In this document: positions 1 through 64,000 of the stretch, one piece after another | How positions within the stretch are numbered: the stretch's first letter is position 1 | Layout of the letters: each line of letters opens with the position of its first letter | IMG/VR virus record: IMGVR_UViG_3300027733_000039 | Span: 33,132-97,131 of that record | Origin: a virus | Strand: one strand, 5' to 3' | Length of the DNA: 64,000 nt | Translations under genes and position numbers: made by a program | The notes under the pieces: generated by a model | Told to the model about the DNA's origin: nothing | The model's input: the letters and a program-made list of their open reading frames with translations, nothing else | Databases searched by the model: none

Positions 1-20
1 TGACCGATGCACCGTGAGGA

Positions 21-44
21 CATCACGAGGTTGCCCCCGTGATG
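21..44 (-). other. RNA hairpin (GCAA loop) just after the 52..270 stop; possible terminator or processing site
   Basis: Minus strand CATCACGGGG-GCAA-CCTCGTGATG, 10-bp stem with one G-U pair. Confidence 0.45.
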
Positions 45-51
45 CTCCCGA

Positions 52-270
52 TCACGCACTGTGATCAACTGAATGGTCGTACCCCTCGGGGTACCACGCA
101 TCACCGCAGGTCGCACAGGTGTAGCCATCGGGGTATCCGATGTCCCACGCTTCAGCGAACTCCAGTGCCTTACCTTCTCGTAAGGCTTCTGCTTGGTAGT
201 AGTCGGCGCACACAAGGCACACCAATTCTCTATCGTCCATCACTTGACCAATTACGACTATGTCCCTCAT
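52..270 (-). CDS. small Zn-ribbon-like hypothetical protein
   Basis: CLVC...CATC motifs; start overlaps the stop of 267..782. Confidence 0.65.
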   Translation of the reverse strand: MRDIVVIGQVMDDRELVCLVCADYYQAEALREGKALEFAEAWDIGYPDGYTCATCGDAWYPEGYDHSVDHSA

Positions 271-782
271 GATGCACTCACCTTGAACTTGGCAACGATC
301 GCCTCAAGTAGAGGCTCACCCTGTCGGGCAGTTGCCATGTCCACACCGAGCAGTGCCGAGACTTGCTCTACGAGCGAGTCGTAGTGCGCATCTCGGTCAC
401 GCTCTTCGGTGAACGATTCCATCATGCGAATCTGCTCCTCTTCAAGGAACTCATTGAGCGACATCGTGGTGTAAACACCAGCGATGTCCTGCGGACGCAG
501 TCGGTAGTTGAGACCACTGTTCACCTTCATTGATGGAAGGCGCTCAGGAATGATGTCACCGTTGTACTGCAATCCTTGTTGACGCCCACGATCTCTTGTG
601 ATCGTGCGACCTTTCAACTTGGTGACTTTGCGGGTCTTCGTAGATGAAGTCCTCCACGAGGTGCCCACCTCCACTTGCTCTTCAAGCACTTCGTCAATGA
701 TGAAGTACCCATTGAACTTGGCGCTCATGAAGACCGCTTCGGGACTGACACTCAGAATTGCTCTGATTTCATTTGCTTTCAT
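267..782 (-). CDS. hypothetical early protein
   Basis: 171 aa ORF with CCTGAGGAGGT RBS. Confidence 0.8.
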   Translation of the reverse strand: MKANEIRAILSVSPEAVFMSAKFNGYFIIDEVLEEQVEVGTSWRTSSTKTRKVTKLKGRTITRDRGRQQGLQYNGDIIPERLPSMKVNSGLNYRLRPQDIAGVYTTMSLNEFLEEEQIRMMESFTEERDRDAHYDSLVEQVSALLGVDMATARQGEPLLEAIVAKFKVSAS

Positions 783-787
783 GGTTG

Positions 788-880
788 ACCTCCTCAGGTC
801 TTATCGTCACGACACGGGATGTGTCGCTAGTCCCCAGTGCTCATTGAAGAGCCACGCCCTAGGCGCTGGGGGAATGATCA
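788..880 (-). ncRNA. structured leader element, copy 1 (three-way junction + hairpin + RBS)
   Basis: CCCCAG/CTGGGG, CGCC/GGCG, GCTC-TTCAAT-GAGC, CGACAC/GTGTCG; covaries with copy 2. Confidence 0.65.
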
Positions 881-1396
881 GCCGTATGTGACCTCACCGA
901 GCAGGATGAACTGCACGATGGCATCAGCCACGATGGCGTCACAATCGCACTCAAACTCGTCAATGGCATTCTCACCGAACAGGTAGCACCCTGCTAGAGC
1001 GCTCACTCGCTTGACTGGTAGTTGACCGTAGTCAGGCACGCTGTCCTGATTGAACTCACCCGTGCCGATCTTCTCAATGAAGTCAGCAATGATGGACTCA
1101 CTGATCACGAGTGGCGTGCCGAAGCGGTAGAACCCGCCCCAACCGTTGAAGCCATCGTCATCGGTCAACTTCGCCAATTCGGCTTCGTCTTCCACCAATT
1201 CACACGCTTCCATGTCGTACAGAGTGACCGATGCGAAGTGTTCGTTGCCGTCCAATTCGCTTTCGCCCAGTTCCGTGCCCCATGTGTAGGTGCTGTTGGC
1301 AACCGCCCACGATGCGATCCCGTAGGAACCGCCCTCGTACGCAGTGCTCAGGATGCTTGCCCCGAGATTGAGTAGTTGTTGTCTTGTTGCTTTCAT
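878..1396 (-). CDS. hypothetical acidic early protein
   Basis: 172 aa ORF with CCTGAGGAGG RBS. Confidence 0.8.
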   Translation of the reverse strand: MKATRQQLLNLGASILSTAYEGGSYGIASWAVANSTYTWGTELGESELDGNEHFASVTLYDMEACELVEDEAELAKLTDDDGFNGWGGFYRFGTPLVISESIIADFIEKIGTGEFNQDSVPDYGQLPVKRVSALAGCYLFGENAIDEFECDCDAIVADAIVQFILLGEVTYG

Positions 1397-1402
1397 GGTG
1401 TG

Positions 1403-1490
1403 CCTCCTCAGGCATATTCACGACACTTGCGTGTCGCTAGTCCCCAGTACCGATTGAACGGTCACGCCTGAAGCGCTGGGGGATTGATCA
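1403..1490 (-). ncRNA. structured leader element, copy 2
   Basis: CCCCAG/CTGGGG, CGCT/GGCG, ACCG-TTCAAT-CGGT, CGACAC-GCAA-GTGTCG. Confidence 0.65.
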
Positions 1491-1495
1491 CGCAC

Positions 1496-1732
1496 TCAGC
1501 CGATCGTGAGCAACGCTGACAGGTACGGCAACTTGACGCCCCTGTTGGCAAGTTCGCTTGCGCAGATCTCTGCGATTGCATCCTTGATGATCTCTGAGCG
1601 GGTGTTGAGACCGTCCGATTTCTTCAGAATGTGCAGGAGTTCTGCATCGCTAAGTGCCCGTACATCGGCGCTGTAGTGAGCGATGTATTGCTCTCGCTTG
1701 CGAATGTTTGCGGGTGTGTTCTTGTATGTCAT
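1496..1732 (-). CDS. hypothetical early protein
   Basis: 78 aa ORF with CCTGAGGAGG RBS. Confidence 0.75.
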   Translation of the reverse strand: MTYKNTPANIRKREQYIAHYSADVRALSDAELLHILKKSDGLNTRSEIIKDAIAEICASELANRGVKLPYLSALLTIG

Positions 1733-2020
1733 GGTGTGTCCTCCTCAGGACTGCACTGGCAGTGAGCCAGTGGAGCGTGGTGCGCTCAATCAGGACTGGA
1801 GCGGGGGAGAACCTCCAGCCCTCATTGAGCGCCACGAGCAAGCCGAAGCAAGCCCGTGACGCTGAGGAATTTATTGAACCATGTTTTGATTCTTCAGTTG
1901 TCAGGAGCGCATGAGCGCCAAGCCAAGCAATCGGCAGAACGACAAAGAGCGACCCGAAGGTCGCTTTCCGTGTGAGCCGATTGTCAAGGAACCTGCGAAG
2001 GAAGCGGTACCGCCTTCACA
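1733..2020 (-). ncRNA. ~290-nt multi-hairpin 5' leader of the early operon
   Basis: Six consecutive stems, two with C(UUCG)G loops, directly downstream of a TTGACA promoter. Confidence 0.55.
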
Positions 2021-2023
2021 AAT

Positions 2024-2053
2024 AGTCTTCCACATGGAGGGTACATCTGTCAA
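2024..2053 (-). promoter_or_regulatory. sigma70-type early promoter
   Basis: TTGACA-N18-AAGACT with TGTG just upstream of the -10. Confidence 0.55.
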
Positions 2054-2473
2054 TAGGCAATTGAATAATTCTTGAGAATCTTTTGAGCCATGCCCCATGG
2101 GCTGGAGCGGGCTGGGGGCTGGAATATGGCGCCCCAAGCGACAGCCATCCATCGGATGGAGGAGGAGATAGAGGCATTGGAGGGTAGATCAGGAGATGCC
2201 CTGAGAAGCGTCAGGATGCGCTGTGGTGCGATGTACAGCGATATGGAGCGATGGTGCAGTGGATAGCAATACAGGCGATTGTGGGGTACGTTGTACACCT
2301 ACCTATACCCCGCATCCCCTTACCCAGCAAGGGTTATAGCCCTATTCCTAAGCCACTTAGATGCCTCAGGATGCGTTTAAACGCTGAGAACGCCTCATTG
2401 TGCCAAAACGCCTCTGCGCCTCTTAGAACGGCTTAGGAAGCGAGGGCACATGGGTGGGCACCTTGTCAACTAT

Positions 2474-2537
2474 TGTGACGAATGTCACACGATTGTTACA
2501 CATGGTGTGACGAACGACACATGTGACGAACGACACA
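2474..2537. promoter_or_regulatory. three CRP/GlxR-like palindromes, two of them a 16-bp tandem repeat
   Basis: TGTGA-CGAATG-TCACA at 2474-2489; TGTGACGAACGACACA twice at 2506-2537. Confidence 0.55.
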
Positions 2538-2659
2538 TGGGGATAAGGCGCCCCTAACTATGTTCCACAGGATGTTCCACAGATATCCACAGGCATATAC
2601 ACAGGCACCTGTGGATAACCCAGCAAAGCCTTATGGGTGATGGCGAGGGCTGTGGATAA
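2538..2659. promoter_or_regulatory. DnaA-box cluster
   Basis: Perfect TGTGGATAA at 2610 and 2651; one-mismatch boxes at 2538, 2561, 2573, 2583, 2595. Confidence 0.7.
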
Positions 2660-2796
2660 CCCCCCATGGTTAAGTGAGGGCGAACGGGTGTTCGGGGGGT
2701 AGGCTCCACCTGGCACCCGAACGGCTCCACCCAAATAGCCCCATTCCAAAATCCGACCGACCACCCAACTCGCCCAAATAGCCCTATACTTGATTC

Positions 2797-3054
2797 ATGC
2801 AAGACAAGGTAAGTATTGACCAGTTCAGGAGTGTTCTCTATCGTCCTACTCCACGTCTCAATGCCAAGATTGTTGACTACGAATTGTCTATCCGTACCCC
2901 CCAGAACTCCACTCATCACTCCATCCCACGGGAAGAACTATCGGAAATGGCACAGAACGCCGTCAATCGCTACCGTTCAGAACGTGACGCTGGTCCCGAG
3001 GGTATTGCGGATAAAAAAGCGGGAATCATTAAGTCTGCTCTGCGTCGTAACTAA
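2797..3054 (+). CDS. hypothetical protein (leaderless)
   Basis: TATACT-N6-ATG; 85 aa. Confidence 0.7.
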   Translation: MQDKVSIDQFRSVLYRPTPRLNAKIVDYELSIRTPQNSTHHSIPREELSEMAQNAVNRYRSERDAGPEGIADKKAGIIKSALRRN

Positions 3055-3071
3055 CCATCTATACTAGATTC

Positions 3072-3788
3072 ATGGCACGATACTACCGAGGTAGCAACTT
3101 CAACAGACTCAAAGAAGACGGTGACAGGGTTAACTATGTCGCTATGAGTGACAAGTACCAGAATGGTAAAGAGTCAGAAAACGGAAGCATTAAAGACGAT
3201 TATGAGGGTGGCTACCCCGTTGCTCGTGTTAAATTAAGTTATGAGCAAGGCAAAGGAACCACCCCTAACTTTGACAATAGTGAATTTACTGAAAGAGTAT
3301 ATGGTGGACATTCTGAAGAGCACTACTACCGTACTCGTGGTTCTGGTAAAGCCCCAACGGAACTGTTCCATTCTGATCCTGATCGGGTAGTAGTTGACAG
3401 CGCTTACTCACACCCAGAGATGCGTAGGCATGTTCCACATTTACTAGCCATTGCCCAAATGGATAACCCAAGTATGAAACTGACAGCATCCGATGATCTA
3501 TCAGGGTACTCCAGTAGACTATCAAAAAATGCCGCTAAGAAGGGTTTAGTCCTCCCACACCCTAATAACCCAAAAATGCATGGGGATAAAGCGGATATAA
3601 GCGCTGATTCAGATGAATACCAGCGCAGAACAATGGTGTCCGACCGTGTCATGGATGAATCAACCCGTATCCCAGAGCATGCCATCTTGAACGGTAAACA
3701 GTTTCTACGTGAAGCACTCGGTCGTAAGCCGAGAACAGAGCAGATGAAAGCACCCAAATCCGAACAATTGACACTTCCAGGGATCTAA
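3072..3788 (+). CDS. hypothetical protein, paralog of 4584..5237, possibly a degenerate GNAT-like fold
   Basis: Shares MARY, TELF, ASDxLSxxSSxLS, GKQFL and SEQLxLPGI blocks; TATACT-N6-ATG. Confidence 0.75.
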   Translation: MARYYRGSNFNRLKEDGDRVNYVAMSDKYQNGKESENGSIKDDYEGGYPVARVKLSYEQGKGTTPNFDNSEFTERVYGGHSEEHYYRTRGSGKAPTELFHSDPDRVVVDSAYSHPEMRRHVPHLLAIAQMDNPSMKLTASDDLSGYSSRLSKNAAKKGLVLPHPNNPKMHGDKADISADSDEYQRRTMVSDRVMDESTRIPEHAILNGKQFLREALGRKPRTEQMKAPKSEQLTLPGI

Positions 3789-3821
3789 GTGGCAGAAGAC
3801 CACAAGGAATAACTAAGTCTT

Positions 3822-4160
3822 TTAACCTAGTTCTTTCATAGTTTTACGCCCAAATTGGGTAATTAGACACGTTCTTGCTGGTTTACCCCTACTAGAAGTC
3901 CGTTTTCCTACTTCTTGCACGTACCCACTCTTGACTAAAGTGGTGATGTACCGCCATGGACTAGACAGATCCAGTTCGGGGAACAATTCTTGGGCGATTG
4001 TATAAACTTCTTCGTCCAACTTTGGTTTATCTATGTCAAAGCGATACGTTTCTAACAGTTTCCAGTGTGGGGTGTCACGCTCAATAACCAAAAAGGCTTC
4101 TTGATCCATATGTTCTTTGGCATTGAAGTGATGTTGGCAGTGCGGGCAAGTGGTGAGCAT
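3822..4160 (-). CDS. Zn-ribbon + winged-HTH-like DNA-binding protein
   Basis: CPHC at N-terminus; PWRYITTLVKSGYVQEVGKR..GKPA..ITQFG wHTH-like; start uncertain. Confidence 0.6.
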   Translation of the reverse strand: MLTTCPHCQHHFNAKEHMDQEAFLVIERDTPHWKLLETYRFDIDKPKLDEEVYTIAQELFPELDLSSPWRYITTLVKSGYVQEVGKRTSSRGKPARTCLITQFGRKTMKELG

Positions 4161-4223
4161 ATGTACGAAGTGTAATAGCATATTTTTTCGGTGACAACCT
4201 GAAGAACAGTCTATAATTGACCG

Positions 4224-4580
4224 ATGGCTGCACACGAGAACTTAAGCGGGCAATTGTCCATGTTCATCCCTGCACGGGAACTAATGAACTACACCGCAGG
4301 GCATACCGAGGGGATCAACAAGGACTACCTTCCATTGTCTAAGTCTCCTGGAGTCATTAGAAAGAAGTTGCAAGAATCTAAGGAAAAGTCAGCGGCAGGT
4401 CAATACTTTGTAAAAAAAGGAAAAGATAGCCTTCATGACAGTATTAGAAAAGAAGGCGTTAAAAGCCCTGTAAATTTACGTATCCGTACAAATGACGTAC
4501 AAATCAACGACGGACACCACCGACTCGTGTCAGCACACGACATTGATCCAAATATGGAAGTACCAGTAAGGTATTCTTGA
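4224..4580 (+). CDS. stand-alone ParB/Srx-like domain protein
   Basis: SIRKEGVKSPV...INDGHHRL motif; TATAAT-N6-ATG. Confidence 0.75.
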   Translation: MAAHENLSGQLSMFIPARELMNYTAGHTEGINKDYLPLSKSPGVIRKKLQESKEKSAAGQYFVKKGKDSLHDSIRKEGVKSPVNLRIRTNDVQINDGHHRLVSAHDIDPNMEVPVRYS

Positions 4581-4583
4581 GAC

Positions 4584-5237
4584 ATGGCACGCTACTTTAA
4601 AGACTTGGGTAAAGGATACGCTCATGGAGGCAGTTTCCCTGGCTACAGCGTTCTAGCCGACACCCCAGATTCAGAAGGGTATGGCGGTACAACAGTACAT
4701 GCTATGGGTTATGTAAACATGCATCACGTACCAGCCAGCGAAACCCCTAACCGCTTTGAGCCAAAGTCAGAAGGTTCATTTGACGGCAATAAAACGGAGT
4801 TGTTTACTCACACCCCTGCGGAGTTAACTGTTAACACCATGTATGCAGACAAGCGTGTCCGCCCGCATATGATGACTTTGATGGCACTTGCCAAAATGGA
4901 TCATCCTGACGCTGAGATTGTGGCGAGCGATACACTCTCTCATTTTAGTAGCAAACTTTCACAAAATGCCCACAAACGGGGGTTAGTAAAAGCAAACTAT
5001 GATAATCCTGACATGCTTTCGTCAGGTGGTTCTCGTGATTCTCACAGTGTATACACAGGGACAGTAGCAGACGCTCGTAGAGCCACAGGGGCAGACACAT
5101 GGCAAGGCATTAAAGAAATACCACATTCTGAGGTCATGGCAGGTAAACAATTCCTCAAACAGATGTTGCGACCTGGCACTACGAGAAAACAAACTCCAAG
5201 AGTTGAGTCAGAGCAACTAAAACTTCCAGGAATTTAA
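4584..5237 (+). CDS. hypothetical protein, paralog of 3072..3788
   Basis: Shared motif blocks; ends SEQLKLPGI. Confidence 0.75.
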   Translation: MARYFKDLGKGYAHGGSFPGYSVLADTPDSEGYGGTTVHAMGYVNMHHVPASETPNRFEPKSEGSFDGNKTELFTHTPAELTVNTMYADKRVRPHMMTLMALAKMDHPDAEIVASDTLSHFSSKLSQNAHKRGLVKANYDNPDMLSSGGSRDSHSVYTGTVADARRATGADTWQGIKEIPHSEVMAGKQFLKQMLRPGTTRKQTPRVESEQLKLPGI

Positions 5238-5315
5238 AGATTCTTTAGTCAAACTCTTGACAAGCAGCACACCTATGTGCCAAACTGGTATTAGGGGATA
5301 CTGTACAATAAATGC

Positions 5316-5549
5316 ATGGGCATGCAGACACCTAGAAAAGAACCAGCGAAGCCGCTGACTCAGACCGCTAAAGAGCGCATTCATAACCAAGGGTACATCT
5401 CTACAACTGTAGATAATGCTCCATCGGGTCGCCTACCTCATATCGCAGCCTTCTTTCGGGCAGTTCACCCTGATCCAAACCATTGTGAAGATTGCAAGAA
5501 TCGCAATGAACTTGCGAACATGCTGGACAACCCAGGTTCCGAATACTAA
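5316..5549 (+). CDS. hypothetical protein
   Basis: TACAAT-N6-ATG; HxxxxHCxxC motif. Confidence 0.65.
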   Translation: MGMQTPRKEPAKPLTQTAKERIHNQGYISTTVDNAPSGRLPHIAAFFRAVHPDPNHCEDCKNRNELANMLDNPGSEY

Positions 5550-5561
5550 TTTAAGCCCTGT

Positions 5562-6182
5562 ATGGCTGCGCCACTTAACCAATATTTATTTGGGGACCAC
5601 TTCAAAGCCGTTCATGGCATGACTGTTGATGAAGCCCTCTCAGGCAAGGTTGCCAAAATAAATAGCACCTTGATGTCCGCAGAAGAGTACGACGATAATT
5701 GGAAAGGCACACGTATTGGTAAAGGAATGCGCCCTTTTGCGGAAAGTCATGCTGACTTGATACAACCAACTAACGTGGGTGAGACAGTACGTTCTTGGCA
5801 AAGAAGTCCAGGTAATATACTTGTTGGTGACTCCCATCGTGTTGCTGCTGTCTTACGAGACCTTACGCAGGCTGTGCGTACTACTAGTCGTGCAAATGAT
5901 GCCCCCCTATATCGGGGAGCAACTCGTGCCCCATCAGAGGATGTTGGTGCTTCTAGAGACACCGCCCTCTCTTTTACCTCAGATAGGCATGCTGCTCGCT
6001 CTTTTACCGCTTCACAGGGGCGTGGTCGTGGAGCAATCTTTAAAGCCGCCCCAGGTTTAGTTCGTGGAGTTCCTTTAGAGGAACTTGGTGGACGACCAAT
6101 GACAGTCGGTAAAAACAGACGACCTGAAGCAGAGTGGCTCATTGATCCACAATCTGTACCAACTGAATGGCCTAAGAAGTAA
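5562..6182 (+). CDS. putative ADP-ribosyltransferase (R-S-E type)
   Basis: LYRG...LSFTS...EAEWL, the order of the ART catalytic motifs. Confidence 0.6.
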   Translation: MAAPLNQYLFGDHFKAVHGMTVDEALSGKVAKINSTLMSAEEYDDNWKGTRIGKGMRPFAESHADLIQPTNVGETVRSWQRSPGNILVGDSHRVAAVLRDLTQAVRTTSRANDAPLYRGATRAPSEDVGASRDTALSFTSDRHAARSFTASQGRGRGAIFKAAPGLVRGVPLEELGGRPMTVGKNRRPEAEWLIDPQSVPTEWPKK

Positions 6183-6577
6183 TGGCTAAAAAGAAGCACG
6201 TCCTTAACGAAGATCAACTGGCTATGTTCATCCCTGCAAAAGACCTGATGGATGCCATCCCACTAGACCAACCCGCTTCAAGAAGGCCCCTTACATTACG
6301 GAATCTTCCTGATGTTACTTCTCGTAAAGTAAAAGAAGCAAAACGAGATGGTTTGTATAATGAAATTAAAAGTGAGGGCGTACAAACGCCTATCACCATA
6401 GGACAACATCCTCTGCGTGCTAGGTCTGGTCGTGTTTACGATTACTTCCCAGGAGCAAACTACAAAGGGCCTGTTATTGAGGACGGTCATCATCGCATCT
6501 CTGTAGCAAACAGTATTGACCCAAAAATGGAGATTCCAGTAAAGTACGCCGCACCCAACGATGATCTTTCTGATTAG
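6182..6577 (+). CDS. stand-alone ParB/Srx-like domain protein, paralog of 4224..4580
   Basis: QLxMFIPA N-terminus, EGVQTPI, IEDGHHRI, IDPxMExPV. Confidence 0.75.
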   Translation: MAKKKHVLNEDQLAMFIPAKDLMDAIPLDQPASRRPLTLRNLPDVTSRKVKEAKRDGLYNEIKSEGVQTPITIGQHPLRARSGRVYDYFPGANYKGPVIEDGHHRISVANSIDPKMEIPVKYAAPNDDLSD

Positions 6578-6586
6578 AATGGCACA

Positions 6587-6760
6587 ATGCCTACGTATCA
6601 ATACAAGTGCCCCAATGGACACATACATGAAGAAGAGCGCAGTATCCGAGAAGCACAGAGCGTAGAGCACTGTCTAGAGTGTCACGAGCCTCTCAAGCCC
6701 GTGTACTACGCCCCAGCCGTCAATCTCGTCGGTCGTGGTTTTTATTCCAACGGAGGGTGA
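6587..6760 (+). CDS. FmdB-family Zn-ribbon protein (not in ORF track)
   Basis: MPTYQYKCPNGH...CLEC...GRGFYSN; TAGAAT-N6-ATG. Confidence 0.8.
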   Translation: MPTYQYKCPNGHIHEEERSIREAQSVEHCLECHEPLKPVYYAPAVNLVGRGFYSNGG

Positions 6761-6763
6761 TTC

Positions 6764-6958
6764 ATGACTAAATCGGTTATACTTAAAAGTTCTATGGTCT
6801 ACCTACTTATCACCGCCATCATCATTGCTGTACGTTACTTTCATAAGGCTCTTATGAACGCCGTTGAAGAGCATGGTCATGCGCCTGTAGAGAAGACGTA
6901 CCGAGGGTACATGTTTGACGTTCATCATGACTTTAAACGTCGTGAGCATATTAAATAA
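6764..6958 (+). CDS. small membrane protein
   Basis: One hydrophobic segment; alternative start at ATG 6794. Confidence 0.5.
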   Translation: MTKSVILKSSMVYLLITAIIIAVRYFHKALMNAVEEHGHAPVEKTYRGYMFDVHHDFKRREHIK

Positions 6959-6975
6959 TCATCTATAATCTGTAG

Positions 6976-7248
6976 GTGCAAAAACTAAATCAAATCCTAC
7001 TTCGTATCCTTGCAGCCTTTGCAGCGTCAGGTCTTGGCGTTATTGGAGCAGGCACCCTCGCAGGCGTGCAACTTTGGAAAGCCATGCTTATGGCAGGTGT
7101 TGCTGCGGTAGCCACCGTTGTAGAACGGCTTGCTCGTCTATACCTAGAAGATGGCAATCTTTCTGCTAAAGACATTGATGTTGCTTTTGGAGTAGCGGCT
7201 AAAGAAGAAACTCCAGCAAAGTTACCTGTTTCTGCAAAGAAACGCTAA
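6976..7248 (+). CDS. two-TM membrane protein (holin-like)
   Basis: Two hydrophobic helices and a basic tail; TATAAT-N6-GTG. Confidence 0.65.
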   Translation: MQKLNQILLRILAAFAASGLGVIGAGTLAGVQLWKAMLMAGVAAVATVVERLARLYLEDGNLSAKDIDVAFGVAAKEETPAKLPVSAKKR

Positions 7249-7800
7249 CTGCCAGTAATACTTGCCTACAACAGGCCATTCAATCTGGTTCTTTTCGTCA
7301 AACCATGATTTACCTTCTGGATCATTAGGTATTGCATCAAACACATTAGTAAGGTTCTTGAAGTCCAAAGAGTTCAGTAACTTCTCAACTCTTGTTTCAT
7401 GGCAGTTCCAATGATGATGTGCACCATCCCACCATTCCAAACCAGGAACATGGGTGCTAGGAACATCTAGGTGTTCCATAACTGACTCCACCATCCACCA
7501 TGGCTCTTGTCCTTCTTTCCATCGCTTAATAGTTTTATGAACGTCTGGTCCAACAACAAGCATTGGTGCATTTGGTTTAGCAATACGTTGCATGTCTTTA
7601 AGGAATGTAGATACTTCTAGCCATGGAATGTGCTCCAAGACATGACCCATGTATATGGCATCAAATGTATTGTCTTCAAAAGGGTACGGTTGACCAGGAG
7701 TTACCTTGACATCTGGTTTAGTGTCATCTGTTTCCCACGTGTCTGCGTTTACCCAACCTTGTGCGTAGTGTGTTCCACAACCAACATTTAAAAGTTTCAT
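7222..7800 (-). CDS. class I SAM-dependent methyltransferase (type 11-like)
   Basis: LNVGCG motif I; PFEDNTFDAIYMGHVLEH. Confidence 0.85.
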   Translation of the reverse strand: MKLLNVGCGTHYAQGWVNADTWETDDTKPDVKVTPGQPYPFEDNTFDAIYMGHVLEHIPWLEVSTFLKDMQRIAKPNAPMLVVGPDVHKTIKRWKEGQEPWWMVESVMEHLDVPSTHVPGLEWWDGAHHHWNCHETRVEKLLNSLDFKNLTNVFDAIPNDPEGKSWFDEKNQIEWPVVGKYYWQLAFLCRNR

Positions 7801-8561
7801 TAGACAGTGCCTCCATCAATTGGGAAATACCAGCCACCACCATGTTGTAACGCTGTTGGCATATCATGTCGGTGATTAACTCCTGAGTAATGTGCGATTA
7901 AAGACTTACGCACCATTCCTTCAATCTTTGGTTCGGAACCACGGTGCAACAAACGACCATGCCAAAAAAGAACATCACCTCGTTTTGGAAGATATGTAAC
8001 AACTTCTGCATTGCGCTTTTCAATCTCTGCTTCAAACAATGGAGTTAATATGCGCTCACTATATTTAGGCCAGCGATGGTCTTGTTCTTCTGGTGAAAGC
8101 GCTGCAAGGATCTTTTCTCGTGTAACCACGGGCCAACGGTGTGATCCAGGGATGAATTGAAAAGGACCAGAATCAGGATGTATATCTTCTAAAGCAATCC
8201 AAATAGCGGCGTAGTAGTCACCCACGTGCTCAGGATTAAGGTAGGTGTCTTGATGCCAATTACGACGAGTTGTTACCCAACCCGTTAGGTTTAAATGGAC
8301 AGCCGCTGGTTCACCAATCAAACGCTCTAGCGTGTCATTAATGTTGTGATGCGTCAGGATGCTCATTACTTCTGGGTGACGGCGATATGGGGTGCAATCA
8401 GGCCAGCCACCAGGTCGGTCTTCATTATGCTCAATCCAGCACTGCTCATAAGCAACTAATAGATCTTCTGGAAGAAAGCCTTTCTTAATAACAAACCCAT
8501 CGTCATTCCAATCGGCTGGTCCTGGTGTTGGTGCTGGGATAGTTAATTCGGCTAGTTCCAT
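7800..8561 (-). CDS. PhyH-family 2OG-Fe(II) dioxygenase
   Basis: WHQD, WIALED..DSGP..IPGSH, GDVLFWHGRLLHRG; start moved to ATG 8561. Confidence 0.85.
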   Translation of the reverse strand: MELAELTIPAPTPGPADWNDDGFVIKKGFLPEDLLVAYEQCWIEHNEDRPGGWPDCTPYRRHPEVMSILTHHNINDTLERLIGEPAAVHLNLTGWVTTRRNWHQDTYLNPEHVGDYYAAIWIALEDIHPDSGPFQFIPGSHRWPVVTREKILAALSPEEQDHRWPKYSERILTPLFEAEIEKRNAEVVTYLPKRGDVLFWHGRLLHRGSEPKIEGMVRKSLIAHYSGVNHRHDMPTALQHGGGWYFPIDGGTV

Positions 8562-8577
8562 GATGTAAACTATAGCC

Positions 8578-8736
8578 GTGATTGTCACTTACCCAATACA
8601 TACCCCGTCTATGCAGGACGCTATTGATCAAGCAATGCGCCTTGCCAAAGCCCATGGCTACAAAACATCTATTTTACTTAATATTAAGTCTGTAGGTTCT
8701 GGTGCATGGGAAGTCAAACTCCAAGTCCTCAAGTAG
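8578..8736 (+). CDS. 52-aa hypothetical protein (not in ORF track)
   Basis: TAAACT-N6-GTG; MIVTYPIHTPSMQDAIDQA...QVLK. Confidence 0.6.
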   Translation: MIVTYPIHTPSMQDAIDQAMRLAKAHGYKTSILLNIKSVGSGAWEVKLQVLK

Positions 8737-8849
8737 CCGACTGTAGTGAACAGTGTGTTCACTGCGGCGCTCGCATGCGTCCTGAGCATGCCCACTATCG
8801 CTGCCCTCAATGTGGAAGCCGTGATGCTTGCTGCGAAGGGGTATATTAA
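8706..8849 (+). CDS. 47-aa Zn-finger protein (not in ORF track)
   Basis: CVHC...HYRCPQC...CCEG. Confidence 0.55.
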   Translation: MGSQTPSPQVADCSEQCVHCGARMRPEHAHYRCPQCGSRDACCEGVY

Positions 8850-8914
8850 ATGGTTTATATACTAAGTATTGAGTACGATGTTCAAAATCGTGTATAATGT
8901 AATACCGAGACTCA

Positions 8915-8951
8915 ACGAAGACGGGTTGCTTGCGAGCGATCCGTCTTTCGT
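8915..8951 (+). promoter_or_regulatory. 5'-UTR hairpin between the TATAAT promoter and the RBS
   Basis: AAGACGGGTTGCT-TGCG-AGCGATCCGTCTT. Confidence 0.5.
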
Positions 8952-8965
8952 ATCTACGGAGGCAT

Positions 8966-10966
8966 ATGAAACTGCGTAAAGGTTTCTGGATCTATCTCCC
9001 TGTAGCGATCTTTGCTTGGATCACTCCTTTTACTACTTCTGTTAAGGCAGACACACTTGGTGAGTGGACATACAGCCAATCACAAGCATGCGGTGGATCT
9101 GTTGAGTTAATCGGTGATGCGATCACTTTACACGGTCCTGACTATAACGGATGTAGCGGTGCTGCTCATTGGGTAAAAATAGAAGCAACCATTCCTCAAG
9201 GTGTAAGCACAGTGGACTTTACTTGGGCCTACCAAACCCTTGATGGTGCTTACTACGATCCCCCTCAGTACGCAGTAAATGGTGTCTATGTTCAGTTGAC
9301 TTATGCAAATACTGCAACAGGAACTAAATCAATACCCGTTCAAGTGGGTGACATCTTTACATTCCGACAATATTCAATAGATACTTGCTGTCAACCTGGT
9401 CATTTAACAATCAGTAATTTGTCGCTTTGGAATGGCTTTGTTGAAGCAACGACGACTACTTCTACCACTTCCACTTCTACAACTACCACTTCTACCACTT
9501 CTACCACTTCCACAACCACCACTACAACAACAACAACAACAACAAGTACTACGACTACAACAACTGTTCCAACTACCACAACAACCACGACTACTATTTC
9601 TCCCGATACTACAGTATCGGTTACGACCACAATAGATATTCCAATATCTACAACTACTTCTTTCGTACCCCAAACAACATTGCCCCAATCAACAACGACC
9701 ACGTCAACAACACCAGAAATTCCGACATCTACTGTTCCCGTCTATATTTCTCCAATAATAGAAGTACCAACGGGGACGACATCCACAACCATGCCAGAAG
9801 TAACCATCCCAGCGACGCTTCCTGAAGAAATACCAGTAATAATCCCAGAAGAGATCCCAACTGAGATAACAGACCCAACAACATATGAAACATACCCAGA
9901 CACTACCGTTGACACAGACCAAACACTACCTTTCACACCTATTCCGACTTCGGAAGACTTGTGTAATGGGTCAAACGCTACTGTTTGTCCAGACCAAACG
10001 CTACCGTCTGTCGGTGAGGTTATATCGGATGCGGTATTAACGAACATCCTTGAGAACACCTTTACCCCTGATGCTTCAACAGAAGAGATAACGGCTGCAC
10101 TTGATGAGGTTCTAAGCGCCGACCTTTCTACAGAACAATTTACTGCCGTAATGAATGCCGTACTTGCCGATACATCTGATACCGAGCAAGTGTCTGAAGT
10201 CTTAGTTTCTTTGCTGAGTTCTAATCTTTCAGCCCAAGAACTTACAATTGTGATGGATACCGTCTTTAGCGCAGAAGCAAGCGTGGAAGAGATGGGGGCA
10301 ATTGTTGAGAACTTGCTGGATTCCAATCTTTCCTCGGCAGAACTAGAGGCGGTCTTTACGGCTGCTTTTGACGGTGACTTGTCTGACGCAGAAACAGTTG
10401 CCCTTGCCACCCAGATTCTTGACAGCCCTCTTGATGACAAAGAGTTTGGCACGGTTATTAACGCCATCTTTGACGAAAAGGTATCTGACGAAGTCTTGAC
10501 ACAGACCTTTGCTGCTATTTTGACTCCTGAACTTTCTGACAACAAGTTTGCTGAAGTGGTGAATGTTCTTGAAAATGCCACCATTACAAACGATCAGGTT
10601 GCTCAAGTAGTGGATTTGGTCATTTCCCAAGAAGGTGGTGTAAGTGAAGGGCAAGCCACCGAACTGGCAATGAGCGCTAAAGTTCTGGAAAGCGTTTCAG
10701 GGGAGCAAGCGGCTGAGGTGTTTGATGCGATTGTGGCTTCAGCGGTAACCCCAGAGGATGGTCTTGCCATTGTCAATGCGGTACAGGATGCCCCTAAAGC
10801 CGTTAAGAAATCCTTTGAAAAGAAATTAAATATCTACGAGGGTGTCTTTGACACCTATACCGCAATTGGATCAGTGATACCTGTCAGTGGACGCAGAGTT
10901 ATCATCGCCATAACTACGGTATCATTTATATTGCCCGCACCAGTCGTTTCTAGACGTAGACAATAA
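8966..10966 (+). CDS. secreted, membrane-anchored surface protein with Thr-rich stalk and acidic helical repeats
   Basis: GGAGG RBS before ATG 8966; signal peptide ending VKA-D; poly-Thr; C-terminal hydrophobic segment + RRRQ. Confidence 0.75.
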   Translation: MKLRKGFWIYLPVAIFAWITPFTTSVKADTLGEWTYSQSQACGGSVELIGDAITLHGPDYNGCSGAAHWVKIEATIPQGVSTVDFTWAYQTLDGAYYDPPQYAVNGVYVQLTYANTATGTKSIPVQVGDIFTFRQYSIDTCCQPGHLTISNLSLWNGFVEATTTTSTTSTSTTTTSTTSTTSTTTTTTTTTTTSTTTTTTVPTTTTTTTTISPDTTVSVTTTIDIPISTTTSFVPQTTLPQSTTTTSTTPEIPTSTVPVYISPIIEVPTGTTSTTMPEVTIPATLPEEIPVIIPEEIPTEITDPTTYETYPDTTVDTDQTLPFTPIPTSEDLCNGSNATVCPDQTLPSVGEVISDAVLTNILENTFTPDASTEEITAALDEVLSADLSTEQFTAVMNAVLADTSDTEQVSEVLVSLLSSNLSAQELTIVMDTVFSAEASVEEMGAIVENLLDSNLSSAELEAVFTAAFDGDLSDAETVALATQILDSPLDDKEFGTVINAIFDEKVSDEVLTQTFAAILTPELSDNKFAEVVNVLENATITNDQVAQVVDLVISQEGGVSEGQATELAMSAKVLESVSGEQAAEVFDAIVASAVTPEDGLAIVNAVQDAPKAVKKSFEKKLNIYEGVFDTYTAIGSVIPVSGRRVIIAITTVSFILPAPVVSRRRQ

Positions 10967-10993
10967 GTTGAAACGTGACGACTTAGGAGCCTT

Positions 10994-11161
10994 GTGAAGA
11001 AACTTATTAATGAACTGCATAGCCTTGCTTGGACACTCAGCGGAACGGGCATGGTTTTAATTACCCTTAGTGGACAAACCCTTAAATGGGGTATTTGGAT
11101 TTCTATTGCTTCTTTGGCAGTACATCTTGCTGGAGCACTCTTAAAGGGTGACGAATCATAG
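10994..11161 (+). CDS. 55-aa two-TM membrane protein (not in ORF track)
   Basis: AGGAG RBS + GTG; MKKLINELHSLAWTLSGTG... Confidence 0.7.
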   Translation: MKKLINELHSLAWTLSGTGMVLITLSGQTLKWGIWISIASLAVHLAGALLKGDES

Positions 11162-11175
11162 AGTAAACTAAGTGT

Positions 11176-11883
11176 ATGGCCCATACCGTTAACTACAACA
11201 TCACTCGTGGGCTTCCATGGGAACGACTCATTATCCTCAAGGATAGGCGCACTCACAGACAAATTAAACCCACTGAGGCTCGTTCTTTTATCCAGACTAC
11301 TGGCTTGTCTAAAAAAGAATTAACTGTTGATTTAACAAGCGAAAATGGCATTATGTTGTCGCTAAGTGCCGAAGAAACCCAGGATCTACCGTTGGGAGAA
11401 CTTTCCTATGATGTTCTTGCAACTATCAATGAAGTTCAGAGACCAGTAGCAAAGGGTACAATCGTTGTATCGGCTCTTGACAATATTACTCCGTGGGAGG
11501 ATTCACAAGCAATGGAAATCCGCTTTAAGCAACGTGTGGACTTCCGCCGCACTTTCACATGGAAAGATGCTGATGGAGACATACTCACCGTACAGAACGC
11601 CTACATGCAGGCAAAGAACACCGCAGGTGTTACTGTCCTAGACCTTCGTTGGTATGCGTCCACCCCTTCAGAAGCCACCGTTATTGCTCTTCCAGTAGAG
11701 CGACGTGGTTATCTTGCCCCGATTGCTGGTGGAACACTAGAAATGCACATCTCAGATAAAAACACAGTGTCTGCGGGTGCTTACAACTTTGACTTGTTTG
11801 TTCAGGACTCCGCTGGAGACTGGGACTGCTTGGCGAGTGGGACGGTCGTTGTAGAGGCTGCTATCTCTGCACCGCCTGCATGA
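11176..11883 (+). CDS. virion structural protein with two tandem beta-sandwich (BppU-like) repeats
   Basis: Duplicated YD(V/L)...xGTxVV motif; TAAACT-N6-ATG. Confidence 0.6.
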   Translation: MAHTVNYNITRGLPWERLIILKDRRTHRQIKPTEARSFIQTTGLSKKELTVDLTSENGIMLSLSAEETQDLPLGELSYDVLATINEVQRPVAKGTIVVSALDNITPWEDSQAMEIRFKQRVDFRRTFTWKDADGDILTVQNAYMQAKNTAGVTVLDLRWYASTPSEATVIALPVERRGYLAPIAGGTLEMHISDKNTVSAGAYNFDLFVQDSAGDWDCLASGTVVVEAAISAPPA

Positions 11884-12308
11884 GCACAAAAACCGTTGAG
11901 GTAACTAAGCAACCGAACAAGTACGTTACGGTTACACAGAAAAAGACAGTCTCTGTCGTAACTGAACCTGCTGATCAAGTACTTGAAGTCCATGATCCAG
12001 GTGTTGCGGGTCCTCCTAATGTTCTCAGCATTGGCACAGTCACCACAGGTACGGCAAGTGCAAACATTACGGGTATTGCCCCAAACCAAGTCCTTAATCT
12101 TGTTTACCCCGTAGCGGCTAGGCACATTCATACACAGGGTGCTGCTGCTACAACTTGGACAATCACACATGCTTTGGGTGGTTACCCGTCTATTACAGTC
12201 GTTGATAGTGGTAAAACTGTTGTATTTGGGGAAGTAAATTATGTTTCTACCGCACAAGTTGTAGTAAACTTTACATCAGCGTTCTCTGGTTTCGCATACC
12301 TCACGTAA
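11880..12308 (+). CDS. virion structural protein
   Basis: WTITHALGGYPSITVVD...FSGFAYL fibre-associated motif. Confidence 0.65.
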   Translation: MSTKTVEVTKQPNKYVTVTQKKTVSVVTEPADQVLEVHDPGVAGPPNVLSIGTVTTGTASANITGIAPNQVLNLVYPVAARHIHTQGAAATTWTITHALGGYPSITVVDSGKTVVFGEVNYVSTAQVVVNFTSAFSGFAYLT

Positions 12309-12317
12309 GGAAGTTCA

Positions 12318-13610
12318 ATGGCTCAAAAGTTTCTAACTAATATTGACCTCAACCAGAATCAACTGGTTAACGCCAAATTTGAGGTTCTGGGCACTGACCC
12401 GTCAAGTAGCAACTTTGAAGGCCGCCTCATCTATAACAGTACCGAAGACACCATCAAGGTGTACTCAGGTAGCGCATGGCGCAAAATGCTCCACGCCGTG
12501 CAATCCAGTGGTACATATGCCACTGCTCTTACTGTCAGTGAATCTAATGGCACAGTAAGCCTTACCTTAAACCTTGCTGACACCAGCAACGCAGGTTTGT
12601 TGTCTACCACTTTCTGGCAGATGCTTACAGATGCAACTGATGCTGCAACTGCTTCCAAGTTGGCAAAACGTGATGGTAACGGCAACATCAGTGTTGCTGC
12701 CCCAACTGCTGATGGACATGCTGCAACTAAACTATATGTAGACGCAGCCCGTACTGGTCTTGATGTTAAAGCCTCTGTAAGAGTAGCCACCACAGTTGCT
12801 GGAACTTTGAGTTCAAGTTTTGTTAATGGTTCTGTTGTTGATGGTGTAACTCTAGTAACTGGTGACCGTATCTTGATCAAGGATCAAGTATCAGGTTCTG
12901 AGAATGGTATCTACACTGTTAATGCTTCAGGGTCACCAACCCGTGCAACCGACTGTGATGCTTCTGTTGAAGTTACAGCAGGATTTTTTACATTTGTTGC
13001 TGAGGGTACAGCATACGCAGATAGTGGTTGGGTACTTACAACTAACGATACTATCGTTCTTGGAACTACATCCCTTGCTTTTGCTCAATTCTCTGGTGCT
13101 GGTCAAGTTATTGCAGGTACTGGTCTTACTAAGACTGGAAACTCTCTTGACGTTATTGGCACTACTAACCGCATTACAGCAAATGCCGACAGCATTGACA
13201 TTGCTTCTACATATGTTGGTCAGTCAAGCATTACAACACTTGGCACAATTACCACAGGTGTTTGGAACGGTACAGATGTTGCTGTTACAGACGGTGGTAC
13301 TGGTGCATCTACTGAAGCGGTTGCTCGCACTAACTTGGCATCGGCTTCAGGTGAAGCATCAGGTCGCACAACTAGCACTCCTTCCCTTGCTCGTACAGCA
13401 AAACAGGGTTGTGCCGCCAGCATTGCAGGAGTTTCAACTACCACTGTTACTCACAACTTTAGTACAACTGATGTAAACGTAGGAATTTATGAAGTATCAA
13501 CTGGTGCAACCGTTATTGGTGATGTAACCCGTTCTAATAGCAACACACTCTCAGTGGTGCTTTATGGGACTATTGCCGCTAACGACTACACCATTGTTGT
13601 AGTAGGTTAA
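12318..13610 (+). CDS. fibre protein
   Basis: AATKLYVD..GLDVKASVRVAT..GDRILIKDQ..ENGIY phage fibre motif. Confidence 0.7.
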   Translation: MAQKFLTNIDLNQNQLVNAKFEVLGTDPSSSNFEGRLIYNSTEDTIKVYSGSAWRKMLHAVQSSGTYATALTVSESNGTVSLTLNLADTSNAGLLSTTFWQMLTDATDAATASKLAKRDGNGNISVAAPTADGHAATKLYVDAARTGLDVKASVRVATTVAGTLSSSFVNGSVVDGVTLVTGDRILIKDQVSGSENGIYTVNASGSPTRATDCDASVEVTAGFFTFVAEGTAYADSGWVLTTNDTIVLGTTSLAFAQFSGAGQVIAGTGLTKTGNSLDVIGTTNRITANADSIDIASTYVGQSSITTLGTITTGVWNGTDVAVTDGGTGASTEAVARTNLASASGEASGRTTSTPSLARTAKQGCAASIAGVSTTTVTHNFSTTDVNVGIYEVSTGATVIGDVTRSNSNTLSVVLYGTIAANDYTIVVVG

Positions 13611-13658
13611 GAATTAAATAGACCTTGCGGGGTCACAACATAGGAAGCGATTGAGGTC

Positions 13659-14915
13659 GTGGCACAGAAATTTACAGTACCTATTACTGTCAAGCAACTT
13701 GTTTCTGCTGGTTCTGATGCCGTAACCGTTTTTGTTGATGCTGATACCCAGGCTCGCTTAAAGATTGAAGCAGGTGGTCGTCTTACTTGGGGTTCAGGTG
13801 CTTCTGCTGGTGACGTAAACCTCTATCGTGATTCTGCTGACGTCTTAAAAACAGACGACACTCTCAAAGTTCCTACTCTTTTTGTAGACAACATTGAGAT
13901 TGATACCACAGGTGCAGCCCTCAATGACATCTTAGTATTTAATGGTACTAAATTTGGATCTGCCTCAGCATCTTTTGGTGGTGGAGCAAGCCTCAAAGTT
14001 GCAGCAACTGCTCCAGCATCCCCAAACTCTGGTGATCTTTGGTTTAACTCAACAACACTAGAAACATACATTTATTATGATGGTGGTTGGCTCCAAGCAA
14101 GTGGTGAGCCAGATCTTGTAGAAGACTTAACTGATCTTTCTGATGTTGTTCTTACAACTCCAGTTAATGGTCAATTCTTAAAGTTTGATGGAACTCGCTG
14201 GATTAACGGAACTATTCCAACCATTAATACCTTGGATGACATTGGTGACGTTTCTGTAGCATCACCATCGTCTGGGCAATTCTTAAAGTGGAACGGTAGT
14301 GCTTGGGTTGCTGAAACCATTATTGGAGGCGCAACTATCTCTGATACAGCCCCTGCATCACCTTTGGCTGGTCAACTATGGTTCCAGTCAACTAATGGTA
14401 AAACATTTGTTTACTATGACTCATCTTGGATTGAAGTCGGTGGAATTGGTACAGGCGCACGAATGGTGTCTAGTTCTTCCGCACCAGCCTCTCCACTTGA
14501 AGGAAGTATGTGGTTTAATACCAATACTGCCCAAACATTTGTTTATTACGATTCTTCGTGGATTGAAATCGGTGCATCGGGCGTAACTGCCAGTGTGCAG
14601 GATTCCGCCCCAGCATCACCTGTTTCTGGACAAATCTGGTTTAACTCCCTCACGGGTGGTACATATGTCTATTACGGAACTACATGGGTAGAAGTTGGCG
14701 CTTCACCTTTTAGCGCTCTCGTAAACACTATTAATGCTAAAGGTGACCTTCTTGTAGGAACCGCAGATAACACCATTGGTGGGCTTACAGCAGGTTCAGC
14801 CAATCAGGTTCTTACTGTAGATTCTTCTACAGCAACTGGTCTAAAATGGGCTACCCCAACAACATATGCAACAACAGGAAAGGCAATTGCAATGGCAATT
14901 GTATTCGGAGGATAG
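13659..14915 (+). CDS. fibre hub protein with four APASP-G-x-W-F-YxYY-W repeats
   Basis: Four internal repeats, LxDxxDV repeats, C-terminal GKAIAMAIVFGG. Confidence 0.7.
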   Translation: MAQKFTVPITVKQLVSAGSDAVTVFVDADTQARLKIEAGGRLTWGSGASAGDVNLYRDSADVLKTDDTLKVPTLFVDNIEIDTTGAALNDILVFNGTKFGSASASFGGGASLKVAATAPASPNSGDLWFNSTTLETYIYYDGGWLQASGEPDLVEDLTDLSDVVLTTPVNGQFLKFDGTRWINGTIPTINTLDDIGDVSVASPSSGQFLKWNGSAWVAETIIGGATISDTAPASPLAGQLWFQSTNGKTFVYYDSSWIEVGGIGTGARMVSSSSAPASPLEGSMWFNTNTAQTFVYYDSSWIEIGASGVTASVQDSAPASPVSGQIWFNSLTGGTYVYYGTTWVEVGASPFSALVNTINAKGDLLVGTADNTIGGLTAGSANQVLTVDSSTATGLKWATPTTYATTGKAIAMAIVFGG

Positions 14916-14918
14916 ATT

Positions 14919-15272
14919 ATGGCAGCACCAAACATTGTAGGAGTAGCAACAATCACAGGCAAGACAGCAGTTCTTGCACTTACCGCTTCGGCAGTTGCAA
15001 TTGTTACAAACTCAGCAGCCAGTGGACAAGTCTACAAAGTCAACTCATTGTATGTTGCTAACGTAGATGGTGCTACTGCTTTCACGGTAACTATTGATTT
15101 GTTTCGTTCATCTACGGCTTATCGTCTTGCCTATCAAGTATCGGTACCTGCGGGCGCAACACTAGATGTTTTGTCTAAAGCAATCTATCTTGAAGAAGGT
15201 GACTCTATTAGGGCACTTGGTAGCACAACTCTTAAATTAGAGGCTATTTGTTCTTACGAGGTGATTAGTTAA
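14919..15272 (+). CDS. ~117-aa fibre adaptor-like protein
   Basis: Compact beta-rich ORF, YLEEGDSI; precedes a Gly-rich gene. Confidence 0.65.
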   Translation: MAAPNIVGVATITGKTAVLALTASAVAIVTNSAASGQVYKVNSLYVANVDGATAFTVTIDLFRSSTAYRLAYQVSVPAGATLDVLSKAIYLEEGDSIRALGSTTLKLEAICSYEVIS

Positions 15273-16057
15273 TGGCTAGAGGTAACGGTGGATTTCTAGG
15301 AGCAAAGAAGGTTATCAGTAATTCTGCTGCGTCTGGTTTTTACACTTTTGCTGATGCTCAAAGGGAAAGAGGAGCAAGTAACTGGCCCACACCGCCTCTT
15401 CCTCTTACATATCTAGTTCTTGGTGGAGGTGGTGGTGGTTCTGGTGGAACAAGCAGCGTCAACTATGGTTCTGGTGGTGCTGGAGGAACCATTCGCACTG
15501 GTTCTGCTAATGCTCTCTTTGGAACCCAATACACGATTACTGTTGGTGGTGGGGGTGCTTCTTCTATTACAAATGCTTCCTCTGGTGAATCTTCAAGTGC
15601 TTTTGGCATTACTGCTACAGGGGGTGGTGGTTCTGGACAAGGCATGACTGGTGGAAGTAACGCCGATTACTCAGGTGGTAACGGCGGGTTCTATGGTGGT
15701 AGTGGTGCTGGTTCGGGCGGCAACGGAAGTGGTGGGTCTGGCGGTTCTTCTACTGATTCGTCAATTTCTGGAAGTACGGTTTCCTATGGCGGCGGTGGCG
15801 GTTCTCAGTTTGGTAGTAGCGGTGGTGGAGGCGGAGCCATCGTGACGTATGGCTCCTCTGGTGCTGCCAACCGAGGCGGTGGCGGTAGTGGTGGTCAAGC
15901 CAACGGGTCAAATGGTTCTGGCGGTTCTGGTGTGGTGATTATTCGTTACCTAGACACATTCTCATTAGCAACATCAACTACTGGTTCACCAACGATAACA
16001 ACAACAGGTGGCTACAGGATATATACTTTTACTGCATCAGGCAGCATAACCTTCTAA
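15272..16057 (+). CDS. glycine-rich (polyglycine-II-type) domain protein 1
   Basis: YLVLGGGG...GGSGVVIIRY...YTFTASG. Confidence 0.75.
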   Translation: MARGNGGFLGAKKVISNSAASGFYTFADAQRERGASNWPTPPLPLTYLVLGGGGGGSGGTSSVNYGSGGAGGTIRTGSANALFGTQYTITVGGGGASSITNASSGESSSAFGITATGGGGSGQGMTGGSNADYSGGNGGFYGGSGAGSGGNGSGGSGGSSTDSSISGSTVSYGGGGGSQFGSSGGGGGAIVTYGSSGAANRGGGGSGGQANGSNGSGGSGVVIIRYLDTFSLATSTTGSPTITTTGGYRIYTFTASGSITF

Positions 16058-16069
16058 GGAGAAATAAAC

Positions 16070-16438
16070 ATGGCACATTTTGCTGAAATTGGCGAAGACA
16101 ACATTGTATTGCGAGTCATCGTGGTATCTAATGATGATTGCAAAGATGGCGCAGGAAGCGAATCAGAGGCTGTAGGCGCTGAATTCTGTCGTAATCTGTT
16201 GGGTGGAACGTGGAAGCAGACCTCGTACAACGGCACCATTCGTGCTCGCTATGCAGGTATTGGTTACAAGTATGATTCCGCTCTAAATGCGTACATCGCC
16301 CCTAAACCTTTCCCTTCTTGGACTCTTAACGAAGACACCACTGAATGGGAAGCACCAGTTGCTCGTCCAGCAGAGGGTATGTACAGTTGGGACGAAGAAG
16401 AGCAAGAGTGGGTGGAAATCGTTATTCCTTCGGAATAA
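16070..16438 (+). CDS. fibre-associated small protein (MAHFA type)
   Basis: MAHFAEI...WKQTSYN...PKPFPSW...WEAPV. Confidence 0.7.
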   Translation: MAHFAEIGEDNIVLRVIVVSNDDCKDGAGSESEAVGAEFCRNLLGGTWKQTSYNGTIRARYAGIGYKYDSALNAYIAPKPFPSWTLNEDTTEWEAPVARPAEGMYSWDEEEQEWVEIVIPSE

Positions 16439-16441
16439 TAG

Positions 16442-17632
16442 ATGTCCCTTACTTTTCCCGCCTCTCCAAGCGTTGGTGATACCTACACTGTAGGTGCACG
16501 TACTTGGACATGGTCAGGAACAATTTGGGAAATCACAGGAACTGTTGCGGCGGCTGGTTCTATTGGAACTACTGAACTAGCGGCAAGTGCGGTAACAGCC
16601 GCCAAAATTGCCGACAGTACAATAACTTCAGCCAAACTTGCTTCTACTGTCCCTGTAGTTACGGTCTGTACTTCGTCAACAAAACCTGCATCACCTTTTA
16701 CAGGTCAAACGATTTTTGAGACTGATACCAATCTCATGAAAGTCTATATAACAGGTGGTTGGAGCAACGGTACATCACATTTCCGAAGTCTTTCTGTTGA
16801 CTATCTTGTTGTCGCAGGTGGCGGAGGCGGCGGTCATGGTTATCCACCTGGCAGTAGCACCGATGGATATGGTGGCGGCGGAGGCGGTGGTGGACTACGA
16901 AGCACAGTAGCGGCGACTAGCAATAGTGGAACATTAGAAGCAGCATTAGCACTTACGCCTGCAACTTATACAGTTACGGTTGGTGCTGGTGGTGCTGGTG
17001 GCAATATCTCCAATGGTTCCAATGGTCAAAACTCAGTATTTTCGTCTATTACAGCAACGGGTGGCGGTGGTGGCGGTGCAGGTGGAACAGCAGCAAACTC
17101 TAGTGTCGGCTTAAACGGCGGTTCGGGTGGCGGTGGCGGTGGTCGTGGCGCAAAGGCTGGTGGAACGGGAATTAGTGGACAAGGCAATAACGGTGGCGCT
17201 TCACTTGCTGGAGATGGTTATTACGGCGGTGGCGGCGGTGGCGGTTCGTCTGCCGCTGGTACAGGTTCTGTGGCATATGTTGGTGGCGCAGGTGGTAGTG
17301 GAACAACAAATTCAATAACTGGTTCTTCTGTTGTTTACGGTGGTGGCGGTGGAGGTTCATCTTTAACTGGTGGTGCTGCGGGTTCGGGTGGTGGAACAGC
17401 AGGCACCAGTGGTATAGGGAACTCAAGTTCTGCTTCAGCAAACACTGGTGGTGGTTCGGGTGGTGGCGGTGGCGGAACTGGACCAACTGGGGCTGGTGGT
17501 TCAGGCGTAGTAATTGTTCGTTACCTAACCGCAGACGCTACTGGTTTAACAATTACAGGCGGAACCGCAACAACCTCTGGCTCGTACACAGTTCGTACAT
17601 TTACTGCATCAGGAAGCCTAGTAATATCTTAG
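16442..17632 (+). CDS. glycine-rich domain protein 2 with FPxSP N-terminal module
   Basis: MSLTFPASP; CTSSTKP..GQTIFETDT; Gly-rich domain. Confidence 0.75.
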   Translation: MSLTFPASPSVGDTYTVGARTWTWSGTIWEITGTVAAAGSIGTTELAASAVTAAKIADSTITSAKLASTVPVVTVCTSSTKPASPFTGQTIFETDTNLMKVYITGGWSNGTSHFRSLSVDYLVVAGGGGGGHGYPPGSSTDGYGGGGGGGGLRSTVAATSNSGTLEAALALTPATYTVTVGAGGAGGNISNGSNGQNSVFSSITATGGGGGGAGGTAANSSVGLNGGSGGGGGGRGAKAGGTGISGQGNNGGASLAGDGYYGGGGGGGSSAAGTGSVAYVGGAGGSGTTNSITGSSVVYGGGGGGSSLTGGAAGSGGGTAGTSGIGNSSSASANTGGGSGGGGGGTGPTGAGGSGVVIVRYLTADATGLTITGGTATTSGSYTVRTFTASGSLVIS

Positions 17633-17633
17633 T

Positions 17634-19013
17634 ATGGCTATAGATTTTCCAAACTCACCAGCCACAAATGATTCTTTCACGTCAGGTGGAAAGAAGTGGA
17701 TCTTTAACGGCACCACTTGGAACCTCATTACTGCTAACTCTTATACTATTCCTACAAGTGAAGTAACAGCGGCAAAAATTGCTTCTAATGCTGTTACTGA
17801 GGTAAAGATTAACGATGGGGCAGTAACCCAAGCCAAACTTGCTTCTGGTCTTTCAGGAATTACGGTTACTACTACGGCTAACCGCTCGGCTGTTATCCCG
17901 TCACCTTTTGCTGGTCAATTCATTTTCCTCACTGACACAAGCCAACTACAACGATGGGACGGTAGTGCTTGGGTTGTTGCTATTACTACAGTGCCAACAG
18001 GTGCACCTACGTCTGTAGCAGTCTCAGGTTCACCTACATCTAGCACGGTCACACTTACGTTTTCTGCTGGTGGTGATGGTGGTTCAGCAATCACCAACTA
18101 CCAATATGCTCTTTCCACGAATGCTGGCTCAACATACGGTTCATACACGGCACTTTCTCCCGCCGATGGAACTAGTCCGATAACAATTACGGGTCTTGCC
18201 CTAGGCACAACTTACTACGTAAAACTTAAAGCAGTAAACGCTTTGGGTGCTGGTACATCAGAATCCTCTGCTATTTCCTTTACTACGTCAAGCCTTTCTG
18301 TTGATTATATTGTCGTTGCGGGTGGAGGTGGTGCTGGCGGAAACCGTGGTGGTGGAGGCGGCGCAGGCGGAATGTTGGTATACACAAACCAAAGTGCTTC
18401 TGTTGGAACCTATGCTTTTGTTGTCGGCGGCGGAGGTGGTGGACAAACATCTGGAGTTGAGTCCGTACAAGGGCAAAGTTCTTCTGCTTTTGGAAATACC
18501 GCTACTGGTGGAGGTAGGGGCGGTGGCAACTTGGGTGGTTCTAGCAATGGCGGTTCAGGCGGTTCGGGTGGCGGTGGCGGTTCCAATAATGGCGCTACTG
18601 GTGGTGCTGGTACGGCTGGTCAGGGCAATAGTGGAGGAAGTTCTGATGGCGGTGGCGGTGGCGGCGGAGGAAAAACTGGTGCTGGTGCAAATAGCGTTGG
18701 TGGTTTAGGTGCTGGCGGTGCTGGTTTGGCTAGTTCAATAACTGGTTCATCTGTCACTTACGCTACTGGCGGAATAGGCGGTGCTTCTGGAGATAGTTCA
18801 AATCCTGCTGTCAATGGTACTGCAAACACTGGCAATGGTGGTGTAGGTGGTGCAGGAAACGTAGCAGGTGGTGTTGGCGGTTCTGGTGTAGTTATTGTCC
18901 GTTATTTAACAGCCGATGGTTCAGGTGCCACTATTACAGGTGGCACTGTTACTACATCAGGTTCCTACACAGTCCGTACATTCACAGCATCAGGAAGTTT
19001 GGTTATCGCATAA
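17634..19013 (+). CDS. glycine-rich domain protein 3 with FPNSP module and FN3 domain
   Basis: MAIDFPNSP; DGGSAITNY..ITGL..GTTYYVKLKAVN FN3 signature. Confidence 0.75.
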   Translation: MAIDFPNSPATNDSFTSGGKKWIFNGTTWNLITANSYTIPTSEVTAAKIASNAVTEVKINDGAVTQAKLASGLSGITVTTTANRSAVIPSPFAGQFIFLTDTSQLQRWDGSAWVVAITTVPTGAPTSVAVSGSPTSSTVTLTFSAGGDGGSAITNYQYALSTNAGSTYGSYTALSPADGTSPITITGLALGTTYYVKLKAVNALGAGTSESSAISFTTSSLSVDYIVVAGGGGAGGNRGGGGGAGGMLVYTNQSASVGTYAFVVGGGGGGQTSGVESVQGQSSSAFGNTATGGGRGGGNLGGSSNGGSGGSGGGGGSNNGATGGAGTAGQGNSGGSSDGGGGGGGGKTGAGANSVGGLGAGGAGLASSITGSSVTYATGGIGGASGDSSNPAVNGTANTGNGGVGGAGNVAGGVGGSGVVIVRYLTADGSGATITGGTVTTSGSYTVRTFTASGSLVIA

Positions 19014-19327
19014 TGGCTATAGATTTCCCTAACTCACCATCTAACAACGATCAATACACTGTTGGAGCAACAACATGGATGTATAACGGCACAGCATGGG
19101 TTATCGTCTTAGGCGAATCCTCAATTGCTACGGGTGCAGTAACTACTGATAAAATTGCTACTAACGCTATAACGGCGGCAAAATTGGCAACAGGTGCAAC
19201 TAATGCTTATGTGTTAACGGCGGATTCCACCACCACAGCAGGCGTTAAATGGGCATTTATTCCACCATCAGGTGGTTTATCTACCAGCACAGAAGGTGCC
19301 ATAATGACAATGAGTATTGGAGCGTAA
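19013..19327 (+). CDS. short FPNSP-module stem protein
   Basis: MAIDFPNSP; ends EGAIMTMSIGA. Confidence 0.7.
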   Translation: MAIDFPNSPSNNDQYTVGATTWMYNGTAWVIVLGESSIATGAVTTDKIATNAITAAKLATGATNAYVLTADSTTTAGVKWAFIPPSGGLSTSTEGAIMTMSIGA

Positions 19328-19328
19328 T

Positions 19329-19664
19329 ATGGCATCAGGCGACAGAGCAGAAGCACGTTTAGGCGGCCCAACACAGTTAGGTACATCCACCACTACCTTA
19401 TGCACCGTAACAGCGGGTCATACCTATGTAGTGAAACAGATCATCATTTCTAATACAGATACTGTGGATCGTAATGTGACTTTGGCTATTGGTTCGGCGG
19501 CTACAGGTGCAAACCAAATCATGTCAGCGCTACCTATTGGCGCAAACGATCTCATGGTATGGGATACCGCCCTCGTTCTTAACACAACGGAGACATTACA
19601 AGGTTTATCAGATACAGCATCTAAAGTTACGGTCACGGTAGTCGGCTGGGATAAGACAAACTAA
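19329..19664 (+). CDS. fibre adaptor-like protein
   Basis: Size and pattern like 14919..15272; GGAG RBS before ATG 19329. Confidence 0.65.
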   Translation: MASGDRAEARLGGPTQLGTSTTTLCTVTAGHTYVVKQIIISNTDTVDRNVTLAIGSAATGANQIMSALPIGANDLMVWDTALVLNTTETLQGLSDTASKVTVTVVGWDKTN

Positions 19665-19667
19665 TCT

Positions 19668-20615
19668 ATGGGATTCTCTGAAGGTCTCGGCATTGGCTCG
19701 TTGAAGCCTGGGGTGTGCACTAGTACTACACGCCCTGCCGCACCCTATGTTGGTCAAACTATCTTTGAGACTGATACAAATAAAATGAAAGTGTATTTAT
19801 CTACTGGTTGGTCTGACGGTACAACACATAGCCGATCTCTTTTTGTTGAGTATCTAGTTATTGCTGGTGGTGGAGCGGGTGGTAGTAGTTACGGAGGTGG
19901 CGGTGGTGCTGGAGGCTACCGTACGAATGTTGTAGGTGCTACCTCTGGTGGTGGTGCTAGTGCCGAAGCGGCAATGGGGCTTGTTACTGGTACATATACG
20001 GTGACTATTGGTGCTGGTGGAGTAGGTAATGCCACAAGTGGTTCTAATTCGGTTTTTTCTACGATTACAGCACTTGGTGGTGGTTATGGAGGCCCATCCG
20101 AAAATAATGGCTTTACTGGAGGTTCTGGTGGTGGAGCGGGTGGAACAGGGAACAGCGGCACTAAAGACTCTGGATCGGGCACTGCAAATCAAGGTTTTGC
20201 TGGTGGTCAAGAATTCCCACAAGATGGGTATGGTCCTGCTGGCGGTGGAGGTGGCGCAGGCGCTGTTGGTGGAAATGCTTCTTCCCTTACTGGAGGCACT
20301 GGCGGTGTTGGTTTAGCAAGTTCAATCACAGGTACAGCAGTAACTCGTGCTGGTGGCGGCGGCGGTGCAACTATCAGTGGAACCCAAGGAAGTGGTGGTT
20401 CGGGTGGTGGCGGAGCCGCTGTATGGGGTAGTGGTGTTGCGGGTACAGCCAACACTGGTGGTGGCGGTGGTGGTTCATTGGGGAGCGGTGGTTCAGGTGT
20501 CGTTATTGTTCGCTATTTAACGGCAGATGGTTCTGCAACAGGGGGGACCATTACCACATCAGGTTCTTATAGAATCCATACTTTCACAGCCTCTGGTAGT
20601 TTGGTAGTTGCATGA
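19668..20615 (+). CDS. glycine-rich domain protein 4
   Basis: GVCTSTTRP..ETDT module + Gly-rich domain. Confidence 0.75.
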   Translation: MGFSEGLGIGSLKPGVCTSTTRPAAPYVGQTIFETDTNKMKVYLSTGWSDGTTHSRSLFVEYLVIAGGGAGGSSYGGGGGAGGYRTNVVGATSGGGASAEAAMGLVTGTYTVTIGAGGVGNATSGSNSVFSTITALGGGYGGPSENNGFTGGSGGGAGGTGNSGTKDSGSGTANQGFAGGQEFPQDGYGPAGGGGGAGAVGGNASSLTGGTGGVGLASSITGTAVTRAGGGGGATISGTQGSGGSGGGGAAVWGSGVAGTANTGGGGGGSLGSGGSGVVIVRYLTADGSATGGTITTSGSYRIHTFTASGSLVVA

Positions 20616-21214
20616 CAATCTCAGCAACTTCTAAAGGGCTAAAGAATGGGGTTTGCACCTCATCTAATCGCCCAGCGAACCCGTTTGACGGCATGGTCAT
20701 TTATGAAACGGACACCGACAAGATTGCTGTATATGACTCATCGGCTTGGGTGTATAAAACTGGCACTGCTGCGCCCGTAACTGGATATAAGTTAAATGTT
20801 ACAGCCACCGCTGGAACATCCATTAGTGATTCTACAGCAACAACAATTTTAAGTGGCTCAGTAACTGTTGTCCCAGGACGTGTATACCAAGTCTATGGTT
20901 CTTGTGCGGCTCAATCTGGAAGCACAATTACATGGAGAGCGCTATGGATTGCCCAATCTAGTTCTGGTTTTGTTCGGGGACTCTATCAGTCTCCACATAC
21001 AACTACCGCCAACCTTCCAATTTCTATGCAAGGAACTACAACTTTCCTTGCATCAGATGTTGGTGTAACTACGGGTAGTGGCACTGCACTCACTTTTGAT
21101 TTACGTATGCGAATGAACGGTGGTATCACTGGACTGAATACGAACCCTGATGGCATTATTGGTGCAAACTCTTTTCCACAAGTTTTAACAATCATTGATA
21201 TAGGAGCAATTTAA
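20612..21214 (+). CDS. fibre tip protein (GVCTS module + non-Gly-rich head)
   Basis: GVCTSSNRP..IYETDT; ends IIDIG. Confidence 0.65.
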   Translation: MTISATSKGLKNGVCTSSNRPANPFDGMVIYETDTDKIAVYDSSAWVYKTGTAAPVTGYKLNVTATAGTSISDSTATTILSGSVTVVPGRVYQVYGSCAAQSGSTITWRALWIAQSSSGFVRGLYQSPHTTTANLPISMQGTTTFLASDVGVTTGSGTALTFDLRMRMNGGITGLNTNPDGIIGANSFPQVLTIIDIGAI

Positions 21215-22173
21215 TGCCCCTCTCTTCTGTTATCGGCGCACAATCGTTGATTAAACCTGGTGTCTGCACATCTACAACTCGCCCTGCATCACCTTACACA
21301 GGGCAAATGATTTATGAGAGTGATACAAACAAGTTACGTTTGTGGAACGGTACTGCGTGGTCAAATGTGACGCACAGTATTGGTTTATCTATTGAGTATC
21401 TAGTTATTGCTGGTGGTGGTGGTGGTGGTTGGGACGTTGGTGGTGGCGGTGGCGCAGGCGGTTTCAGAACTAACGTAAGTGGTGCTACTTCTGGCGGTGG
21501 AGGGCCTTCTGAAGCGGCAATGATTCTTGTTCCAAATACCTACACTGTTACCGTTGGTGCTGGTGGCGCAACAACAAGCGGACCATCGCCAAGACTTTCA
21601 TTTAGCGGTAATGATTCTGTGTTTTCTACAATCACTTCGGTGGGCGGTGGAGGTGGCGGAAACTGGATTGCTTCAGGTAGCAGTGATACAAACAAAAACG
21701 GAAAATCTGGTGGCTCTGGTGGCGGAGGTGGTGGTTACCAAATGGTTTCAACTGGTGGCGCTGGTACTACGGCACAAGGATACGCTGGTGGAGCGTCATC
21801 GGTTAATAGCACAGAAGCAACTGGCGGTGGTGGTGGAGGTGCTGGAAGCGTAGGTGCTGTTGGAATTTCTAGTGGCAGTGGTTTTGCCGCTGGCGGTACA
21901 GGTTTAGCATCAAGCATTACAGGAACCTCTGTCACTTACGCTACTGGCGGTAAAGGCGGAGGAGATAGTTGGACTGGGGGTGTTATTGGAGCCAGCAATA
22001 CTGGTAACGGCGGGGATGGTCAAGGCTCTTCTGCCAACACTACGGGTGGTTCGGGAATAGTTATTATCCGCTACCTGATTGGCGCTGGGTCGGCAACAGG
22101 CGGAACTATTACAACTTCTGGTGTATATACAGTTCACACGTTTACATCCTCAGGAAATTTGGTTATCACATAA
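21214..22173 (+). CDS. glycine-rich domain protein 5
   Basis: GVCTSTTRP module + Gly-rich domain. Confidence 0.75.
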   Translation: MPLSSVIGAQSLIKPGVCTSTTRPASPYTGQMIYESDTNKLRLWNGTAWSNVTHSIGLSIEYLVIAGGGGGGWDVGGGGGAGGFRTNVSGATSGGGGPSEAAMILVPNTYTVTVGAGGATTSGPSPRLSFSGNDSVFSTITSVGGGGGGNWIASGSSDTNKNGKSGGSGGGGGGYQMVSTGGAGTTAQGYAGGASSVNSTEATGGGGGGAGSVGAVGISSGSGFAAGGTGLASSITGTSVTYATGGKGGGDSWTGGVIGASNTGNGGDGQGSSANTTGGSGIVIIRYLIGAGSATGGTITTSGVYTVHTFTSSGNLVIT

Positions 22174-22352
22174 TGCCTGCACCAATTGATTTCCCTAACT
22201 CTCCATCTTCTGGAGATGAATACGTAGCAGGCGGTATGGTTTGGCGCTATCTTAATGGTGTTTGGAAGCGCTTCCCACAAACTGTTTCTGATAGCGGTTT
22301 TTCTGATACACCTCTCAACGCTTATTTTGTAGATGATGGTGGAGGCGCATAA
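22173..22352 (+). CDS. 59-aa FPNSP-module linker protein (not in ORF track)
   Basis: MPAPIDFPNSPSSGDEY...VDDGGGA; TAATG overlaps at both ends. Confidence 0.75.
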   Translation: MPAPIDFPNSPSSGDEYVAGGMVWRYLNGVWKRFPQTVSDSGFSDTPLNAYFVDDGGGA

Positions 22353-23137
22353 TGGCATATCGCCGCATTCTTATTCGCCGTGACACGGCTGCGAACTGGA
22401 CAGCGAACAACCCAACGCTTGCCGCTGGTGAGTTTGGACATGAGACCGATACAGGCAAACTTAAACTTGGTACAGGCGCAATAGCGTGGAACAGTTTGGG
22501 TTACCAAAATAATGTTACTTCTGTAAACGGTTCTACGGGTGCAGTAACGGGTCTTGCCCCAACTGCTAGCCCAACCTTCACAGGCACTGTCTCTGGTGTC
22601 ACTAAAGGGATGGTCGGACTTGGCAATGTGGATAACACAAGTGACGCAAATAAACCAGTATCCACTGCACAGCAAACCGCTCTTGATCTTAAATCAAACC
22701 TTGCTTCCCCAACTTTCACGGGCACTGTAGTTTTACCTAACTCTACAGTCACGGCTACGATGATTGCATCAGATGCTGTAACGCAAGCAAAGATCGCTGA
22801 CAGGGCTGTTGGTTCTGCCGAACTTACAAACTTAACTTTAAATGCCCAAACTGGAACTACATACACCTTGGCGCTTACGGATGCACAAAAATTAGTCACA
22901 TTAAATAATGCGTCTGCAATTTCTTTAACCGTGCCTACAAATGCAACTGCTGCTTTTACTATTGGTGATCAAGTTAACTTATTGCAGTTAGGTGCTGGGC
23001 AGGTAACAGTGTCTGGCGCTGGCGTTACTTTCCGTTCTGAAGGCTCAAAACTTAAATTAAAAGCCCAATACGCAATAGCCACTCTTATCAAAGTTGGAAC
23101 AGATGAATGGGTTGTTGTCGGAAACTTGGCGGCGTAA
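22352..23137 (+). CDS. fibre protein with Mtd/hyaluronidase-type N-terminal module
   Basis: RRDTAANW..NPTLAAGEFG.ETDTGK.K.G; GLGNVDNTSD; ends WVVVGNL. Confidence 0.7.
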   Translation: MAYRRILIRRDTAANWTANNPTLAAGEFGHETDTGKLKLGTGAIAWNSLGYQNNVTSVNGSTGAVTGLAPTASPTFTGTVSGVTKGMVGLGNVDNTSDANKPVSTAQQTALDLKSNLASPTFTGTVVLPNSTVTATMIASDAVTQAKIADRAVGSAELTNLTLNAQTGTTYTLALTDAQKLVTLNNASAISLTVPTNATAAFTIGDQVNLLQLGAGQVTVSGAGVTFRSEGSKLKLKAQYAIATLIKVGTDEWVVVGNLAA

Positions 23138-23898
23138 TGCAAGTATTAGCAAATGTTGCTGCAAGTGCATTTGAATCCACAGGTGGAACAATAACCGCCT
23201 ACTCAACGTACCGTGTGCATTCTTTTACGGCGTCTGGAACTTTTACAATATCTGAAACAAAGACTGTGGACATGCTCGTAATCGGCGCAGGTGGAGGTCG
23301 TGGGGGTCAAGACGGTGGAAATAACTATGGAAGCGGTGGAGGCGGTGCGGGAGCGATGAACGAGGTAACCTCCTACTCGTTGGCGGCAGGAACATACGCC
23401 GTAACAGTTGGCGGTGGCGGCAACGGCTCACTATCAGACGGAAGTCCCAGCAGTTTTGGTTCTTTGTACTCAGCGCAAGGTGGTGGTGGAGGTGGTTATC
23501 CTAACGGTTTTGCATCCACAGGCGGCAGAACTGGTGGTTCGGGTGGTGGCGGAGGAAGCCGTGGCGGTGGTGGAACTGACCCTGGTGGTGGCGCTTCTGG
23601 CCCAAACACCAATGTTGGCGGTTATGGTGTCCATAGCCCAGGACAGTACCACGCAGGCGGTGGCGGAGGTGGAGCAGGTGGCGCAGGCAGTGACGCAGGA
23701 CAAACAGGTGGTGCTGGTCGTGCAAACTCTATTCGCACTGGTTCTTCAGTTACTTACTGTGTTGGTGGTTATGGAAAGTACAATAATAGTGATGGTGGTC
23801 CAGATCCAGCAGCAAATAGCGGAAGTGGCGCATCTGGAACAGCAGCACCAAGCCGTGGTGCGGATGGTATTGTAGTTATACGTTTAATCCCAACGTGA
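23137..23898 (+). CDS. glycine-rich domain protein 6
   Basis: N-terminal YRVHSFTASG, then Gly-rich domain; TAATG coupling. Confidence 0.75.
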   Translation: MQVLANVAASAFESTGGTITAYSTYRVHSFTASGTFTISETKTVDMLVIGAGGGRGGQDGGNNYGSGGGGAGAMNEVTSYSLAAGTYAVTVGGGGNGSLSDGSPSSFGSLYSAQGGGGGGYPNGFASTGGRTGGSGGGGGSRGGGGTDPGGGASGPNTNVGGYGVHSPGQYHAGGGGGGAGGAGSDAGQTGGAGRANSIRTGSSVTYCVGGYGKYNNSDGGPDPAANSGSGASGTAAPSRGADGIVVIRLIPT

Positions 23899-23917
23899 CC
23901 CTAATTGGAGATGACCA

Positions 23918-24442
23918 ATGACAACTAGACGAATACTGATTCGTAGGGACACGGCGGCGGCTTGGACTGCGGCTAACCCTACCCTTGCGTCTGGCGAACT
24001 GGGCGGAGAAACCGATACAGGAAAACTCAAACTTGGAAATGGCTCAACCGCATGGAACAGCCTCGCCTACCAAGGTGGCGTTACCTCAGTTAACGGCAAT
24101 ACGGGTGTAGTGACTGGTCTTGCTCCGACTGCTAGCCCAACTTTCACTGGAACAGTTGTTTTGCCCGCAACAACATCTATTGGAACAATCACCAATACTG
24201 AGTTGTCGTATGTAGACGGAGTCACTTCTGCTATCCAAACTCAATTAGATACCAAAGCCCCTACAAGCAATGCTTCATTTACGGGAACTTTTAGCGCCCC
24301 AGCAGGAACCATTACTAGCACTATGCTTGCTGATGGTACTATCGTCAACGCAGACATTGATGCTTCGGCTGCTATTGCAACAACAAAAATCACTGGCTGG
24401 GAAAATGACCAAGTTGTTTTGAACAACAGAATATTTAATTAG
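23918..24442 (+). CDS. fibre stem protein with Mtd-type N-terminal module
   Basis: N-terminal ~80 aa nearly identical to 22352; ends NDQVVLNNRIFN. Confidence 0.7.
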   Translation: MTTRRILIRRDTAAAWTAANPTLASGELGGETDTGKLKLGNGSTAWNSLAYQGGVTSVNGNTGVVTGLAPTASPTFTGTVVLPATTSIGTITNTELSYVDGVTSAIQTQLDTKAPTSNASFTGTFSAPAGTITSTMLADGTIVNADIDASAAIATTKITGWENDQVVLNNRIFN

Positions 24443-24450
24443 GAGACATC

Positions 24451-24810
24451 ATGGCAACATTTAGCAAAACAATTCTTAGCGGTTCAACAGATGGTAAAGG
24501 TGTTCTTGTAGCGGCAACTGCTACAGCAGGAACATTGGTTCATACTGGTTCTGCAACTGCGGCAACCTTGCATGAGGTTTGGCTGTATGCAGTTAACACT
24601 TCGGCTTCAGATGTTAAGTTGACAATTGAATGGGGCGAGGCTACTGCACCTAACGGTAATATTGAGTACACGGTTAAGGCTGAAAACGGTTTGTATCTAA
24701 TCGTTCCAGGTCTACTGCTGAAAGGCAATGCGTCAGCACTTACAGTAAAGGCTTTTGCCGCAACAACAAACGTAATCGTTGTTCACGGATACGTCAACGT
24801 AATCGCCTAG
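24451..24810 (+). CDS. fibre adaptor-like protein
   Basis: Paralog of 27229..27585 (LSGSTxGK, ExWxYA, LTxEWG, GYVxxI). Confidence 0.7.
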   Translation: MATFSKTILSGSTDGKGVLVAATATAGTLVHTGSATAATLHEVWLYAVNTSASDVKLTIEWGEATAPNGNIEYTVKAENGLYLIVPGLLLKGNASALTVKAFAATTNVIVVHGYVNVIA

Positions 24811-24821
24811 GTCTTAAATAC

Positions 24822-25763
24822 ATGGGCCTAATTAATAACTTTATGAGCGGTGGACGCTCTATTTCTGCTGGGTCACTAAATCCACGAGCCAATCGTGGTT
24901 CCACAAATCAGGCTGATGGGTATTGGCGTGGTGGTCTTTCTGGTTTTGCCGCAGTGGGAGCAACTGGTAGTTATGCATTGTCAACACTAGGTGGTTTCAA
25001 GTATTTGACCTTCACGGCTGGTGGAACAATGAACGTCACCGATGGTGGGACTGCTGATGTCTTGGTGGTAGCGGGAGGTGCCGCTGGAGGATATGGTGGC
25101 GCAGGCGGTGGTGGTGGTGGCGGTGTGCGAGTTTCTGCTGGAACAATTTTGACAACACTTACTTTTAATTCTGGAGTAAGCACAATAACAATTGGTAACG
25201 GTGGCAGTTCTGGGGCAGACGGTTCATCGGGTTATGGCGGCAGTGGAGGCACATCAAGCATTACACATGCTGCGGGGACTTTCTCAGCAACGGGTGGCGG
25301 TGGAGGCGGTACTGGTGGTGCTAGTTCTGGTGGTTCTGGTGGCGGTGGAATAGGTTCCTATGGATCAGGAAACGCTGGTGGATATACACCAGCGGAAGGA
25401 AAAAATGGTAGCGGAAGCGGTGCTGCTGGCGTCGGTGGTGGTGGAGGTTGGTCAGCCGCTGGTGATGGCTCAATGGGTTACGGAGGAGAAGGTCTTGCTG
25501 TGAATACAGCCGACTCAAACCTTTCAACTGTCATTGGCTACTCGGTTGTTGGTTCTGGTGGCGGTGGTGCAGGAAACTGTAACAACGGTGGTTCAGGAAA
25601 CATTTATGGTGGTACTGGTGGGGGTAAAGGCTCATACGGAAATGATGCACAAAACGCAACTAGTTACGGTTCTGGTGGCGGCGGTGGCGGAAACTGTTTT
25701 GGTTCCCTATATCACGGTGGTGCTGGCAGGTCTGGAATTATTGTGATCAGGTGGGCGGCATGA
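24822..25763 (+). CDS. glycine-rich domain protein 7
   Basis: KYLTFTAGG then VLVVAGG...SGIIVIRW. Confidence 0.75.
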   Translation: MGLINNFMSGGRSISAGSLNPRANRGSTNQADGYWRGGLSGFAAVGATGSYALSTLGGFKYLTFTAGGTMNVTDGGTADVLVVAGGAAGGYGGAGGGGGGGVRVSAGTILTTLTFNSGVSTITIGNGGSSGADGSSGYGGSGGTSSITHAAGTFSATGGGGGGTGGASSGGSGGGGIGSYGSGNAGGYTPAEGKNGSGSGAAGVGGGGGWSAAGDGSMGYGGEGLAVNTADSNLSTVIGYSVVGSGGGGAGNCNNGGSGNIYGGTGGGKGSYGNDAQNATSYGSGGGGGGNCFGSLYHGGAGRSGIIVIRWAA

Positions 25764-26035
25764 AAAATGTTGCAATAATGGATGGAAATGTTGTTGTCAA
25801 TGTTACATTGTGTGGTGATGACTATGTTTTATCTGAAAACGAAATAGAATACTTTGATGACAAACCTGCTTTCATAAATGGAGATTATGTTGACGGCTAT
25901 TTTTATGGTGTTCAACCATTTCCTTCTTGGACAAGGTATGAGGGTGTTTGGATACCGCCAGTTCCCCGACCAGAGACAAGGGACAATTGGTATTGGGATG
26001 AAGAGAAACGAGAGTTTTCTATATACAACGGATAG
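25760..26035 (+). CDS. fibre-associated small protein
   Basis: QPFPSW..WIPPVPRP..WDEE, related to the C-terminus of 16070..16438. Confidence 0.7.
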   Translation: MKNVAIMDGNVVVNVTLCGDDYVLSENEIEYFDDKPAFINGDYVDGYFYGVQPFPSWTRYEGVWIPPVPRPETRDNWYWDEEKREFSIYNG

Positions 26036-26044
26036 GTTTGTTCG

Positions 26045-26569
26045 TTGATTTACGATAATCTTTTACCTGAAAACGATTTGGTGAAACTATTAGATTTAAT
26101 TGAATCAGTGAATTTTCCCTTTTATTGGCAGGAAGACATTGATTACGGAAACAAAATCACGAACGACATTTATAATTATGGTTTTGCTCATCTTTTCTTT
26201 GATGAGGGCAATCGGCTATACAGCCCATTTTTAGATCAGATTGAACCAGTTGTTTCAGCGATGTGTGAGCGCATAGGTAAACCTTTAAAGCAGTTGCTTC
26301 GGATCAGGGCTGTTCTGTTAACAAATGTTGGTTGTGAACATAGGAATGTGAAACATGTTGATTTGGATGAGTACCCCAATTCTCTTACTGGTATTTTTTA
26401 TCCGAACAAAACTGATGGGGATCTATATGTTTATGACGGAGATATGATGAGTTCTATTGAACCAATCAGAAATAGGTGTGTGGTGTTAGGTGGAGCGGTT
26501 CCTCATCATGGTTCAAATCCTACAAAACATAAAAGGAGAGTTGTAGTAAATGTTAACTTCATTGTTTAA
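26045..26569 (+). CDS. 2OG-Fe(II) oxygenase
   Basis: HVD...H...R triad (KHVD, PHHG, RVVVNVN). Confidence 0.75.
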   Translation: MIYDNLLPENDLVKLLDLIESVNFPFYWQEDIDYGNKITNDIYNYGFAHLFFDEGNRLYSPFLDQIEPVVSAMCERIGKPLKQLLRIRAVLLTNVGCEHRNVKHVDLDEYPNSLTGIFYPNKTDGDLYVYDGDMMSSIEPIRNRCVVLGGAVPHHGSNPTKHKRRVVVNVNFIV

Positions 26570-27155
26570 TGGAAAACCAAGAATAGAACAATGGTTCCCA
26601 AAGCCTATTTACATACATAATAACTTTTATGCCGATGGGCATTCTGAACTCCACAAATGGTTGTTGGACTATTTTGGTCAAGGGGCAGAGGTCAAAAGGA
26701 CACCAGAACTAAACGTGTCCTCAACACACATGGTTAACAACTTTAATAATGAACCAATTTTTCAGCCTTTGATTGAAGCGATCCGTGAAGAAGTCTTAAA
26801 CTTTGCTACAACCTTGGGTTATGACATATCAATTTTTCATCTTCCGTTGCTGAATATTTGGGCAAACTTAAGTGAAACTGGCGACCATTTGTTTCCCCAT
26901 AATCACCCTGGGAGTTTTATAAGTGGTGCTTACTACATAGAGTGTGATAGTGACCTTGATGTCATAAAGTTTTATAGTGATACAAACAACATGATTACCC
27001 CATCCCCCTTCCCCAATAAGTACTCATTTGAGGATGCTTCCTATGTTTGTGAGCCAAAACGTCTTTTGTTGTTTAAGAGCAATTTCATACACGGGTGCCC
27101 TGCTATTAAAGGAAAAAGGAAGATTGTTGTTTCCTTTAATTTCAATTTATTGTAG
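26550..27155 (+). CDS. 2OG-Fe(II) oxygenase-like protein (TIGR02466-type)
   Basis: WAN..PHNHP.S.ISGAYY..LLLF.S...H..VSFN. Confidence 0.75.
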   Translation: MLTSLFNGKPRIEQWFPKPIYIHNNFYADGHSELHKWLLDYFGQGAEVKRTPELNVSSTHMVNNFNNEPIFQPLIEAIREEVLNFATTLGYDISIFHLPLLNIWANLSETGDHLFPHNHPGSFISGAYYIECDSDLDVIKFYSDTNNMITPSPFPNKYSFEDASYVCEPKRLLLFKSNFIHGCPAIKGKRKIVVSFNFNLL

Positions 27156-27228
27156 TTGGTAGGTTATACAGGTACCCACCCCAATAAATTAGGTAAACTA
27201 GGGCAATACAGATTTCTAAGGAGAACTA

Positions 27229-27585
27229 ATGGCTTCATACACTAAAAACAAACTATCGGGTTCAACTAACGGTAAAGCAGTCAGAGTTAGTGGCACCTCA
27301 ACGGGTACAGCCGTTACTGTCCATCAAGCAGTTACAGGTACTGCAAACTGGGATGAGATTTGGGTATACGCAAATAACACCAGCGCCACTGCTGCCAAAC
27401 TAACTTTGGAGTGGGGAACCACTACTGCTATTGATGGCAACATTGAACTCACTGTCTCCGCTGAATCTGGACTGGTTCTAGTTATTCCTGGCATTATCTT
27501 GCAGAACTCTTTGTTAGTTAAGGCTTTTGCCGCTACTGCCGATGTCATTCTTTTGACTGGGTACGTTCATAACATCACGGCATAA
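27229..27585 (+). CDS. fibre adaptor-like protein
   Basis: Paralog of 24451..24810; own TAAACT promoter and AGGAG RBS. Confidence 0.7.
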   Translation: MASYTKNKLSGSTNGKAVRVSGTSTGTAVTVHQAVTGTANWDEIWVYANNTSATAAKLTLEWGTTTAIDGNIELTVSAESGLVLVIPGIILQNSLLVKAFAATADVILLTGYVHNITA

Positions 27586-27587
27586 CT

Positions 27588-28472
27588 ATGCCAACCTTTT
27601 GGGATAAGAGAAATAACGTAAGTCAAACCGTTGTTAGTACACCCACCTCTATAAAAACACGCCCATCAACAACTGTTGCTTCTTGGTTTAACCCTCTAAA
27701 CAATAAATTAGTTGCTACAGGTGGAAGCATCCTTGACGTTAGTGGTTACCGTGTGCACACCTTTCAAGCATCTGGATCTTTCATCGTTACTTCTGGTTCT
27801 GCAACTATTCAAATAGGTTTGCTTTCTGGAGGAGGTGCTGGAAAAGGAGATGGCAACGGAGGTGGCGGTGGCGGTGGAGGAGGCTACAAAGAATTTACAA
27901 TTACTGGTGTTGGCGTAGGTACATACAGTGTGGCTGTTGGTGGAGGTGGTCCAGCAAATACAATTGGTGGTGCTTCCTATATGCCCGAGTTTTATATAAA
28001 TAGCACAGGTGGTGGACCAGGTAGTGGATTTGCCACTGTCGGTGGCGTTGGCGGCAACGGAGGTGGTGGTGGCGCTTTTGCCGCTGGTGGGTCATCCTAC
28101 CCAGATGAAGGTAACGCTGGTGGTGCTGGAAACTTTTACAATGGTGGAGGTGGCGGCGGCAGAGGAAGTGCGGGTAGTGCGGGTGGAGCCAACCCAGTAG
28201 AAACTGGTGGTAATGGTGGTACTGGCGCTTTACTTCCTTGGGCAAACATCCCATCTATACAAGTAATGAGTGCGGGTGGCGGTGGAGGAGGCGGTGGCGG
28301 TGGAGGTGGTGTTTCCACTGGTGGAGCAGGCGGTGGCGGAAACGGAGCAGGTTACGCTGGCGGTGCTAATGGTGTTGCAGGAACACAATTTATTGGAGGT
28401 GGTGGAGGTGGCGGATACTTCGCTGGAGGAAATGGTGGTAGTGGAACGGTGTGGATTAGGTATGTCCTCTAG
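27588..28472 (+). CDS. glycine-rich domain protein 8
   Basis: YRVHTFQASG then Gly-rich domain, GGSGTVWIRY. Confidence 0.75.
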   Translation: MPTFWDKRNNVSQTVVSTPTSIKTRPSTTVASWFNPLNNKLVATGGSILDVSGYRVHTFQASGSFIVTSGSATIQIGLLSGGGAGKGDGNGGGGGGGGGYKEFTITGVGVGTYSVAVGGGGPANTIGGASYMPEFYINSTGGGPGSGFATVGGVGGNGGGGGAFAAGGSSYPDEGNAGGAGNFYNGGGGGGRGSAGSAGGANPVETGGNGGTGALLPWANIPSIQVMSAGGGGGGGGGGGGVSTGGAGGGGNGAGYAGGANGVAGTQFIGGGGGGGYFAGGNGGSGTVWIRYVL

Positions 28473-28489
28473 TGGTGTAAAATAATGCC

Positions 28490-29065
28490 ATGACAAAAAT
28501 GACCTGGCCTGTAGTCCCAATCAAATTCTGTGAACACCTTAAAGGCAAGAAGCCTTCGGAAATCACCCCAGCAATGCTTCGCAAATTGTCGTGTGGTGGT
28601 CAACTGCACCATTGCGCCGCCCGTGCTTTTGAAGCAATGAAGGCAGCCGCAGCAGTTGATGGTGTTGTCTTGGCTCCGACTAGCGTCGGTGACACTTTTA
28701 GAAGTATTGGCGCCCAAAAGGCAGGATTCCTACAAAGATTTCAGTTAGAAGTTATTCCAGGTGCCCAGACACGCACCTATGACGGCAAGACGTGGTACTT
28801 GAAGAAAGGCATGGCAGTGCTTGCCAGCCCAACAGATGACGCCGCTAAATGTTCAAAGCACATGCTTGGCATTGCCATTGATATTGCTAACACAGGCAAC
28901 AAGAAGATCATGGATTGGCTATTGGCTAACGAACAGAAGTTTGGTTTTAGTCATGAAGTTGTAGATATGCCAGGCGCCGAGAGTTGGCACATTCGTTTCA
29001 CTGAGGGTCAGGCTATGCCACAATCCGTTCTTGACTACGAGGCAACACTTCCTCCAAAGGCGTAA
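28490..29065 (+). CDS. M15 (VanY-like) Zn peptidase, probable endolysin
   Basis: FRS..Q, SKH..GIAID, ESWH motifs; TAAAAT-N6-ATG. Confidence 0.8.
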   Translation: MTKMTWPVVPIKFCEHLKGKKPSEITPAMLRKLSCGGQLHHCAARAFEAMKAAAAVDGVVLAPTSVGDTFRSIGAQKAGFLQRFQLEVIPGAQTRTYDGKTWYLKKGMAVLASPTDDAAKCSKHMLGIAIDIANTGNKKIMDWLLANEQKFGFSHEVVDMPGAESWHIRFTEGQAMPQSVLDYEATLPPKA

Positions 29066-29074
29066 CATAGCCAT

Positions 29075-29530
29075 ATGGCACCACGACCTAAACCAGGATT
29101 AAACAAGTCGGCAAGAGAACGTTTTGCTGAAGGTTTAAACTATTATTCAGGTCAAGGTCTCATCCAAGAAGAGCGTGCTCGTACTCGTGCAAACGAGAGA
29201 ACATTCACACCCAGCACATTAACTCCTATTCCGTGGGACCCTAACACCACCTACTACCATCCACCTGATGAAAGTAGTCGTGTAGAAGCCTTTCGTTATG
29301 TTGCTTTAGAAGGAACCTCTGGCGCTGTTGGTTACAACGGCACTCTCTTTGTTCGTTTTATTAAACATGGCACCCCATGGAAATACTTAAATGTTCCCGC
29401 ACATATTTACCAATCATTTGCGTCGGCTCAGTCAAAAGGGCGCTATATTAACTCGGTACTCAATAACTTTCCAAACAGTAGGGCATCGGGCGATGAAGAG
29501 AGCACGTTTTTCGTACAATCTCAAATGTAA
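29075..29530 (+). CDS. KTSC-domain protein
   Basis: LFVRF..G..WKYLNVP..Y..F..A.SKGRYIN. Confidence 0.75.
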   Translation: MAPRPKPGLNKSARERFAEGLNYYSGQGLIQEERARTRANERTFTPSTLTPIPWDPNTTYYHPPDESSRVEAFRYVALEGTSGAVGYNGTLFVRFIKHGTPWKYLNVPAHIYQSFASAQSKGRYINSVLNNFPNSRASGDEESTFFVQSQM

Positions 29531-29532
29531 GC

Positions 29533-29799
29533 ATGAATAAGGTCCATGGCGCTGGGCGCTTGTATTGGATCATTAGAGATTTTGTAGATCTGCGTACACC
29601 TCTGATGTGTATGGGTTTCATGAAAGAAACTGACTATCCATGGCGACACGGTAAGGGTATTCAAATTAGAACATCTAAATACACCATTCAAATAGGATTG
29701 TGTAAGCGCCTTAAGGTAGTTACTGAAACAGACGGTATATTACAAGCCATAGGAGGGCGTGACATGGATACGCCCGCACGAGAGATAGGGATGTGGTGA
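29533..29799 (+). CDS. hypothetical protein
   Basis: Closely packed ORF, ETDYPWRHGKG. Confidence 0.6.
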   Translation: MNKVHGAGRLYWIIRDFVDLRTPLMCMGFMKETDYPWRHGKGIQIRTSKYTIQIGLCKRLKVVTETDGILQAIGGRDMDTPAREIGMW

Positions 29800-30032
29800 T
29801 GGGTTTTTTCGTTAAGAAGACAGAGCCAAAAGAGATAAAGATTCCACAGAGGATTCGTAACTTAGATCGTGTCTCCTTGCTCCAGTGGTTTGATAACAGT
29901 ATTATGAGTCTTGGAGCCAGTTTTGATAAATGGCGGTATCACGATGGTCCCATCGGAGAAGTAGACGACGCCCTTATAGCCCTCAACAATATTTGGGAAG
30001 AATTACAGGGAAGGGTTGACGCTCACAACTAA
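29799..30032 (+). CDS. hypothetical protein
   Basis: TGATG coupling to the upstream gene. Confidence 0.6.
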   Translation: MGFFVKKTEPKEIKIPQRIRNLDRVSLLQWFDNSIMSLGASFDKWRYHDGPIGEVDDALIALNNIWEELQGRVDAHN

Positions 30033-30051
30033 GCCTGATACCCTCACATCT

Positions 30052-30336
30052 ATGACAAACAACACGGACACCAAACCAATAATTACCAATCTAGAAAAAA
30101 GTGATAAGCGCCGCCTTACTAACGCTATTAATGACCTTTTCATGCTCACTGAATCGTATGCCTCTAAGGTATTTACAACATCTCCTGATGATGCAGAAGC
30201 CACCCTTGTGGACATCAAAAACCTCACGATGCTCCTTGAAGATGTTGCTGCTCTCATTGCAGAAGTTCGTCCAGCCAGAATTAGCCAACCAGGCCCTGAC
30301 CAAGGTCAGATGAAGTTTGATAACGACTCCTATTAA
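30052..30336 (+). CDS. hypothetical protein (leaderless)
   Basis: TTGACG-N17-TACCCT-N7-ATG. Confidence 0.6.
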   Translation: MTNNTDTKPIITNLEKSDKRRLTNAINDLFMLTESYASKVFTTSPDDAEATLVDIKNLTMLLEDVAALIAEVRPARISQPGPDQGQMKFDNDSY

Positions 30337-30353
30337 TCGTCTATGCTAGGTCT

Positions 30354-31919
30354 GTGCTTACAGACGACGAACTAGACGAAAACCTTTTAGCCGAAGACGT
30401 AGCCGAAGAGTTAGACGAGACTTCGGCAGAGTTTCTTGACGAACTGGTTAAACGCATTATTGTTTTTACTGAAGAGTTTTGCGATATTGAACTCTTTCCA
30501 TACCAAGTTCCTATTGCTTATCGCTTAATTGAATCTGTCATTCTTGGTGACGGCGAAGAAATAACTGTTGTAGCAACACGTCAGAGTGGTAAGTCTGAAG
30601 TGCTCTCTAATGTCATGGCTTCTATGATGGTTATCTTGCCTAAGTTGGCAAAGGTGTACCCAACATGGTTAGAGAAGTTTGAACGAGGTTTTTGGTGTGG
30701 AGTGTTTGCTCCTGTGGAAGACCAAGCCGACACTGTCTTTAGTCGTATCGTTGGCAAGTTAACAAGTGAGCATGCTCTTGACTTCCTCTTAGACCCTGAG
30801 ATTGATGACAAAGCCACATCAGGTGGAGCACGAGGTAAGGGACGCATCATCACTCTGAAGCACTCAGGTTCCCTTTGCCGTATGCAAACGTGTAACCCTA
30901 AAGCCAAGATTGAATCAAAGACGTATCACTTCATTTTGATTGACGAGGCTCAAGGTGCTGACGAGTTCATGATTGCCAAGTCTATTAAGCCAATGCTTGC
31001 CTTTAATAACGGAAGCATTTGCCTTACAGGAACGGCTACCCGAAACAAATCTTACTTCTACAAAATGATCCAGTACAACAAAAGACGAATGGTTAACGGT
31101 GGTCGTAAGACCCGCCCTTCACACTTTGAATACGACTGGAAGGTTGCTGCTAAGTACAACGCCAACTATGGCAAGTTTATTGCTAAAGAAAAACTACGCA
31201 TCGGAGAAGACTCCGACGAATTCCAAATGTCCTACGAAAACAAATGGGTCCTTGATAGAGGTATGTTTGTCACGGATGAGCGCTTAGAGAGGCTCTATGA
31301 CCCCTCTATGGGGCTTGTAAAGCAATGGTGGAGGACACCCGTAGTAGTCGGTATTGACGTTGCTCGCTCTAATGACTCCACCGTAGTGACAGTCTGTTGG
31401 GTTGACTGGGACCACCCAGATCCTTTTGGCTTCCACGAGCATCGTGTCCTCAACTGGTTAGAAATTAACAATGAAGAATGGGAAACCCAGTATTTCCAAA
31501 TCATTGACTTCTTGCGTAACTATGACCCTCTCAGAATTGGTATTGACTCTCAGGGTGTGGGCGGCGCTGTGGCTGAACGATTCAAAGTTCTTCTACCAGA
31601 TATTGAAGTAGTTTCCATATCTTCAGACTCCAAGGCACAGCACGAGCGCTGGGTACACCTAACTGAACTCATTCAGAGAGAGCAATTAATTATTCCAGGT
31701 CACTCTAAGGCTAAACGCACCCGTACTTGGAAGCGCTTTAACCAGCAAATGGGTGACCTAGAAAAGGCTTATCGTGGTCCATATATGTTGGCAGAGGCTC
31801 CTAATGAAAAAGGTGCTTTTGATGACTACCCCGATTCTCTTGCTATTGCCTGCTTTATGACCATGACGGATACCATGCCCCAGATACAGGTGGCGGAATC
31901 TCCATTCTTCGGTCGCTAA
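30354..31919 (+). CDS. terL: terminase large subunit
   Basis: Walker A RQSGKS, Walker B ILIDEAQ, nuclease GIDVA...DDYPDS. Confidence 0.92.
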   Translation: MLTDDELDENLLAEDVAEELDETSAEFLDELVKRIIVFTEEFCDIELFPYQVPIAYRLIESVILGDGEEITVVATRQSGKSEVLSNVMASMMVILPKLAKVYPTWLEKFERGFWCGVFAPVEDQADTVFSRIVGKLTSEHALDFLLDPEIDDKATSGGARGKGRIITLKHSGSLCRMQTCNPKAKIESKTYHFILIDEAQGADEFMIAKSIKPMLAFNNGSICLTGTATRNKSYFYKMIQYNKRRMVNGGRKTRPSHFEYDWKVAAKYNANYGKFIAKEKLRIGEDSDEFQMSYENKWVLDRGMFVTDERLERLYDPSMGLVKQWWRTPVVVGIDVARSNDSTVVTVCWVDWDHPDPFGFHEHRVLNWLEINNEEWETQYFQIIDFLRNYDPLRIGIDSQGVGGAVAERFKVLLPDIEVVSISSDSKAQHERWVHLTELIQREQLIIPGHSKAKRTRTWKRFNQQMGDLEKAYRGPYMLAEAPNEKGAFDDYPDSLAIACFMTMTDTMPQIQVAESPFFGR

Positions 31920-31968
31920 ATGGTGCTAATCTTAGATATTAATTAATTCAACCCTCACGGAGGCTTAC

Positions 31969-32370
31969 GTGAACGTAGCACCAGCACCACAATTCCCAGA
32001 GCGCTCACCGAACGTTTTTGAACGTTCAATGGCGCCAAGCATCCCAGGCAACCGAGGACCGTTGCGTTTTGAAGAAGGTGTCGCAACTGACACTGACGTT
32101 CCAAACGACTTCGCCAAGGGCGCATACATGGATCCGACATCTGCCCCAGGTCGTCAGAACCATAACAACCCTGAGATGTTTTACAAGTACCCAGAAGAGA
32201 CTATGCGTGAGCGTGCTCACGTTGGCTCCGCTTCATGGATTGAAGCCCCATCGGTTTTGAGCGAGTTCGTTCAAGGATCAATGTCAGGCGACGGCATGCC
32301 AGCATTTGAGTACGAGTACAACAGCGGCGGTCACATGAACCGCATGAACCCAACAGTCGTTAACGACTAA
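31969..32370 (+). CDS. conserved phage hypothetical protein
   Basis: GGAGG RBS; RGPLRFEEGVATDTDVP. Confidence 0.7.
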   Translation: MNVAPAPQFPERSPNVFERSMAPSIPGNRGPLRFEEGVATDTDVPNDFAKGAYMDPTSAPGRQNHNNPEMFYKYPEETMRERAHVGSASWIEAPSVLSEFVQGSMSGDGMPAFEYEYNSGGHMNRMNPTVVND

Positions 32371-32372
32371 GT

Positions 32373-32831
32373 ATGGAAGGCGGCGCCGACGCAGGCGCCA
32401 GCACATCCGACAGCGATGTTAATGGTGGGGGGAGTCCAACGACTCCCCCTACTAATACCCAAAGTGGGATAGCCATCGGTCAGGTGTATGCTGGGGCTGG
32501 ATTCTTTGCTGGTGCGGTTAAATCCCGCAAGCAACATTTCCATGAGACTCAGCAGCAGTACCGACGCCCTGATTACGGGACGGGTGACCGCAACCCAATG
32601 CTAGGACACACTCCAGGTCCTAAGGGTGGCATTGACATGAAGCGCAATATGTCTGGGCTGGGTGTGGGTTACACAGATGCTCTTGACTTGTTTAAGCCAC
32701 AAGGCACTTCTGTCAACAAAAAATCTAATGGTGTAAAACGCCAATACCGTGCTATTGACCCTATGCGTCGTCGTGAAGCAGGAACTCGTGCATATCTTAA
32801 GAATAACCCTCAAAATAAGGACGGAGTGTAA
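32373..32831 (+). CDS. hypothetical protein
   Basis: In-operon ORF. Confidence 0.6.
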   Translation: MEGGADAGASTSDSDVNGGGSPTTPPTNTQSGIAIGQVYAGAGFFAGAVKSRKQHFHETQQQYRRPDYGTGDRNPMLGHTPGPKGGIDMKRNMSGLGVGYTDALDLFKPQGTSVNKKSNGVKRQYRAIDPMRRREAGTRAYLKNNPQNKDGV

Positions 32832-32834
32832 TTT

Positions 32835-33854
32835 ATGGGAAATAGGTCCAGCCTAGAAAAAAGACTTGCTGAAGCCAGCATTGATGACGTAATTAAGTAC
32901 TCAACAGGCAAAGGTCTTAAAGAAGCCCAAAGTACCTTTAGCAAGTTATCCCAAAGCACTACTGGCACTACCAAAGCAGGCGACATCAAACGTGGTGGTA
33001 GCAAACCTTATTTGCTAGGTAGTTCCACCAAACTAGAACATAATGATACTTCTGGTGAAACCAGTGTCCTTGGTTCAAAACAACTTGTGCAATACCTACA
33101 ACCATCCACACAAGGTGGCATCAAAGGTTGTAACACCTGTGGTTCTGAAACAAAAGGTTGCAAAGGCGCTTGCCTTAGTGGCTCAGGTCAACTCGGACTA
33201 ACTGGTGGAGAAATTGCCAAACAGACACGGACTAAAATGGCATGGGAGCACCCAGATCAATATTTAGGTCTCGTACATTCACAAATTCGTAACCATGAAA
33301 GAACTGCGCAAGGGATGCGTAGGACTGCTGTTGTTCGTTTAAATGGAACCTCTGATGTTGGCTGGCACCGCCTGGGTGAGACCTCAGATCTTCTGATTGG
33401 ATCCCGTCCAAAGACTCAATTCAATGAGTACACAAAGTTTGATACTCACGACGTCGTAGAGCATGAGGATCCAAATCCTTACAGCAATTACCACCAAATC
33501 CATAGCGTGACCGAGAACACGACAGTTCCCCGCATTCAGCAAATTACTTCTTCAGGACGAAACGTTGCGGTACCTTTCAATATTAAGAAAGGTGAGTCAG
33601 TTCCTAACGCTGTAACTTTGCGAGACAAGCAAGGTCGTAGCATTGACCTACCAACCGTTCGTACAGAACGTGGTGAGTCCGCAGGAGATGCTCATGACAT
33701 GCGTCACCTTGACCAAAAGATTGGTGGCGCTGTAGTTCTTCGTGCTAAAGAAATCACTGTTCAAGGACGCCGTGGCGTGTTTGATAAGACTGGTTTTATT
33801 CGTCCTATGGAAACCCCTGTGCAAGCACCACAACGTAGGAAGCACACAGAATGA
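32835..33854 (+). CDS. Gp88-like protein with Cys cluster
   Basis: C-x6-C-x3-C; RLNGTSD; EYTK; GD.HD.R.LD. Confidence 0.65.
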   Translation: MGNRSSLEKRLAEASIDDVIKYSTGKGLKEAQSTFSKLSQSTTGTTKAGDIKRGGSKPYLLGSSTKLEHNDTSGETSVLGSKQLVQYLQPSTQGGIKGCNTCGSETKGCKGACLSGSGQLGLTGGEIAKQTRTKMAWEHPDQYLGLVHSQIRNHERTAQGMRRTAVVRLNGTSDVGWHRLGETSDLLIGSRPKTQFNEYTKFDTHDVVEHEDPNPYSNYHQIHSVTENTTVPRIQQITSSGRNVAVPFNIKKGESVPNAVTLRDKQGRSIDLPTVRTERGESAGDAHDMRHLDQKIGGAVVLRAKEITVQGRRGVFDKTGFIRPMETPVQAPQRRKHTE

Positions 33855-34084
33855 CCGACGCTTGGGCACTCATTATTGCCACACTTATTACTTCTGTAAC
33901 AGGAGCACTTGGTCTTACCATTAAGCAGTTCATTGCTATGCGTAAAGAGAACCGTTTAGATCATGGCATGGTCATGCTTCATTTAAAAGGTGTGAAACGT
34001 GCTATTGAGACCAATAGTGAAAAATTAGACAGTGTAGGCGAGCGCCTTACCAACCACTTGGATTGGCACCTAACAAAGAAGTGA
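33851..34084 (+). CDS. single-TM protein (holin-like)
   Basis: N-terminal TM helix then coiled segment, HLDWH. Confidence 0.6.
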   Translation: MTDAWALIIATLITSVTGALGLTIKQFIAMRKENRLDHGMVMLHLKGVKRAIETNSEKLDSVGERLTNHLDWHLTKK

Positions 34085-34158
34085 TACTAGACACACCCGT
34101 GAATAGGGTGCTAGGATGTTCCTGACCGTAATTCTGAATTACAAAAGGTTAGGTATTT

Positions 34159-34458
34159 GTGAAACAAGAAGACCATAAAAGTAGTTTATTGGATGCGCTT
34201 TTAAATCCAAAAGACGATGCAACATCCGATACTTGCAAGTTTACTCGCACCAAAATGAAGATGTCTTCTGATGAACAAGAGGCTATAGACAGAGCCATTG
34301 AACTTATCCGAGAAGATAACGGTTTGGGCAAAAGTAAAACGTACAGTGCGTCATGGCTTACTAAAGTCATGCGCCAACATGGATACAACGTAAGCATAAG
34401 TACCATCCAACGGCATGTCAATAAGGATTGCTGTTGTTACCAAGGAGGCGCACAATGA
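34159..34458 (+). CDS. small HTH-like protein
   Basis: SASWLTKVMRQHGYNVSISTIQRH..C.C. Confidence 0.6.
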   Translation: MKQEDHKSSLLDALLNPKDDATSDTCKFTRTKMKMSSDEQEAIDRAIELIREDNGLGKSKTYSASWLTKVMRQHGYNVSISTIQRHVNKDCCCYQGGAQ

Positions 34459-35609
34459 GTGAACTGGCAGACGCATTAAGTAATCCACCACAAGACAAGA
34501 GCAAACTTCTTGGCAAGTTGGTGGAAATGTTGGAGCGTAAAAACATTGACATCAACGAAATTGGTGATGTTAGAAAAGTAAAGTTGTATCAGTCACTTAC
34601 AAAAGACGCTGACGGTGAAGCACAAATCCACGATCTTGCAGCAATTCAGTTCAGCCCTAAATGGGAGACTGGTCCTGAATGGCCTGTTGTAAAACAAGGT
34701 CCTGCTGTCAAGATGCCACCAGTAACAGCCAAAACTAAAAAGCCAACAACATTTAAAACATGTGTAATTGTTCCCGATATTCAAATTGGATATTACCGTG
34801 GTCGTGATGGTCAGTTGGAGCCAACTCATGATGAGAAAGCAATCCATGTTTGTTTAAAGATGATTCAAGATACCCAACCTGAAGTCATTGCATGTGTGGG
34901 AGACAACTTGGACTTTCCTGAAATGGGTAAGTATCTGACGTACCCTGCGTATGCACAAACTACGCAAGCATCTATTGATCGTGCAACTTTCTTCTGTGCA
35001 CAAATGCGAGCAATGGCTCCTAATGCAAAGATCATTTGGCTTGCAGGAAACCATGAAGAGCGCATGCCTAAGTACATCCTTGTTAACGCAGGTGTCGCTT
35101 ATGGTCTGCGTAAGGGAAACATTCCTGAGTCATGGCCTGTGTTAAGTGTCCCTTACCTGTGTCGCATGGATGAATTTGGCGTGGAGTACCGTCCAGGTTA
35201 TCCAGCAGCAGATTTCTGGGTCAATGAAAAACTCCGTATTATCCACGGTGATCGTGTGAAGTCGTCAGGATCCACAGCACACGTTTACCTCAACCAAGAA
35301 AAGACGAGCGTCATCTATGGTCACATACACCGAATTGAAACAGCATTTAAAACTCGTGAAGACTTTGATGGACCAAGAACCATCATGGCGGCTTCTCCTG
35401 GTTGCCTTGCTCGGATTGACGGCGCTATCCCTTCTACTCGTGGCGGGGTGGATCTAGACGGACGTCCGCTAACTCGCTACGAGAACTGGCAACAGGGTCT
35501 TGGAGTCGTTCAGTACGAAGATTCAGGAGCACATCGCTTCTCTTATGACGTCATCCCTATCTATGACGGTTGGGCAATGTACAACGGCAAGGAATATCAG
35601 GCAGACTAA
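34455..35609 (+). CDS. calcineurin-like metallophosphoesterase
   Basis: PDIQ, GDNLD, GNHE, HG, GHIH motifs. Confidence 0.85.
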   Translation: MSELADALSNPPQDKSKLLGKLVEMLERKNIDINEIGDVRKVKLYQSLTKDADGEAQIHDLAAIQFSPKWETGPEWPVVKQGPAVKMPPVTAKTKKPTTFKTCVIVPDIQIGYYRGRDGQLEPTHDEKAIHVCLKMIQDTQPEVIACVGDNLDFPEMGKYLTYPAYAQTTQASIDRATFFCAQMRAMAPNAKIIWLAGNHEERMPKYILVNAGVAYGLRKGNIPESWPVLSVPYLCRMDEFGVEYRPGYPAADFWVNEKLRIIHGDRVKSSGSTAHVYLNQEKTSVIYGHIHRIETAFKTREDFDGPRTIMAASPGCLARIDGAIPSTRGGVDLDGRPLTRYENWQQGLGVVQYEDSGAHRFSYDVIPIYDGWAMYNGKEYQAD

Positions 35610-36238
35610 TGACAACCATCATTGGCGTACAAGGTGATGGCTTTGCTGTCGTGTGCGTTGATTCTCGTATTTCTTCTATGGACTCCACTGGGCTATCTCA
35701 GATTGGTACGTTACGAGAAGGGTCTAGCAAGGTTGCAATAAACGGCAAGTACTTGTTAGGAGCGGCTGGAGACGTTCGTGCAATCAATATCTTGCACCAT
35801 GTCTTTCAGCCACCTGCACCCCCTCCAAATGTCAAAGGAAAGAAACTAGACCAGTTCTTTACTGCCAAGTTTATTCCTGCTCTACGGGAATGCTTTGATT
35901 CTCAAGGCTATTCCATCCCTGATCGTGAAGACAAAGAACATATGGCAGAACAGGGGTCTACCCTTTTAATTGCTGTAAACGGCGTTATCTACATCGTGGA
36001 TGGGGACTACTCGTGGGCATCAGAAGCCAATGGTCTTTACTCAATAGGCTCAGGTTCTGCCTACGCTTTGGGGGCAATGCAAGTACTCACACATAACAAG
36101 AAGCAAACCGTTCAGCAGGCTAAAACCCACGCTATTAAGGCTTTAACTATTGCTGCTCGCTTTGATCCCCATACGGGCGCTCCGTACCATACATATGTTC
36201 AAGAGCAAGAAAACACCCGTACTCGTAAAACGGTATAA
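35609..36238 (+). CDS. Ntn-hydrolase (HslV/proteasome-beta-like) peptidase
   Basis: N-terminal (M)TTI, DSR, K, GAAG, IGSGS, A.RFD..T. Confidence 0.8.
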   Translation: MTTIIGVQGDGFAVVCVDSRISSMDSTGLSQIGTLREGSSKVAINGKYLLGAAGDVRAINILHHVFQPPAPPPNVKGKKLDQFFTAKFIPALRECFDSQGYSIPDREDKEHMAEQGSTLLIAVNGVIYIVDGDYSWASEANGLYSIGSGSAYALGAMQVLTHNKKQTVQQAKTHAIKALTIAARFDPHTGAPYHTYVQEQENTRTRKTV

Positions 36239-36266
36239 TCAATCTAAACCTATTCAAGGAGTCATC

Positions 36267-36533
36267 ATGGCTGATCTCAAGAAAACACACGCAGACGCAA
36301 CAATTAAGGGTGCCGCAATCGGACTCTTGGCTTATGTCGCTGCAAAATACAATGTCTCACCAGAAGTAGTTGCTGTGGCAATTCCACTAGTAGCCGCTGG
36401 TTTGTCAGTGGTATCAAGCAAGATCGGTGATAAAAACACCGCACTATTGTTGAGCCTTGCAACAAAAGCAATTGAACAAGCACCAGCACCAATCAAGGCA
36501 CCAGCAAAAAAGACTGCTCCAAAAAAGAAGTAG
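36267..36533 (+). CDS. membrane protein with basic tail (holin-like)
   Basis: AGGAG RBS; two hydrophobic segments; PAKKTAPKKK. Confidence 0.6.
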   Translation: MADLKKTHADATIKGAAIGLLAYVAAKYNVSPEVVAVAIPLVAAGLSVVSSKIGDKNTALLLSLATKAIEQAPAPIKAPAKKTAPKKK

Positions 36534-36572
36534 TATTTACATACCTACTCTTTTATTGATAAGGTGTAACTG

Positions 36573-38261
36573 ATGGCTGTTGATTTCTGGTCCCCGTCTT
36601 ACCGTGCATCTTCAAGCGACCTCACTGTTGCTATCAGCCCTTTGGGTTTGGTGGAATTGGCAGACGAAGAGTTTGAAGTCCATGGACCACGTTTAAACCG
36701 CTACAGCGCAGCGTGGGCTTGGTATTTAGGACACCACTGGAGTTATCGCCGTGAGATGGGTGAGTCACAGTTCTACTTGAACTATGTCCGCACTATGTCG
36801 GATTACATTACTAACTTTTGTTTTGGTAAAGGTGTTCAATTTAAAACACCTGAACAGAACGGCGCCATCATTCCACACCTGCTTCACCGTGTATGGGATC
36901 AAGACAACAACAAACACTTTGTGTTGTGGGAGATGGGTCAACTTGCTTCAGTAACTGGTGACTGCTTTGTCAAAGTTGCCTTTGAAGAGCCTTACGTGGA
37001 TTCTGTAAACATTGCGCATGAAGGTCGTGTGCGAGTCATTCCGTTGAACCCAGCGCATTGCTTCCCTGAATACCATCCACATGACCGTGATCGTTTGATT
37101 CGTTTTAAACTCAAGTATCGCTTTTGGGGAACTTCTCCAGAAGGTACTCGTCAGGTATATACCTTTACTGAAATCCTTACTGATGATACTGTTCAACAAT
37201 TCATCAATGATGAACTCATTGACCAGTATGACAATGTGTTGGGAACTATCCCCATCGTTCATATCCCAAATACGACCATCTCGTCATCGCCTTGGGGTCA
37301 ATCAGATGTCTGGGACATCATCCCACTGAACCGTGAACTTAACGAGAAGATGGTTGAAGTATCTGACATCATCAACTACCATGCTGCTCCTGTAACAATT
37401 ATTACTGGTGCTAAGGCTTCACAACTAGAGCGTGGTCCTAAGAAAGTTTGGGCAGGTCTTCCTAAAGACGCTAACGTTTTCAACCTTGAATCTCGTGGTG
37501 AGATGTCGGGTGCTTTGGAATACATCAGTGTTATTAAGCGCACCATGCATGAAATCACTGGTGTGCCTGAAACTGCTCTTGGTCAATTCCAACCAGTATC
37601 CAATACTTCAGGTGTTGCTTTGGCTATCCAATACCAGCCAATGATGAATCGTTTCATGATGAAAAAGATTCACTTCACCAAAGGTTTAGAGCGAGTAAAT
37701 GAACTCATCATTCGTACCGTGGCTATCTTTCAACCTGAGTGGCTCTCATATAATCCTTCACTTGCTGCGGAACCCGAACCAGATCAACTCCCTCAGTTAG
37801 ACCCTCGGGATCCAAGTATCTATAAGACCACAGTGCACTGGCCTGAGCCATTGCCTGTAGATGTGCTTATTAAACTTAATGAGGTTCAAGCCAAAATGGC
37901 ATTGGGTCTGGAATCTAAGCGTGGTGCCTTGCGTACCTTGGGCGAAGAGTTCCCCAATGAGAAGATGCTTGAGATCTTTGAAGAACTTCAAGATGACGCC
38001 TTGGATCAGGGCGCTCTTGACATGATGCGTGCCCAAATCCAGCAAGCCATTATGTTGGCTACTGGAATGGTTACGAATCCAGACGGAGGGGCGGCTCCCG
38101 CACCCACACCTTCTGGAGATGGTAATGTGGCTTCATCTGATAGCGGTAACGCTCCTTTACCAGGAGTGCCACCAATAGAAGAGGAGTTAGTAAACAAAAT
38201 AGTTTCACGGGCATACGGGGCAAGGTTCGCCCAACGCCGTAACCCAGACGAAGACAATTAA
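36573..38261 (+). CDS. portal protein
   Basis: 562 aa; IPIVHIPN..WGQSD, SGVAL (SPP1-like portal motifs); position before scaffold and capsid. Confidence 0.88.
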   Translation: MAVDFWSPSYRASSSDLTVAISPLGLVELADEEFEVHGPRLNRYSAAWAWYLGHHWSYRREMGESQFYLNYVRTMSDYITNFCFGKGVQFKTPEQNGAIIPHLLHRVWDQDNNKHFVLWEMGQLASVTGDCFVKVAFEEPYVDSVNIAHEGRVRVIPLNPAHCFPEYHPHDRDRLIRFKLKYRFWGTSPEGTRQVYTFTEILTDDTVQQFINDELIDQYDNVLGTIPIVHIPNTTISSSPWGQSDVWDIIPLNRELNEKMVEVSDIINYHAAPVTIITGAKASQLERGPKKVWAGLPKDANVFNLESRGEMSGALEYISVIKRTMHEITGVPETALGQFQPVSNTSGVALAIQYQPMMNRFMMKKIHFTKGLERVNELIIRTVAIFQPEWLSYNPSLAAEPEPDQLPQLDPRDPSIYKTTVHWPEPLPVDVLIKLNEVQAKMALGLESKRGALRTLGEEFPNEKMLEIFEELQDDALDQGALDMMRAQIQQAIMLATGMVTNPDGGAAPAPTPSGDGNVASSDSGNAPLPGVPPIEEELVNKIVSRAYGARFAQRRNPDEDN

Positions 38262-38313
38262 GGTTTAAAAAAACTGTTATTAACCGCCAAACAAACTAGG
38301 TAAGGAAAACATT

Positions 38314-39114
38314 ATGGCTAAGAACGTCAGTCCCGAAGGGGACATTATTACAGTACCTGCGGACGCACCGATGGTGGAACGCTTCGTAGAAAGTGCTATG
38401 AGTAAGCCCAGCAAAACCTTCACTGAAGAAGAAGTTGAAGGCATCCGCAAGCAAGAAAAAGATAAAATGTACAAGCGCATTGAGGAAGCGGATTCCCGTG
38501 TGAAGTCAATGGAAGACCAAATGAGTGTAATCTCCTCAGAGCGTGAGGCAGCCCGTAAAGAGGCTGACGAACGTAAGTCCAAGGAATCAGAACTTCTTCG
38601 CCAACGTGAAGTGGATGAACTGAGTGCCAAGGAACTTATCGCCAAGCGAGAAGATGAGTTTAACCTAAAACTCAAAGAAATTGATGGCGACTACCAGCGA
38701 CGCTTTGCAGAGATTGAAGCCCAGCGCCAGTCCCAAGAGGCAATCATTGAAAAAGAGCGCCGACTCCAAGAACTCAACTCCTACCGCCAGCGTCGTCTGG
38801 GGGAGGAACAAGAGAACATCATCCCTCAACTCGTTGATCTTGTGGCGGGTAGTTCGGAAGATGAGATTGAAACATCTATTAGTGTACTTCGTGACCGAAG
38901 TAATGCTATTATTGAATCAATCCAACAAGCGACTGCGCAACAGCAAGGTCGCTTGAGGGGGGCACCAGTAACGGCGCCTCCTGTCGGGCCAATGGAAACT
39001 CAGACGGAATACCAACAGTTGAATGCGGATGATATCCGTAACATGACAATGGATCAGTATGCAAAAATGCGTGATCGGCTACTCAATGCCCGCCCTAATA
39101 GGGGCAGGTTTTAA
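38314..39114 (+). CDS. capsid scaffolding protein
   Basis: Charged coiled-coil; C-terminal IRNMTMDQYAKMR; directly before the capsid gene. Confidence 0.8.
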   Translation: MAKNVSPEGDIITVPADAPMVERFVESAMSKPSKTFTEEEVEGIRKQEKDKMYKRIEEADSRVKSMEDQMSVISSEREAARKEADERKSKESELLRQREVDELSAKELIAKREDEFNLKLKEIDGDYQRRFAEIEAQRQSQEAIIEKERRLQELNSYRQRRLGEEQENIIPQLVDLVAGSSEDEIETSISVLRDRSNAIIESIQQATAQQQGRLRGAPVTAPPVGPMETQTEYQQLNADDIRNMTMDQYAKMRDRLLNARPNRGRF

Positions 39115-39151
39115 ACCACATACCCAAACTTAATCCTAGGAGGATTATAAT

Positions 39152-40237
39152 ATGGCTTTCCCAGCCCCAACAGGTGGTGCGGTAACAGGAGCAGATCTTG
39201 GTTCAATTACCACGACTGGTTACTCCTCAGACGCAACACTTTCACCAGCAATTCAGCAAATTTGGTCAAAAGAGATTTTGTTCCAAGCAATGCCAGTCCT
39301 TCGTTTTGAACAGTTCGCTGTCAAGAAGACGGAACTGGGAGTCATGCCAGGTCTCACCGTCAACTTTATGCGTTACAACAACCTCACGGTTGATGCTGGC
39401 GGCTCGGAGTTGGTAGAAGGCGTCCGCATGGAACCATCGGCTTTGACTGCTTCGCAGATTCAAATCACCGTGAAAGAACAAGGCAAGTCGGTTGCAGTAA
39501 CCGAGTTGCTCTTGAACGCATCATTTGATGACGTTATGGCATCGTCCAGCCGCTTGCTCGGTCGTCACATGGCACAGTCCATGGACGTTCAGGCACGCAA
39601 CACGCTGTACGCCGCAGGCGTTCCATTTGGTGGCGGTTCAGCAGTAGCACCAAGCGTTGTCTTCGGTCGCAAGACCAACGGCAGCACTCGTGGCTCAGTT
39701 GCTCCATACGAGTACTCGGCAGCAGGCTCGGCTTCGGCTCCTGGCTACCTCTCACCAGCAACCATCAAAGACGCAGTACAGGTCCTTGCTGGTCAAAACA
39801 TCCCACGCCTCGGCGACACCTACGTGTGCTTCGTTCACCCAGCCCAGAGCCGCTCGCTCCGTGACTGGCCTGAATTCATTGAAGTCACGAAGTACGCTGC
39901 TCCTGGCAACTTCATGCTCGGTGAAATCGGTCGTATCTACGACGTAGTGTTCATTGAGACCACGCAAGTTCTTCAGGGTGGCACTGGAATCGTTGACGTA
40001 ACCCCAGGTGGTTCAATCAACGACCCAACAGCAACATCATACTCAGCCATGATGATCGGAGACAACGCATTTGGTCAGGCTATTGCCTTGCCAGTTGAAC
40101 TCCGTGACGGTGGCGTCATTGACTTCGGTCGTGAGCATGGTCTTGCTTGGTACGCAATCTGGGGCTTCGGCGTAATCACGCACGAATCCCGAGTGTTGAT
40201 CAACACCAAGGGTGGCGCTATTGACGCTAACTTCTAA
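39152..40237 (+). CDS. major capsid protein (N4-gp56-like)
   Basis: LRFEQFA, L.EGV, GEIG.I..V.F.ET, DFGR..G.AWY; strong RBS. Confidence 0.9.
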   Translation: MAFPAPTGGAVTGADLGSITTTGYSSDATLSPAIQQIWSKEILFQAMPVLRFEQFAVKKTELGVMPGLTVNFMRYNNLTVDAGGSELVEGVRMEPSALTASQIQITVKEQGKSVAVTELLLNASFDDVMASSSRLLGRHMAQSMDVQARNTLYAAGVPFGGGSAVAPSVVFGRKTNGSTRGSVAPYEYSAAGSASAPGYLSPATIKDAVQVLAGQNIPRLGDTYVCFVHPAQSRSLRDWPEFIEVTKYAAPGNFMLGEIGRIYDVVFIETTQVLQGGTGIVDVTPGGSINDPTATSYSAMMIGDNAFGQAIALPVELRDGGVIDFGREHGLAWYAIWGFGVITHESRVLINTKGGAIDANF

Positions 40238-40262
40238 TCTTTAGAAGTAAAATGCAGTAGAG

Positions 40263-40288
40263 TATGGGGCGGGGAAACCCGCCCCATA
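40263..40288 (+). terminator. hairpin terminator after the capsid gene
   Basis: TATGGGGCGGG-GAAA-CCCGCCCCATA. Confidence 0.7.
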
Positions 40289-40322
40289 TTCATAAGTAAA
40301 CTCAAACAACTAGGAGACAGTT

Positions 40323-40568
40323 ATGGCAACCAAAAAAGCCAAAGTAAATGAATTTGCAGAAGTAGACGAAGATACAGAAGAAACTCCTGCCGTAGAAGTA
40401 CAGCCCCTTGAAGTACAAGCCGATCAAGTAAGTGGTCGTGTAAAAGGCACTTGGCTCATGTTCTGGGGTTCAAACAGTTACGACTTTAAAGATGGTGTGC
40501 GCTACAACCTTCCTCGTGATCTTTATGATTACTTGAAGAAGAGTGGCAATATCTACGACACACTCTAA
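40323..40568 (+). CDS. small head-associated protein
   Basis: AGGAG RBS; position after the capsid gene. Confidence 0.65.
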   Translation: MATKKAKVNEFAEVDEDTEETPAVEVQPLEVQADQVSGRVKGTWLMFWGSNSYDFKDGVRYNLPRDLYDYLKKSGNIYDTL

Positions 40569-40638
40569 AGTGTCGGGCAGCGTGCTCTGTAAATAAGTAT
40601 ACTTAGAGCACATACTCTCTAGACCCATGAGGTAAACA

Positions 40639-41817
40639 ATGCCTGGCTTCACCGTTCCTAATGCAACCGATTATGCAGGCGGGACCATTGCCTCTTTGGA
40701 CCAGTCAGAGCCAGACTCCTTAGACTTTTCAAGCATTGCTGATCACCGTTCTGGTATCATCAGTGGTGGAAACGTTACTACCGTAGTAAGCGCTGCTGGT
40801 AATGGTACTCCTGCTTACCTAAACATCACTCTTTCTACTGTAGAAGTGCGTATTGGCACTACATATGGAACCATTACGGGATCTACCGTTATTGTTGCGG
40901 CAGCACCTGTCAACACAGATACTCGCTTTGACATTATTGTTGCTTATAACAACAGTGGTACTTTCCAATTTGATGTTGTCCAAGGAACCGCAAGTTCTAC
41001 AAACCCAGTGTTCCCAACCCTTACAAGTACTCAAATTCCTTTGTATGCGGTGTATGTCAAAAATACATACAACACTTCCTATACAACTTCTCTTGTTGTA
41101 GATAAGCGCTCATTCAATTCTTCAACACTAAGTCGTGTTGCATCAGGAGCACCATCTGGCAGCACGGGCATTGTGGGTGACACTTTTGTCACAAGTACAG
41201 CAACTGCAAACGTTGGGCAGTCACAGGTCTATGTTAAGACTGGTGCATCTGCTTGGACAACCCTTGCCCAGTATGTAGCCACTGCCTCTACCAACACAGC
41301 CAACTCTGTTGTATACCGTGATGCAAGTGGAAACTTTGCCGCAGGTACAGTAACCGCCACAGCCTTTAGTGGTTCTGGTGCTTCACTTACAAGTATTCCT
41401 GGGTCCGCCCTTAACGCAGGTGCCGTAGGTACAACACAACTTACAGATGCTTCAGTAACGGTCGCCAAACTGGCTACGGGAGCGGCTCGTGCAGGGTTTA
41501 ACTCCACAAGGGCTACTGCTACCATCGCAAGCAACAACTACACAGTAACAACTGCTGACCTTGGCAAACTCCTTGAGTTCAACCCCACAGCAGCAAACAT
41601 GACTATTACCGTTCCAGGTACAGGATTCACTGACGGTGACCGCATTGACCTTCTTGCAATTAACTCTGCTGCTTACACAGTTACCATCCAAGGTGACTCT
41701 GGTGTAACGGTAAATGCTGAAGGTAATAGAAAGACGCTAAAGGCTCAATGGGCTGGAGCCACCCTTATCAACCGTGGAACCAATACGTGGGTGCTTATCG
41801 GCAACCTGATCGCCTAG
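40639..41817 (+). CDS. head/neck fibre protein
   Basis: RFDIIV..GT..P motif; C-terminal domain homologous to that of 22352..23137 (W.LIGNL). Confidence 0.65.
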   Translation: MPGFTVPNATDYAGGTIASLDQSEPDSLDFSSIADHRSGIISGGNVTTVVSAAGNGTPAYLNITLSTVEVRIGTTYGTITGSTVIVAAAPVNTDTRFDIIVAYNNSGTFQFDVVQGTASSTNPVFPTLTSTQIPLYAVYVKNTYNTSYTTSLVVDKRSFNSSTLSRVASGAPSGSTGIVGDTFVTSTATANVGQSQVYVKTGASAWTTLAQYVATASTNTANSVVYRDASGNFAAGTVTATAFSGSGASLTSIPGSALNAGAVGTTQLTDASVTVAKLATGAARAGFNSTRATATIASNNYTVTTADLGKLLEFNPTAANMTITVPGTGFTDGDRIDLLAINSAAYTVTIQGDSGVTVNAEGNRKTLKAQWAGATLINRGTNTWVLIGNLIA

Positions 41818-41821
41818 GGCC

Positions 41822-42925
41822 ATGATTCCAGGAATCGTAGAGTCCTCAAGGTGGGTCGCTTCTTTTAGCGATACTTTTAATCGTACAGATGCTGCAAATA
41901 TTGCTACGTCTAATCTTGAATGGGCAGAGGTTATTGGCGATTGGCAAGTGGTTTCAAACACGGCATATACCCCTACTTCGGCATCTTCTTATCCATTAGC
42001 AGCCATAGACACTTTTAGAGAAAATACTTCAGTCACTTCATACAACGGTGTAGGTACTGGTTTTGGCGCTGGTTTTGGCGCTGCTTTTTGGGTAGTTGAT
42101 TCAAACAACTGGTGGGCAGTAGTTAGTGATGTGTCTACTACTCAATCAAGTGGCATAACATACTCTTGCCCCAGTGGCGGCACAGTTGAGGGAACTACTT
42201 GCAAAAAAACGTGTTATCAAACTTGTTATGACACTTGTTATGATGCTTGCTGTACAGATGGTTACTGTGCTAGTGGTTCAGGAAGTTGTGGTGGTGGTGG
42301 TTACGCCTATGGTTGTGCTACTACAGTGGCAGGTGGTTGTGACCCTGCTCGTTACTATAACTGTGGTGGGGCTACGACTGGCAACCCAAACTTGTATACC
42401 TGTACGGCTAACCCTTGCCAAGCCTGCCGTTATGTCCAAACGTATGATCCAAATACTTATCCATACTATTTTACCTATTATGAATGCTTTTCAGGAGTGG
42501 TGCCAGCCTCTACTTCATGGAGTGCAGGAACAGTTACAGCAACAGTTGCTTGCAACCCTCATACTTGCCCTACTGGGTATTCTTGTAACCCTTACGCATG
42601 TGATTACACTGCAACTGCAACAACTACCACAGTTACCAATTACGCACACACTATAAAGTTACTGCGTAAGTTGGCAGGAACCGTTTCTGTTGTTGCAACA
42701 CAGTCACTTGGGTCAGACCAAACTACTCCTATTTACCTCACCTCCCTTTCAGTAAGTACAGTAGGTAACATAATCACTTATTCAGGATTGCGCAATGGTT
42801 CTACAAATTCGTATACTGCTACAGCCGTAACTCCTACCAAGAATACAAAACACGGTATTATAATGGCACCAACTACGGCTGGTACACAGGGAAATAGAAT
42901 AGATAGATTTGATTACAACGCATAG
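41822..42925 (+). CDS. beta-rich fibre tip protein with a 20-Cys insertion
   Basis: FSDTFNR N-terminus; central Cys-rich segment. Confidence 0.65.
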   Translation: MIPGIVESSRWVASFSDTFNRTDAANIATSNLEWAEVIGDWQVVSNTAYTPTSASSYPLAAIDTFRENTSVTSYNGVGTGFGAGFGAAFWVVDSNNWWAVVSDVSTTQSSGITYSCPSGGTVEGTTCKKTCYQTCYDTCYDACCTDGYCASGSGSCGGGGYAYGCATTVAGGCDPARYYNCGGATTGNPNLYTCTANPCQACRYVQTYDPNTYPYYFTYYECFSGVVPASTSWSAGTVTATVACNPHTCPTGYSCNPYACDYTATATTTTVTNYAHTIKLLRKLAGTVSVVATQSLGSDQTTPIYLTSLSVSTVGNIITYSGLRNGSTNSYTATAVTPTKNTKHGIIMAPTTAGTQGNRIDRFDYNA

Positions 42926-42934
42926 GAGCACAAA

Positions 42935-43087
42935 ATGGAACAACAGTTAACAGCAGAAGAAAGACTTGCAATTTGTAAAGGTTGCGATCGTCTTTTTAAA
43001 CCCACAATGACTTGTAAAGAATGTGGTTGCTTTATGAAAGTTAAAACGCATATGAAATCTCAAAAATGCCCAATTGGAAAGTGGTAA
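42935..43087 (+). CDS. 50-aa Cys-rich protein (DUF6171-like; not in ORF track)
   Basis: RLAICKGC...CKECGCFM..K....CPIGKW; AGGAG RBS. Confidence 0.75.
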   Translation: MEQQLTAEERLAICKGCDRLFKPTMTCKECGCFMKVKTHMKSQKCPIGKW

Positions 43088-43091
43088 CAAC

Positions 43092-43409
43092 ATGGCTTAT
43101 CAGATAATTAAAACAAGTCTTGGACCTTTGGTTGAAAGTGAAGGAGACTTCTATTCTTTGACAGACCACTATGGTCTATTTGATATTACCGAAAATCACC
43201 CAGAATTCCTTGAAGCCCTTAAACAACACATACTAGATACCTCTACAGAAATGCTCAATGACATTAAAGAAGGTTTTATTATGGGTGCTGTACTTCCAGC
43301 CAATGGTTTATACGCTTATCTAAACTCTTTTAGCATTTACACGCAGTATGTACATCAACATTGGGGTCCTTATCAGCAAGCACTGACCCAAGCGAAAGCC
43401 ACACAATGA
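43092..43409 (+). CDS. hypothetical protein
   Basis: In-operon ORF from ATG 43092. Confidence 0.6.
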   Translation: MAYQIIKTSLGPLVESEGDFYSLTDHYGLFDITENHPEFLEALKQHILDTSTEMLNDIKEGFIMGAVLPANGLYAYLNSFSIYTQYVHQHWGPYQQALTQAKATQ

Positions 43410-43561
43410 CACTAGAACGACCTATTCCTAAGCCCACAGGAACTGTTGCGGACATTACACGAGTCCTTGGAACCATGTCGCACCGTCGTCGTGAGCAACA
43501 ACCAGAGGTAAATCAACCGTCACGAGACTCTACGCCTGGGGCTGGTTCAGGCGATCAGTAA
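43406..43561 (+). CDS. small hypothetical protein
   Basis: ATGA overlap with the upstream gene. Confidence 0.5.
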   Translation: MTLERPIPKPTGTVADITRVLGTMSHRRREQQPEVNQPSRDSTPGAGSGDQ

Positions 43562-43580
43562 TTTGAAGTAAACTATAGGC

Positions 43581-44393
43581 ATGGCTATATATTCCGCTGC
43601 AATCCTTGATGATGTTATGACTGTAGCGAGAAACTACCTTCGTGACTTTCCTCGCTTCTTCCAAGTATCTTTTGATGCTGTAGGGCGCACCTACGAACTA
43701 GGGCACCCCAATATTGACCAAGACACCATGTGGATTGCTTCCACTGTAGGTGCCTCTGTAAGCACTCTCTCTACTTCACAATATTCTTTAGATAGCCGTA
43801 ACGGTATTTTACGACTTGCTACAACTCCTGCTGCTAACGCCAAGATAATGGTGGAGGGATACCATTATGAATGGGTATCCCCTGCTGATCTTGAGTTCTA
43901 TTCTAAGCAAGCCATTGCACAACACTTATTCAGTCTTGAAATACCTCTTGAGAATATGTCGGCTCTTATCATTGAGACAATTGGTATTGGAGCCATTGTT
44001 GAATCTTTGGGTGCTTTAATGTCCGAGTTCAGTCGTGATATTGATGTCATGACATCAGAATCTATCCATATCCCAGCCAGCCAGCGCTTCCGTATGGTGC
44101 AAAGCCTTTTGCAGTACTGGAGTAATCAGTATCAAACACAGGCTCGTGCCCTCAATATTGGCATTGACAGAATTGAAATATTTAATCTACGTCGTGTTTC
44201 TCGTACCACAAACCGTTATGTACCTATCTTCAAAGCCAGAGAACTTGGCGATTATGGTCCAACAGAACGAATCTTTCCAAATAGCGATAAAGAAACTATC
44301 CAATTGGAAGAAGCACCACTTGATAACTTGCGTGAGGACGTATATGTTGATACAGACCCACCAGAGGGTTACGTCAACAATACGTATTTCTAA
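43581..44393 (+). CDS. head-tail adaptor/neck protein
   Basis: Position between head and tail genes; TAAACT-N6-ATG. Confidence 0.65.
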   Translation: MAIYSAAILDDVMTVARNYLRDFPRFFQVSFDAVGRTYELGHPNIDQDTMWIASTVGASVSTLSTSQYSLDSRNGILRLATTPAANAKIMVEGYHYEWVSPADLEFYSKQAIAQHLFSLEIPLENMSALIIETIGIGAIVESLGALMSEFSRDIDVMTSESIHIPASQRFRMVQSLLQYWSNQYQTQARALNIGIDRIEIFNLRRVSRTTNRYVPIFKARELGDYGPTERIFPNSDKETIQLEEAPLDNLREDVYVDTDPPEGYVNNTYF

Positions 44394-44929
44394 TGGATCT
44401 TAGGCGAGAACTAAGCCAAATACGACAGCATTACCGTGAGTACACAAGGAACTACGGTGAGACAGTTGTCTGGTTTGAGTACCTACCCCATACAACACCT
44501 GCCAGCGCTGGTTCCATCTTTGATGACGTTTACGACGAAGGCATTGTAGGAACTGGCGGTAAGAAGTATAAAGACGGTGTAATCATTCCTGTGCTTCTAA
44601 TTACAGAAACAGAAGACCAAAAGAGGGCTATTCCTGAAGGTCGTCAACCTGTAGAACTTACAAACTTTGTTGCATCCATTGAGGACTTCAGAAATGCTGG
44701 GGTTACCAATCCTTTTGAGTACCAATCGCACCTCAACGATATGTTCCTTTATGATGGTCGCTACTTCAGCATTGCTACTTACCGTGTGAGAGGGCGCTTG
44801 CGAGATGACGTAATGGTTGTCGTAGAAGGTATTGAAGTGTACATAAATCAAGAAATGCCATTTGATCCAGGTCCAGCAGCCATGAACACACAGAACCTTC
44901 CTTGGCCTACAACGCTGCCTAATATTTGA
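44393..44929 (+). CDS. head-closure/neck protein
   Basis: Position; TAATG coupling. Confidence 0.6.
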   Translation: MDLRRELSQIRQHYREYTRNYGETVVWFEYLPHTTPASAGSIFDDVYDEGIVGTGGKKYKDGVIIPVLLITETEDQKRAIPEGRQPVELTNFVASIEDFRNAGVTNPFEYQSHLNDMFLYDGRYFSIATYRVRGRLRDDVMVVVEGIEVYINQEMPFDPGPAAMNTQNLPWPTTLPNI

Positions 44930-45056
44930 TAAACTTAGAATAATCTTAGCGAGCGCTAAGAGGTCCAACGCCTAGAACTTAAGGATGTGCCATGATCGGC
45001 TTATCATCTGTATTGCCTTTGAGTTCTAGTTTTGCTGCCTGCGTGAGGTCCTTTAA

Positions 45057-45692
45057 ATGAAAAAGGGTTTCCTTTTTGCTGAAGATGAGGCTATTAAAAA
45101 GCGTTTTTCTGCATTAACGGTTTCTGATGACCGTGACGAAGCCCGTCCTGTACAGGTCTTTTTCCGCTACCCAGAGGGGGAAACTGAGAGAAAGTACCCT
45201 TTCATTACAATTGAACTCATTGACATCATGCATGCCAAGAATCGTCAACATTCTGAGGTGTACCTTGAAACACATAATGCAGGGCATCCAAACAACCTTG
45301 ATTACTGGCCCAGCACCTCGTCTGCCAGTTCACCCAACATTGCGGGGCACGATTCCTTTAGAACTACTGAATTCACTCCAGTAGACCTTTTATACCAAGT
45401 TTCTACGTTTACAAGAAGTGCTATACATGACCGACAACTTGCTTCACAAATGCTTGCAAGCATTGTGCCTTTTAGGTACAGTTCAATCCTTATTGAGGCG
45501 GATGGAACGTCTCGGAGATTGGACCTCCTAGATTGGTCTACTGCTGACCTCCTTGACCCCGAGGCTGGTTACCGCAAACGTATCTTCCGTAAGGTATACA
45601 CTCTCCAAATGACGTCGGAAATACCGACGACCGCACTAATTGGCCTCAAGAAAGTTCAGTCTGTATCAACTACACTTGAACAGACAAATTAA
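45057..45692 (+). CDS. tail terminator/completion protein
   Basis: YPFITI..P.DL.YQV; directly before the sheath gene. Confidence 0.65.
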   Translation: MKKGFLFAEDEAIKKRFSALTVSDDRDEARPVQVFFRYPEGETERKYPFITIELIDIMHAKNRQHSEVYLETHNAGHPNNLDYWPSTSSASSPNIAGHDSFRTTEFTPVDLLYQVSTFTRSAIHDRQLASQMLASIVPFRYSSILIEADGTSRRLDLLDWSTADLLDPEAGYRKRIFRKVYTLQMTSEIPTTALIGLKKVQSVSTTLEQTN

Positions 45693-45732
45693 TTTGAAAC
45701 CCTGTAAGACACCCCTGATTTAGGAGTAAACA

Positions 45733-47310
45733 ATGGCATATGATCGTCCAGGAGTCTACGTAAGAGAGACTCCATTTACCAGCAATATCACACCTCGTAA
45801 TGCCACAACGGCAGCCGCCTTTGTTGGCGAAGCAGAGCGTGGTCCAGACTCCCCTGTCTTGGTTTCCTCATGGAATGACTACAAGGCAGCATTTGGTGAG
45901 GTCTCCAATACATATGACCTCGGCTATGCCGTCTACCATTACTTTGCAAACGGTGGGCGTGACGCTTACGTATCACGAGTACTTGATACCACTGCTGCTG
46001 CTTCAACAACCACCTTCCAAGGAACCATTACTGGCGCATCAGCGGCAAGTAACTTGTTCGTATTGAAGGCAGCCTCTAAGGGTGTCTGGGGTGACCAACT
46101 TTCAGCCGTTATCACTTTTGATGCAAACACTTTGACAGACCCATCGGGTACTCCAAAAGTTAACTCAGCCAGTTTGTTTTCTTTGGCAATTAACCAAGTT
46201 CGTGGCAGTTCAACAATTGAAGTTGAGCGTTGGCAAGAGTTGTCTTTTGATATCACTTCCAGCCGTTACTTCAAGAGCGTCCTTGACTTGTACTCAGCAT
46301 ACGTCAAAGTTTCAGGAACCCCAGCCACAATTGCAAGTAATGTTACCATTGCTATATCTGGTATTACAGCAAGTGTTCTTAGTAAGTCCCTTACTTTTGC
46401 AGGCGGTTCTGATGCTGTTAACGCATCTGCCGTACCTGCCGATACTGAGTGGGCAACGGCTGTAACCAACTTGGACATTGTAAATGGTCCTTTGTTGATT
46501 AACCTTGTTGGACAAACTTCCAGCACCCGTGTCAACCAAGCCCTTGCTTACGCAGCAGCCCGTGCTGATGCTTTCATCATTATTGATTGCCCTCTTTCGG
46601 CAGCAACTAAGGTTGACATGCAAACTGCGGTATCAGGTTATAGCACCAGCAATGGTGGTTTTGGCGCTGTGTACTTCCCAGCATTGAAAATGTATGACCC
46701 AGCAAAGAGTGGTCCAACAGCAATCCGTGACACCTACACAGGTGGTGCAATCGCTGGTGCTTATGTACGTTCAGAGAACCTCCGTGGTGTTGCTAAAGCA
46801 CCTGCTGGTTACTTCTTGGATCTACAGAACGTATTTGGACTTGTTGCAAAACTTACAGATGCTGATCAAGGTGCTTTGTACAACACCAACAATGTTAACT
46901 GCATCCGAATGGTTGCAGGTGGTGGAACAATCATCAATGGTGCCCGTACCTTGGCTAAGAATCGCCCAGATAAGTACATCACCATCCGACGCAGTCTTTC
47001 CTTCTTGCGTGTTGCTCTTACTGAGCAATCACAGTTTGCAGTGTTTGAATCAAATGATGAGCGTCTGTGGGACCGTATCAAAGTTGCACTTTCAAGCACT
47101 TTGACGGACTTCTGGGCAAAAGGAAACCTTAAGGGTGCAAATCCAGGATCTGCTTTTTATATCATCTGTGACTCCACAAATAACACACAAGCGTCTATTG
47201 AAGATGGATACGTAAATATTGAGGTTGGCGTTGCCTTGCAATACCCAGCCGAATTCGTTGTAATCAACCTCACCCAATGGGCTGGCGGCAACTCCGCTGT
47301 AACCCTTTAA
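45733..47310 (+). CDS. tail sheath protein
   Basis: RPGVYV.E, YFANGG, KAPAG, GARTL, FE.ND..LW, PAEFV. Confidence 0.93.
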   Translation: MAYDRPGVYVRETPFTSNITPRNATTAAAFVGEAERGPDSPVLVSSWNDYKAAFGEVSNTYDLGYAVYHYFANGGRDAYVSRVLDTTAAASTTTFQGTITGASAASNLFVLKAASKGVWGDQLSAVITFDANTLTDPSGTPKVNSASLFSLAINQVRGSSTIEVERWQELSFDITSSRYFKSVLDLYSAYVKVSGTPATIASNVTIAISGITASVLSKSLTFAGGSDAVNASAVPADTEWATAVTNLDIVNGPLLINLVGQTSSTRVNQALAYAAARADAFIIIDCPLSAATKVDMQTAVSGYSTSNGGFGAVYFPALKMYDPAKSGPTAIRDTYTGGAIAGAYVRSENLRGVAKAPAGYFLDLQNVFGLVAKLTDADQGALYNTNNVNCIRMVAGGGTIINGARTLAKNRPDKYITIRRSLSFLRVALTEQSQFAVFESNDERLWDRIKVALSSTLTDFWAKGNLKGANPGSAFYIICDSTNNTQASIEDGYVNIEVGVALQYPAEFVVINLTQWAGGNSAVTL

Positions 47311-47328
47311 TCAAGGAGCATATAGAAT

Positions 47329-47967
47329 ATGGCAATTTCACAACGCACAGACCCACTAAGGAACTTTAAGTTCCGAGTGAGCATTATGCCAAAAAACAAC
47401 ACTGGTAACTTAGGTGCTAACCTTGGTGCACTTGGTGAACTTGGTTTTGCCCAAGTAAGTGGTATCTCCGTGACTAACGAAGTCATTTCTTACCGTGAAG
47501 GTGGAATGAATACACATCCACATAAAATGGTGGCTCAGTCCGATTTTGCTCCTGTGTCGTTTGCACGTGGCGCATTTGCTGGACAAGACCAACTATGGCA
47601 ATGGCAGAAGTTTATCCATGCATGGTTGGGTGGCGGTGTTTCTGGAGAAACAGGACTAGCGACAGGTGACGGAGATTACCGTTGCGACATTATTGTTCGT
47701 GTTTACGATCATCCACATACAGCAACTGAAGCAACTACTGGGGCTTTGAATTACCAGTATGATGGTGGCGTTGACCAATCAGGAGCAATTGTTCCAGGAA
47801 ATGTGAAGTTTGCATTTAAACTTTTCAATGCATGGCCTGGCGCTTACGCTCTTACTGATTTGAACGCAGGAGACAATGGTATCCTGATTCAATCAATGAC
47901 AGTTCACCACGAAGGCTTTTATGTTGCATGGAACCAAACAGATATTGATAAAATCGCTACTTTATAA
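47329..47967 (+). CDS. tail tube protein (T4 gp19-like)
   Basis: DPLRNFKF, YREGG, F.RG, NAWP, L.AG..HEG. Confidence 0.9.
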   Translation: MAISQRTDPLRNFKFRVSIMPKNNTGNLGANLGALGELGFAQVSGISVTNEVISYREGGMNTHPHKMVAQSDFAPVSFARGAFAGQDQLWQWQKFIHAWLGGGVSGETGLATGDGDYRCDIIVRVYDHPHTATEATTGALNYQYDGGVDQSGAIVPGNVKFAFKLFNAWPGAYALTDLNAGDNGILIQSMTVHHEGFYVAWNQTDIDKIATL

Positions 47968-48004
47968 CATTTAAATAAGTACCACAATTTAGGAGCACAA
48001 AAAG

Positions 48005-48787
48005 ATGGATGCAAAACAACAGGCTGACTCTATTAACTCAGCACTTCAAGAGGCTATTCCTGAAATGAAAGCAGCCCCTAATACGGTGGTTGAACTCATA
48101 CGAGGAATCTTTAATGACGAACTTGAATCATGGGATACCACGGCTGTAGTTCGGGAACTAAACGGGTTTGATGAAGAGGCTTTGGCTTCTTTGGATAACC
48201 GTAACCTTGTGTACGCAGAGTACATGTCAGCACTATTAAAGCGGGCAGTGGTCTCTATTGGCTCTGTAATGATTGCAAATAACCCATCTGTTATAGACAA
48301 CCTCATTATTGGTGATAGAGACTTGTTATTTCTAGGGGTTGTTGAAGCCACCTACGGCAAAACCCGAGAGTACCAAGTTACCTGTAGGTCTTGTGATGCA
48401 TCTAATGACGTCACTGTTTCTATGGATGAATTTGAGAACAAGAAAACAGATCTTGATGTTCACAAACCTTTAGTAGGCGTTCTATCTGATGGCACTGAAA
48501 TAGAGTTCCGACTTCCTACAGGTGGTGACAGTCAACTTGTAGCCAAGAAAGCAAAAAGTACAGCGGAACAAAATACGTTTATGATTGCCCGTTGTGTCAC
48601 TAGTAAGCACATTAAAAATGCTGAAAACTGGGCAAAGGGATTGGGACTAAAAGACCGAGCCAACCTTGTCAAACTCCTGCTGGACAACCAGCCAGGACCT
48701 GTCGTAGGGGAGGTGAATGCCCAATGCGCCACGTGTGGTGAACCAATGGTTCTAGCGCTTGATTGGGCATCCCTTTTATTCGGTTAA
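48005..48787 (+). CDS. tail assembly chaperone / T4 gp26-like protein
   Basis: VRELNG.DEE, GDRD, two CxxC; between tube and tape measure. Confidence 0.7.
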   Translation: MDAKQQADSINSALQEAIPEMKAAPNTVVELIRGIFNDELESWDTTAVVRELNGFDEEALASLDNRNLVYAEYMSALLKRAVVSIGSVMIANNPSVIDNLIIGDRDLLFLGVVEATYGKTREYQVTCRSCDASNDVTVSMDEFENKKTDLDVHKPLVGVLSDGTEIEFRLPTGGDSQLVAKKAKSTAEQNTFMIARCVTSKHIKNAENWAKGLGLKDRANLVKLLLDNQPGPVVGEVNAQCATCGEPMVLALDWASLLFG

Positions 48788-48926
48788 CTTAACTCATATA
48801 TACTGGGAATACGATCTGATCGCCACGGTTTACAAGGGCTTCACGCTCACTGACTTACAAAATATGACGGTACGCCAAAGGCAGTACTGGTCTGCAATGG
48901 GCAAATGGCGTAAATCTGGAGATTAA
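48759..48926 (+). CDS. tail chaperone second ORF, probably reached by frameshift (not in ORF track)
   Basis: +1-frame ORF ..YWEYDLIATVYKGFTLTDLQNMTVRQRQYW..; no ATG or RBS at its start. Confidence 0.6.
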   Translation: MIGHPFYSVNLTHIYWEYDLIATVYKGFTLTDLQNMTVRQRQYWSAMGKWRKSGD

Positions 48927-48929
48927 TGT

Positions 48930-51608
48930 ATGGCGGAAATGCCGAGTGAACCAAGTATTGGGAGTGGGGCGTTTGGTGATTCTTTCGTGCCTGCTGGTAA
49001 TTCTGGTAAGGCTGACGTTGCTTTAACGCTTGCCCAAGTTCCTAAACTTGTTGATAAGTTTTCTGATCGTTTAGATAAAGCCTCTGCACAAATCAAGGCT
49101 TTTGCAGCAGCCTTAAAACAAGCGACAAGTTCTGCTGGTACTTCCCCTACCTCAGCAACCACTTCAGGCGGTGCTATTGCACAAGCCATTGCAGCGTCCA
49201 AGGCGCAAGTAACTAAAGGACCTGTCCCTATTGCTTCAGCAGGCGCTGTAGGGGGCGGTGGGGGCTTCTTTGCCAACATGCGTGGTGCTCTTAGTGCTGA
49301 TGGTGGCGCAGGCTATGCAGATCTTGCAAAGGGTGCCATGAAAATAGGTGGGCAAATACTTGGCGCCGTAGATGCCCGCACTAATTCTGCGTACCCAAAG
49401 ATGTTGCAGAACGATCAATTGGCTGTTCTATACCAGCAAACACAAGGCATTAACCAACAACAGTATTACAACCAGTTCCGACAGCCTCTCCAAGGTGCCC
49501 GCCTTGGTGCTGGTGGTATCAATACGCTTTTGTCTTTACAAGCACAAACAGGTATCCTTGCTAAAAACCAAGCATCAGGTGTAGCAGGATTACGAGCCGC
49601 TACAGGCTATGCCTATAGCACTGGTGACATGGCTCAAATGTTACAAACATTGGCTTCACCACAAGTAAACAACCGAATGACCATGACCCTTGGTACAGGT
49701 TTATATGGTCTTGGCGGCAAACAACGATCTATTACAGAAGTAATGCAAAGTATTGTTCGTGGATCTGGTTTGACTAATGCACGAATGGTTCAAGGAGCCA
49801 TGCAACAAGGCTCAGTAACTCGTGCTCGTTTAAGTTCTATGGGGGTACCTGAAGACATGCAAAACATGGTTCTTCAGTACGCACAAGAAAACGTACAGTT
49901 CCAACAAAAAACTAAAGGTCGTCAGGGAATGTACAACCCTGAAAACAAAACCCAAAGACAGACAATGGGTATTGAAGCAAATTTTGCTACGCAACGTGAA
50001 GAAACAACTAGGGTGTCAGAACTTCGTGATGAAAAGTATTACAACCGTCAAAAAGACAACCTTGCTACAATGGAAAAGAATACGCAAGCGTTAATCAAGT
50101 TACAAACAACCATGGAAGAATTGGCATCTGGTCTTATTGGTAAACGTATATCTACCCGTGGTTCAATTGCGATGCGTGCACTAAAAGGTGTTGCTGGTCT
50201 TGGTTTGATGGCTGGTGGCGCCGCTTTGTCAGAGTTTGGTATTGGCATACCTATGGCAATGGCTGGTGCTGGAATGTTTGGTAGTGCTTTTACAGGAGAC
50301 GGTACTGAGACAAAGAGTAATAACAAAGGTGCAACTGTTAGCACTACTAGAAAAACTTCTGGTGCAGTAGGAAATCTTAATAGTACATTTAGACAACGTC
50401 TTGAACAAATGATGCAAGATAACCCCAACGTTTCTGTTGGTGGAGGGTTTCGCTCAAGTGCACAACAACGAACCCTATTCCTTTCTCGTTACTCTCGTAC
50501 CTCTGATAAGACAGGTACCTTTTGGGATGGTGCGTACTGGAAGAAAAACTCTGGTGTTGCAGATGCTGCTCCTCCAGGAATGTCAATGCACGAAATTGGA
50601 TTGGCGGCTGACCTTACAGGCGACCTCCAATGGGTACAACAAAATGCGGCTAAGTATGGCCTAAAGACTTTTGCTGATGTAAATAATGAACCTTGGCACG
50701 TTCAACCAGCAGAACTTCCAAATAGTCGCCGTGACTACGAAAAAGCAGGAGCCACATGGGGAACTATTGCTGGCGCTGAACGCTTTGATCCAAACAGCAA
50801 ATTTGAAGGAATGACTTCTGAAGGTGGTGTATCTGACGCTTTAACGAAATCTGGTGGGAGCGCTGTACCTTCCTTTAGTCAAATGAGTATGGGTGATCAA
50901 ATGACCGCATTCCGTGCAGCCTCAATGATGGGTGGTGGTGGGGGTGGTGGTGGAAGAATGATGACAGGACGCCGTGTGCGTAATGTTGGTTCCCCTAATA
51001 CGTCTACTCAGAATTCTGGTTCTGTAACAACAGGTACCCCAATGGACCCTCGTGCTATTGCCCAAATACTATTAAACCGTGGATTTAAAAAAGAAGATAT
51101 TTGGAAGATGTTGGCTATTTCTTCTCGTGAATCACGCTGGATTCCTTCTGTACGTAACGTAGGTCCTGTTGATGACTCCTATGGTCTCTTTCAAATAAAC
51201 ATGAAAGGTTACCTGGGTGAGGGACGACGTAAGCAATTTGGAATTGCAGAAGACAGTGAACTATTTGACCCAAAGACAAATATTAAAGCCGCTCGCATTA
51301 CATATGGCGGTGGCAACCTTTCACCTTGGAGTGTTAAAGGTGATTGGAAAAATGGAATTGATCCAGACAAGATGGCTCAAAGCAAGAACATTGCGCAAAG
51401 TATGAATCTTCCTACAACGGGAGACCCCACAACACCAATGCGTGGAGGTGGGGGTACTACCGTAGTATCTGGTGGTGGAATCACTATTGCTCCAAACATC
51501 TACATTCAAAGTGCAGGTAACAATGTGGCTGACGCCCAACGTGCAGCCCAGGAAGTTGCAAAACTAATGACTCAAGATCTTAAACGTGCTGCTATGAGGA
51601 GTTTCTAA
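48930..51608 (+). CDS. tape measure protein with M15 peptidase and lytic transglycosylase domains
   Basis: Ala/Gln-rich helical body; SMHEIGLAAD..EPWH; RES..YGLFQIN. Confidence 0.85.
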   Translation: MAEMPSEPSIGSGAFGDSFVPAGNSGKADVALTLAQVPKLVDKFSDRLDKASAQIKAFAAALKQATSSAGTSPTSATTSGGAIAQAIAASKAQVTKGPVPIASAGAVGGGGGFFANMRGALSADGGAGYADLAKGAMKIGGQILGAVDARTNSAYPKMLQNDQLAVLYQQTQGINQQQYYNQFRQPLQGARLGAGGINTLLSLQAQTGILAKNQASGVAGLRAATGYAYSTGDMAQMLQTLASPQVNNRMTMTLGTGLYGLGGKQRSITEVMQSIVRGSGLTNARMVQGAMQQGSVTRARLSSMGVPEDMQNMVLQYAQENVQFQQKTKGRQGMYNPENKTQRQTMGIEANFATQREETTRVSELRDEKYYNRQKDNLATMEKNTQALIKLQTTMEELASGLIGKRISTRGSIAMRALKGVAGLGLMAGGAALSEFGIGIPMAMAGAGMFGSAFTGDGTETKSNNKGATVSTTRKTSGAVGNLNSTFRQRLEQMMQDNPNVSVGGGFRSSAQQRTLFLSRYSRTSDKTGTFWDGAYWKKNSGVADAAPPGMSMHEIGLAADLTGDLQWVQQNAAKYGLKTFADVNNEPWHVQPAELPNSRRDYEKAGATWGTIAGAERFDPNSKFEGMTSEGGVSDALTKSGGSAVPSFSQMSMGDQMTAFRAASMMGGGGGGGGRMMTGRRVRNVGSPNTSTQNSGSVTTGTPMDPRAIAQILLNRGFKKEDIWKMLAISSRESRWIPSVRNVGPVDDSYGLFQINMKGYLGEGRRKQFGIAEDSELFDPKTNIKAARITYGGGNLSPWSVKGDWKNGIDPDKMAQSKNIAQSMNLPTTGDPTTPMRGGGGTTVVSGGGITIAPNIYIQSAGNNVADAQRAAQEVAKLMTQDLKRAAMRSF

Positions 51609-53230
51609 TGGTTGATCGCTATGCAACAAAGCAATTTTATAACTTTGGTAACTATGAAACATCACTTAAAACGTATGGTAACAATCAAGCAACAGATAAT
51701 CCAAAGTTTTTATGGCCTAAAGATTCAACTAGAAATGCGGCTTTAGGACAAGACAAAGAAACTAAAGTACAACGTGGGTATCTTCGTATGATTACTGAAG
51801 CATACGGAACAGAAAATACTGCATTGGGAAACCGCAGACTACACTTTCAATTCAATCCAGATACCTTAACAAGAATGGTTTCTGCTCGTAATGATATTCA
51901 AATGTGGCAGAACCAAGATCCATACCAGTTTACGCAACCCATTCCTGGTGATGCTAACTTTTCGTTTGATTTAATGTTTAACAGAGAAGCAGAAGTTGCC
52001 TCTGCTTCATATAGAACTGGTAATGGCATAGCAGTAAGTGATAAAGCGGCAAACTTTACAAGAAAAGTAAATACGGGAGGAGGACATCCGTCCCGCCCTA
52101 AAACCACAAGTTTTACAGATAGTCCTTATGATCAAGCGTGGGTAACAGACATTGGGGTTCTTGCTGACCTTATGGTGTTTGACCAGATTATTGGTCAAGG
52201 AATGAACAAAGACCTTATTGAAAAGATAGCAAAAAAAGCACAAGATGTTACTGCTGCATACAACTTGTCAAAGAGCGGAGTAACAGGGACATCTGATGCC
52301 GCTGACAAAGAAATAACGTTTGACTTAGACAAAACTAAAGTTTCTTTAGGAACTAATATAGGAAACTCTGCTTTCTTAATTGCCCAACCAATTCGTGTTG
52401 TATTTTCTTCAACGTTTATGGTTGAAGGTTTTGTTACAAGCACATCAGTAGTCTTTAATAAGTTCAACCCAGCAATGGTGCCTACACAATGCTTAATAAG
52501 TGTACAAATGCAAGCAATGTACATTGGGTTTGCCAATAAAGATACATACCTTACAACTTTATACAAAGACTTTGACGCATCATCTGCTTTTACGTCTACC
52601 CAAACAGCAACAACACAAACTGCCGAAAACAAAGCACTTGTAGACTACGGTAAAAAGGTAACAAACCCAGCCCGTGGTTTTGTAAAAAGTGGTACTTTAG
52701 ACAAAAGTAACTTAAACCCTGCACGTATCTACACCACTGATAATGATCAAGTCTCTCGTGTGACCATGAGATTACTGCTTTCAGAAACTACAAAAGACTT
52801 TGCAAAGAGTAATTATGGTTCTATAACTGCCTATTTAAGAGTAGTGGTGACATACCTAGGTAGAACTGGTGGTGCTTCTGTGCCACCTACAGTTAGTTAT
52901 AAAACAAATGATGAGGTTTACCGCACTACTGCATCTAAAGAATTGAATATGTCTAAGGCAAAAGATGGCGTTACAGACCTTGAGTTTGAAATTAGTAACC
53001 CAACGCACACTGCTGGTGCAGTATGGGATACGGCATCAAATGCTAGGTATAGAATAAATGCTGTTATTTATTATCACATAGATGGAACGCAAGGCGCTAG
53101 TGTTGATGCTACTCAAATTGCAACAGCAACAGAAGAACTTACTTGGAATCAAACGTGGTATGTGGCTGAACATTTAAAAAACAGTGTAGTCTCAACAGCA
53201 ACAATCCAAGGATACATTGATGCCCCTTAA
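51608..53230 (+). CDS. baseplate/tube-initiator-like protein
   Basis: FQFNP..F.L.F.R motif; follows tape measure. Confidence 0.6.
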   Translation: MVDRYATKQFYNFGNYETSLKTYGNNQATDNPKFLWPKDSTRNAALGQDKETKVQRGYLRMITEAYGTENTALGNRRLHFQFNPDTLTRMVSARNDIQMWQNQDPYQFTQPIPGDANFSFDLMFNREAEVASASYRTGNGIAVSDKAANFTRKVNTGGGHPSRPKTTSFTDSPYDQAWVTDIGVLADLMVFDQIIGQGMNKDLIEKIAKKAQDVTAAYNLSKSGVTGTSDAADKEITFDLDKTKVSLGTNIGNSAFLIAQPIRVVFSSTFMVEGFVTSTSVVFNKFNPAMVPTQCLISVQMQAMYIGFANKDTYLTTLYKDFDASSAFTSTQTATTQTAENKALVDYGKKVTNPARGFVKSGTLDKSNLNPARIYTTDNDQVSRVTMRLLLSETTKDFAKSNYGSITAYLRVVVTYLGRTGGASVPPTVSYKTNDEVYRTTASKELNMSKAKDGVTDLEFEISNPTHTAGAVWDTASNARYRINAVIYYHIDGTQGASVDATQIATATEELTWNQTWYVAEHLKNSVVSTATIQGYIDAP

Positions 53231-53471
53231 CTCCTCATCACGTTATACGACCTATAAGGATCCTACGACTTCAGTGCTCCTTGCAGTACCAAAAACCACG
53301 TCATCTGAAAACTACAGTACGTATGTTTCTAAGGCTGGAGACACCTTTGATATTATTGCTACTCGTATTTATAGAGACCCAAGTTTGTATTGGCGTATTG
53401 CTAACATAAACCCACATGTAAAGTTTCCTAATGAAATACCAATGGGTACACAACTTAGAATACCAACATGA
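53220..53471 (+). CDS. LysM/tail-X-like baseplate protein
   Basis: GDTFDIIA..Y.DP..YW.IA..NP..G..LRIP. Confidence 0.85.
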   Translation: MPLNSSSRYTTYKDPTTSVLLAVPKTTSSENYSTYVSKAGDTFDIIATRIYRDPSLYWRIANINPHVKFPNEIPMGTQLRIPT

Positions 53472-54640
53472 TTTTTAAGAGTAACTTCCCTAACTCTCCA
53501 GATGTTTCTGTGGTGCTCAGTGGTGTATCAGTAGATTACACGTCCATACAAACAGTCACTATTGATATTGCCGAAAACCAACATGATATGGCAACTATTG
53601 AGTTTGTAGGACTTTTGCCTAAAGCCATCACTAATTATGTGGGTACACCTGTATTCATCTCAATATCAGTAAGCCCAGCACAAGTTACCTCATTTTATGG
53701 TTATGTAACATATGTAGAACCTGAGATGACTACTCGTCTTGGTTTAATCAATAATAGTCCAGTACAGGCTGCTACGGTCGTTTGCTTTGGATCTAGTTAT
53801 GACATGTCAAGTACTAAAAACAAAGTATGGGAAAATATAACTATTCCTAACCTTGTTGAAAAACTTGCAGATACATATAACTATTCATACTCAGTTCCTT
53901 CTGATTATTTTGTTTGGAACCGATTGTTACAGAACCAACAATCTGACTGGGCATTTCTAAAAGAAACTTGTTCGGCTATTGGGTACTCATTGACTACTAA
54001 TGGCACACACATACATGTGTATGACCCCTACAAAGCAATAGGAAGAAAACTTCCTTATGTAGAACTTGTAACAGTCCGTGGGGCATCAGGAGACATGGTT
54101 TATGTTCCAGGGCGTATTATGGAATTTACGGGAACGTTTGGAGATATTACTCCAGATGGTGCCTCTAATCGTTTTGATTACGTTGGTATTGATTCTTCTG
54201 GAAAAGCAGTAGTGTCCTCAACTAATGACACGACCTTTAGTAACCTAGGAGAAGTTGTTCCATATAAATATATAACTACTGTAAACACAAACGTCTCTTC
54301 TGTAGAAATGCTTAACAAGTTTGCAAGTGGTGCAGTGCGTAAACGTTACCCTTACAACGCCAAGGTTATAGTAACGGGCATTCCAGATCCAGTACCAGGC
54401 TCTATCGCCAAGATTGATAACTACGATTCTAACTTTGATGGTTACTGGTTAGTGCGCTCTGTAAAGCACACTGTAACCAGATCTAACTTCCTTACAGAGT
54501 TGACTATATCTACGGATTCTACTAATGGTAAAAACCCAGAAGTGGCCCCTGTTACGGCATATGCACAACCCCCTGTACCAGTACTTTCCACAACTAATGC
54601 TTGGAAGGCTTCTAAAGCCTCTGGAGAAGTGTATGTTTAG
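53468..54640 (+). CDS. baseplate hub (gpD/gp27-like)
   Basis: Q..QSDW.FL, G.W.V.SV.H. Confidence 0.75.
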   Translation: MIFKSNFPNSPDVSVVLSGVSVDYTSIQTVTIDIAENQHDMATIEFVGLLPKAITNYVGTPVFISISVSPAQVTSFYGYVTYVEPEMTTRLGLINNSPVQAATVVCFGSSYDMSSTKNKVWENITIPNLVEKLADTYNYSYSVPSDYFVWNRLLQNQQSDWAFLKETCSAIGYSLTTNGTHIHVYDPYKAIGRKLPYVELVTVRGASGDMVYVPGRIMEFTGTFGDITPDGASNRFDYVGIDSSGKAVVSSTNDTTFSNLGEVVPYKYITTVNTNVSSVEMLNKFASGAVRKRYPYNAKVIVTGIPDPVPGSIAKIDNYDSNFDGYWLVRSVKHTVTRSNFLTELTISTDSTNGKNPEVAPVTAYAQPPVPVLSTTNAWKASKASGEVYV

Positions 54641-55016
54641 TAACCCTGTATACCGAGGAATTGTAACCTACTCAGATGGGACTACTGGAGAGATTAGGGT
54701 TCGTGTGCCTGTACTGGCTGGAACAGATGGGGTTCTTCCTATCTCATACATTGGTAGAACAGCGTACAATGGAGTTTGGGCAGTTCCCGCAATTGGATCA
54801 CAAATAGTAGTCACCGCTGACGATGCAAACCTCACTAATGTGTTTTGGCTACAGGTAGCCCCTGACCCTGCCACATCTACGACGGGTTTACAAGATCAAA
54901 TAAATGTTAACACTAGCAATATTGCAACAAACACTAGTGGTATTGCAGCAATTATAGTACGCCTTAATGAACTAGAATCGTATAGAGATGCTCTACTTTT
55001 AGGAGTTTTTAACTAA
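54633..55016 (+). CDS. baseplate spike-like protein (gp5/gpV N-terminal OB fold) with short coiled coil
   Basis: YRGIV..G.IRVRVP..VP.IGSQ..V. Confidence 0.7.
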   Translation: MFSNPVYRGIVTYSDGTTGEIRVRVPVLAGTDGVLPISYIGRTAYNGVWAVPAIGSQIVVTADDANLTNVFWLQVAPDPATSTTGLQDQINVNTSNIATNTSGIAAIIVRLNELESYRDALLLGVFN

Positions 55017-55019
55017 ATC

Positions 55020-55433
55020 ATGCCATCCATAGCAACCCCCTTTAGTATTGATAGTTCAGGACGTGTTGCTAAAACAAACACGCCCGAGCGCATAGCCGAA
55101 CAGCAAATTATTGATGTTCTAACAACCTCCAAATTTGAAAGAGTAATGAGACCAACATATGGTGCTGGGGCTACTCAACTACTTTATGAGCCAGTTGATG
55201 ACCTTGTTTATGGAGAATTCAAAACTGATGCGTTAATGGAATTAAACAAAAATCTAACAGTTGCTTCAGTTAATAATTTACTAATACAACCTTCGGACAT
55301 TCCATATGTGGATGCCGACCCCAGCGTAGTCATTGAGATAAAGGTGCAGTACAGCATGGCTTTGTCTAATAACCGAGTTTTTTCTTTTAAAATAGCAACC
55401 CCTACTGGCCTCACTGAGGAGTCTTTGATATGA
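55020..55433 (+). CDS. baseplate wedge gp25-like protein
   Basis: LTT..ERVMRPTYG. Confidence 0.85.
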   Translation: MPSIATPFSIDSSGRVAKTNTPERIAEQQIIDVLTTSKFERVMRPTYGAGATQLLYEPVDDLVYGEFKTDALMELNKNLTVASVNNLLIQPSDIPYVDADPSVVIEIKVQYSMALSNNRVFSFKIATPTGLTEESLI

Positions 55434-57004
55434 CCACTTTTGATTACACAAGCCGAGATTACACGTCCATTCAAGCCGACTTGCTTGCACGTGCTGCTAC
55501 ACAACTACCTGAGTGGACATCTCGGGAAACTTCAGACTTTGGTATGGTCCTTGTAGACCTTTGGTCTTACATGGGAGACGTACTGCATTATTACGTGGAC
55601 CGTGCTGCGGGAGAAGCATTTCTAGGTACGGCTACACAGCGTGAAAGCGTTTTGGCAATTGCTAACTTGTTAGATTATGTACCCGCTGGTCGTCGGGCAG
55701 CCACGGCTGCAATTCAACTAGATGCTTCTTTGACTACAGCCTCTGACACAACGCCTATTTACATACCACAATACACACGCTTTGAAGCATCCCCATTGAT
55801 TGATACGTCTACAAAAGTAGTATTTACTTTAGATACACCTATTGCTTTTGTTGGAACCGTTTCTGGAGCAAGTACAAACCTTGTGTCCGATGGTGTCACA
55901 TACTCTACTTACGCAAAAACAGTAGTACCCTCAGTACTTTTGACAGAAGGAGAGCGCTTTACTGAGACATATACAGCAACTGGACTATCTGGGCAACAAC
56001 TTACTTTACGACAAAGTGGCGCTGTAACGAGCAGTATAACTGTAAGTGTTGGAGAAGGCGCTAATTCTTCAGATGTAAGTTATTCGTATGTAGCAAGAAT
56101 AATTGATGGTGGAAGTAGTTCCAAAGTGTATACGGTTAGCATTGACGCAGACAACTACACAACTATTTCTTTTGGAAACGGCATTAACGGAAAAATACCT
56201 ACTACTAACTCTTCTATATCTATTAGTTACCGACGTAGCCGAGGGGCCGCTGGGAACGTGGTAGTGGGCGCTATTACAACATTAGAAAGTACAACGGTAC
56301 CAAACAAGCCATCCTTAGATGGTTTGCGTGTTATTCCAAACATAAGTAAGGCTAGTGGAGGTGTAGACATTGAATCAATAGCGTCTCTAAAAGCAAACAT
56401 CCCTGTGACATTTAGAACGCAAGATCGTGCTGTTTCTTTACAAGATTACAAAGACATTGTAAAACGTGTTACGGGAATTGTACGGTCAACGGCTTATGTA
56501 GACGGAAGTAATGTTGTTCAAATTTTGGCTATGGAAGAACCTTCAGACTATGGTTCTGCCCTTACATTGGTATTGAGCAACACCAGACGGCAAGAAATTA
56601 TTGATTACCTAGAACCTCGTGAAATTGTATTTGCAACATCAAATGTTGGGGCATCAGTAAGTTTAACAAAAGTAAATATTGTGGCTACAGTACGAGTTCA
56701 AGATGGTTATATTCAAGAATTTGTCAATGATAATGTAAAGACTGCTATACGAAACTTATTTGCTTTTGACAATATGGATTTTGGAGGACGTGTTTCCTTA
56801 GGAACTGTTTACCGTACAATTCTTGATACTGATGGGGTTGATTACGCAGTAATCACTAGATTTACCACTACTGGTAGCAATGTTATTGATAGTAGTGGTG
56901 GGTTTACAGGAGTCATTGCAGCAGATACATCATTACTGACTATTGCAACATCTTCAACTTTTACTGTTACTCCAAGTGGTGGCATCATTGCCTCAGGAGG
57001 TTAA
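55430..57004 (+). CDS. baseplate J-like wedge protein
   Basis: DYTSRDY..DFG..YY.DR..E.FL.TA; GG.D.ES; RAVSL.DY. Confidence 0.88.
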   Translation: MTTFDYTSRDYTSIQADLLARAATQLPEWTSRETSDFGMVLVDLWSYMGDVLHYYVDRAAGEAFLGTATQRESVLAIANLLDYVPAGRRAATAAIQLDASLTTASDTTPIYIPQYTRFEASPLIDTSTKVVFTLDTPIAFVGTVSGASTNLVSDGVTYSTYAKTVVPSVLLTEGERFTETYTATGLSGQQLTLRQSGAVTSSITVSVGEGANSSDVSYSYVARIIDGGSSSKVYTVSIDADNYTTISFGNGINGKIPTTNSSISISYRRSRGAAGNVVVGAITTLESTTVPNKPSLDGLRVIPNISKASGGVDIESIASLKANIPVTFRTQDRAVSLQDYKDIVKRVTGIVRSTAYVDGSNVVQILAMEEPSDYGSALTLVLSNTRRQEIIDYLEPREIVFATSNVGASVSLTKVNIVATVRVQDGYIQEFVNDNVKTAIRNLFAFDNMDFGGRVSLGTVYRTILDTDGVDYAVITRFTTTGSNVIDSSGGFTGVIAADTSLLTIATSSTFTVTPSGGIIASGG

Positions 57005-57007
57005 TAG

Positions 57008-58627
57008 ATGGCACGTCAATCTTTTAGACTAAAGCGAGTCGTTGGTGCTGGAGATGCTGTTGGTGTTGGTTCCTTTGTAAGGGGTACAAGTGCGCTACAA
57101 GGATCTGCTGGTGCTTCTACATTTGATCAAGATTCGGCTATCCGTTCTACAGGCATCATTTCAGTTAACACAATTTCCGCAGAGTCTACGTTTGAAGCAA
57201 TTGCAATTGAGTACAATGCGTCCCTTTTAAATTGGACATTGACGGAACCTTTTATTGAAGTTACATCTATACCAGATGGTTCATCTGGTCTTGTAGGAGT
57301 CGCAATTGTGTACTCACATACGGGGTATCCACAAACCGTTACTGACGGCAAGTTAATCTTTCAAGGCTCAGAAAACACATATCTACACCAACAAACAATC
57401 CAAATAACAACTGACCAAGGTGTAGAGGAAATGTATGAACCAGAACCTGGTAAGTGGGCATATTATTCGTTGTTTGCTTACTATAATAATGACGGTCCTT
57501 ATGGAACTTTCTATTATGAACTGCTATCTCAAATTGAAATAATTGTTCCTAAAGATTATGGGTCACGAAGTGCTCTATGGTCTCGTATTCCTTTGTATTA
57601 CCGTGAACAAGACCTTGTAAATAACAACCAACTAGAGCGATACATTGATACTTTTGGATTTGAACTAGACAAAACAAGAACATTAATTGATACCATGATG
57701 GTTCAATACGACCCATTACTAGCAGAAGCAGAAGCAGTAGATGAACTAGCAAAAATGCTAGGACTTGAACTTGGTGTTTCTGACATTGGCGTGTCACGAA
57801 CAAGAGCGCTTCTTCATGACATTGGTTATTTAAGAAAGAATAAAGGAACATTGGATGCTGTTGTGGATTACGCAACCGCAGTAAGTGGTGGTGACGTTAC
57901 CGTATTCACTGGTGCCTCAGCACCTTTCTATACGTTCTGTGTCCACGCAGAACGTGCAAACTTAATTGCTGACCCACGATTTATTGGTGCCCAAAACTCT
58001 ACATGGGCAGTAACTTCACAAAATAGTGTCACAGTAAGCACAACTCCTGTGGATGGGATTACTATCACAGCGGGAGGAACTGCTACCAAAGTAGCAATCA
58101 CTTGTAAGCAAGCAGTTCCTGTAGACGTAGATCGTTCCTACTATATTTCTGCCGACCTTAGTGCAACACCTGAGATAGTCTATGGTGGTTTTTGGGGGGC
58201 AGGTGCATCTTGGAGTGACTGGTCTGCCACAACTGCTGTTTCTGCTATTCCTCTTGGTATTAACAACCGTTACGCATACCAAATGGCAAACGGTACGGGA
58301 ACTAAATATCCCGTCTTAGTGTTTAAATTAAGTGCAAACCAATCCATTACAGTTTCTAACTGGATGGTTGAGCCAAACAAAGCAGGGTCTTTCTTTGATG
58401 GTAGTAGCATATTTGGTGGTTTCTTGTATCAAGGTTTTAGTTCTGACTACATATGGTCTGGTACCCAATACACTTCGTATTCCACATACACAACCAACAG
58501 GAAACGCACACAGAAAGCATTAGAAGGCTTGCTACCTAAGATACTTCCAGTTACAATGCTAGGTACCTCGGGAGGACAACCTAAATACCGAGTTTACTTT
58601 GATTGGATTCCTGGAAAGACTTTATGA
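57008..58627 (+). CDS. baseplate wedge (P2 gpI-like) protein
   Basis: LA..LG..R.KGT..V; follows baseplate J. Confidence 0.7.
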   Translation: MARQSFRLKRVVGAGDAVGVGSFVRGTSALQGSAGASTFDQDSAIRSTGIISVNTISAESTFEAIAIEYNASLLNWTLTEPFIEVTSIPDGSSGLVGVAIVYSHTGYPQTVTDGKLIFQGSENTYLHQQTIQITTDQGVEEMYEPEPGKWAYYSLFAYYNNDGPYGTFYYELLSQIEIIVPKDYGSRSALWSRIPLYYREQDLVNNNQLERYIDTFGFELDKTRTLIDTMMVQYDPLLAEAEAVDELAKMLGLELGVSDIGVSRTRALLHDIGYLRKNKGTLDAVVDYATAVSGGDVTVFTGASAPFYTFCVHAERANLIADPRFIGAQNSTWAVTSQNSVTVSTTPVDGITITAGGTATKVAITCKQAVPVDVDRSYYISADLSATPEIVYGGFWGAGASWSDWSATTAVSAIPLGINNRYAYQMANGTGTKYPVLVFKLSANQSITVSNWMVEPNKAGSFFDGSSIFGGFLYQGFSSDYIWSGTQYTSYSTYTTNRKRTQKALEGLLPKILPVTMLGTSGGQPKYRVYFDWIPGKTL

Positions 58628-58878
58628 CCTATTTGATTGCAGGGTTAGCCGTTTACAAGTTGATGCAAGTACTAGATCTACTTACACCTAGGGAAGCAAT
58701 GCCTTGGGTAAAAGTTCTTATTGGAGTTGCTTTTGGGTACGGCTCATTATTTATTTTAAATATTCACGACAAGTGGATTTCGGGGTTAGCAGTTGCTACT
58801 ATTGCAGGTGCCTGCCACGGAGTACTTAGATTGATTACTCTCATGGGAGATACGGCACAACGCAAATCAATCAAATAA
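58624..58878 (+). CDS. small membrane protein
   Basis: Three hydrophobic segments; ATGA overlap. Confidence 0.6.
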   Translation: MTYLIAGLAVYKLMQVLDLLTPREAMPWVKVLIGVAFGYGSLFILNIHDKWISGLAVATIAGACHGVLRLITLMGDTAQRKSIK

Positions 58879-58889
58879 ATGGAGCACAA

Positions 58890-59690
58890 GTGTTAAAAAC
58901 ATATGGAGTACTAGGTAACGGAAATACAAATAAGAATGTCATTGAAGATGCATTACGTGAATTAGGGACTGACAACGAGTTCATCGTTGCGTGTGGTTCA
59001 AAGACATCTGAATCAGAGTCACGAGTTTTGAACTGGCTCATTGACATGGAAGTGTTTTACAAGGTGATACATGCAGGTAAGGCGCCTGAAGCATTTCTTG
59101 AGAAAGCAATGACCGTGCATGTTCATCAAGACGCCGTGGGGCCAATGTTGAAGTTGCTAAAGAGCGCTTCGGGAACATTGCTACTTCTTTGGGATGATGC
59201 CCAAATGGATCGCATGGAAGAGATTTGTATTGCTGCTGCTGATGCAGGTATCCCAATTCTAGATTTGACAAATGGTCTTGTACCGATCATGGTCACTGGC
59301 GAAGACACACAAGAACAAGCAGAACCAACAGAGACCGAAGAAGTAGAAATAGAACCCTTCAGTCATGACGAGATGATGTCTATGTCAATTGGTGTCCTGC
59401 GCAAGACCGCAAAGTCACAAGGGATCGCTGTGGATCAACATGCCACAAAAGAAGACATTGTAAAAGCCATCATGTCAGATGCGCCTATGGAAGTAGAAGA
59501 GGAAGAGATCCTCCCACCTATTGAGTTAGGTACGTTTCATGTTGTAACTAGCGCCCCAACTGCCCAAGCAATTACTAGTTCTTATAACACCTGCATGCTT
59601 ACAGCAACATTCCCTAGTGGAGTAATCATGAGCCGTTCTGCAAACGTAGAGGAAGTCAAACAGTTGTTTGGCTTCGGGTCAACTATTTAG
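58890..59690 (+). CDS. hypothetical protein with Rho-N-like helical motif
   Basis: LRKTAKSQGI..TKEDIVKAI; GGAG RBS. Confidence 0.6.
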   Translation: MLKTYGVLGNGNTNKNVIEDALRELGTDNEFIVACGSKTSESESRVLNWLIDMEVFYKVIHAGKAPEAFLEKAMTVHVHQDAVGPMLKLLKSASGTLLLLWDDAQMDRMEEICIAAADAGIPILDLTNGLVPIMVTGEDTQEQAEPTETEEVEIEPFSHDEMMSMSIGVLRKTAKSQGIAVDQHATKEDIVKAIMSDAPMEVEEEEILPPIELGTFHVVTSAPTAQAITSSYNTCMLTATFPSGVIMSRSANVEEVKQLFGFGSTI

Positions 59691-60117
59691 TTGAAGCCTT
59701 AAGTTGCCAGCGCCACTTTTCATGCATGTCAATACGCTCTGCGAGGAAGTTAGCAATACCTTGTTCGTCAGCGTCATTGGCAGCATGAAAGGTTTTAACC
59801 AGGGTTTCTAGAACGCCATCATTTACTTTCAATAATGCTTTTGCCATTGCTTGTGGCTCTGGCTTAACTTCTTTTGCTTCTACTGTTCGCAATTCAGTAA
59901 ATTTGCTCAATGTAAAGGGAGCGTACTCATCCATCTTTCGTATGTTCTCTGCCAATGGGTCAATACTGCTGTAAACGTCTTCATAGATTTCAGCAAACAA
60001 AGCGTGGTACTGACTGAAGTCTTGACCTTCTACGTTCCAATGGTACCCATGTGCAACAAAATACATAGTGACTGCATCAGCCAATGCAACTTTAAGGGAA
60101 TCAATAAGTTTAGACAT
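59683..60117 (-). CDS. dps: Dps/ferritin-like DNA protection protein
   Basis: HWNVEG..F..H..F..IY..D..AE..R; HEKWRWQL. Confidence 0.9.
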   Translation of the reverse strand: MSKLIDSLKVALADAVTMYFVAHGYHWNVEGQDFSQYHALFAEIYEDVYSSIDPLAENIRKMDEYAPFTLSKFTELRTVEAKEVKPEPQAMAKALLKVNDGVLETLVKTFHAANDADEQGIANFLAERIDMHEKWRWQLKASTK

Positions 60118-60377
60118 TAGCAATCCCATTTTCGTAACGCCAAAGCCTTACGAGTAGGTTCTCCATTTGATTGTTTCATTGGACCCTCCATACCACCCAT
60201 TCTGGCACAAAAAGATTTGCGGCGTGCAGCCGCTTTAGGTGATTTTGCTGCTTGCTCGGATGACACAGGTGGTTTAAGGTTATGCCCTTCTGCTTTAGCA
60301 GACGCACGACCTTTAGCATTTAAGCCACCTTCAGGGTTCTTGCCTTCTTTGCGTTGCCAAGCAGCAGTTTTAGCCAT
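60117..60377 (-). CDS. basic protein (DUF6321-like)
   Basis: AWQRKEGKNPEGGLN..RRKSFCARM..WDC. Confidence 0.75.
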   Translation of the reverse strand: MAKTAAWQRKEGKNPEGGLNAKGRASAKAEGHNLKPPVSSEQAAKSPKAAARRKSFCARMGGMEGPMKQSNGEPTRKALALRKWDC

Positions 60378-60601
60378 TACTTTTCTTTCTTATGAGGATG
60401 CTTTGAGTGCCAGCCTTTAGTAGCAGCAACACCTTCTTTAACTGTCTTGGCTCCAGCCACTTTAGTTAAATTAATCTTGTCATTCTTTCCTTTAGTTTTG
60501 CCAAGGTGATCTACAATTATCTTCTTACCTTTTGCGTAAATGACATGAGGCTCGCCACCAGCAGAAATGGTTGCTGGTTTTTGTTTTTTCTTTGCTGACA
60601 T
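60377..60601 (-). CDS. small Lys-rich protein
   Basis: TAATG-coupled, highly basic. Confidence 0.7.
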   Translation of the reverse strand: MSAKKKQKPATISAGGEPHVIYAKGKKIIVDHLGKTKGKNDKINLTKVAGAKTVKEGVAATKGWHSKHPHKKEK

Positions 60602-60765
60602 TACTTCTTTCCTTTTTTAGAAGCAGTCATATTGTCTATGAGGTTTGGGTAAGGACGACCAGCGGCCTTAGCCCGAGCCTTTGCTTTTGACTTTTGCTCA
60701 GGTGATAACTTTCCTGATTTCTTTTTGGGATTAGGTGTATCCCAAACCTCTTTTTTAGACGCCAT
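60601..60765 (-). CDS. 54-aa Lys-rich protein (not in ORF track)
   Basis: MASKKEVWDTPNP..KARAKAAGRPYPNLIDNM. Confidence 0.7.
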   Translation of the reverse strand: MASKKEVWDTPNPKKKSGKLSPEQKSKAKARAKAAGRPYPNLIDNMTASKKGKK

Positions 60766-60767
60766 AA

Positions 60768-60866
60768 CTATTTCTTTTTAGCAGTTTTCTTTGCAGCCTT
60801 TTTAGGACCTTTGCCGTAACCTGCTTGTTTTTTGTCGGTCATACCACAACCACATGTCTTGCACAT
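60768..60866 (-). CDS. 32-aa Cys/Lys-rich peptide
   Basis: MCKTCGCG..KKAAKKTAKKK; AAGG RBS. Confidence 0.6.
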   Translation of the reverse strand: MCKTCGCGMTDKKQAGYGKGPKKAAKKTAKKK

Positions 60867-60912
60867 AAAGTACCTTATCCTTCTTTGTACAGGGTTTTTA
60901 CCATTGTAGCAA

Positions 60913-61003
60913 TTAGGAGGAGGGCTAGTTTGACACGGACGCAGGTTGAAAGGAGGGAAAGACCTGCGCTCTGTAAACCCTGAGGAGGTTGCCCTCCCCC
61001 TAA
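60913..61003 (-). ncRNA. candidate anti-Shine-Dalgarno hairpin RNA
   Basis: 13-bp closing stem, 7-bp apical stem, unpaired AACCUCCUCAGG and CUUUCCCUCCUUUCA; TATAGT -10 at 61020-61015. Confidence 0.55.
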
Positions 61004-61109
61004 CGCTTATCATCACTATACAGCACCAAGTTAAGTGATGGTGCCGTATAGTGGTGTGGACAGTGTAGCATGGGCAACCCAATGTTGAACAACCTGAGGA
61101 GCGTAATTA

Positions 61110-61595
61110 ATGGCACGAAATAATAGGTTAAGTGGACCATTTCTTCCCGTTCCGAGGTGGGTGCTCCCTTACATTGCAACGGACTATATTTCGCATGCCG
61201 TACTGAATCACTTCCTCCAGTACCTGCACCCAGATACCCAGGAACTGACAACCTCTTACCAGCACATCGCAGAGCAGATGGGGTGTGACAGACGAACAGT
61301 GATCCGCTCTATCAAGCGCCTAGAGGAGATTGGGCTGATCGTAAAACAGCAACGAACGAAGAATAATAAGAACCTGACGAACCGCTACTACGTCAATTTT
61401 AACAACCCAATGGTGACACACGAGTCACCACTAGTAGTGACTCTGGAGACACTAGGTAGTGTCACGGGAGACACCACTAGTAGTGTCACCAGTGACACCC
61501 AATCAAGAGTAAATATCAAGAGTAAAAGAATCAAGAAAGGGGAAATTTCTAAAGTGAATATTGATTGGAGGTTGGTAAATGAAGAAGCAGATTGA
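61110..61595 (+). CDS. HTH replication initiator (lambda O/DnaD-like arrangement)
   Basis: SYQHIAEQMGCDRRTVIRSIKRLEEIGLI wHTH, N.Y wing; internal iterons; upstream of loader and helicase. Confidence 0.75.
   Translation: MARNNRLSGPFLPVPRWVLPYIATDYISHAVLNHFLQYLHPDTQELTTSYQHIAEQMGCDRRTVIRSIKRLEEIGLIVKQQRTKNNKNLTNRYYVNFNNPMVTHESPLVVTLETLGSVTGDTTSSVTSDTQSRVNIKSKRIKKGEISKVNIDWRLVNEEAD
61412..61499. repeat. four 18-bp pseudo-palindromic iterons (putative origin)
   Basis: RGTGWC-N6-GWCACY at 61412, 61436, 61458, 61482, followed by an A-rich tract. Confidence 0.7.
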
Positions 61596-61977
61596 TGACT
61601 GGGGCACAGGGTTAGGCTCAGACCCCGACCGTCAGCCAGAGATACACATCCCGAAGGGGAACTCCCGCTCGGCTCTGGTCTACTTCTTTCGTGACAACAT
61701 GCCCACCGAAGCCATGGACAGAATCACCGCCACGGTCAACGCTCCCGCACTTATGAAGGGCTTTGCCAAACTTACACAACGAGGCTTTACACATGAACAG
61801 ATACATGCCATGATCATGGCCTTCGCAAGAGACATAACACGGAGACCGTTACCAGTGGAAGTAGCACCGTGGAGAGCCTTTCTAGCGAACTTAGACAAAT
61901 ATGCAAAGGATGCAACAAAACATGAAGACATTGATACAGCAACCCCATCAATTGACCCACGACTCTCGGAAGGTTAA
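61579..61977 (+). CDS. hypothetical replication-module protein
   Basis: GGAGG RBS; position between initiator and loader. Confidence 0.7.
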   Translation: MKKQIDDWGTGLGSDPDRQPEIHIPKGNSRSALVYFFRDNMPTEAMDRITATVNAPALMKGFAKLTQRGFTHEQIHAMIMAFARDITRRPLPVEVAPWRAFLANLDKYAKDATKHEDIDTATPSIDPRLSEG

Positions 61978-62084
61978 AGCCACTATTCATTGTGTGCTTT
62001 GTGATATTTATTTCTTATACGCAGATGCATACTTAACTCACCCTTGTGCGGTATCATCGTTACCCCCTCACAAAACGGATACAC

Positions 62085-62717
62085 ATGACTGACTGGAAGA
62101 GTTCTAAATACTGGCGCAATCGTTCTACAGAGGAGCGCTTACGTAACTTGCGCCTTCCACCTCGTTATAAGAATTGCTCGTTCAATTCTTTTGAGACCAC
62201 AGAGGCATCCGAACCCTTCAGCAATGCTGTTAGCAAGTGGGCAGGCAACATTGACAAGCGTATGGAAGACGGCATGGGTTTATATATCCATGGCAAAACA
62301 GGTTTAGGTAAAACACACCTAGCCGTGTCTGCTTTAAAAGAAGCAGTTACAAAACACGAGTTGAGTGGACTCTTTCTTTCTTACGACATCTACGTTGAGA
62401 TGGTTCATGACGCTCGTAACAATGACAATGAACTTCCTGACATGTACGGTGACGCCAACTTGCTTAAGTATGTCCGACGTGTTTATGACGTTGTCGTAAT
62501 TGATAACTTGAACGCAGACCGCTTGACTGACTACATGGCAAAGACAGTTTCCAGCATGATTGAATCACGTTATGACATGCAGTTACCGACCATCTTTACA
62601 ACAGACATCAACCCTGATAAATTGTCTGTGTTGTACACCAGCCGTGTGCAATCCATCATTCGTGAATCTTGTTATTTGATACACATCACAGGCGACGACT
62701 ACAGGGCACAACAATAA
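62085..62717 (+). CDS. DnaC/IstB-like AAA+ helicase loader
   Basis: GKTGLGKT Walker A, VVIDNL Walker B, RY..LPTIFTT. Confidence 0.85.
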   Translation: MTDWKSSKYWRNRSTEERLRNLRLPPRYKNCSFNSFETTEASEPFSNAVSKWAGNIDKRMEDGMGLYIHGKTGLGKTHLAVSALKEAVTKHELSGLFLSYDIYVEMVHDARNNDNELPDMYGDANLLKYVRRVYDVVVIDNLNADRLTDYMAKTVSSMIESRYDMQLPTIFTTDINPDKLSVLYTSRVQSIIRESCYLIHITGDDYRAQQ

Positions 62718-62950
62718 TGCCAAGTAAAGTACGCCCACCAAAGACACGTGAGCAAATGGATCGGCGCAATCTCAGAAGCCGTCAACGACGCAAACGTGCA
62801 GTTGTAGTTGTAGTTGAAGGACAACGCATCTGTGCTTACCCAGAATGTACAACTATCTTGAGTCGTTTTAACTCAAGGGACATTTGTGCTTCCCACGAAC
62901 GCTTAACTGCTCGCAGTACTCCACACACTCTTTTTAACTGTGACTTTTAA
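62717..62950 (+). CDS. small basic Zn-binding protein
   Basis: C-x4-C...C-x2-H; TAATG coupling. Confidence 0.6.
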   Translation: MPSKVRPPKTREQMDRRNLRSRQRRKRAVVVVVEGQRICAYPECTTILSRFNSRDICASHERLTARSTPHTLFNCDF

Positions 62951-63390
62951 TGTTTAAGAATGACATTCAGTCATTTGATGACGTTGGCTATGGTGTTATT
63001 TTTGAAGACCTCTTGGCTAGTCCACCTGAAGGTTTAAAAGCAATTGGTAGCGCTCTACACAAAAACCGCAACAATTGGAACCGAGTGTTGAATCTTTGGA
63101 CACCACATGATCTTCCATTGAAGGCTCTTTACGACACAACACATCGTTTAGGTATTGGTGCAGAGGTCTACACATTCCTACATGAAGACGCAGTTGAGGC
63201 TGTGGATAACTGGCTACAGCGTAAAGGAATGTCTCTTCCTGTTCTCTACTACAAAACTTTTGGAGATCTTGAATATGACTTGCGTTTCAAGAGATCCGTC
63301 CGTACAATCTTTGTTCCACACCAAGACCAAGCAGCAGTGTTAGGTATTCGTGCGACAGTCACATCCTCTACAAGCGCTTGGGTACTCTAA
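62950..63390 (+). CDS. hypothetical protein (possible degenerate HAD-like fold)
   Basis: TAATG-coupled ORF before the helicase. Confidence 0.6.
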   Translation: MFKNDIQSFDDVGYGVIFEDLLASPPEGLKAIGSALHKNRNNWNRVLNLWTPHDLPLKALYDTTHRLGIGAEVYTFLHEDAVEAVDNWLQRKGMSLPVLYYKTFGDLEYDLRFKRSVRTIFVPHQDQAAVLGIRATVTSSTSAWVL

Positions 63391-64000
63391 ATGGCATCAA
63401 CTGAACATCTCCTCATCAGCAAGGTTATTCAAACTGCTGACCTCAGCGAAGTCATTGATTCAGGTTTACGTCCCGAGCACTTCAGTGGTGAATGGTCAGA
63501 CGTTTGGTTGTGGGTTCTCAACTATTGGCGTGAGTACGCAACCATTCCATCTCCACGAGTTTTCAAACAAGAATACGGTGACACTCGTCTTCTCAATGCA
63601 GAGAATGAACCATTTGCTGCACTCATTGATGAAATCTATGTTGCTTACAAACAACAGCACCTTGTTGACGCCATCACATCTGCATTGCCTGCTCTTAACA
63701 ACAATGAGACAGAAACTGCATTTAAGAAACTCTCGGAAGGTTTGCAAAAAGCCTCAGTGGAAGTTGCACGCCTCCGAGACATTGACCTCACACAATCATG
63801 GGAAGGACGTCTAGCAAAATATGAAGAAATGCGTAACACTCCGAACGGTCTTCGTGGCATTCCAACGGGGTTCCTTGGTCTTGATCGGATCACTGCTGGT
63901 CTTCGGCCTCAGCAACTTGTCACTTTTGTGGGTGAAGCGAAAAAAGGAAAATCGCTAATCACTCTTATCATGGCACAAGCCGCACACAACCACGGCATTG
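63391..64000 (+). CDS. dnaB: DnaB-like replicative helicase (runs off the window end; not in ORF track)
   Basis: MASTEHLLISK...GIPTGF..LD..TAGL.P.QL...GEAKKGKS Walker A. Confidence 0.85.
   Translation, partial: MASTEHLLISKVIQTADLSEVIDSGLRPEHFSGEWSDVWLWVLNYWREYATIPSPRVFKQEYGDTRLLNAENEPFAALIDEIYVAYKQQHLVDAITSALPALNNNETETAFKKLSEGLQKASVEVARLRDIDLTQSWEGRLAKYEEMRNTPNGLRGIPTGFLGLDRITAGLRPQQLVTFVGEAKKGKSLITLIMAQAAHNHGI

Follow-up and report, generated by a model that had tools for sequence, protein, structure and literature searches.

The use of tRNA structure to punctuate long transcripts is familiar from the animal mitochondrial tRNA punctuation model. In plant mitochondria, t-elements adopt tRNA-like folds with a conserved T arm, and cuts by RNase P and RNase Z at these folds define mRNA ends (Forner et al. 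2007, PMC1920247). The PeSL cassettes of T4-like phages, each an early promoter joined to a terminator stem-loop (Arbiol et al. 2010, PMC2839356; Comeau et al. 2014, PMC4122927), are sites of crossover at which gene cassettes are gained, lost, or swapped (PMC4122927). In Cluster K mycobacteriophages, the SAS is a 13-bp SD-containing box, GGGATAGGAGCCC, placed 3-7 bp before the ATG starts of non-structural genes, and its function is unknown (Pope et al. 2011, PMC3203893). Ahead of about half of the SAS boxes stands a 17-bp inverted repeat, the ESAS, for which the same authors found little support as an RNA hairpin, because departures in its two repeats do not compensate each other (PMC3203893). 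Here we analyzed a window of 64,000 nucleotides (33132-97131 in a viral record of 97,131 bp that is rated complete), in which two intergenic leaders share one architecture. We suggest, from comparison of their sequences with those of relatives, that the element is best classed as a new structured-RNA family, related both to tRNA-like processing marks and to repeated phage regulatory cassettes.

Two Leaders of One Architecture

Both leaders are read from the minus strand, and each comprises a three-way junction (helices P1, P2, and P3), a hairpin (P4), and a smaller hairpin that presents the SD (P5). Copy A as a whole occupies 1394-1487. By sequence and fold, and with 70.8 bits in R2 and 112.9 bits in R1, the covariance models of the junction only and of the full leader, respectively, its junction spans 1442-1481. 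P1 pairs 1476-1481 with 1442-1447, and P2 pairs 1472-1475 with 1465-1468 around a loop at 1469-1471; a U-G linker (1463-1464) leads into P3 (1459-1462 with 1449-1452), whose loop, UUCAAU, lies at 1453-1458, and a single A (1448) connects P3 with P1. The conserved flanks are a C at 1482 and A-C at 1441-1440. P4, CGACAC-GCAA-GUGUCG (1421-1436), begins a few nucleotides past the junction and is followed by P5, UGCC-UGAGGA-GGCA (1401-1414), both resting on sequence, fold, and pairing across copies, and by the start codon (1394-1396). Copy B (780-877 as a whole, minus strand) repeats this plan: on the same kinds of evidence (R2 71.9 bits, R1 100.2 bits) its junction spans 832-871, with P1 at 866-871 and 832-837, P2 at 862-865 and 855-858 (loop 859-861), the U-G linker at 853-854, P3 at 849-852 and 839-842 (loop UUCAAU, 843-848), the single A at 838, and the flanks C 872 and A-C 831-830. 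Its P4, CGACAC-AUCCC-GUGUCG (810-826), is supported by sequence, fold, and covariation, and its P5, GACC-UGAGGA-GGUC (787-800), by sequence, fold, and pairing across copies; the ORF behind it starts with the codon at 780-782.

The minimum-free-energy fold of each copy yields P1, P2, P3, a separate P4, and a small P5, that is, exactly the stems and the shared architecture proposed in the preliminary description, and the core pieces fold with z = -2.5 and -3.1. The sequence parts listed there were likewise all located on the minus strand: TGATCA, CCCCAG/CTGGGG, ACTAG, CGACAC-loop-GTGTCG, the short-hairpin variants CGCC-TAG-GGCG and CGCT-TCA-GGCG, the last-loop variants ATCCC and GCAA, and CCTGAGGAGG followed by ATG. 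In both copies P1 is CCCCAG/CUGGGG, the P2 loop measures 3 nt, the P3 loop is UUCAAU, and the P5 loop holds most of the SD (UGAGGA). The letters CUGAGGA, considered as a hammerhead core, belong to the SD and were rejected in that role. Overall GC content is 46.7%, and that of the leader block 51-57%.

Copy A fills the gap between an ORF at 1496-1732 and one at 878-1396, and copy B that between the latter and an ORF at 267-782, all on the minus strand. The two genes served (878-1396 and 267-782) are indeed consecutive, as had been claimed; their presumed early expression is read from position. The first ORF of this leftward block (1496-1732, 78 aa) belongs to no family and terminates (1496-1498) 14 nt short of P1 of copy A; the leader of this ORF (1733-1772), the first of the window operon, has a hairpin and an SD hairpin (1738-1751) without the junction. 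The ORF behind copy A (172 aa) is assigned to phrog_2355, of unknown function, and 6 nt separate its stop (878-880) from P1 of copy B. The ORF behind copy B (171 aa) has no Pfam family and belongs to the commonest downstream family, with 10 loci and a junction before every one of them. The other gaps of the block show different hairpins with the same linker, SD hairpin, and ATG. A "reduced type-B" stretch (genome position ~28,560-28,640), considered as a further copy, is without P1 and P3 and can be a decayed relic at most.

A Covarying RNA Family

The preliminary description took the rewriting of the TTCAAT stem between the copies (GCTC/GAGC vs. ACCG/CGGT, pairing kept) as a sign of selection on structure. 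The change itself is present in the sequence; two copies alone are nevertheless insufficient proof of selection, and it is the relatives that supply the proof. Scanning the viral collection with sequence patterns yielded loci L003-L092, one (L007) of the ten 17-mer matches being due to chance. A search with R1 recovered 65 strong copies (59 distinct) from 20 sources; R2 extended the family to 139 copies in 82 sources (about 80 uncultured viral contigs). Once duplicates are removed, 105-107 distinct rows are left, the exact number varying with the treatment of two partial matches. Among the 59 distinct full leaders, 99.7% of cells pair, against 72.1% in shuffled and at most 44.6% in slid controls; both sides change in 17 of 22 pairs, and the covariation score is 0.624 vs. 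0.154. P4 takes part in this covariation, both sides changing in 6 of its 6 pairs. The distinct junctions (105-107) give 96.7% vs. 73.8% when shuffled, with a score of 0.528 vs. 0.133. Because the R1 and R2 alignments had been fitted to their models, the count was repeated on a structure-blind MAFFT alignment of 64 distinct cores, with much the same outcome (96.8% vs. 76.5%; score 0.485 vs. 0.125), and RNAalifold, unaided, predicts the same three junction helices. As the copies are kin, many of them from one genome, the shuffle counts are not probabilities, and more robust support for the fold comes from the slid controls (49% or less of cells pairing across the analyses) and from the many pair types per position.

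About 60 cells among the junctions are G.U pairs, which would read A.C on the opposite strand; because of these, and because the copies are co-oriented with the genes, selection acts on RNA rather than on duplex DNA. A DNA cruciform or dimer-binding palindrome is ruled out by the same G.U cells, by P4 loops that range from 3 to 5 nt, and by the constant placement on the coding strand. Thus, a structured-RNA family under selection, with strong covariation and compensatory changes, is confirmed.

The preliminary description recognized no Rfam family in the element, and Rfam 15 agrees: no match was obtained at gathering thresholds in the 64 kb, only chance-level snoRNA and miRNA rows (E of at least 1) appeared in the first 3 kb up to E 10, and the tRNA, tmRNA, and tRNA-like models did not match the element even at E up to 10. 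ARAGORN found no tRNA or tmRNA gene in the whole genome. BLAST against deposited phage genomes returned no match to the 3-kb region and only chance partial matches (E of at least 2) to the junction alone.

What Is Conserved

The preliminary description gave the architecture of a leader of about 90 nt. Of this leader, the CGACAC hairpin and the CCTGAGGAGG box are lineage-specific additions; the conserved unit is only the 48-nt junction. Counted over 105 distinct junctions, positions 1-3 of the P3 loop are U, U, and C, positions 5 and 6 are A and U (each 105/105), and position 4 is always a purine (A 102, G 3). The first five letters match the tRNA T-loop consensus UUCRA, so that the T-loop likeness noticed in the TTCAAT of two copies is strengthened to UUCRAU in 105 distinct copies, with variation limited to A/G at the purine position. 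The linker U23-G24 between P2 and P3 (105/105 and 104/105) and A40, the P3-P1 connector (102/105), are nearly as constant. In P2 the C11-G22 pair is invariant, the loop reads U-N-R, and the G19 that follows is found in 105/105; the outer P1 pairs are C-G, two invariant and the third in 97/105, preceded by C4 (96/105) and followed, beyond P1, by A47 (102/105) and C48 (105/105). Each junction thereby holds about 20 invariant bases, and the remaining stem positions vary freely with pairing retained. The P3 closing pair is among the variable ones (G-C 47, A-U 34, C-G 25). With junction strands of 0, 2, and 1 nt, the structure is nearly fully paired. About half of the copies have a P3 one base shorter on the 5' strand, in which U23-A40 and G24.A39 may substitute for the lost layer.

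Downstream of the junction two lineages part. In that of the window, ACU(AG), the 6-bp P4, a short A-rich linker, and P5 (NNCC-UGAGGA-GGNN) follow one another, and the SD box, NNCCTGAGGAGGNN, lies 4-7 nt upstream of the ATG. The P5 layers outside CC/GG pair in 53/53 and 48/53 copies, as against means of 40 and 24 and maxima of 45 and 34 in shuffles. A second, larger contig set has the same junction, then a small GAAA-loop hairpin or none, an A/C-rich linker of 20-30 nt, and a different SD (GGGGA or AGGGA). Over 108 distinct leaders, the junction stands a median of 43 nt from the start codon and the linker contains 38% A and 13% U; a stable hairpin follows the junction in 95, of which 94 start 1-2 nt after GGGAC+2.

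In the opposite orientation, CCTGAGGAGG occurs exactly once in each of four complete genomes, some 28-38 kb from the leaders when circular permutation is allowed for, and the reversed-pattern control gave 0. This antisense locus (60903-61010 of the window, minus strand) is conserved, ACCUCCUCAGG and CUUUCCCUCCUUUC being invariant and the stem between them showing compensatory changes. It could encode a trans-acting anti-SD RNA that targets the P5 loops, which would explain the invariance of the 10-nt box in the window's lineage.

Carriers and Probable Hosts

The window's phage encodes a tail sheath, a T4-type tail tube and baseplate, an SPP1-type portal, a terminase, a family A DNA polymerase, RecA, a DnaB-like helicase, and two WhiB proteins; its SNF2 helicase is at most 35% identical to the versions in cultured phages. 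The 95-97-kb carrier genomes are myovirus-like. An N4-type hairpin promoter was considered for P2 and dropped, the phage being sheath-tailed and with no sign of an N4-type system. WhiB is encoded by all four complete small (38-40-kb) carriers, and as an actinobacterial marker it matched only Corynebacterium among 14 control genomes. Since the carriers encode WhiB, their hosts are probably actinobacteria. The window's own phage comes from lake water, five freshwater-metagenome runs, two of them possibly its source, contain the DNA of the stretch almost whole, and the family is known so far only from uncultured WhiB-encoding phages. The general junction pattern had 0 matches in one genome each of about 185,000 prokaryote species, and hence gave no prophage or host lead. 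The sole RNA-library run, available as contigs, yielded one 258-nt contig (1516-1773), which lies outside both elements and may be DNA carry-over.

Intercistronic Leaders and Shuffled Genes

The position of the element in the transcript is highly regular. An ORF of at least 40 aa, ending at most 60 nt before P1, precedes 118 of 137 copies, and an SD with an ORF lies downstream of 130 of the 137; from the upstream stop to P1 there are mostly 4-20 nt. Of 50 distinct flanks, 40 have stops in two or three frames no farther than 30 nt from P1, compared with about 27% of random 30-mers containing a stop. The downstream ORFs represent 20 families in the full-leader set and 51 in the wider set, and with few exceptions their products are small and of unknown function; the search for informative families among the flanking proteins found none, only small proteins of this kind. 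Copies within one record are clustered, all in the same orientation and on the coding strand. Three complete 95-97-kb relatives have 2-4 each, two fragments have 7-8, and each of four complete 38-40-kb phages has a single copy.

Set between conserved backbone, the leader-rich block shows the same gene families in permuted order and combinations across relatives. For instance, family F2 comes directly after F25 in locus L004, and in L006 three further cassettes lie between them, each bounded by the element. The single L004 leader is chimeric: its junction is that of the L006 leader after F25, its linker and SD hairpin those of the L006 leader before F2. Cores are identical in 2.9% of pairs for the upstream gene and 4.1% for the downstream gene, against a background of 0.6%, and the junction may travel with either gene. 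Such genome comparisons show that the repeats double, at the DNA level, as crossover points and borders of shuffled gene cassettes; yet shuffling is not their primary function, because the small phages carry a single copy. In related DNA (likeness 85%), contig breaks or loose ends fall near 820-874 and 1418-1461, a weak hint only, because repeats break assemblies.

Possible Functions

What the junction does between genes is harder to establish. We favor, tentatively, an anticodon-less tRNA-like punctuation mark for processing of the RNase P/Z type, an option already raised in the preliminary description, whose interpretation is supported in part. What was observed is the fold, conservation, placement, and strand of the junction; that tRNA enzymes would recognize it, where they would cut, and how stability would be affected is inferred. 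The 48-nt junction would be a cis-acting module within a polycistronic phage message, a mini-tRNA whose acceptor stem would be P1 and whose T arm would be P3 with the UUCRAU loop, the D arm being reduced to a stub, P2. Host tRNA-end enzymes would recognize it and cut between the cistrons, with RNase P acting at the 5' side of the junction and RNase Z, or an enzyme like it, after A47 or C48, beyond P1. This would leave the upstream piece with a compact 3' fold that resists 3' exonucleases. The downstream piece would start with 2-4 free bases and P4, shielding its 5' end, and a hairpin near the 5' end is a layout that protects bacterial mRNA 5' ends. Past P4 would come an unstructured, A-rich landing zone and the SD, displayed in the P5 loop in the window's lineage.

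The T-type loop signature argues for this proposal, as do the near-invariant U23-G24, A40, G19, C4, and A47-C48 and the intercistronic placement, with a stop upstream and a hairpin and SD downstream. The single copy in the complete 38-40-kb phages supports a function of its own beyond recombination, and that the phage is without tRNA genes also counts in favor. On the other hand, the loop has 6 bases rather than 7, its closing pair is variable instead of the G53-C61 of tRNA, a canonical D-loop would need more room than the P2 loop (U-N-R) offers, neither ARAGORN nor the Rfam tRNA-type models pick up the element, and no CCA is encoded. P1 and P3 contain 6 and 4 Watson-Crick pairs; taking C4.A47 and G24.A40 as stacked layers would give 7 + 5 = 12, the length of the tRNA acceptor/T stack, a count weakened by its dependence on two assumed non-canonical pairs. 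Within the phage proteome, no tRNA-processing enzyme was found among the 25 families listed of 48.

The main rival, possible but less probable, leaves tRNA enzymes out altogether: the junction could be a structured insulator, stabilizer, or protein-binding site, blocking exonucleases, keeping the ribosome-landing linker unpaired from upstream coding RNA, or binding a phage or host protein via its invariant loops. A stable, conserved intercistronic fold with a hairpin and an A-rich linker next to it is what such a role would predict, and the 6-nt loop with its variable closing pair fits a specific protein site as well as it does tRNA mimicry. A mere barrier, however, needs neither about 20 invariant bases nor an exact UUCRA with purine-only variation, and neither the flanking proteins nor the proteome families listed offered a candidate binding protein. 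The invariant loops are unaccounted for if the junction is a translational switch or standby module, an unlikely reading in which the C-rich 5' strand of P1 (UUCCCC) pairs with the G-rich SD, so that folding frees the SD and unfolding masks it; a terminating ribosome 4-20 nt upstream might unfold the junction, or a tRNA-like elbow might contact the ribosome. UUCCCC is in fact complementary to the GGGGAA-type SD of the second lineage, the stop codon falls within ribosome-footprint distance of P1, and the element is always tied to a start codon; but the corresponding CCCCC-GGAGG pairing in the window's lineage has a mismatch, and P1 is far stabler than a 6-bp pairing across 40-60 nt.

It is improbable that the element is mainly a recombination cassette boundary acting as DNA, in the style of the T4 PeSLs, with the fold secondary. 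The permuted gene order, the chimeric leader at the joint where L004 is without the three L006 cassettes, and the staggered multi-frame stops before P1 are as expected of such a boundary, whereas compensatory changes and G.U pairs testify to selection on the RNA fold, and the lone copy of the complete 38-40-kb phages has no recombination partner. Still less probable is a new small self-cleaving ribozyme, a natural insulator ahead of the hairpin and RBS, although the layout recalls the synthetic RiboJ part and a small motif between phage genes, with about 20 invariant bases, a hairpin directly after it, and no match to known families, is suggestive. A junction so fully paired leaves little room for an active site, its invariant bases are mostly in hairpin loops, and it bears no resemblance to known ribozyme cores. 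Slightly wider, and a long shot all the same, is the idea that the junction either represents a novel class of small self-cleaving RNAs or is excised as a mini-tRNA that acts in trans on host tRNA-binding factors; if true, phages would build natural "insulator parts" (cutter, cap hairpin, and RBS) between early genes. Put RNAs are two-stem structures too, and the element lies in a probable early operon, yet a signal for transcription (promoter, intrinsic terminator, or an RNA that modifies RNA polymerase in the manner of put, the last also considered in the preliminary description) can be put aside as highly improbable: there is no fixed -10, the actinobacterial form TANNNT being depleted in linkers (11/108 vs. 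23 expected); no U-run follows any hairpin and TTTT occurs in no linker of 108 distinct leaders; a sigma-70-type promoter and terminator scan gave counts at chance level and no site within the elements; and a put-type antiterminator has one promoter-proximal copy per operon, whereas up to eight junctions lie in an operon, always between cistrons and, in the window, never in the first leader.

Comparison with Known Systems

If processing by tRNA enzymes is indeed what the junction serves, the "tRNA punctuation" logic of organelles would extend to bacterial viruses, and a 48-nt acceptor/T-arm stub would suffice to mark cut sites. Like t-elements, the junction places a T-arm-type motif in a tRNA-like fold, embedded in long transcripts beside coding regions. 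Yet t-elements keep a T arm with a 7-nt loop (GGTTCRANYCC) and a fuller cloverleaf, whereas the phage element has a 6-nt loop, a variable closing pair, and no anticodon arm, its setting is a bacterial virus, and its cleavage is putative. It departs in the same way from canonical tRNA, in which the T arm has 5 bp, a G53-C61 closing pair, and a 7-nt UUCRANY loop, and which carries an anticodon arm; the element has only three helices, with a P2 loop of 3 nt. Partial tRNA mimicry without anticodon function is seen in the tRNA-like domain of tmRNA. The bacterial tRNA-like Y RNAs (YrlA; Chen et al. 2014, PMC4201824) likewise combine an acceptor-like stem with a T arm and have no anticodon function. 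Mimics of the YrlA and tmRNA type occur in actinobacteria and their phages, but they exist as independent non-coding RNAs, their T loops have the canonical 7 nt, and their Rfam models miss the phage element. Hammerhead and other known self-cleaving ribozymes, for their part, are recognized by a catalytic core or an Rfam match, and the element has no Rfam match.

Among repeated phage elements, the resemblance to PeSLs lies in short repeats between small variable genes, bounding indels and swaps in plastic regions; unlike PeSLs, however, the element is without promoter or terminator signal and its core is a covarying three-way junction. For the early regions of actinophages it offers a concrete way in which cassettes are shuffled. 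With SAS it shares, in P5, an SD box shortly before the ATG in actinobacterial phages, and GGG-AUAGGAG-CCC resembles NNCC-UGAGGA-GGNN; the sequences are unrelated (NNCCTGAGGAGGNN, not GGGATAGGAGCCC), ESAS is without the junction and the T-type loop, and in the phage element every helix covaries. The whole leader (multi-frame stops, junction, cap hairpin, unstructured linker, and displayed SD) is comparable to a natural counterpart of synthetic expression insulators, and could serve as one in actinobacteria. With 105 distinct copies, all helices covarying, and about 20 invariant bases, the element would be a well-supported new structured-RNA family.

Directly 5' of the three-way junction, staggered stops (e.g. 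TGAgTGAgTGA) shut two or three frames in 40 of 50 flanks, counted over the 30 nt 5' of P1 in distinct leader copies (for instance those at 13699-13795 and 269-365 of the viral loci L010 and L021, respectively); the comparison figure for multi-frame stops is about 27% of random 30-mers containing a stop. Such staggered stops before P1 look like a universal end of the cassette. A leader-like stretch also occurs outside the window, on the minus strand of the viral locus L028 (8560-8640; genome about 28,560-28,640), which has in common with the leaders TGATCATT, a P2-like GCGC-TCG-GCGC, AGTAGCGAC and ...CACCATC. It is devoid of P1 and P3 and displays a terminal ATC where the leaders have ATG, the appearance being that of a decayed leader relic.

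The leader-rich leftward block (window 1-3000) has a GC content of 51-57%, compared with 42-50% in the neighbouring DNA (window 3000-8000) and 46.7% genome-wide. Upstream of this block, a stretch of ~1.2 kb (about 1733-2950), in which no convincing gene was found, contains three operator-like 16-mers on the minus strand at 2474-2537, TGTGTCGTTCGTCACA twice in tandem and TGTGACATTCGTCACA, adjoined by TTGACA; this stretch is probably the regulatory region. The half-site of the 16-mers, GTGTCG, is also the P4 stem sequence of the leaders. Two WhiB genes are present in the whole genome to which the window belongs, together with genes for a SpoVS-like protein, for ferritin-like and 2OG-Fe(II)/TauD/PhyH oxygenase-type proteins and for eight glycine-rich-domain proteins; no tRNA gene was found in this genome.

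In second-lineage leaders (e.g. those of loci L046, L052, L059 and L077), UUCCCC, formed by the 5' flank and the start of P1, is complementary to the GGGGAA-type SD. In some of them AGGGAC, the 3' strand of P1, is identical in letters to the SD. These matches may reflect an interplay of SD and anti-SD, or may be a coincidence of G/C-rich motifs.

A conserved structured locus on the minus strand (60903-61010), also present in the viral loci L094, L095 and L096, carries ACCUCCUCAGG, exactly complementary to the SD box of the leaders, CCUGAGGAGGU. Exactly one antisense copy occurs per complete genome (4 phages), and covariation is observed in the stem that separates ACCUCCUCAGG from a further box, CUUUCCCUCCUUUC. 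The letters of CUUUCCCUCCUUUC are identical to those of the 16S rRNA 3' end. We suggest this locus as a candidate trans-acting anti-SD RNA.

Follow-up and report, generated by a model that had tools for sequence, protein, structure and literature searches.

What might be built by the 25 co-oriented open reading frames that lie on the + strand between positions 11176 and 28472 of a 64,000-nucleotide stretch of viral DNA (the window), forming a 17-kb tail-fibre gene block? Myovirus genes were found in the genome of the window, and its major capsid protein (MCP) shares 58% identity with that of Streptomyces phage BRock-type phages. The genome also carries two WhiB genes, and its host is probably a freshwater actinobacterium. 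In our opinion, the best explanation, with a probability of roughly 60% for the whole, is that the block holds the receptor-binding genes of a contractile-tailed phage (~97 kb) that infects freshwater Actinobacteria, and that their products form a branched fibre in which repeated units of a hub, called A, dock proteins that start with a unit called F. A sequence-only reading had already proposed a branched tree and had counted 25 co-oriented genes, a number that the ORF list confirms. The hub and its units are the following:

13659..14915, + strand: hub g13659, 418 aa, A1-B-B-A2-A3-A4 with a K-type C-terminal tail
13998..14105, + strand: A1 unit, proposed socket, type NSTTLETY..WLQASG, HMM score 63.8
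14118..14330, + strand: two B units, read as shaft repeats, HMM scores 57.9 and 68.9
14334..14705, + strand: A2, A3 and A4 units in tandem, proposed sockets, HMM scores 67-77

The hub begins with a conserved anchor of ~95 aa. The motif APASP..G..W is found at aa 118, 231, 275 and 317, and HMMs recognise exactly four A units. The four repeats of the sequence-only reading consequently stand, but there are six related units in all, as two B units (L.DL.DV..P..GQ.L.W.G..W, aa 151-226) had been missed. The AF2 monomer model of the hub is poor (pTM 0.23). Likewise, an HMM scan agrees with the earlier count of exactly four FPxSP (F) units, located at the N-termini of four proteins:

16442..17632, + strand: g16442, F unit (16442-16546), C unit (16658-16774) and Gly-rich tip
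17634..19013, + strand: g17634, F unit (17634-17738), divergent C unit (17856-17984), FN3 and Gly-rich tip (Pfam PF21722 and fn3)
19013..19327, + strand: g19013, adaptor of 104 aa, F unit followed by a C-terminal tail of K type, which is homologous to the C-terminal end of the hub
22173..22352, + strand: g22173, 59-aa adaptor, F unit (22179-22283) and DSG..DDGGG tail

A six-frame scan of the whole 97,131-bp genome found no A or F unit outside the block. In a related array, L004, a third F-C-Gly gene replaces the cassette that in the window comprises g19013 and three C-start genes.

The equality of A and F counts was followed in relatives from IMG/VR, comprising a discovery set of 32 non-redundant arrays and a validation set of 29 obtained by a second independent scan. 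Both counts are equal in 22 of the 32 discovery arrays and differ by at most one in all of them, while shuffled counts matched exactly in 6.3 arrays on average and in no more than 17. In the validation set, equality is observed in 22/29 arrays (rho 0.91). Over both sets, the Spearman correlation of F with A is 0.91-0.95, and values for other modules range from -0.6 to 0.8 (in the validation set, -0.58 for B, 0.54 for C, 0.20 for M and 0.55 for Gly). As F follows these modules less well than A, parity is not an effect of array size. Additionally, the B-only arrays lack F (11/11), and F was never seen in an array without A. In the lineage of the window (MCP 79-93% identical), four arrays have A/F counts of 4/4, one has 3/3, two have 1/1 and one has 0/0. 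Arrays cut at contig ends, once completed, showed 4/4 (L028), 7/7 (L011, including a nested F-A-A protein) and 3/3 (L130).

Parity is not strict, however. Roughly one array in four has an F count of A-1 (among them L106, L111, L021 and L077, and those with an Mtd_N gene immediately after the hub), and the F count is A+1 in L040 and L065. Thus, the expectation that hub repeat number tracks the number of FPxSP genes holds in the discovery, validation and completed arrays as a close but inexact relationship. Such departures are among the observations that would fit independent, alternative fibres, in which F-, C- and Mtd_N-start proteins are attached one by one, either directly to the baseplate or by way of a common adaptor, the A repeats serve only as shaft units, and parity stems from common descent and joint expansion of the modular arrays. 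The homology of A, B, C, F and M is also as expected for generic shaft or N-terminal prism units, and a tree-controlled sign test, underpowered with only four independent pairs on well-supported branches, gave p 0.25 (F in the same direction in 2.7 pairs on average, in the opposite direction never). Nevertheless, we regard independent fibres as unlikely, given that F tracks A and not B, M or C, the exact parity at counts 0, 1, 3 and 4 within one phage lineage, the completed arrays and the absence of F from B-only arrays.

Across genomes, the A positions and the F types each retain their own sequence type. For instance, the A1 type and the Fd-type plug are found only together (both in 7 arrays, neither in 36, discordant in 0; n=43). 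Pairing of types is not strict, as L008 has the A types of the window with a different F set.

The sequence-only reading had treated plug and socket as unrelated modules, which has to be abandoned. Judging by profile alignment (hhalign probabilities of 94% for A and F, 97% for A and C, and 93% for C and Mtd_N), A, F, C and Mtd_N belong to a single family of homologous ~35-aa units, with the pattern PxxPxxG(D/Q)x-hydrophobic ... hydrophobic-x-hydrophobic-x-G-x-x-W. Being homologous, A and F could co-assemble instead of one binding the other: F units of the partners and A units of the hub would fold into mixed beta-prism layers bearing single-chain arms or, otherwise, the fibre would be extended end-on after gene fission. 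Polyglycine domains are able to act as monomers, as in S16 gp38 and ALK, so that single-chain arms are conceivable. Moreover, the C unit superposes on residues 5-49 of Mtd (1yu0, Z 3.5), a related unit that forms a trimeric prism, and in fused hubs, which end in B plus a DGG tail, the B unit sits where F sits in the split adaptor. By contrast, the nearest solved tip, Pam3 gp24, is a homotrimer (PMC9608196), and pure end-on extension cannot seat four partners on one hub; we therefore give co-assembly a low probability.

Returning to docking on a hub, the remaining fibre genes suggest a second level of connections. As previously described, CTS..ETDT (C) units occur in g16442, g19668, g20612, g21214 and, divergently, g17634; HMM matches support all five. 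The genes with C units but no F unit, and those that start with Mtd_N, are:

19668..20615, + strand: g19668, C unit (19701-19826) and TNF-like/glycine-rich tip
20612..21214, + strand: g20612, C unit (20642-20761) and ~150-aa non-glycine C-terminal domain
21214..22173, + strand: g21214, C unit (21250-21375) and Gly-rich tip; PF21722
22352..23137, + strand: g22352, Mtd_N-start fibre, 261 aa; PF18454 E 2e-12
23918..24442, + strand: g23918, Mtd_N-start fibre, 174 aa; PF18454 E 2.5e-13

The adaptor g22173 ends in ..VDDGGGA and, as had been noticed, its 59 aa (F unit and DDGGG end) precede two related proteins, g22352 and g23918, both of which match Pfam Mtd_N. Eight proteins of the block match Gly_rich_2 (PF21722) above the cut-off, in agreement with the eight Gly-rich domains formerly reported. 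Those not yet listed, together with four ~117-aa paralogs that had been overlooked, are:

14919..15272, + strand: g14919, ~117 aa, all-beta, subfamily 1, after the hub K-tail
15272..16057, + strand: g15272, Gly-rich tip (PGD) without docking unit, probably the distal tip of the hub itself; PF21722 E 1e-16
19317..19664, + strand: g19317, ~115 aa, subfamily 1, after the K-tail of g19013
23107..23898, + strand: g23107, Gly-rich tip with N-terminal 'TFTASG' strand, real start probably the ATG at 23137; PF21722
24451..24810, + strand: g24451, 119 aa, subfamily 2; phrog_30535 E 5e-50
24822..25763, + strand: g24822, Gly-rich tip; PF21722
27229..27585, + strand: g27229, 118 aa, subfamily 2, 51% identical to g24451; phrog_30535
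27588..28472, + strand: g27588, Gly-rich tip, last gene in the array; PF21722

In the ESM Atlas, g24451 belongs to virus-only hypothetical clusters with a confident fold. A Gly-rich gene (after g19317, the C-unit and Gly-rich g19668) lies directly 3′ of each ~117-aa paralog. Across arrays, a K-type tail is followed by the ~117-aa protein and then by a Gly-rich gene in 34/36 cases, and a DGG..DGG C-terminal tail precedes an Mtd_N gene in 33/40. Short hubs with the latter tail have the Mtd_N gene directly next, and where a hub lacks this tail, an F+tail mini-adaptor lies between the hub and the Mtd_N gene. These second-level rules support a hierarchy.

In the proposed assembly, the hub would be attached to the baseplate through its N-terminal ~95 residues, its shaft would consist of ~35-aa beta units of one family, and each of its four A units would physically dock one F-start protein species. 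Two of these, g16442 and g17634, would carry their own glycine-rich tips, while the adaptors g19013 and g22173 would relay the connection by way of the tails at their C-termini. In g22173, the DGG..DGG tail may take g22352, and perhaps g23918 too, the Mtd_N-start fibre being capped by a glycine-rich protein. In the hub and g19013, the K-type tail may take a ~117-aa protein together with glycine-rich or C-unit proteins. The outcome would be a single branched fibre that simultaneously displays eight Pam3-gp24-like polyglycine tips and g20612. Such a display might allow many receptors to be sampled in dilute habitats, as the sequence-only reading suggested.

This arrangement resembles the anchor-branch receptor-binding systems of G7C (gp66/gp63.1), CBA120 (TSP1-4) and the Klebsiella KP32, KP34, Menlow and PhiK64-1 groups (Latka 2019 PMC6872550; PMC13352976; PMC11414711). 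In both cases, docking sites (here proposed) are borne by a primary fibre whose N-terminal anchor is conserved, secondary receptor-binding proteins have a short conserved N-terminal docking element, and there are truncated adaptors and several different tips per particle (here suggested by the genes). By contrast, no T4gp10-like branching domain was detected in the window array, its sites are ~35-aa repeats homologous to the docking element itself, and its tips are polyglycine domains instead of depolymerases, in a phage whose host is probably a freshwater actinobacterium. Furthermore, site number (0-7) here matches the number of partner genes across many phages, a parity of which we found no description in the literature on anchor-branch systems.

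Regarding the tips, the model of g19668 (AF2 pLDDT 92.7) matches the tail tip of mycobacteriophage Bxb1 (9d93_Qa, Z 11.8, 37% identity) and Pam3 gp24 (7ypx_A, Z 11.0, 30% identity) over about 150 residues. On this model, the Gly-rich tips have a known receptor-binding fold, a TNF-like sandwich plus a glycine-rich lattice with a distal receptor-binding role. Pam3 gp24 is the receptor-binding tail fibre of a cyanophage (7ypx/7yfw; PMC9608196). Unlike the window, Pam3 encodes only one fibre, which is anchored to the baseplate by an alpha-helical part and whose gene has that of a chaperone, gp25, downstream. The window has eight paralogs with F or C units or no anchor (the last sandwich strand is C-terminal in five and N-terminal in three), and no gp25-like gene was found in its array. 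S16 gp38, to which the tips had previously been compared, is thus displaced by Pam3 gp24 and the Bxb1 protein as nearest solved relative; it is absent from the fold matches of the window tip, so the comparison rests on the alignment in the Pam3 paper, and its middle domain is a beta-helix rather than TNF-like. The S16 gp37-gp38 pair is still similar in having a separate glycine-rich gene after the fibre gene (g22352 and g23107; g23918 and g24822), whose product would cap the tip. As for g22352 and g23918, they start with Mtd_N above the Pfam cut-off, like the fibre N-termini of Bordetella phage BPP-1 Mtd and HylP type. A diversity-generating system was rejected, as the window genome lacks a reverse transcriptase and the analysis revealed no C-type lectin variable domain. 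In short, the earlier branched-tree reading is partly supported, by the A/F tracking and the adjacency hierarchy.

Where the tree is attached brings in the rest of the block:

11176..11883, + strand: g11176, 235 aa, first in the block; phrog_1084, unknown function
11880..12308, + strand: g11880, 142 aa, with a fibre-like domain at the C-terminus; matches several PHROGs, among them 'tail protein'
12318..13610, + strand: g12318, 430 aa, fibre-like; PHROG tail fibre and head decoration families
16070..16438, + strand: g16070, 122 aa, PFPSW motif; phrog_7759 E 9e-43
25751..26035, + strand: g25751, 94 aa, PFPSW protein
26045..27155, + strand: g26045 and g26550, two 2OG-Fe(II) oxygenases within the array

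BLAST and jackhmmer identify g16070 and g25751 as paralogs. The oxygenases match PF13640, with an E of 7.5e-5 that does not reach the Pfam cut-off, and PF13759 (E 1e-13), and may modify fibre proteins. g12318 shares the N-terminus MAQKF with the hub, carries, by the C HMM, a weak C-like unit (aa 30-55) that had been missed previously, and is kept directly upstream of hubs in relatives (C(431) in the loci). Its match to a PHROG named 'head decoration' (E 1e-37) would suit a tree whose hub sits on the neck, collar or capsid, as whiskers or head fibres do, making a reversible first contact rather than triggering. The array also adjoins lysis (endolysin) and terminase genes ~27 kb upstream of the baseplate genes, and the hub anchor is conserved even among phages with unrelated capsid and terminase genes. 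Such a location seems doubtful to us, since the same PHROG search also returns tail-fibre families, the nearest solved tips are on the baseplate (Pam3) and the tail tip (Bxb1), and no other fibre gene was identified near the baseplate genes, although a 539-aa ORF (57008-58627) after the baseplate-J homologue gave no family match. The earlier statement that the baseplate operon has no fibre gene after it is therefore tentative.

In any case, the A=F rule recurs in dozens of relatives of this phage and suggests a plug-and-socket code that can be counted, for building a many-tipped host-recognition fibre.

The fibre array comprises 25 co-oriented genes (11176-28472), and the elements listed for it in the sequence-only reading are all present. 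The hub, g13659 (genes are named by their start in the window), carries four internal APASP..G..WF..YxYY..W units (A), four genes start with an FPxSP..W..G..W unit (F), there are five CTS..ETDT units (C), one of them divergent, and eight proteins match the Pfam family Gly_rich_2. That reading had missed two B units in the hub, four paralogous proteins of ~117 aa, each encoded directly upstream of a Gly-rich gene, and the homology between the hub and the 104-aa adaptor g19013 over their C-terminal ~55 residues. Additionally, two proteins of the array, g22352 and g23918, begin with the Pfam domain Mtd_N (M; PF18454, 47.0 and 50.2 bits, respectively; cut-off 26.3). Scanned with HMMs in six frames, the whole genome contains exactly 4 A, 4 F, 5 C, 2 M and 2 B units, none of them outside the array. 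In Pfam searches at E-values up to 5, no match was obtained for the hub, the adaptors or the small proteins; relatives of the hub bear the precomputed label PF26696. Pro, Asn and Asp are abundant in the proposed docking units.

The array had been proposed to work by plugs and sockets. This view holds as far as position is concerned, as F is always N-terminal and A always internal, but not as a distinction between two kinds of part. When unit profiles enriched with sequences from 80 related loci were compared by hhalign, A matched both F (94% probability, E-value 1e-7) and C (97%), and C matched Mtd_N (93%) and B (86%). Thus, “plug” and “socket” are one ~35-aa beta unit in two positions. AF2 models g19668 (a C unit followed by a Gly-rich tip) with the C unit (aa 12-55) folded into a small beta meander. 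This meander, a small domain, can be superposed weakly on the prism unit at the N-terminus of Mtd and on the N-terminal domains of podovirus tailspikes (Z 3.5-4.7). The AF2 monomer model of the hub is a row of such beads and was not good enough to be used in a fold search (pLDDT 70, pTM 0.23). An arrangement of its six tandem units as two intramolecular pseudo-trimers was considered and dropped, as relatives do not have unit totals divisible by three. Since A and F are homologous, their co-assembly into mixed prism layers, instead of side-on docking, is a live alternative.

The proposal that the number of hub repeats should follow the number of F-start genes was borne out when both units were counted by HMMs in IMG/VR relatives, with loci extended 10-20 kb downstream where contigs allowed. 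In the discovery set, A equals F in 22 of 32 non-redundant arrays and the difference is at most one in all of them (Spearman rho = 0.94), while random re-pairing gave a mean of 6.3 exact matches and a maximum of 17. The validation set, 29 new arrays from a second scan seeded with the hub of another lineage and counted automatically, yielded 22 exact matches and a rho of 0.91. In this set, F correlates less well or negatively with the other components (rho of -0.58 with B, 0.20 with M, 0.54 with C and 0.55 with Gly-rich genes), so that the parity is not merely a consequence of array size. F is absent from all 11 B-only fibres. Within the lineage of the window itself (MCP 79-93% identical), the counts vary and A equals F in every array.

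A and F units in the window and in related arrays on IMG/VR contigs
Window: A 4, F 4
L004: A 4, F 4
L009: A 4, F 4
L028: A 4, F 4
L025: A 3, F 3
L053: A 1, F 1
L029: A 1, F 1
L044: A 0, F 0

Three arrays that were cut at contig ends and later completed gave 4/4 (L028), 3/3 (L130) and 7/7 (L011). The last of these (IMGVR_UViG_3300035670_000033, 8708-27600, with L178) is the largest array seen: its hub of 1,026 aa has five A units, a nested F-A-A protein has two, and there are seven F-start genes. As for the exceptions, F is one fewer than A in L106, L111, L021 and L077, as well as in L034, L037, L057, L070, L078, L079, L131 and L141, where an Mtd_N gene directly follows a short hub, and one more than A in L040 and L065. 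A tree-aware test of independent pairs used a poorly resolved tree of the 95-aa hub anchor. On the best such tree, the presence of at least two A units changes nine times and that of at least two F units eight times. Well-supported branches provide only four independent pairs, in which F changes in the same direction in 2.7 on average and never in the opposite one; with four pairs a sign test is underpowered and cannot reach significance.

The C-terminal tails follow rules of their own. F-only mini-proteins (53-70 aa) usually end in (I/L)DGG..x10-25..DGG and have an Mtd_N-start gene directly after them, and the same tail is found at the end of the short hubs that directly precede an Mtd_N gene. 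By a strict regular expression, the DGG tail precedes 33 of 40 distinct Mtd_N-start genes, several of the misses being failures of the expression. A hub with this tail corresponds to a hub plus an F protein with the tail, the two forms being a fission/fusion pair. The K-type tail (..QVLTxDS..G.KW..AIxMxI..G), which ends g19013, is directly followed by a ~117-aa protein in 34 of 36 distinct ORFs, after which, within the window, comes a Gly-rich gene. In L004, whose hub is that of the window, a single F+C+Gly gene replaces the cassette formed by g19013, the small protein and three C-start genes.

The sequence identity of each A position and of each F type is also kept across genomes. For instance, the A1 type (NSTTLETY..WLQASG) and the Fd type (SSGDEY..VWKRFPQT, the Mtd_N adaptor) occur together in 7 arrays, including L011, of a lineage without a matching MCP; 36 arrays have neither and none is discordant. 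In L013 both types are replaced together. The A1-Fd pairing is suggestive only, as most of the seven arrays are close kin and L008 has the A types of the window with a different set of F. Single-linkage typing of A units lumped most of them together.

The most economical reading of these arrays would be a branched receptor-binding assembly. The hub would offer one docking level per A unit, F-start proteins would fill these levels, and the two kinds of C-terminal tail would extend the chain, one to Mtd_N fibres and the other to small-protein/polyglycine tips. Count parity and the fission/fusion pair lend indirect support to the binding of these partners by the hub. The branched multi-adhesin tree of the sequence-only reading is partly supported, with the count test in its favour, and has become more precise, its plugs and sockets belonging to a single family.

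With respect to the tips, the eight Gly-rich proteins match Gly_rich_2 (PF21722) at 29.5-70.2 bits (cut-off 24.3). The AF2 model of g19668 (51-sequence alignment; pLDDT 92.7, pTM 0.84) combines a TNF-like sandwich with a lattice of extended strands rich in glycine. In a wide fold search, its residues 55-289 matched a chain of the tail tip of mycobacteriophage Bxb1 (9d93_Qa; Z 11.8, rmsd 3.1, 153 aa, 37% identity) and the cyanophage Pam3 fibre gp24 (7ypx_A; Z 11.0, rmsd 3.2, 152 aa, 30% identity), the next folds being far lower (ALK glycine-rich domain, Z 4.9; snow-flea antifreeze proteins, Z 4-4.5). E-values from Foldseek by itself were weak, and a phmmer search of PDB sequences with g19668 matched only IcsA, which was judged spurious. 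The Pam3 fibre, gp24, is a trimer that combines a TNF-like domain with a glycine-rich lattice for receptor binding (PMC9608196), and “polyglycine-rich domains” are also on record for minor tail proteins of mycobacteriophages (PMC13252515; bioRxiv 10.64898/2026.07.24.740622). The fold of the tips is, therefore, a known one, of which they are new members, and the family is very large (at least 3,792 matches, all without names). The arrays also widen the known use of polyglycine receptor-binding domains from single tips to eight paralogs. The S16 gp38 structure (6F45) was absent among the 50 listed matches of the wide fold search with the g19668 model; in the Pam3 study, the gp38-type superposition covers only 52 residues (PMC9608196). 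The paralogs come in two permuted forms, in which the strand that completes the TNF-like sandwich (Y.V.TFT.SG..) is C-terminal (g15272, g16442, g17634, g19668 and g21214) or N-terminal (g23107, g24822 and g27588).

Other genes lie within the array or close to it:

7800-8588, minus strand: PhyH-type dioxygenase, just upstream of the array
8930-10966: 678-aa protein without a family match, just upstream of the array
14919-15272, 19317-19664, 24451-24810 and 27229-27585: four ~117-aa all-beta proteins
16070-16438 and 25751-26035: pair of small proteins with the motif PFPSW..W..P.P.P....W.WDE....W (phrog_7759)
26045-27155: two 2OG-Fe(II) oxygenase genes, within the array
28490-29530: VanY-type D-Ala-D-Ala carboxypeptidase and KTSC-domain protein, between the array and the terminase gene
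57008-58627: 539-aa ORF directly after the baseplate J-like gene, with no PHROG match and none of the docking units

The ~117-aa proteins form two remotely related subfamilies (hhalign 63%), are virus-only and without names in the ESM Atlas, and are candidate connectors or chaperones. The PFPSW pair is interspersed among the array genes. The oxygenases and the PhyH-type dioxygenase may hydroxylate fibre proteins, the VanY-type carboxypeptidase is a probable endolysin, and the 539-aa ORF may encode the partner, on the baseplate side, of the conserved N-terminal anchor of the hub. In the 678-aa protein, a signal-like segment at the N-terminus and a hydrophobic C-terminus accompany a long mucin-like stretch rich in Thr, Ser and Pro and repeated helical segments of the type “LS..E”.

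The window makes up the final 64 kb of a virus record that consists of one contig (97,131 bp) and is rated complete. It belongs to a contractile-tailed phage, as it encodes a portal protein together with the following:

30354-31919: large terminase
39152-40237: MCP
45733-47310: tail sheath
55020-57004: baseplate wedge/J-like proteins

Two WhiB-family genes outside the window mark it as an actinophage:

Genome 20477-20677, plus strand: WhiB-family gene
Genome 22945-23139, minus strand: WhiB-family gene

Among cultured phages, those of Streptomyces of the BRock/LuckySocke type are the closest to it (58% identity in the MCP and 46% in the terminase), and all close relatives are IMG/VR metagenome contigs; we infer that it infects freshwater Actinobacteria. 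The hub alignment, scanned against genome contigs, revealed no prophage copy. No comparable array lies upstream of the terminase gene of LuckySocke. Megablast of the array against INPHARED phages gave no match. With a Gly-rich protein as query, tblastn likewise gave none, the low-complexity filter being the probable cause. Searches for the terminase and MCP in other array-bearing contigs were mostly negative, a sign only that those contigs belong to other lineages.

A few cultured phages of enterobacteria are known to have branched receptor-binding complexes, whose wiring must be solved case by case. The assembly proposed here would work in the manner of the anchor-branch systems of G7C, CBA120 and Klebsiella phages, in which a T4gp10-like branching domain is used together with a conserved N-terminal peptide (PMC6872550, PMC13352976, PMC11414711). 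As in the G7C/CBA120/KP32 type, the secondary proteins of our arrays share a conserved N-terminal docking-like element, the F unit, which occupies residues 1-36 of four window genes and of 85 distinct sequences in relatives. By contrast, the parts are here different and much smaller. None of the 25 proteins had a Pfam or PHROG match to a T4gp10-like domain, the hub being compared by profile only, and we found no description of site-to-partner parity in the literature on the G7C, CBA120 and Klebsiella systems. A diversity-generating retroelement (DGR) was rejected, as the complete 97-kb genome has no reverse transcriptase (PF00078) and the controls matched.

The A/F rule is shared by dozens of uncultured freshwater phage lineages whose capsid genes are unrelated, and countable modules in the sequence appear to spell out the wiring. 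We give a probability of roughly 0.4 to the reading that the ~35-aa beta units are a self-recognising, countable assembly grammar, in which each internal A would recruit one F-start partner and each of the two kinds of C-terminal tail a defined next protein, so that the branching of a multi-tip fibre (up to at least seven branches) could be read from the genes themselves and perhaps also re-programmed. Should the docking prove real, metagenomic sequence would suffice to predict fibre architecture and valency, multi-tip fibres could be constructed from a compact set of ~35-aa parts, and these arrays would offer a view of receptor hedging by phages of abundant, hard-to-culture freshwater Actinobacteria.

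Follow-up and report, generated by a model that had tools for sequence, protein, structure and literature searches.

A conserved, structured minus-strand RNA predicted beside the replication-initiator gene of an actinobacteriophage, with an unpaired complement of the phage's own ribosome-binding motif

The 97-kb genome considered here appears, from its sequence, to be that of a phage of freshwater actinobacteria carrying an RNA gene beside its replication-initiator gene, and about twenty relatives seem to keep the same RNA gene in the same place. The product would be a conserved, structured RNA of the minus strand without earlier description. We put at roughly one in two the probability that this is a small structured non-coding RNA gene, transcribed leftward, whose bulge pairs with the Shine-Dalgarno sites of the initiator and of a set of cassette genes and so lowers their translation. 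That ribosome-binding sites can be covered by small RNAs is well known. What would be new, relative to the literature examined, is for a virus to direct an RNA against a motif which it has itself set before a dozen of its genes; if true, a single transcript would switch off a whole gene class together with the phage's own replication initiator.

Genomic setting and host

The window, that is, the whole stretch of 64,000 nt that was analysed, makes up the final 64 kb of a viral contig of 97,131 bp that is rated as complete. The structure sits in a 245-bp divergent intergenic region of the window (Table 1). To its right lies a plus-strand replication module, in which Pfam and PHROG matches identify the initiator, a DnaC-like loader and a DnaB-like helicase; to its left, the minus strand carries an operon of small genes with DUF6321 and Dps-like genes at its far end. 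For the first small proteins of this operon Pfam gave no family. The first leftward ORF of the window, which has its own Shine-Dalgarno site, is placed between the RNA and a conserved gene of 54 aa. This ORF is confined to the window's subclade (the window, L002 and L003); in the other relatives the 54-aa gene comes directly after the RNA, as a leaderless gene.

The host is likely to be actinobacterial, since the phage genome holds two WhiB-family genes; among 14 control genomes, a match to the WhiB family was found in Corynebacterium only. Homologues of the Dps-like gene are mostly alphaproteobacterial, at 35-40% identity, and are uninformative on the host. No cultured relatives were found by DNA in the phage collection, and protein matches there reached 23-27% at most. 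By a rough census of starts over the whole genome, most genes of the phage have short or weak Shine-Dalgarno sequences. The canonical GAAAGGAGG never serves as a ribosome-binding site in this phage, the whole genome considered.

Table 1. Features of the RNA locus, its candidate targets and related sites (window coordinates unless a genome or contig is named; arrows give the reading direction)
Feature	Position	Strand	Remarks
Main structure, HP2	60908..61007	-	17-bp outer stem, bulge-bearing internal loop, inner stem, 15-nt apical loop
Bulge AACCUCCUCAGG	60990->60979	-	From sequence
Invariant unpaired segment ACCUCCUCAGG	60979..60989	-	Mirror of the YCUGAGGAGG ribosome-binding motif
Apical loop CUUUCCCUCCUUUCA	60961->60947	-	Predicted unpaired probability about 1.0
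Upstream hairpin, HP1	61014..61053	-	15-bp stem, 10-nt loop; TATAGT within 3′ arm
-10-like box TACACT	61062..61067 (61067->61062)	-	Invariant; first six columns of the 17 sequences of alignment A5
-10-like box TAGCAT	61066-61071	+	Overlaps TACACT; points at the initiator gene
Box TATAGT	61020->61015	-	Inside 3′ arm of the conserved HP1
Downstream -10-like box TACAAT	60908->60903	-	Leftward small-gene operon; TANNNT conserved in all sequences
Initiator ribosome-binding site CCUGAGGAG and start codon (61110)	61093..61112	+	Candidate target; site invariant in close clade
Replication-initiator gene	61110-61595	+	HTH_36 / O-like domain; replication-initiator PHROGs
First leftward ORF, 32 aa, Cys/Lys-rich (MCKTCGCG...)	60768..60866	-	From sequence and alignment
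Conserved 54-aa gene	60601-60765	-	Protein matches phrog_34011
Cassette ribosome-binding hairpin CCUGAGGAGG	789..798	-	Candidate target; duplex -23.7 kcal/mol
Cassette ribosome-binding hairpin CCUGAGGAGG	1403..1412	-	Candidate target; duplex -23.5 kcal/mol
Cassette ribosome-binding site CCUGAGGAGG	1740..1749	-	Candidate target; duplex -21.8 kcal/mol
WhiB-family gene L182	genome 22945-23139	-	Outside window
WhiB-family gene L183	genome 20477-20677	+	Outside window
24-nt copy upstream of the initiator promoter, L077	L077:1383-1406		
Initiator site, L077	L077:1457-1482		

Structure, conservation and strand

The preliminary description, drawn from the letters of the window, had set out a hairpin with one G-U pair, inner stems, a bulge, an apical loop and the boxes TACAAT and TATAGT, and each of these was found again in its place. 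The outer stem of HP2, UUAGGGGGAGGGC / GCCCUCCUCCUAA, holds one G-U pair, the plus-strand equivalent of which is A.C. Both inner stems, GUUU/AAAC and CGCAGGU/ACCUGCG, are present on the minus strand of the window; GUUU/AAAC is specific to the window's subclade, and the conserved lower inner stem is ACAG-/-CUGU. The minus strand folds at -45.6 kcal/mol (z = -4.4), with 0 of 200 shuffles folding as well, and the plus strand at -42.7 kcal/mol (z = -3.0). Segment ACCUCCUCAGG is predicted to form at most a 3-bp mini-hairpin with a CCUC loop, and the predicted unpaired probability of the central CCUC of the bulge is 0.65-1.0. Upstream of HP2, each relative folds the HP1 region into a stem of 11-15 bp, the sequence of which differs between subclades.

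Relatives were gathered via the initiator protein (20 related viral contigs and 12 metagenome contigs), and a covariance model, R1, was built from 13 sequences. With this model the element is recovered at 22 loci, which comprise 16 distinct sequences; at each locus it lies upstream of, and antisense to, the initiator gene. The minus-strand score in the window is 102 bits (E = 3e-26), where the plus strand reaches 16.5 bits; across loci the corresponding ranges are 100-121 bits versus 11-21 bits. Standard pairs occupy 496/496 pair cells of the 16 distinct sequences, and ten pairs in these sequences have changed on both sides in a compensatory manner. The observed covariation score was reached by none of 500 shuffles, and pairing falls to 41-57% when the partners are slid by one to three columns. 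A loose DNA pattern run over viral contigs returned 22 extra loci; the covariance model accepted one of them, L062, and the rest are chance matches. Relatives differ by indels of 1-3 nt and by paired changes, on which a coding reading was rejected. A search of 58000-64000 against Rfam gave no match at E <= 1, and a search of 60880-61090 at E <= 10 returned only chance look-alikes of microRNA precursors, far below thresholds.

Two C/U-rich segments of the structure had been proposed to stay unpaired. Both are predicted to be unpaired and both are invariant: ACCUCCUCAGG is unchanged throughout alignments A1, A2 and A5, and like the loop core CCUCCUUUC it stays fixed while the surrounding stems vary. 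A check on the conservation of the bulge in relatives, suggested in the same place, found it invariant, and a loop-anchored pattern in which the bulge was left free found no variant bulge. The target motif is likewise unvarying among close relatives.

The wobble cells bear on the strand. On the minus strand 34 of them, at 9 pair positions, are G-U and zero are A.C, which argues for a minus-strand RNA, as every one of these cells would be a mismatch if read on the plus strand; it is unlikely that nine wobble positions would all point in the same direction in a DNA element or in a plus-strand RNA. The claim of an RNA-level element on the minus strand is thereby upheld, and the plus-strand alternative, a CsrA-sponge-like RNA, is disfavoured on the same G-U asymmetry. 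HP1 has the same bias: for 19 of 20 sequences its minus strand folds more stably than its plus strand, the means being -16.7 and -12.3 kcal/mol.

A DNA site would have no such strand preference, in HP2 or in HP1. Moreover, the stems change by compensatory pairs while the unpaired parts are fixed, which is the reverse of a protein-binding palindrome. An element acting as DNA, with the inverted repeat and the copy of the initiator site serving as protein sites (an operator, an accessory to the origin or an autoregulatory repeat), is on these grounds very improbable, even though the structure sits in the control region beside the replication initiator, the plus strand has a direct repeat of the initiator start region, and HP1 is a palindrome between two -10-like boxes. 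Separate iteron-like repeats, which also speak against a DNA-level role for the hairpin, lie within the initiator gene at 61412-61499. These direct and inverted repeats (GTGACAC / GTGTCAC ... CACCACTAGTAGTG) form two 40-nt copies 46 nt apart and encode a repeated SVTGDT peptide. They are likely the origin of replication, and an origin reading of the hairpin was set aside with these repeats as the better candidate. Origin repeats inside the initiator gene are known from lambda O.

Promoters and RNA ends

The box TACACT, upstream of HP1, is the likely promoter of the RNA. The preliminary description had placed the promoter at TATAGT; that box lies within the 3′ arm of the conserved HP1 and is therefore probably not a promoter. 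Because HP1 also favours the minus strand, a start at TACACT rather than at TATAGT is probable. The RNA would then probably start near 61055 and have a length of about 150 nt; if TATAGT were the start, it would be about 100 nt long. TACACT and the plus-strand box TAGCAT fall within an invariant block, AGTGTARCATGG, which looks like a pair of overlapping divergent -10 boxes. As RNA polymerase cannot occupy both boxes at once, the block may act as a switch between the RNA and the replication genes.

At the other end, no U tract follows HP2, and a terminator scan of the minus strand found none. The sequence after HP2 reads AAUUGCUACAAUGG in the window and AACCGCUAAACU in relatives. Given that no U tract is present, the RNA may simply read on into the leftward genes.

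The structure could then be a cis-acting 5′ leader of the leftward operon that acts on its own transcript, the mirror of the motif being incidental. Variants of this explanation are an attenuator or terminator, a processing or stability element, and an anti-termination element like the HK022 put RNAs. The position of the structure directly upstream of same-strand leftward genes, with no U tract between, suits such a leader. So does one relative, L010, in which a deletion of 27 nt has taken away the outer stem's 3′ arm together with the downstream -10 box, sparing the bulge, inner hairpin and loop (L010:2826-2924); there the leftward gene is left expressible only through the RNA, and L010 may be a natural truncated variant or an assembly artefact. 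However, in most relatives the TANNNT box reads TAAACT and is followed after 6-7 nt by the ATG of the 54-aa gene (alignment A5), a distance that appears to be the spacing of a leaderless promoter. With such a promoter of its own, the leftward gene would have no need of an upstream transcript. The first gene is also without a Shine-Dalgarno site on which anti-Shine-Dalgarno segments could act, and a leader acting in cis leaves unexplained an invariant 11-nt unpaired mirror of a motif that is used twelve times elsewhere. We consider a leader of this kind unlikely.

The bulge and its candidate targets

The preferred reading, a small RNA acting in trans, rests on the relation between the bulge and a motif of the phage's own leaders. 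In the window CCTGAGGAG has 5 occurrences versus 0.32 expected, three of them minus-strand (790, 1404, 1741) and two plus-strand (60979, 61093). Across the full genome, eleven minus-strand genes carry YCTGAGGAGG, in a single orientation, 5-9 nt ahead of their ATG; one copy, on the plus strand, falls inside the structure. Three of these eleven cassette sites are in the window and eight are upstream of it in the same genome. The initiator ribosome-binding site has CCTGAGGAGC, which is complementary to the bulge over 9 nt. In each of four related genomes the motif is present 4-11 times on one strand and exactly once on the other; exactly one reversed copy is present in each of the clade's five genomes.

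A duplex scan of the bulge segment covered both strands of the 97-kb genome in about 48,500 windows. The cassette sites give duplex energies of -21 to -25 kcal/mol and the initiator site gives -20.7 kcal/mol, the genome mean being -7.4 kcal/mol (sd 3.0). Besides the bulge's own antisense, cassette sites are the best partners: they take nine of the first twelve places, and the whole set of eleven, together with the initiator site, ranks within the top 24 or so. Thus the bulge is, as had been claimed, the exact complement of the early-gene ribosome-binding motif and a match to the initiator site, and these are its best predicted partners in the genome. Part of this complementarity is generic, since anti-Shine-Dalgarno sequences match any strong ribosome-binding site; in the rough start census no Shine-Dalgarno sequences of the genome come near the strength of the cassette sites and a few others. 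Taken alone, the 9-nt match between bulge and initiator in the window's clade has p of about 0.04-0.09.

The candidate targets lie at very different distances, the initiator on the opposite strand 100 nt away and the cassettes about 30-60 kb away. The structure (60908-61053) stops about 40 nt short of the initiator ribosome-binding site at 61093-61101.

The proposed mechanism is as follows. Leftward transcription of the minus strand would begin in the divergent control region beside the initiator gene, and the fold of the resulting RNA would hold the two C/U-rich segments open. Of these, ACCUCCUCAGG would find its partners in the initiator message, at the Shine-Dalgarno region, and in the eleven YCUGAGGAGG cassette leaders. 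Since the cassette sites form small hairpins of their own, with GAGG in the loop, a loop-loop contact with CCUC is plausible, and the partners would probably meet first in such a kiss of the CCUC mini-loop with the GAGG of the target. Once paired, the RNA would mask the ribosome-binding site and reduce translation. The sequences show a structure at the level of RNA, its strand, open segments that do not vary, their complementarity and the presence of the motif alongside; transcription, the ends of the RNA, pairing in the cell and repression we infer.

Distant relatives and the core target

A distant complete genome, the 94,948-bp viral contig L077, has an initiator that is 52% identical and at least 16 identical CCUGAGGAGG hairpin sites, with no mirror of the motif anywhere in it. 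Cassette sites in a genome without the mirror indicate that the cassettes do not need the RNA. The anti-Shine-Dalgarno, trans-acting reading of the preliminary description therefore stands in its structure, strand and complementarity; it loses the TATAGT promoter and, with this distant genome, any obligatory link to the cassettes.

In the same intergenic position the distant genome has a simple hairpin, preceded on the minus strand by a stretch whose plus form copies the genome's own initiator start region. In this copy 23/26 positions match, start codon included (p < 1/300). In the distant clade such a copy would provide an antisense match of 26-28 nt that includes the AUG, then a hairpin and a short U run (AUUU). 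Two other distant contigs have weaker copies (15/20 and 16/19 bases). In L079 the initiator start region has changed at three positions and the RNA region has no matching change. A matrix of duplex energies within and across lineages was not clean as a test of co-variation, because the distant lineages resemble one another too closely in their initiator start regions. Both L079 and this matrix speak against a strict joint evolution of the RNA and its target.

Since the distant RNA region copies its own initiator start and its genome has no mirror of the motif, the initiator is the likelier ancestral, core target. The theme common across the clades would be an RNA antisense, in trans, to the translation start of the initiator. 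Because the initiator of the window's clade shares the cassette motif, the RNA would there reach all twelve sites.

The apical loop and the 16S rRNA tail

The second open segment had been said to resemble the tail of actinobacterial 16S rRNA, and the core of the apical loop, CCUCCUUUC, indeed equals the end of that tail. In some relatives the apical loop has the variant UUUACCUCCUUUCU, and in some its core reads ACCUCCUUUCU. The sequence CCTCCTTTC has a single occurrence in the 97-kb genome. Among 61 genomes sampled from the phylum of an Acidimicrobiales genome, the unpublished G008, G025 and G055 included, the 16-mer GGATCACCTCCTTTCT was found in 40, in 1-6 copies, and a reversed control in zero. 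The loop complement GAAAGGAGG occurs nowhere else in the phage genome, and the loop has no partner comparable to that of the bulge. With no matching phage site, strong host Shine-Dalgarno sites are possible partners, and it is with these that the segment would pair, if it pairs at all. The preliminary description also had host messages silenced, leaderless genes escaping and, as a result, expression switched from early to late; these proposals are conjectural.

Alternatively, the loop may mimic the 3′ tail of 16S rRNA for a protein and serve as a decoy or binding site. Candidates for that protein are a host toxin that cuts the anti-Shine-Dalgarno end, or a phage or host protein that regulates itself via an rRNA-like leader. 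The loop core is invariant (ACCUCCUUUCU in some relatives) and fully exposed, it has no partner in the phage genome, and the identical 16S tail is widespread in the host phylum; mycobacterial MazF-mt11 and RelE1 cleave 16S rRNA specifically so as to remove its anti-Shine-Dalgarno end (PMC12274833, PMC12620021). Against this, the MazF-mt11 site CACCU is absent from the loop, which has UCCCU or UACCU, and a MazF-mt11 decoy fails on sequence for that reason. The downstream small proteins match no ribosomal or RNA-binding family in Pfam or the protein atlas, and an autoregulatory leader of a ribosomal-protein-like product was rejected for want of support from either. As protein mimicry also leaves the exact mirror in the bulge unexplained, it is an improbable account of the element, more so than a leader acting in cis.

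Comparison with known regulatory RNAs

In 6C RNA of Actinobacteria and in RsaE/RoxS and RNAIII of Firmicutes, C-rich loops pair with the G-rich ribosome-binding sites of several messages. The window RNA shares with these the pyrimidine-rich segments held unpaired, a likeness of function only. It has no Rfam match to 6C RNA or the other C-rich-loop RNAs, its gene is viral, unlike theirs, and its bulge is an exact 10-11 nt mirror of a phage-private site, whereas the 6C type has a short generic C run.

Plasmid counter-transcript RNAs, which regulate the translation of replication initiators, and the P22 sar RNA are small RNAs complementary to the translation start of an adjacent replication or regulatory gene. 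The distant clade is like these in its match to the initiator start (23/26 bases, with the AUG). However, counter-transcripts and sar are transcribed opposite the target's own leader, whereas the window RNA (61007-60908) does not overlap the leader site 61093-61112 and owes its complementarity to a displaced copy. Intrinsically terminated small RNAs end in a GC hairpin and a 3′ U tract; HP2 does not have this arrangement, and the distant clade has a hairpin with AUUU.

The C4 antisense RNA of P1/P7 pairs in trans with a phage message through exposed loops, one contact covering a ribosome-binding site (PMC5320573). Like the window RNA, it is a phage-encoded structured RNA with exposed complementary segments, and in both the complementarity comes from short duplicated sequences and not from overlapping transcription; here too the likeness is functional only. 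The window RNA does not match the C4 model of Rfam, and its two hairpins with an internal bulge differ from the three stem-loops of C4. In addition, C4 is excised by RNase P from the leader of the operon that it controls, its targets being downstream on the same transcript (PMC5320573), whereas the window RNA has twelve candidate targets, on other transcripts.

A parallel in Cluster K mycobacteriophages

Cluster K mycobacteriophages have 13-bp start-associated sequences (SAS) before 11-19 genes, and one copy in the opposite orientation that was left unexplained (Pope et al. 2011, PMC3203893). The SAS and the window motif are both extended Shine-Dalgarno sequences a few bases before start codons and in one orientation, in Cluster K before non-structural genes, and in both phages the single reversed copy is in a gene-free gap and not at a gene start. 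The motifs themselves differ, the SAS being GGGAUAGGAGCCC and the window motif YCUGAGGAGG; the SAS motif GGGATAGGAGCCC is not found in the window phage, and the phages belong to lineages with no relation to each other. In Cluster K the element stands at the head of the late operon, whereas that of the window would be a small divergent RNA beside a replication gene. No RNA partner for the SAS is proposed in the Cluster K literature examined.

Adephagia has exactly one reversed SAS, at 58682-58694, within a 432-bp gene-free gap that separates gene 92 from gene 93, and this copy is in the loop of a hairpin at 58660-58715. The surrounding region (JF704105, 58579-58798; L099:880-1099) is structured and unannotated, and its hairpin loop CCUCCUAUCC is the SAS complement. 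Among Cluster K records, 182 have this gap conserved. It opens with an invariant TAGACT in the 15 phages sampled and folds there into hairpins, the pairs of which favour the gene strand (about 99 G-U versus 8 A.C cells); an RNA from this strand would therefore display the SAS complement. RNA-seq of Adephagia places a late transcription start between genes 92 and 93 (PMC11373665).

These parallels raise a broader idea, tentative and on balance doubtful, that actinobacteriophages tag a gene class with a private Shine-Dalgarno 'address' that one anti-address RNA can shut off. The window RNA and the Cluster K SAS would be two cases; in Cluster K an anti-SAS hairpin on the leader of the late operon would constitute an early-to-late switch. 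The 16S-like loop of the window RNA would, in addition, compete for strong host ribosome-binding sites. If true, this would give a testable answer to the role of the SAS and of its single reversed copy, open since 2011. The phage of the window is uncultured. With Cluster K phages, which propagate on Mycobacterium smegmatis and are amenable to engineering, the idea is directly testable.

The exact SAS complement is found only in Adephagia-like phages. Other Cluster K subclusters have the same SAS, but their loop is degenerate and pyrimidine-rich, or different. The window's family has the same pattern.
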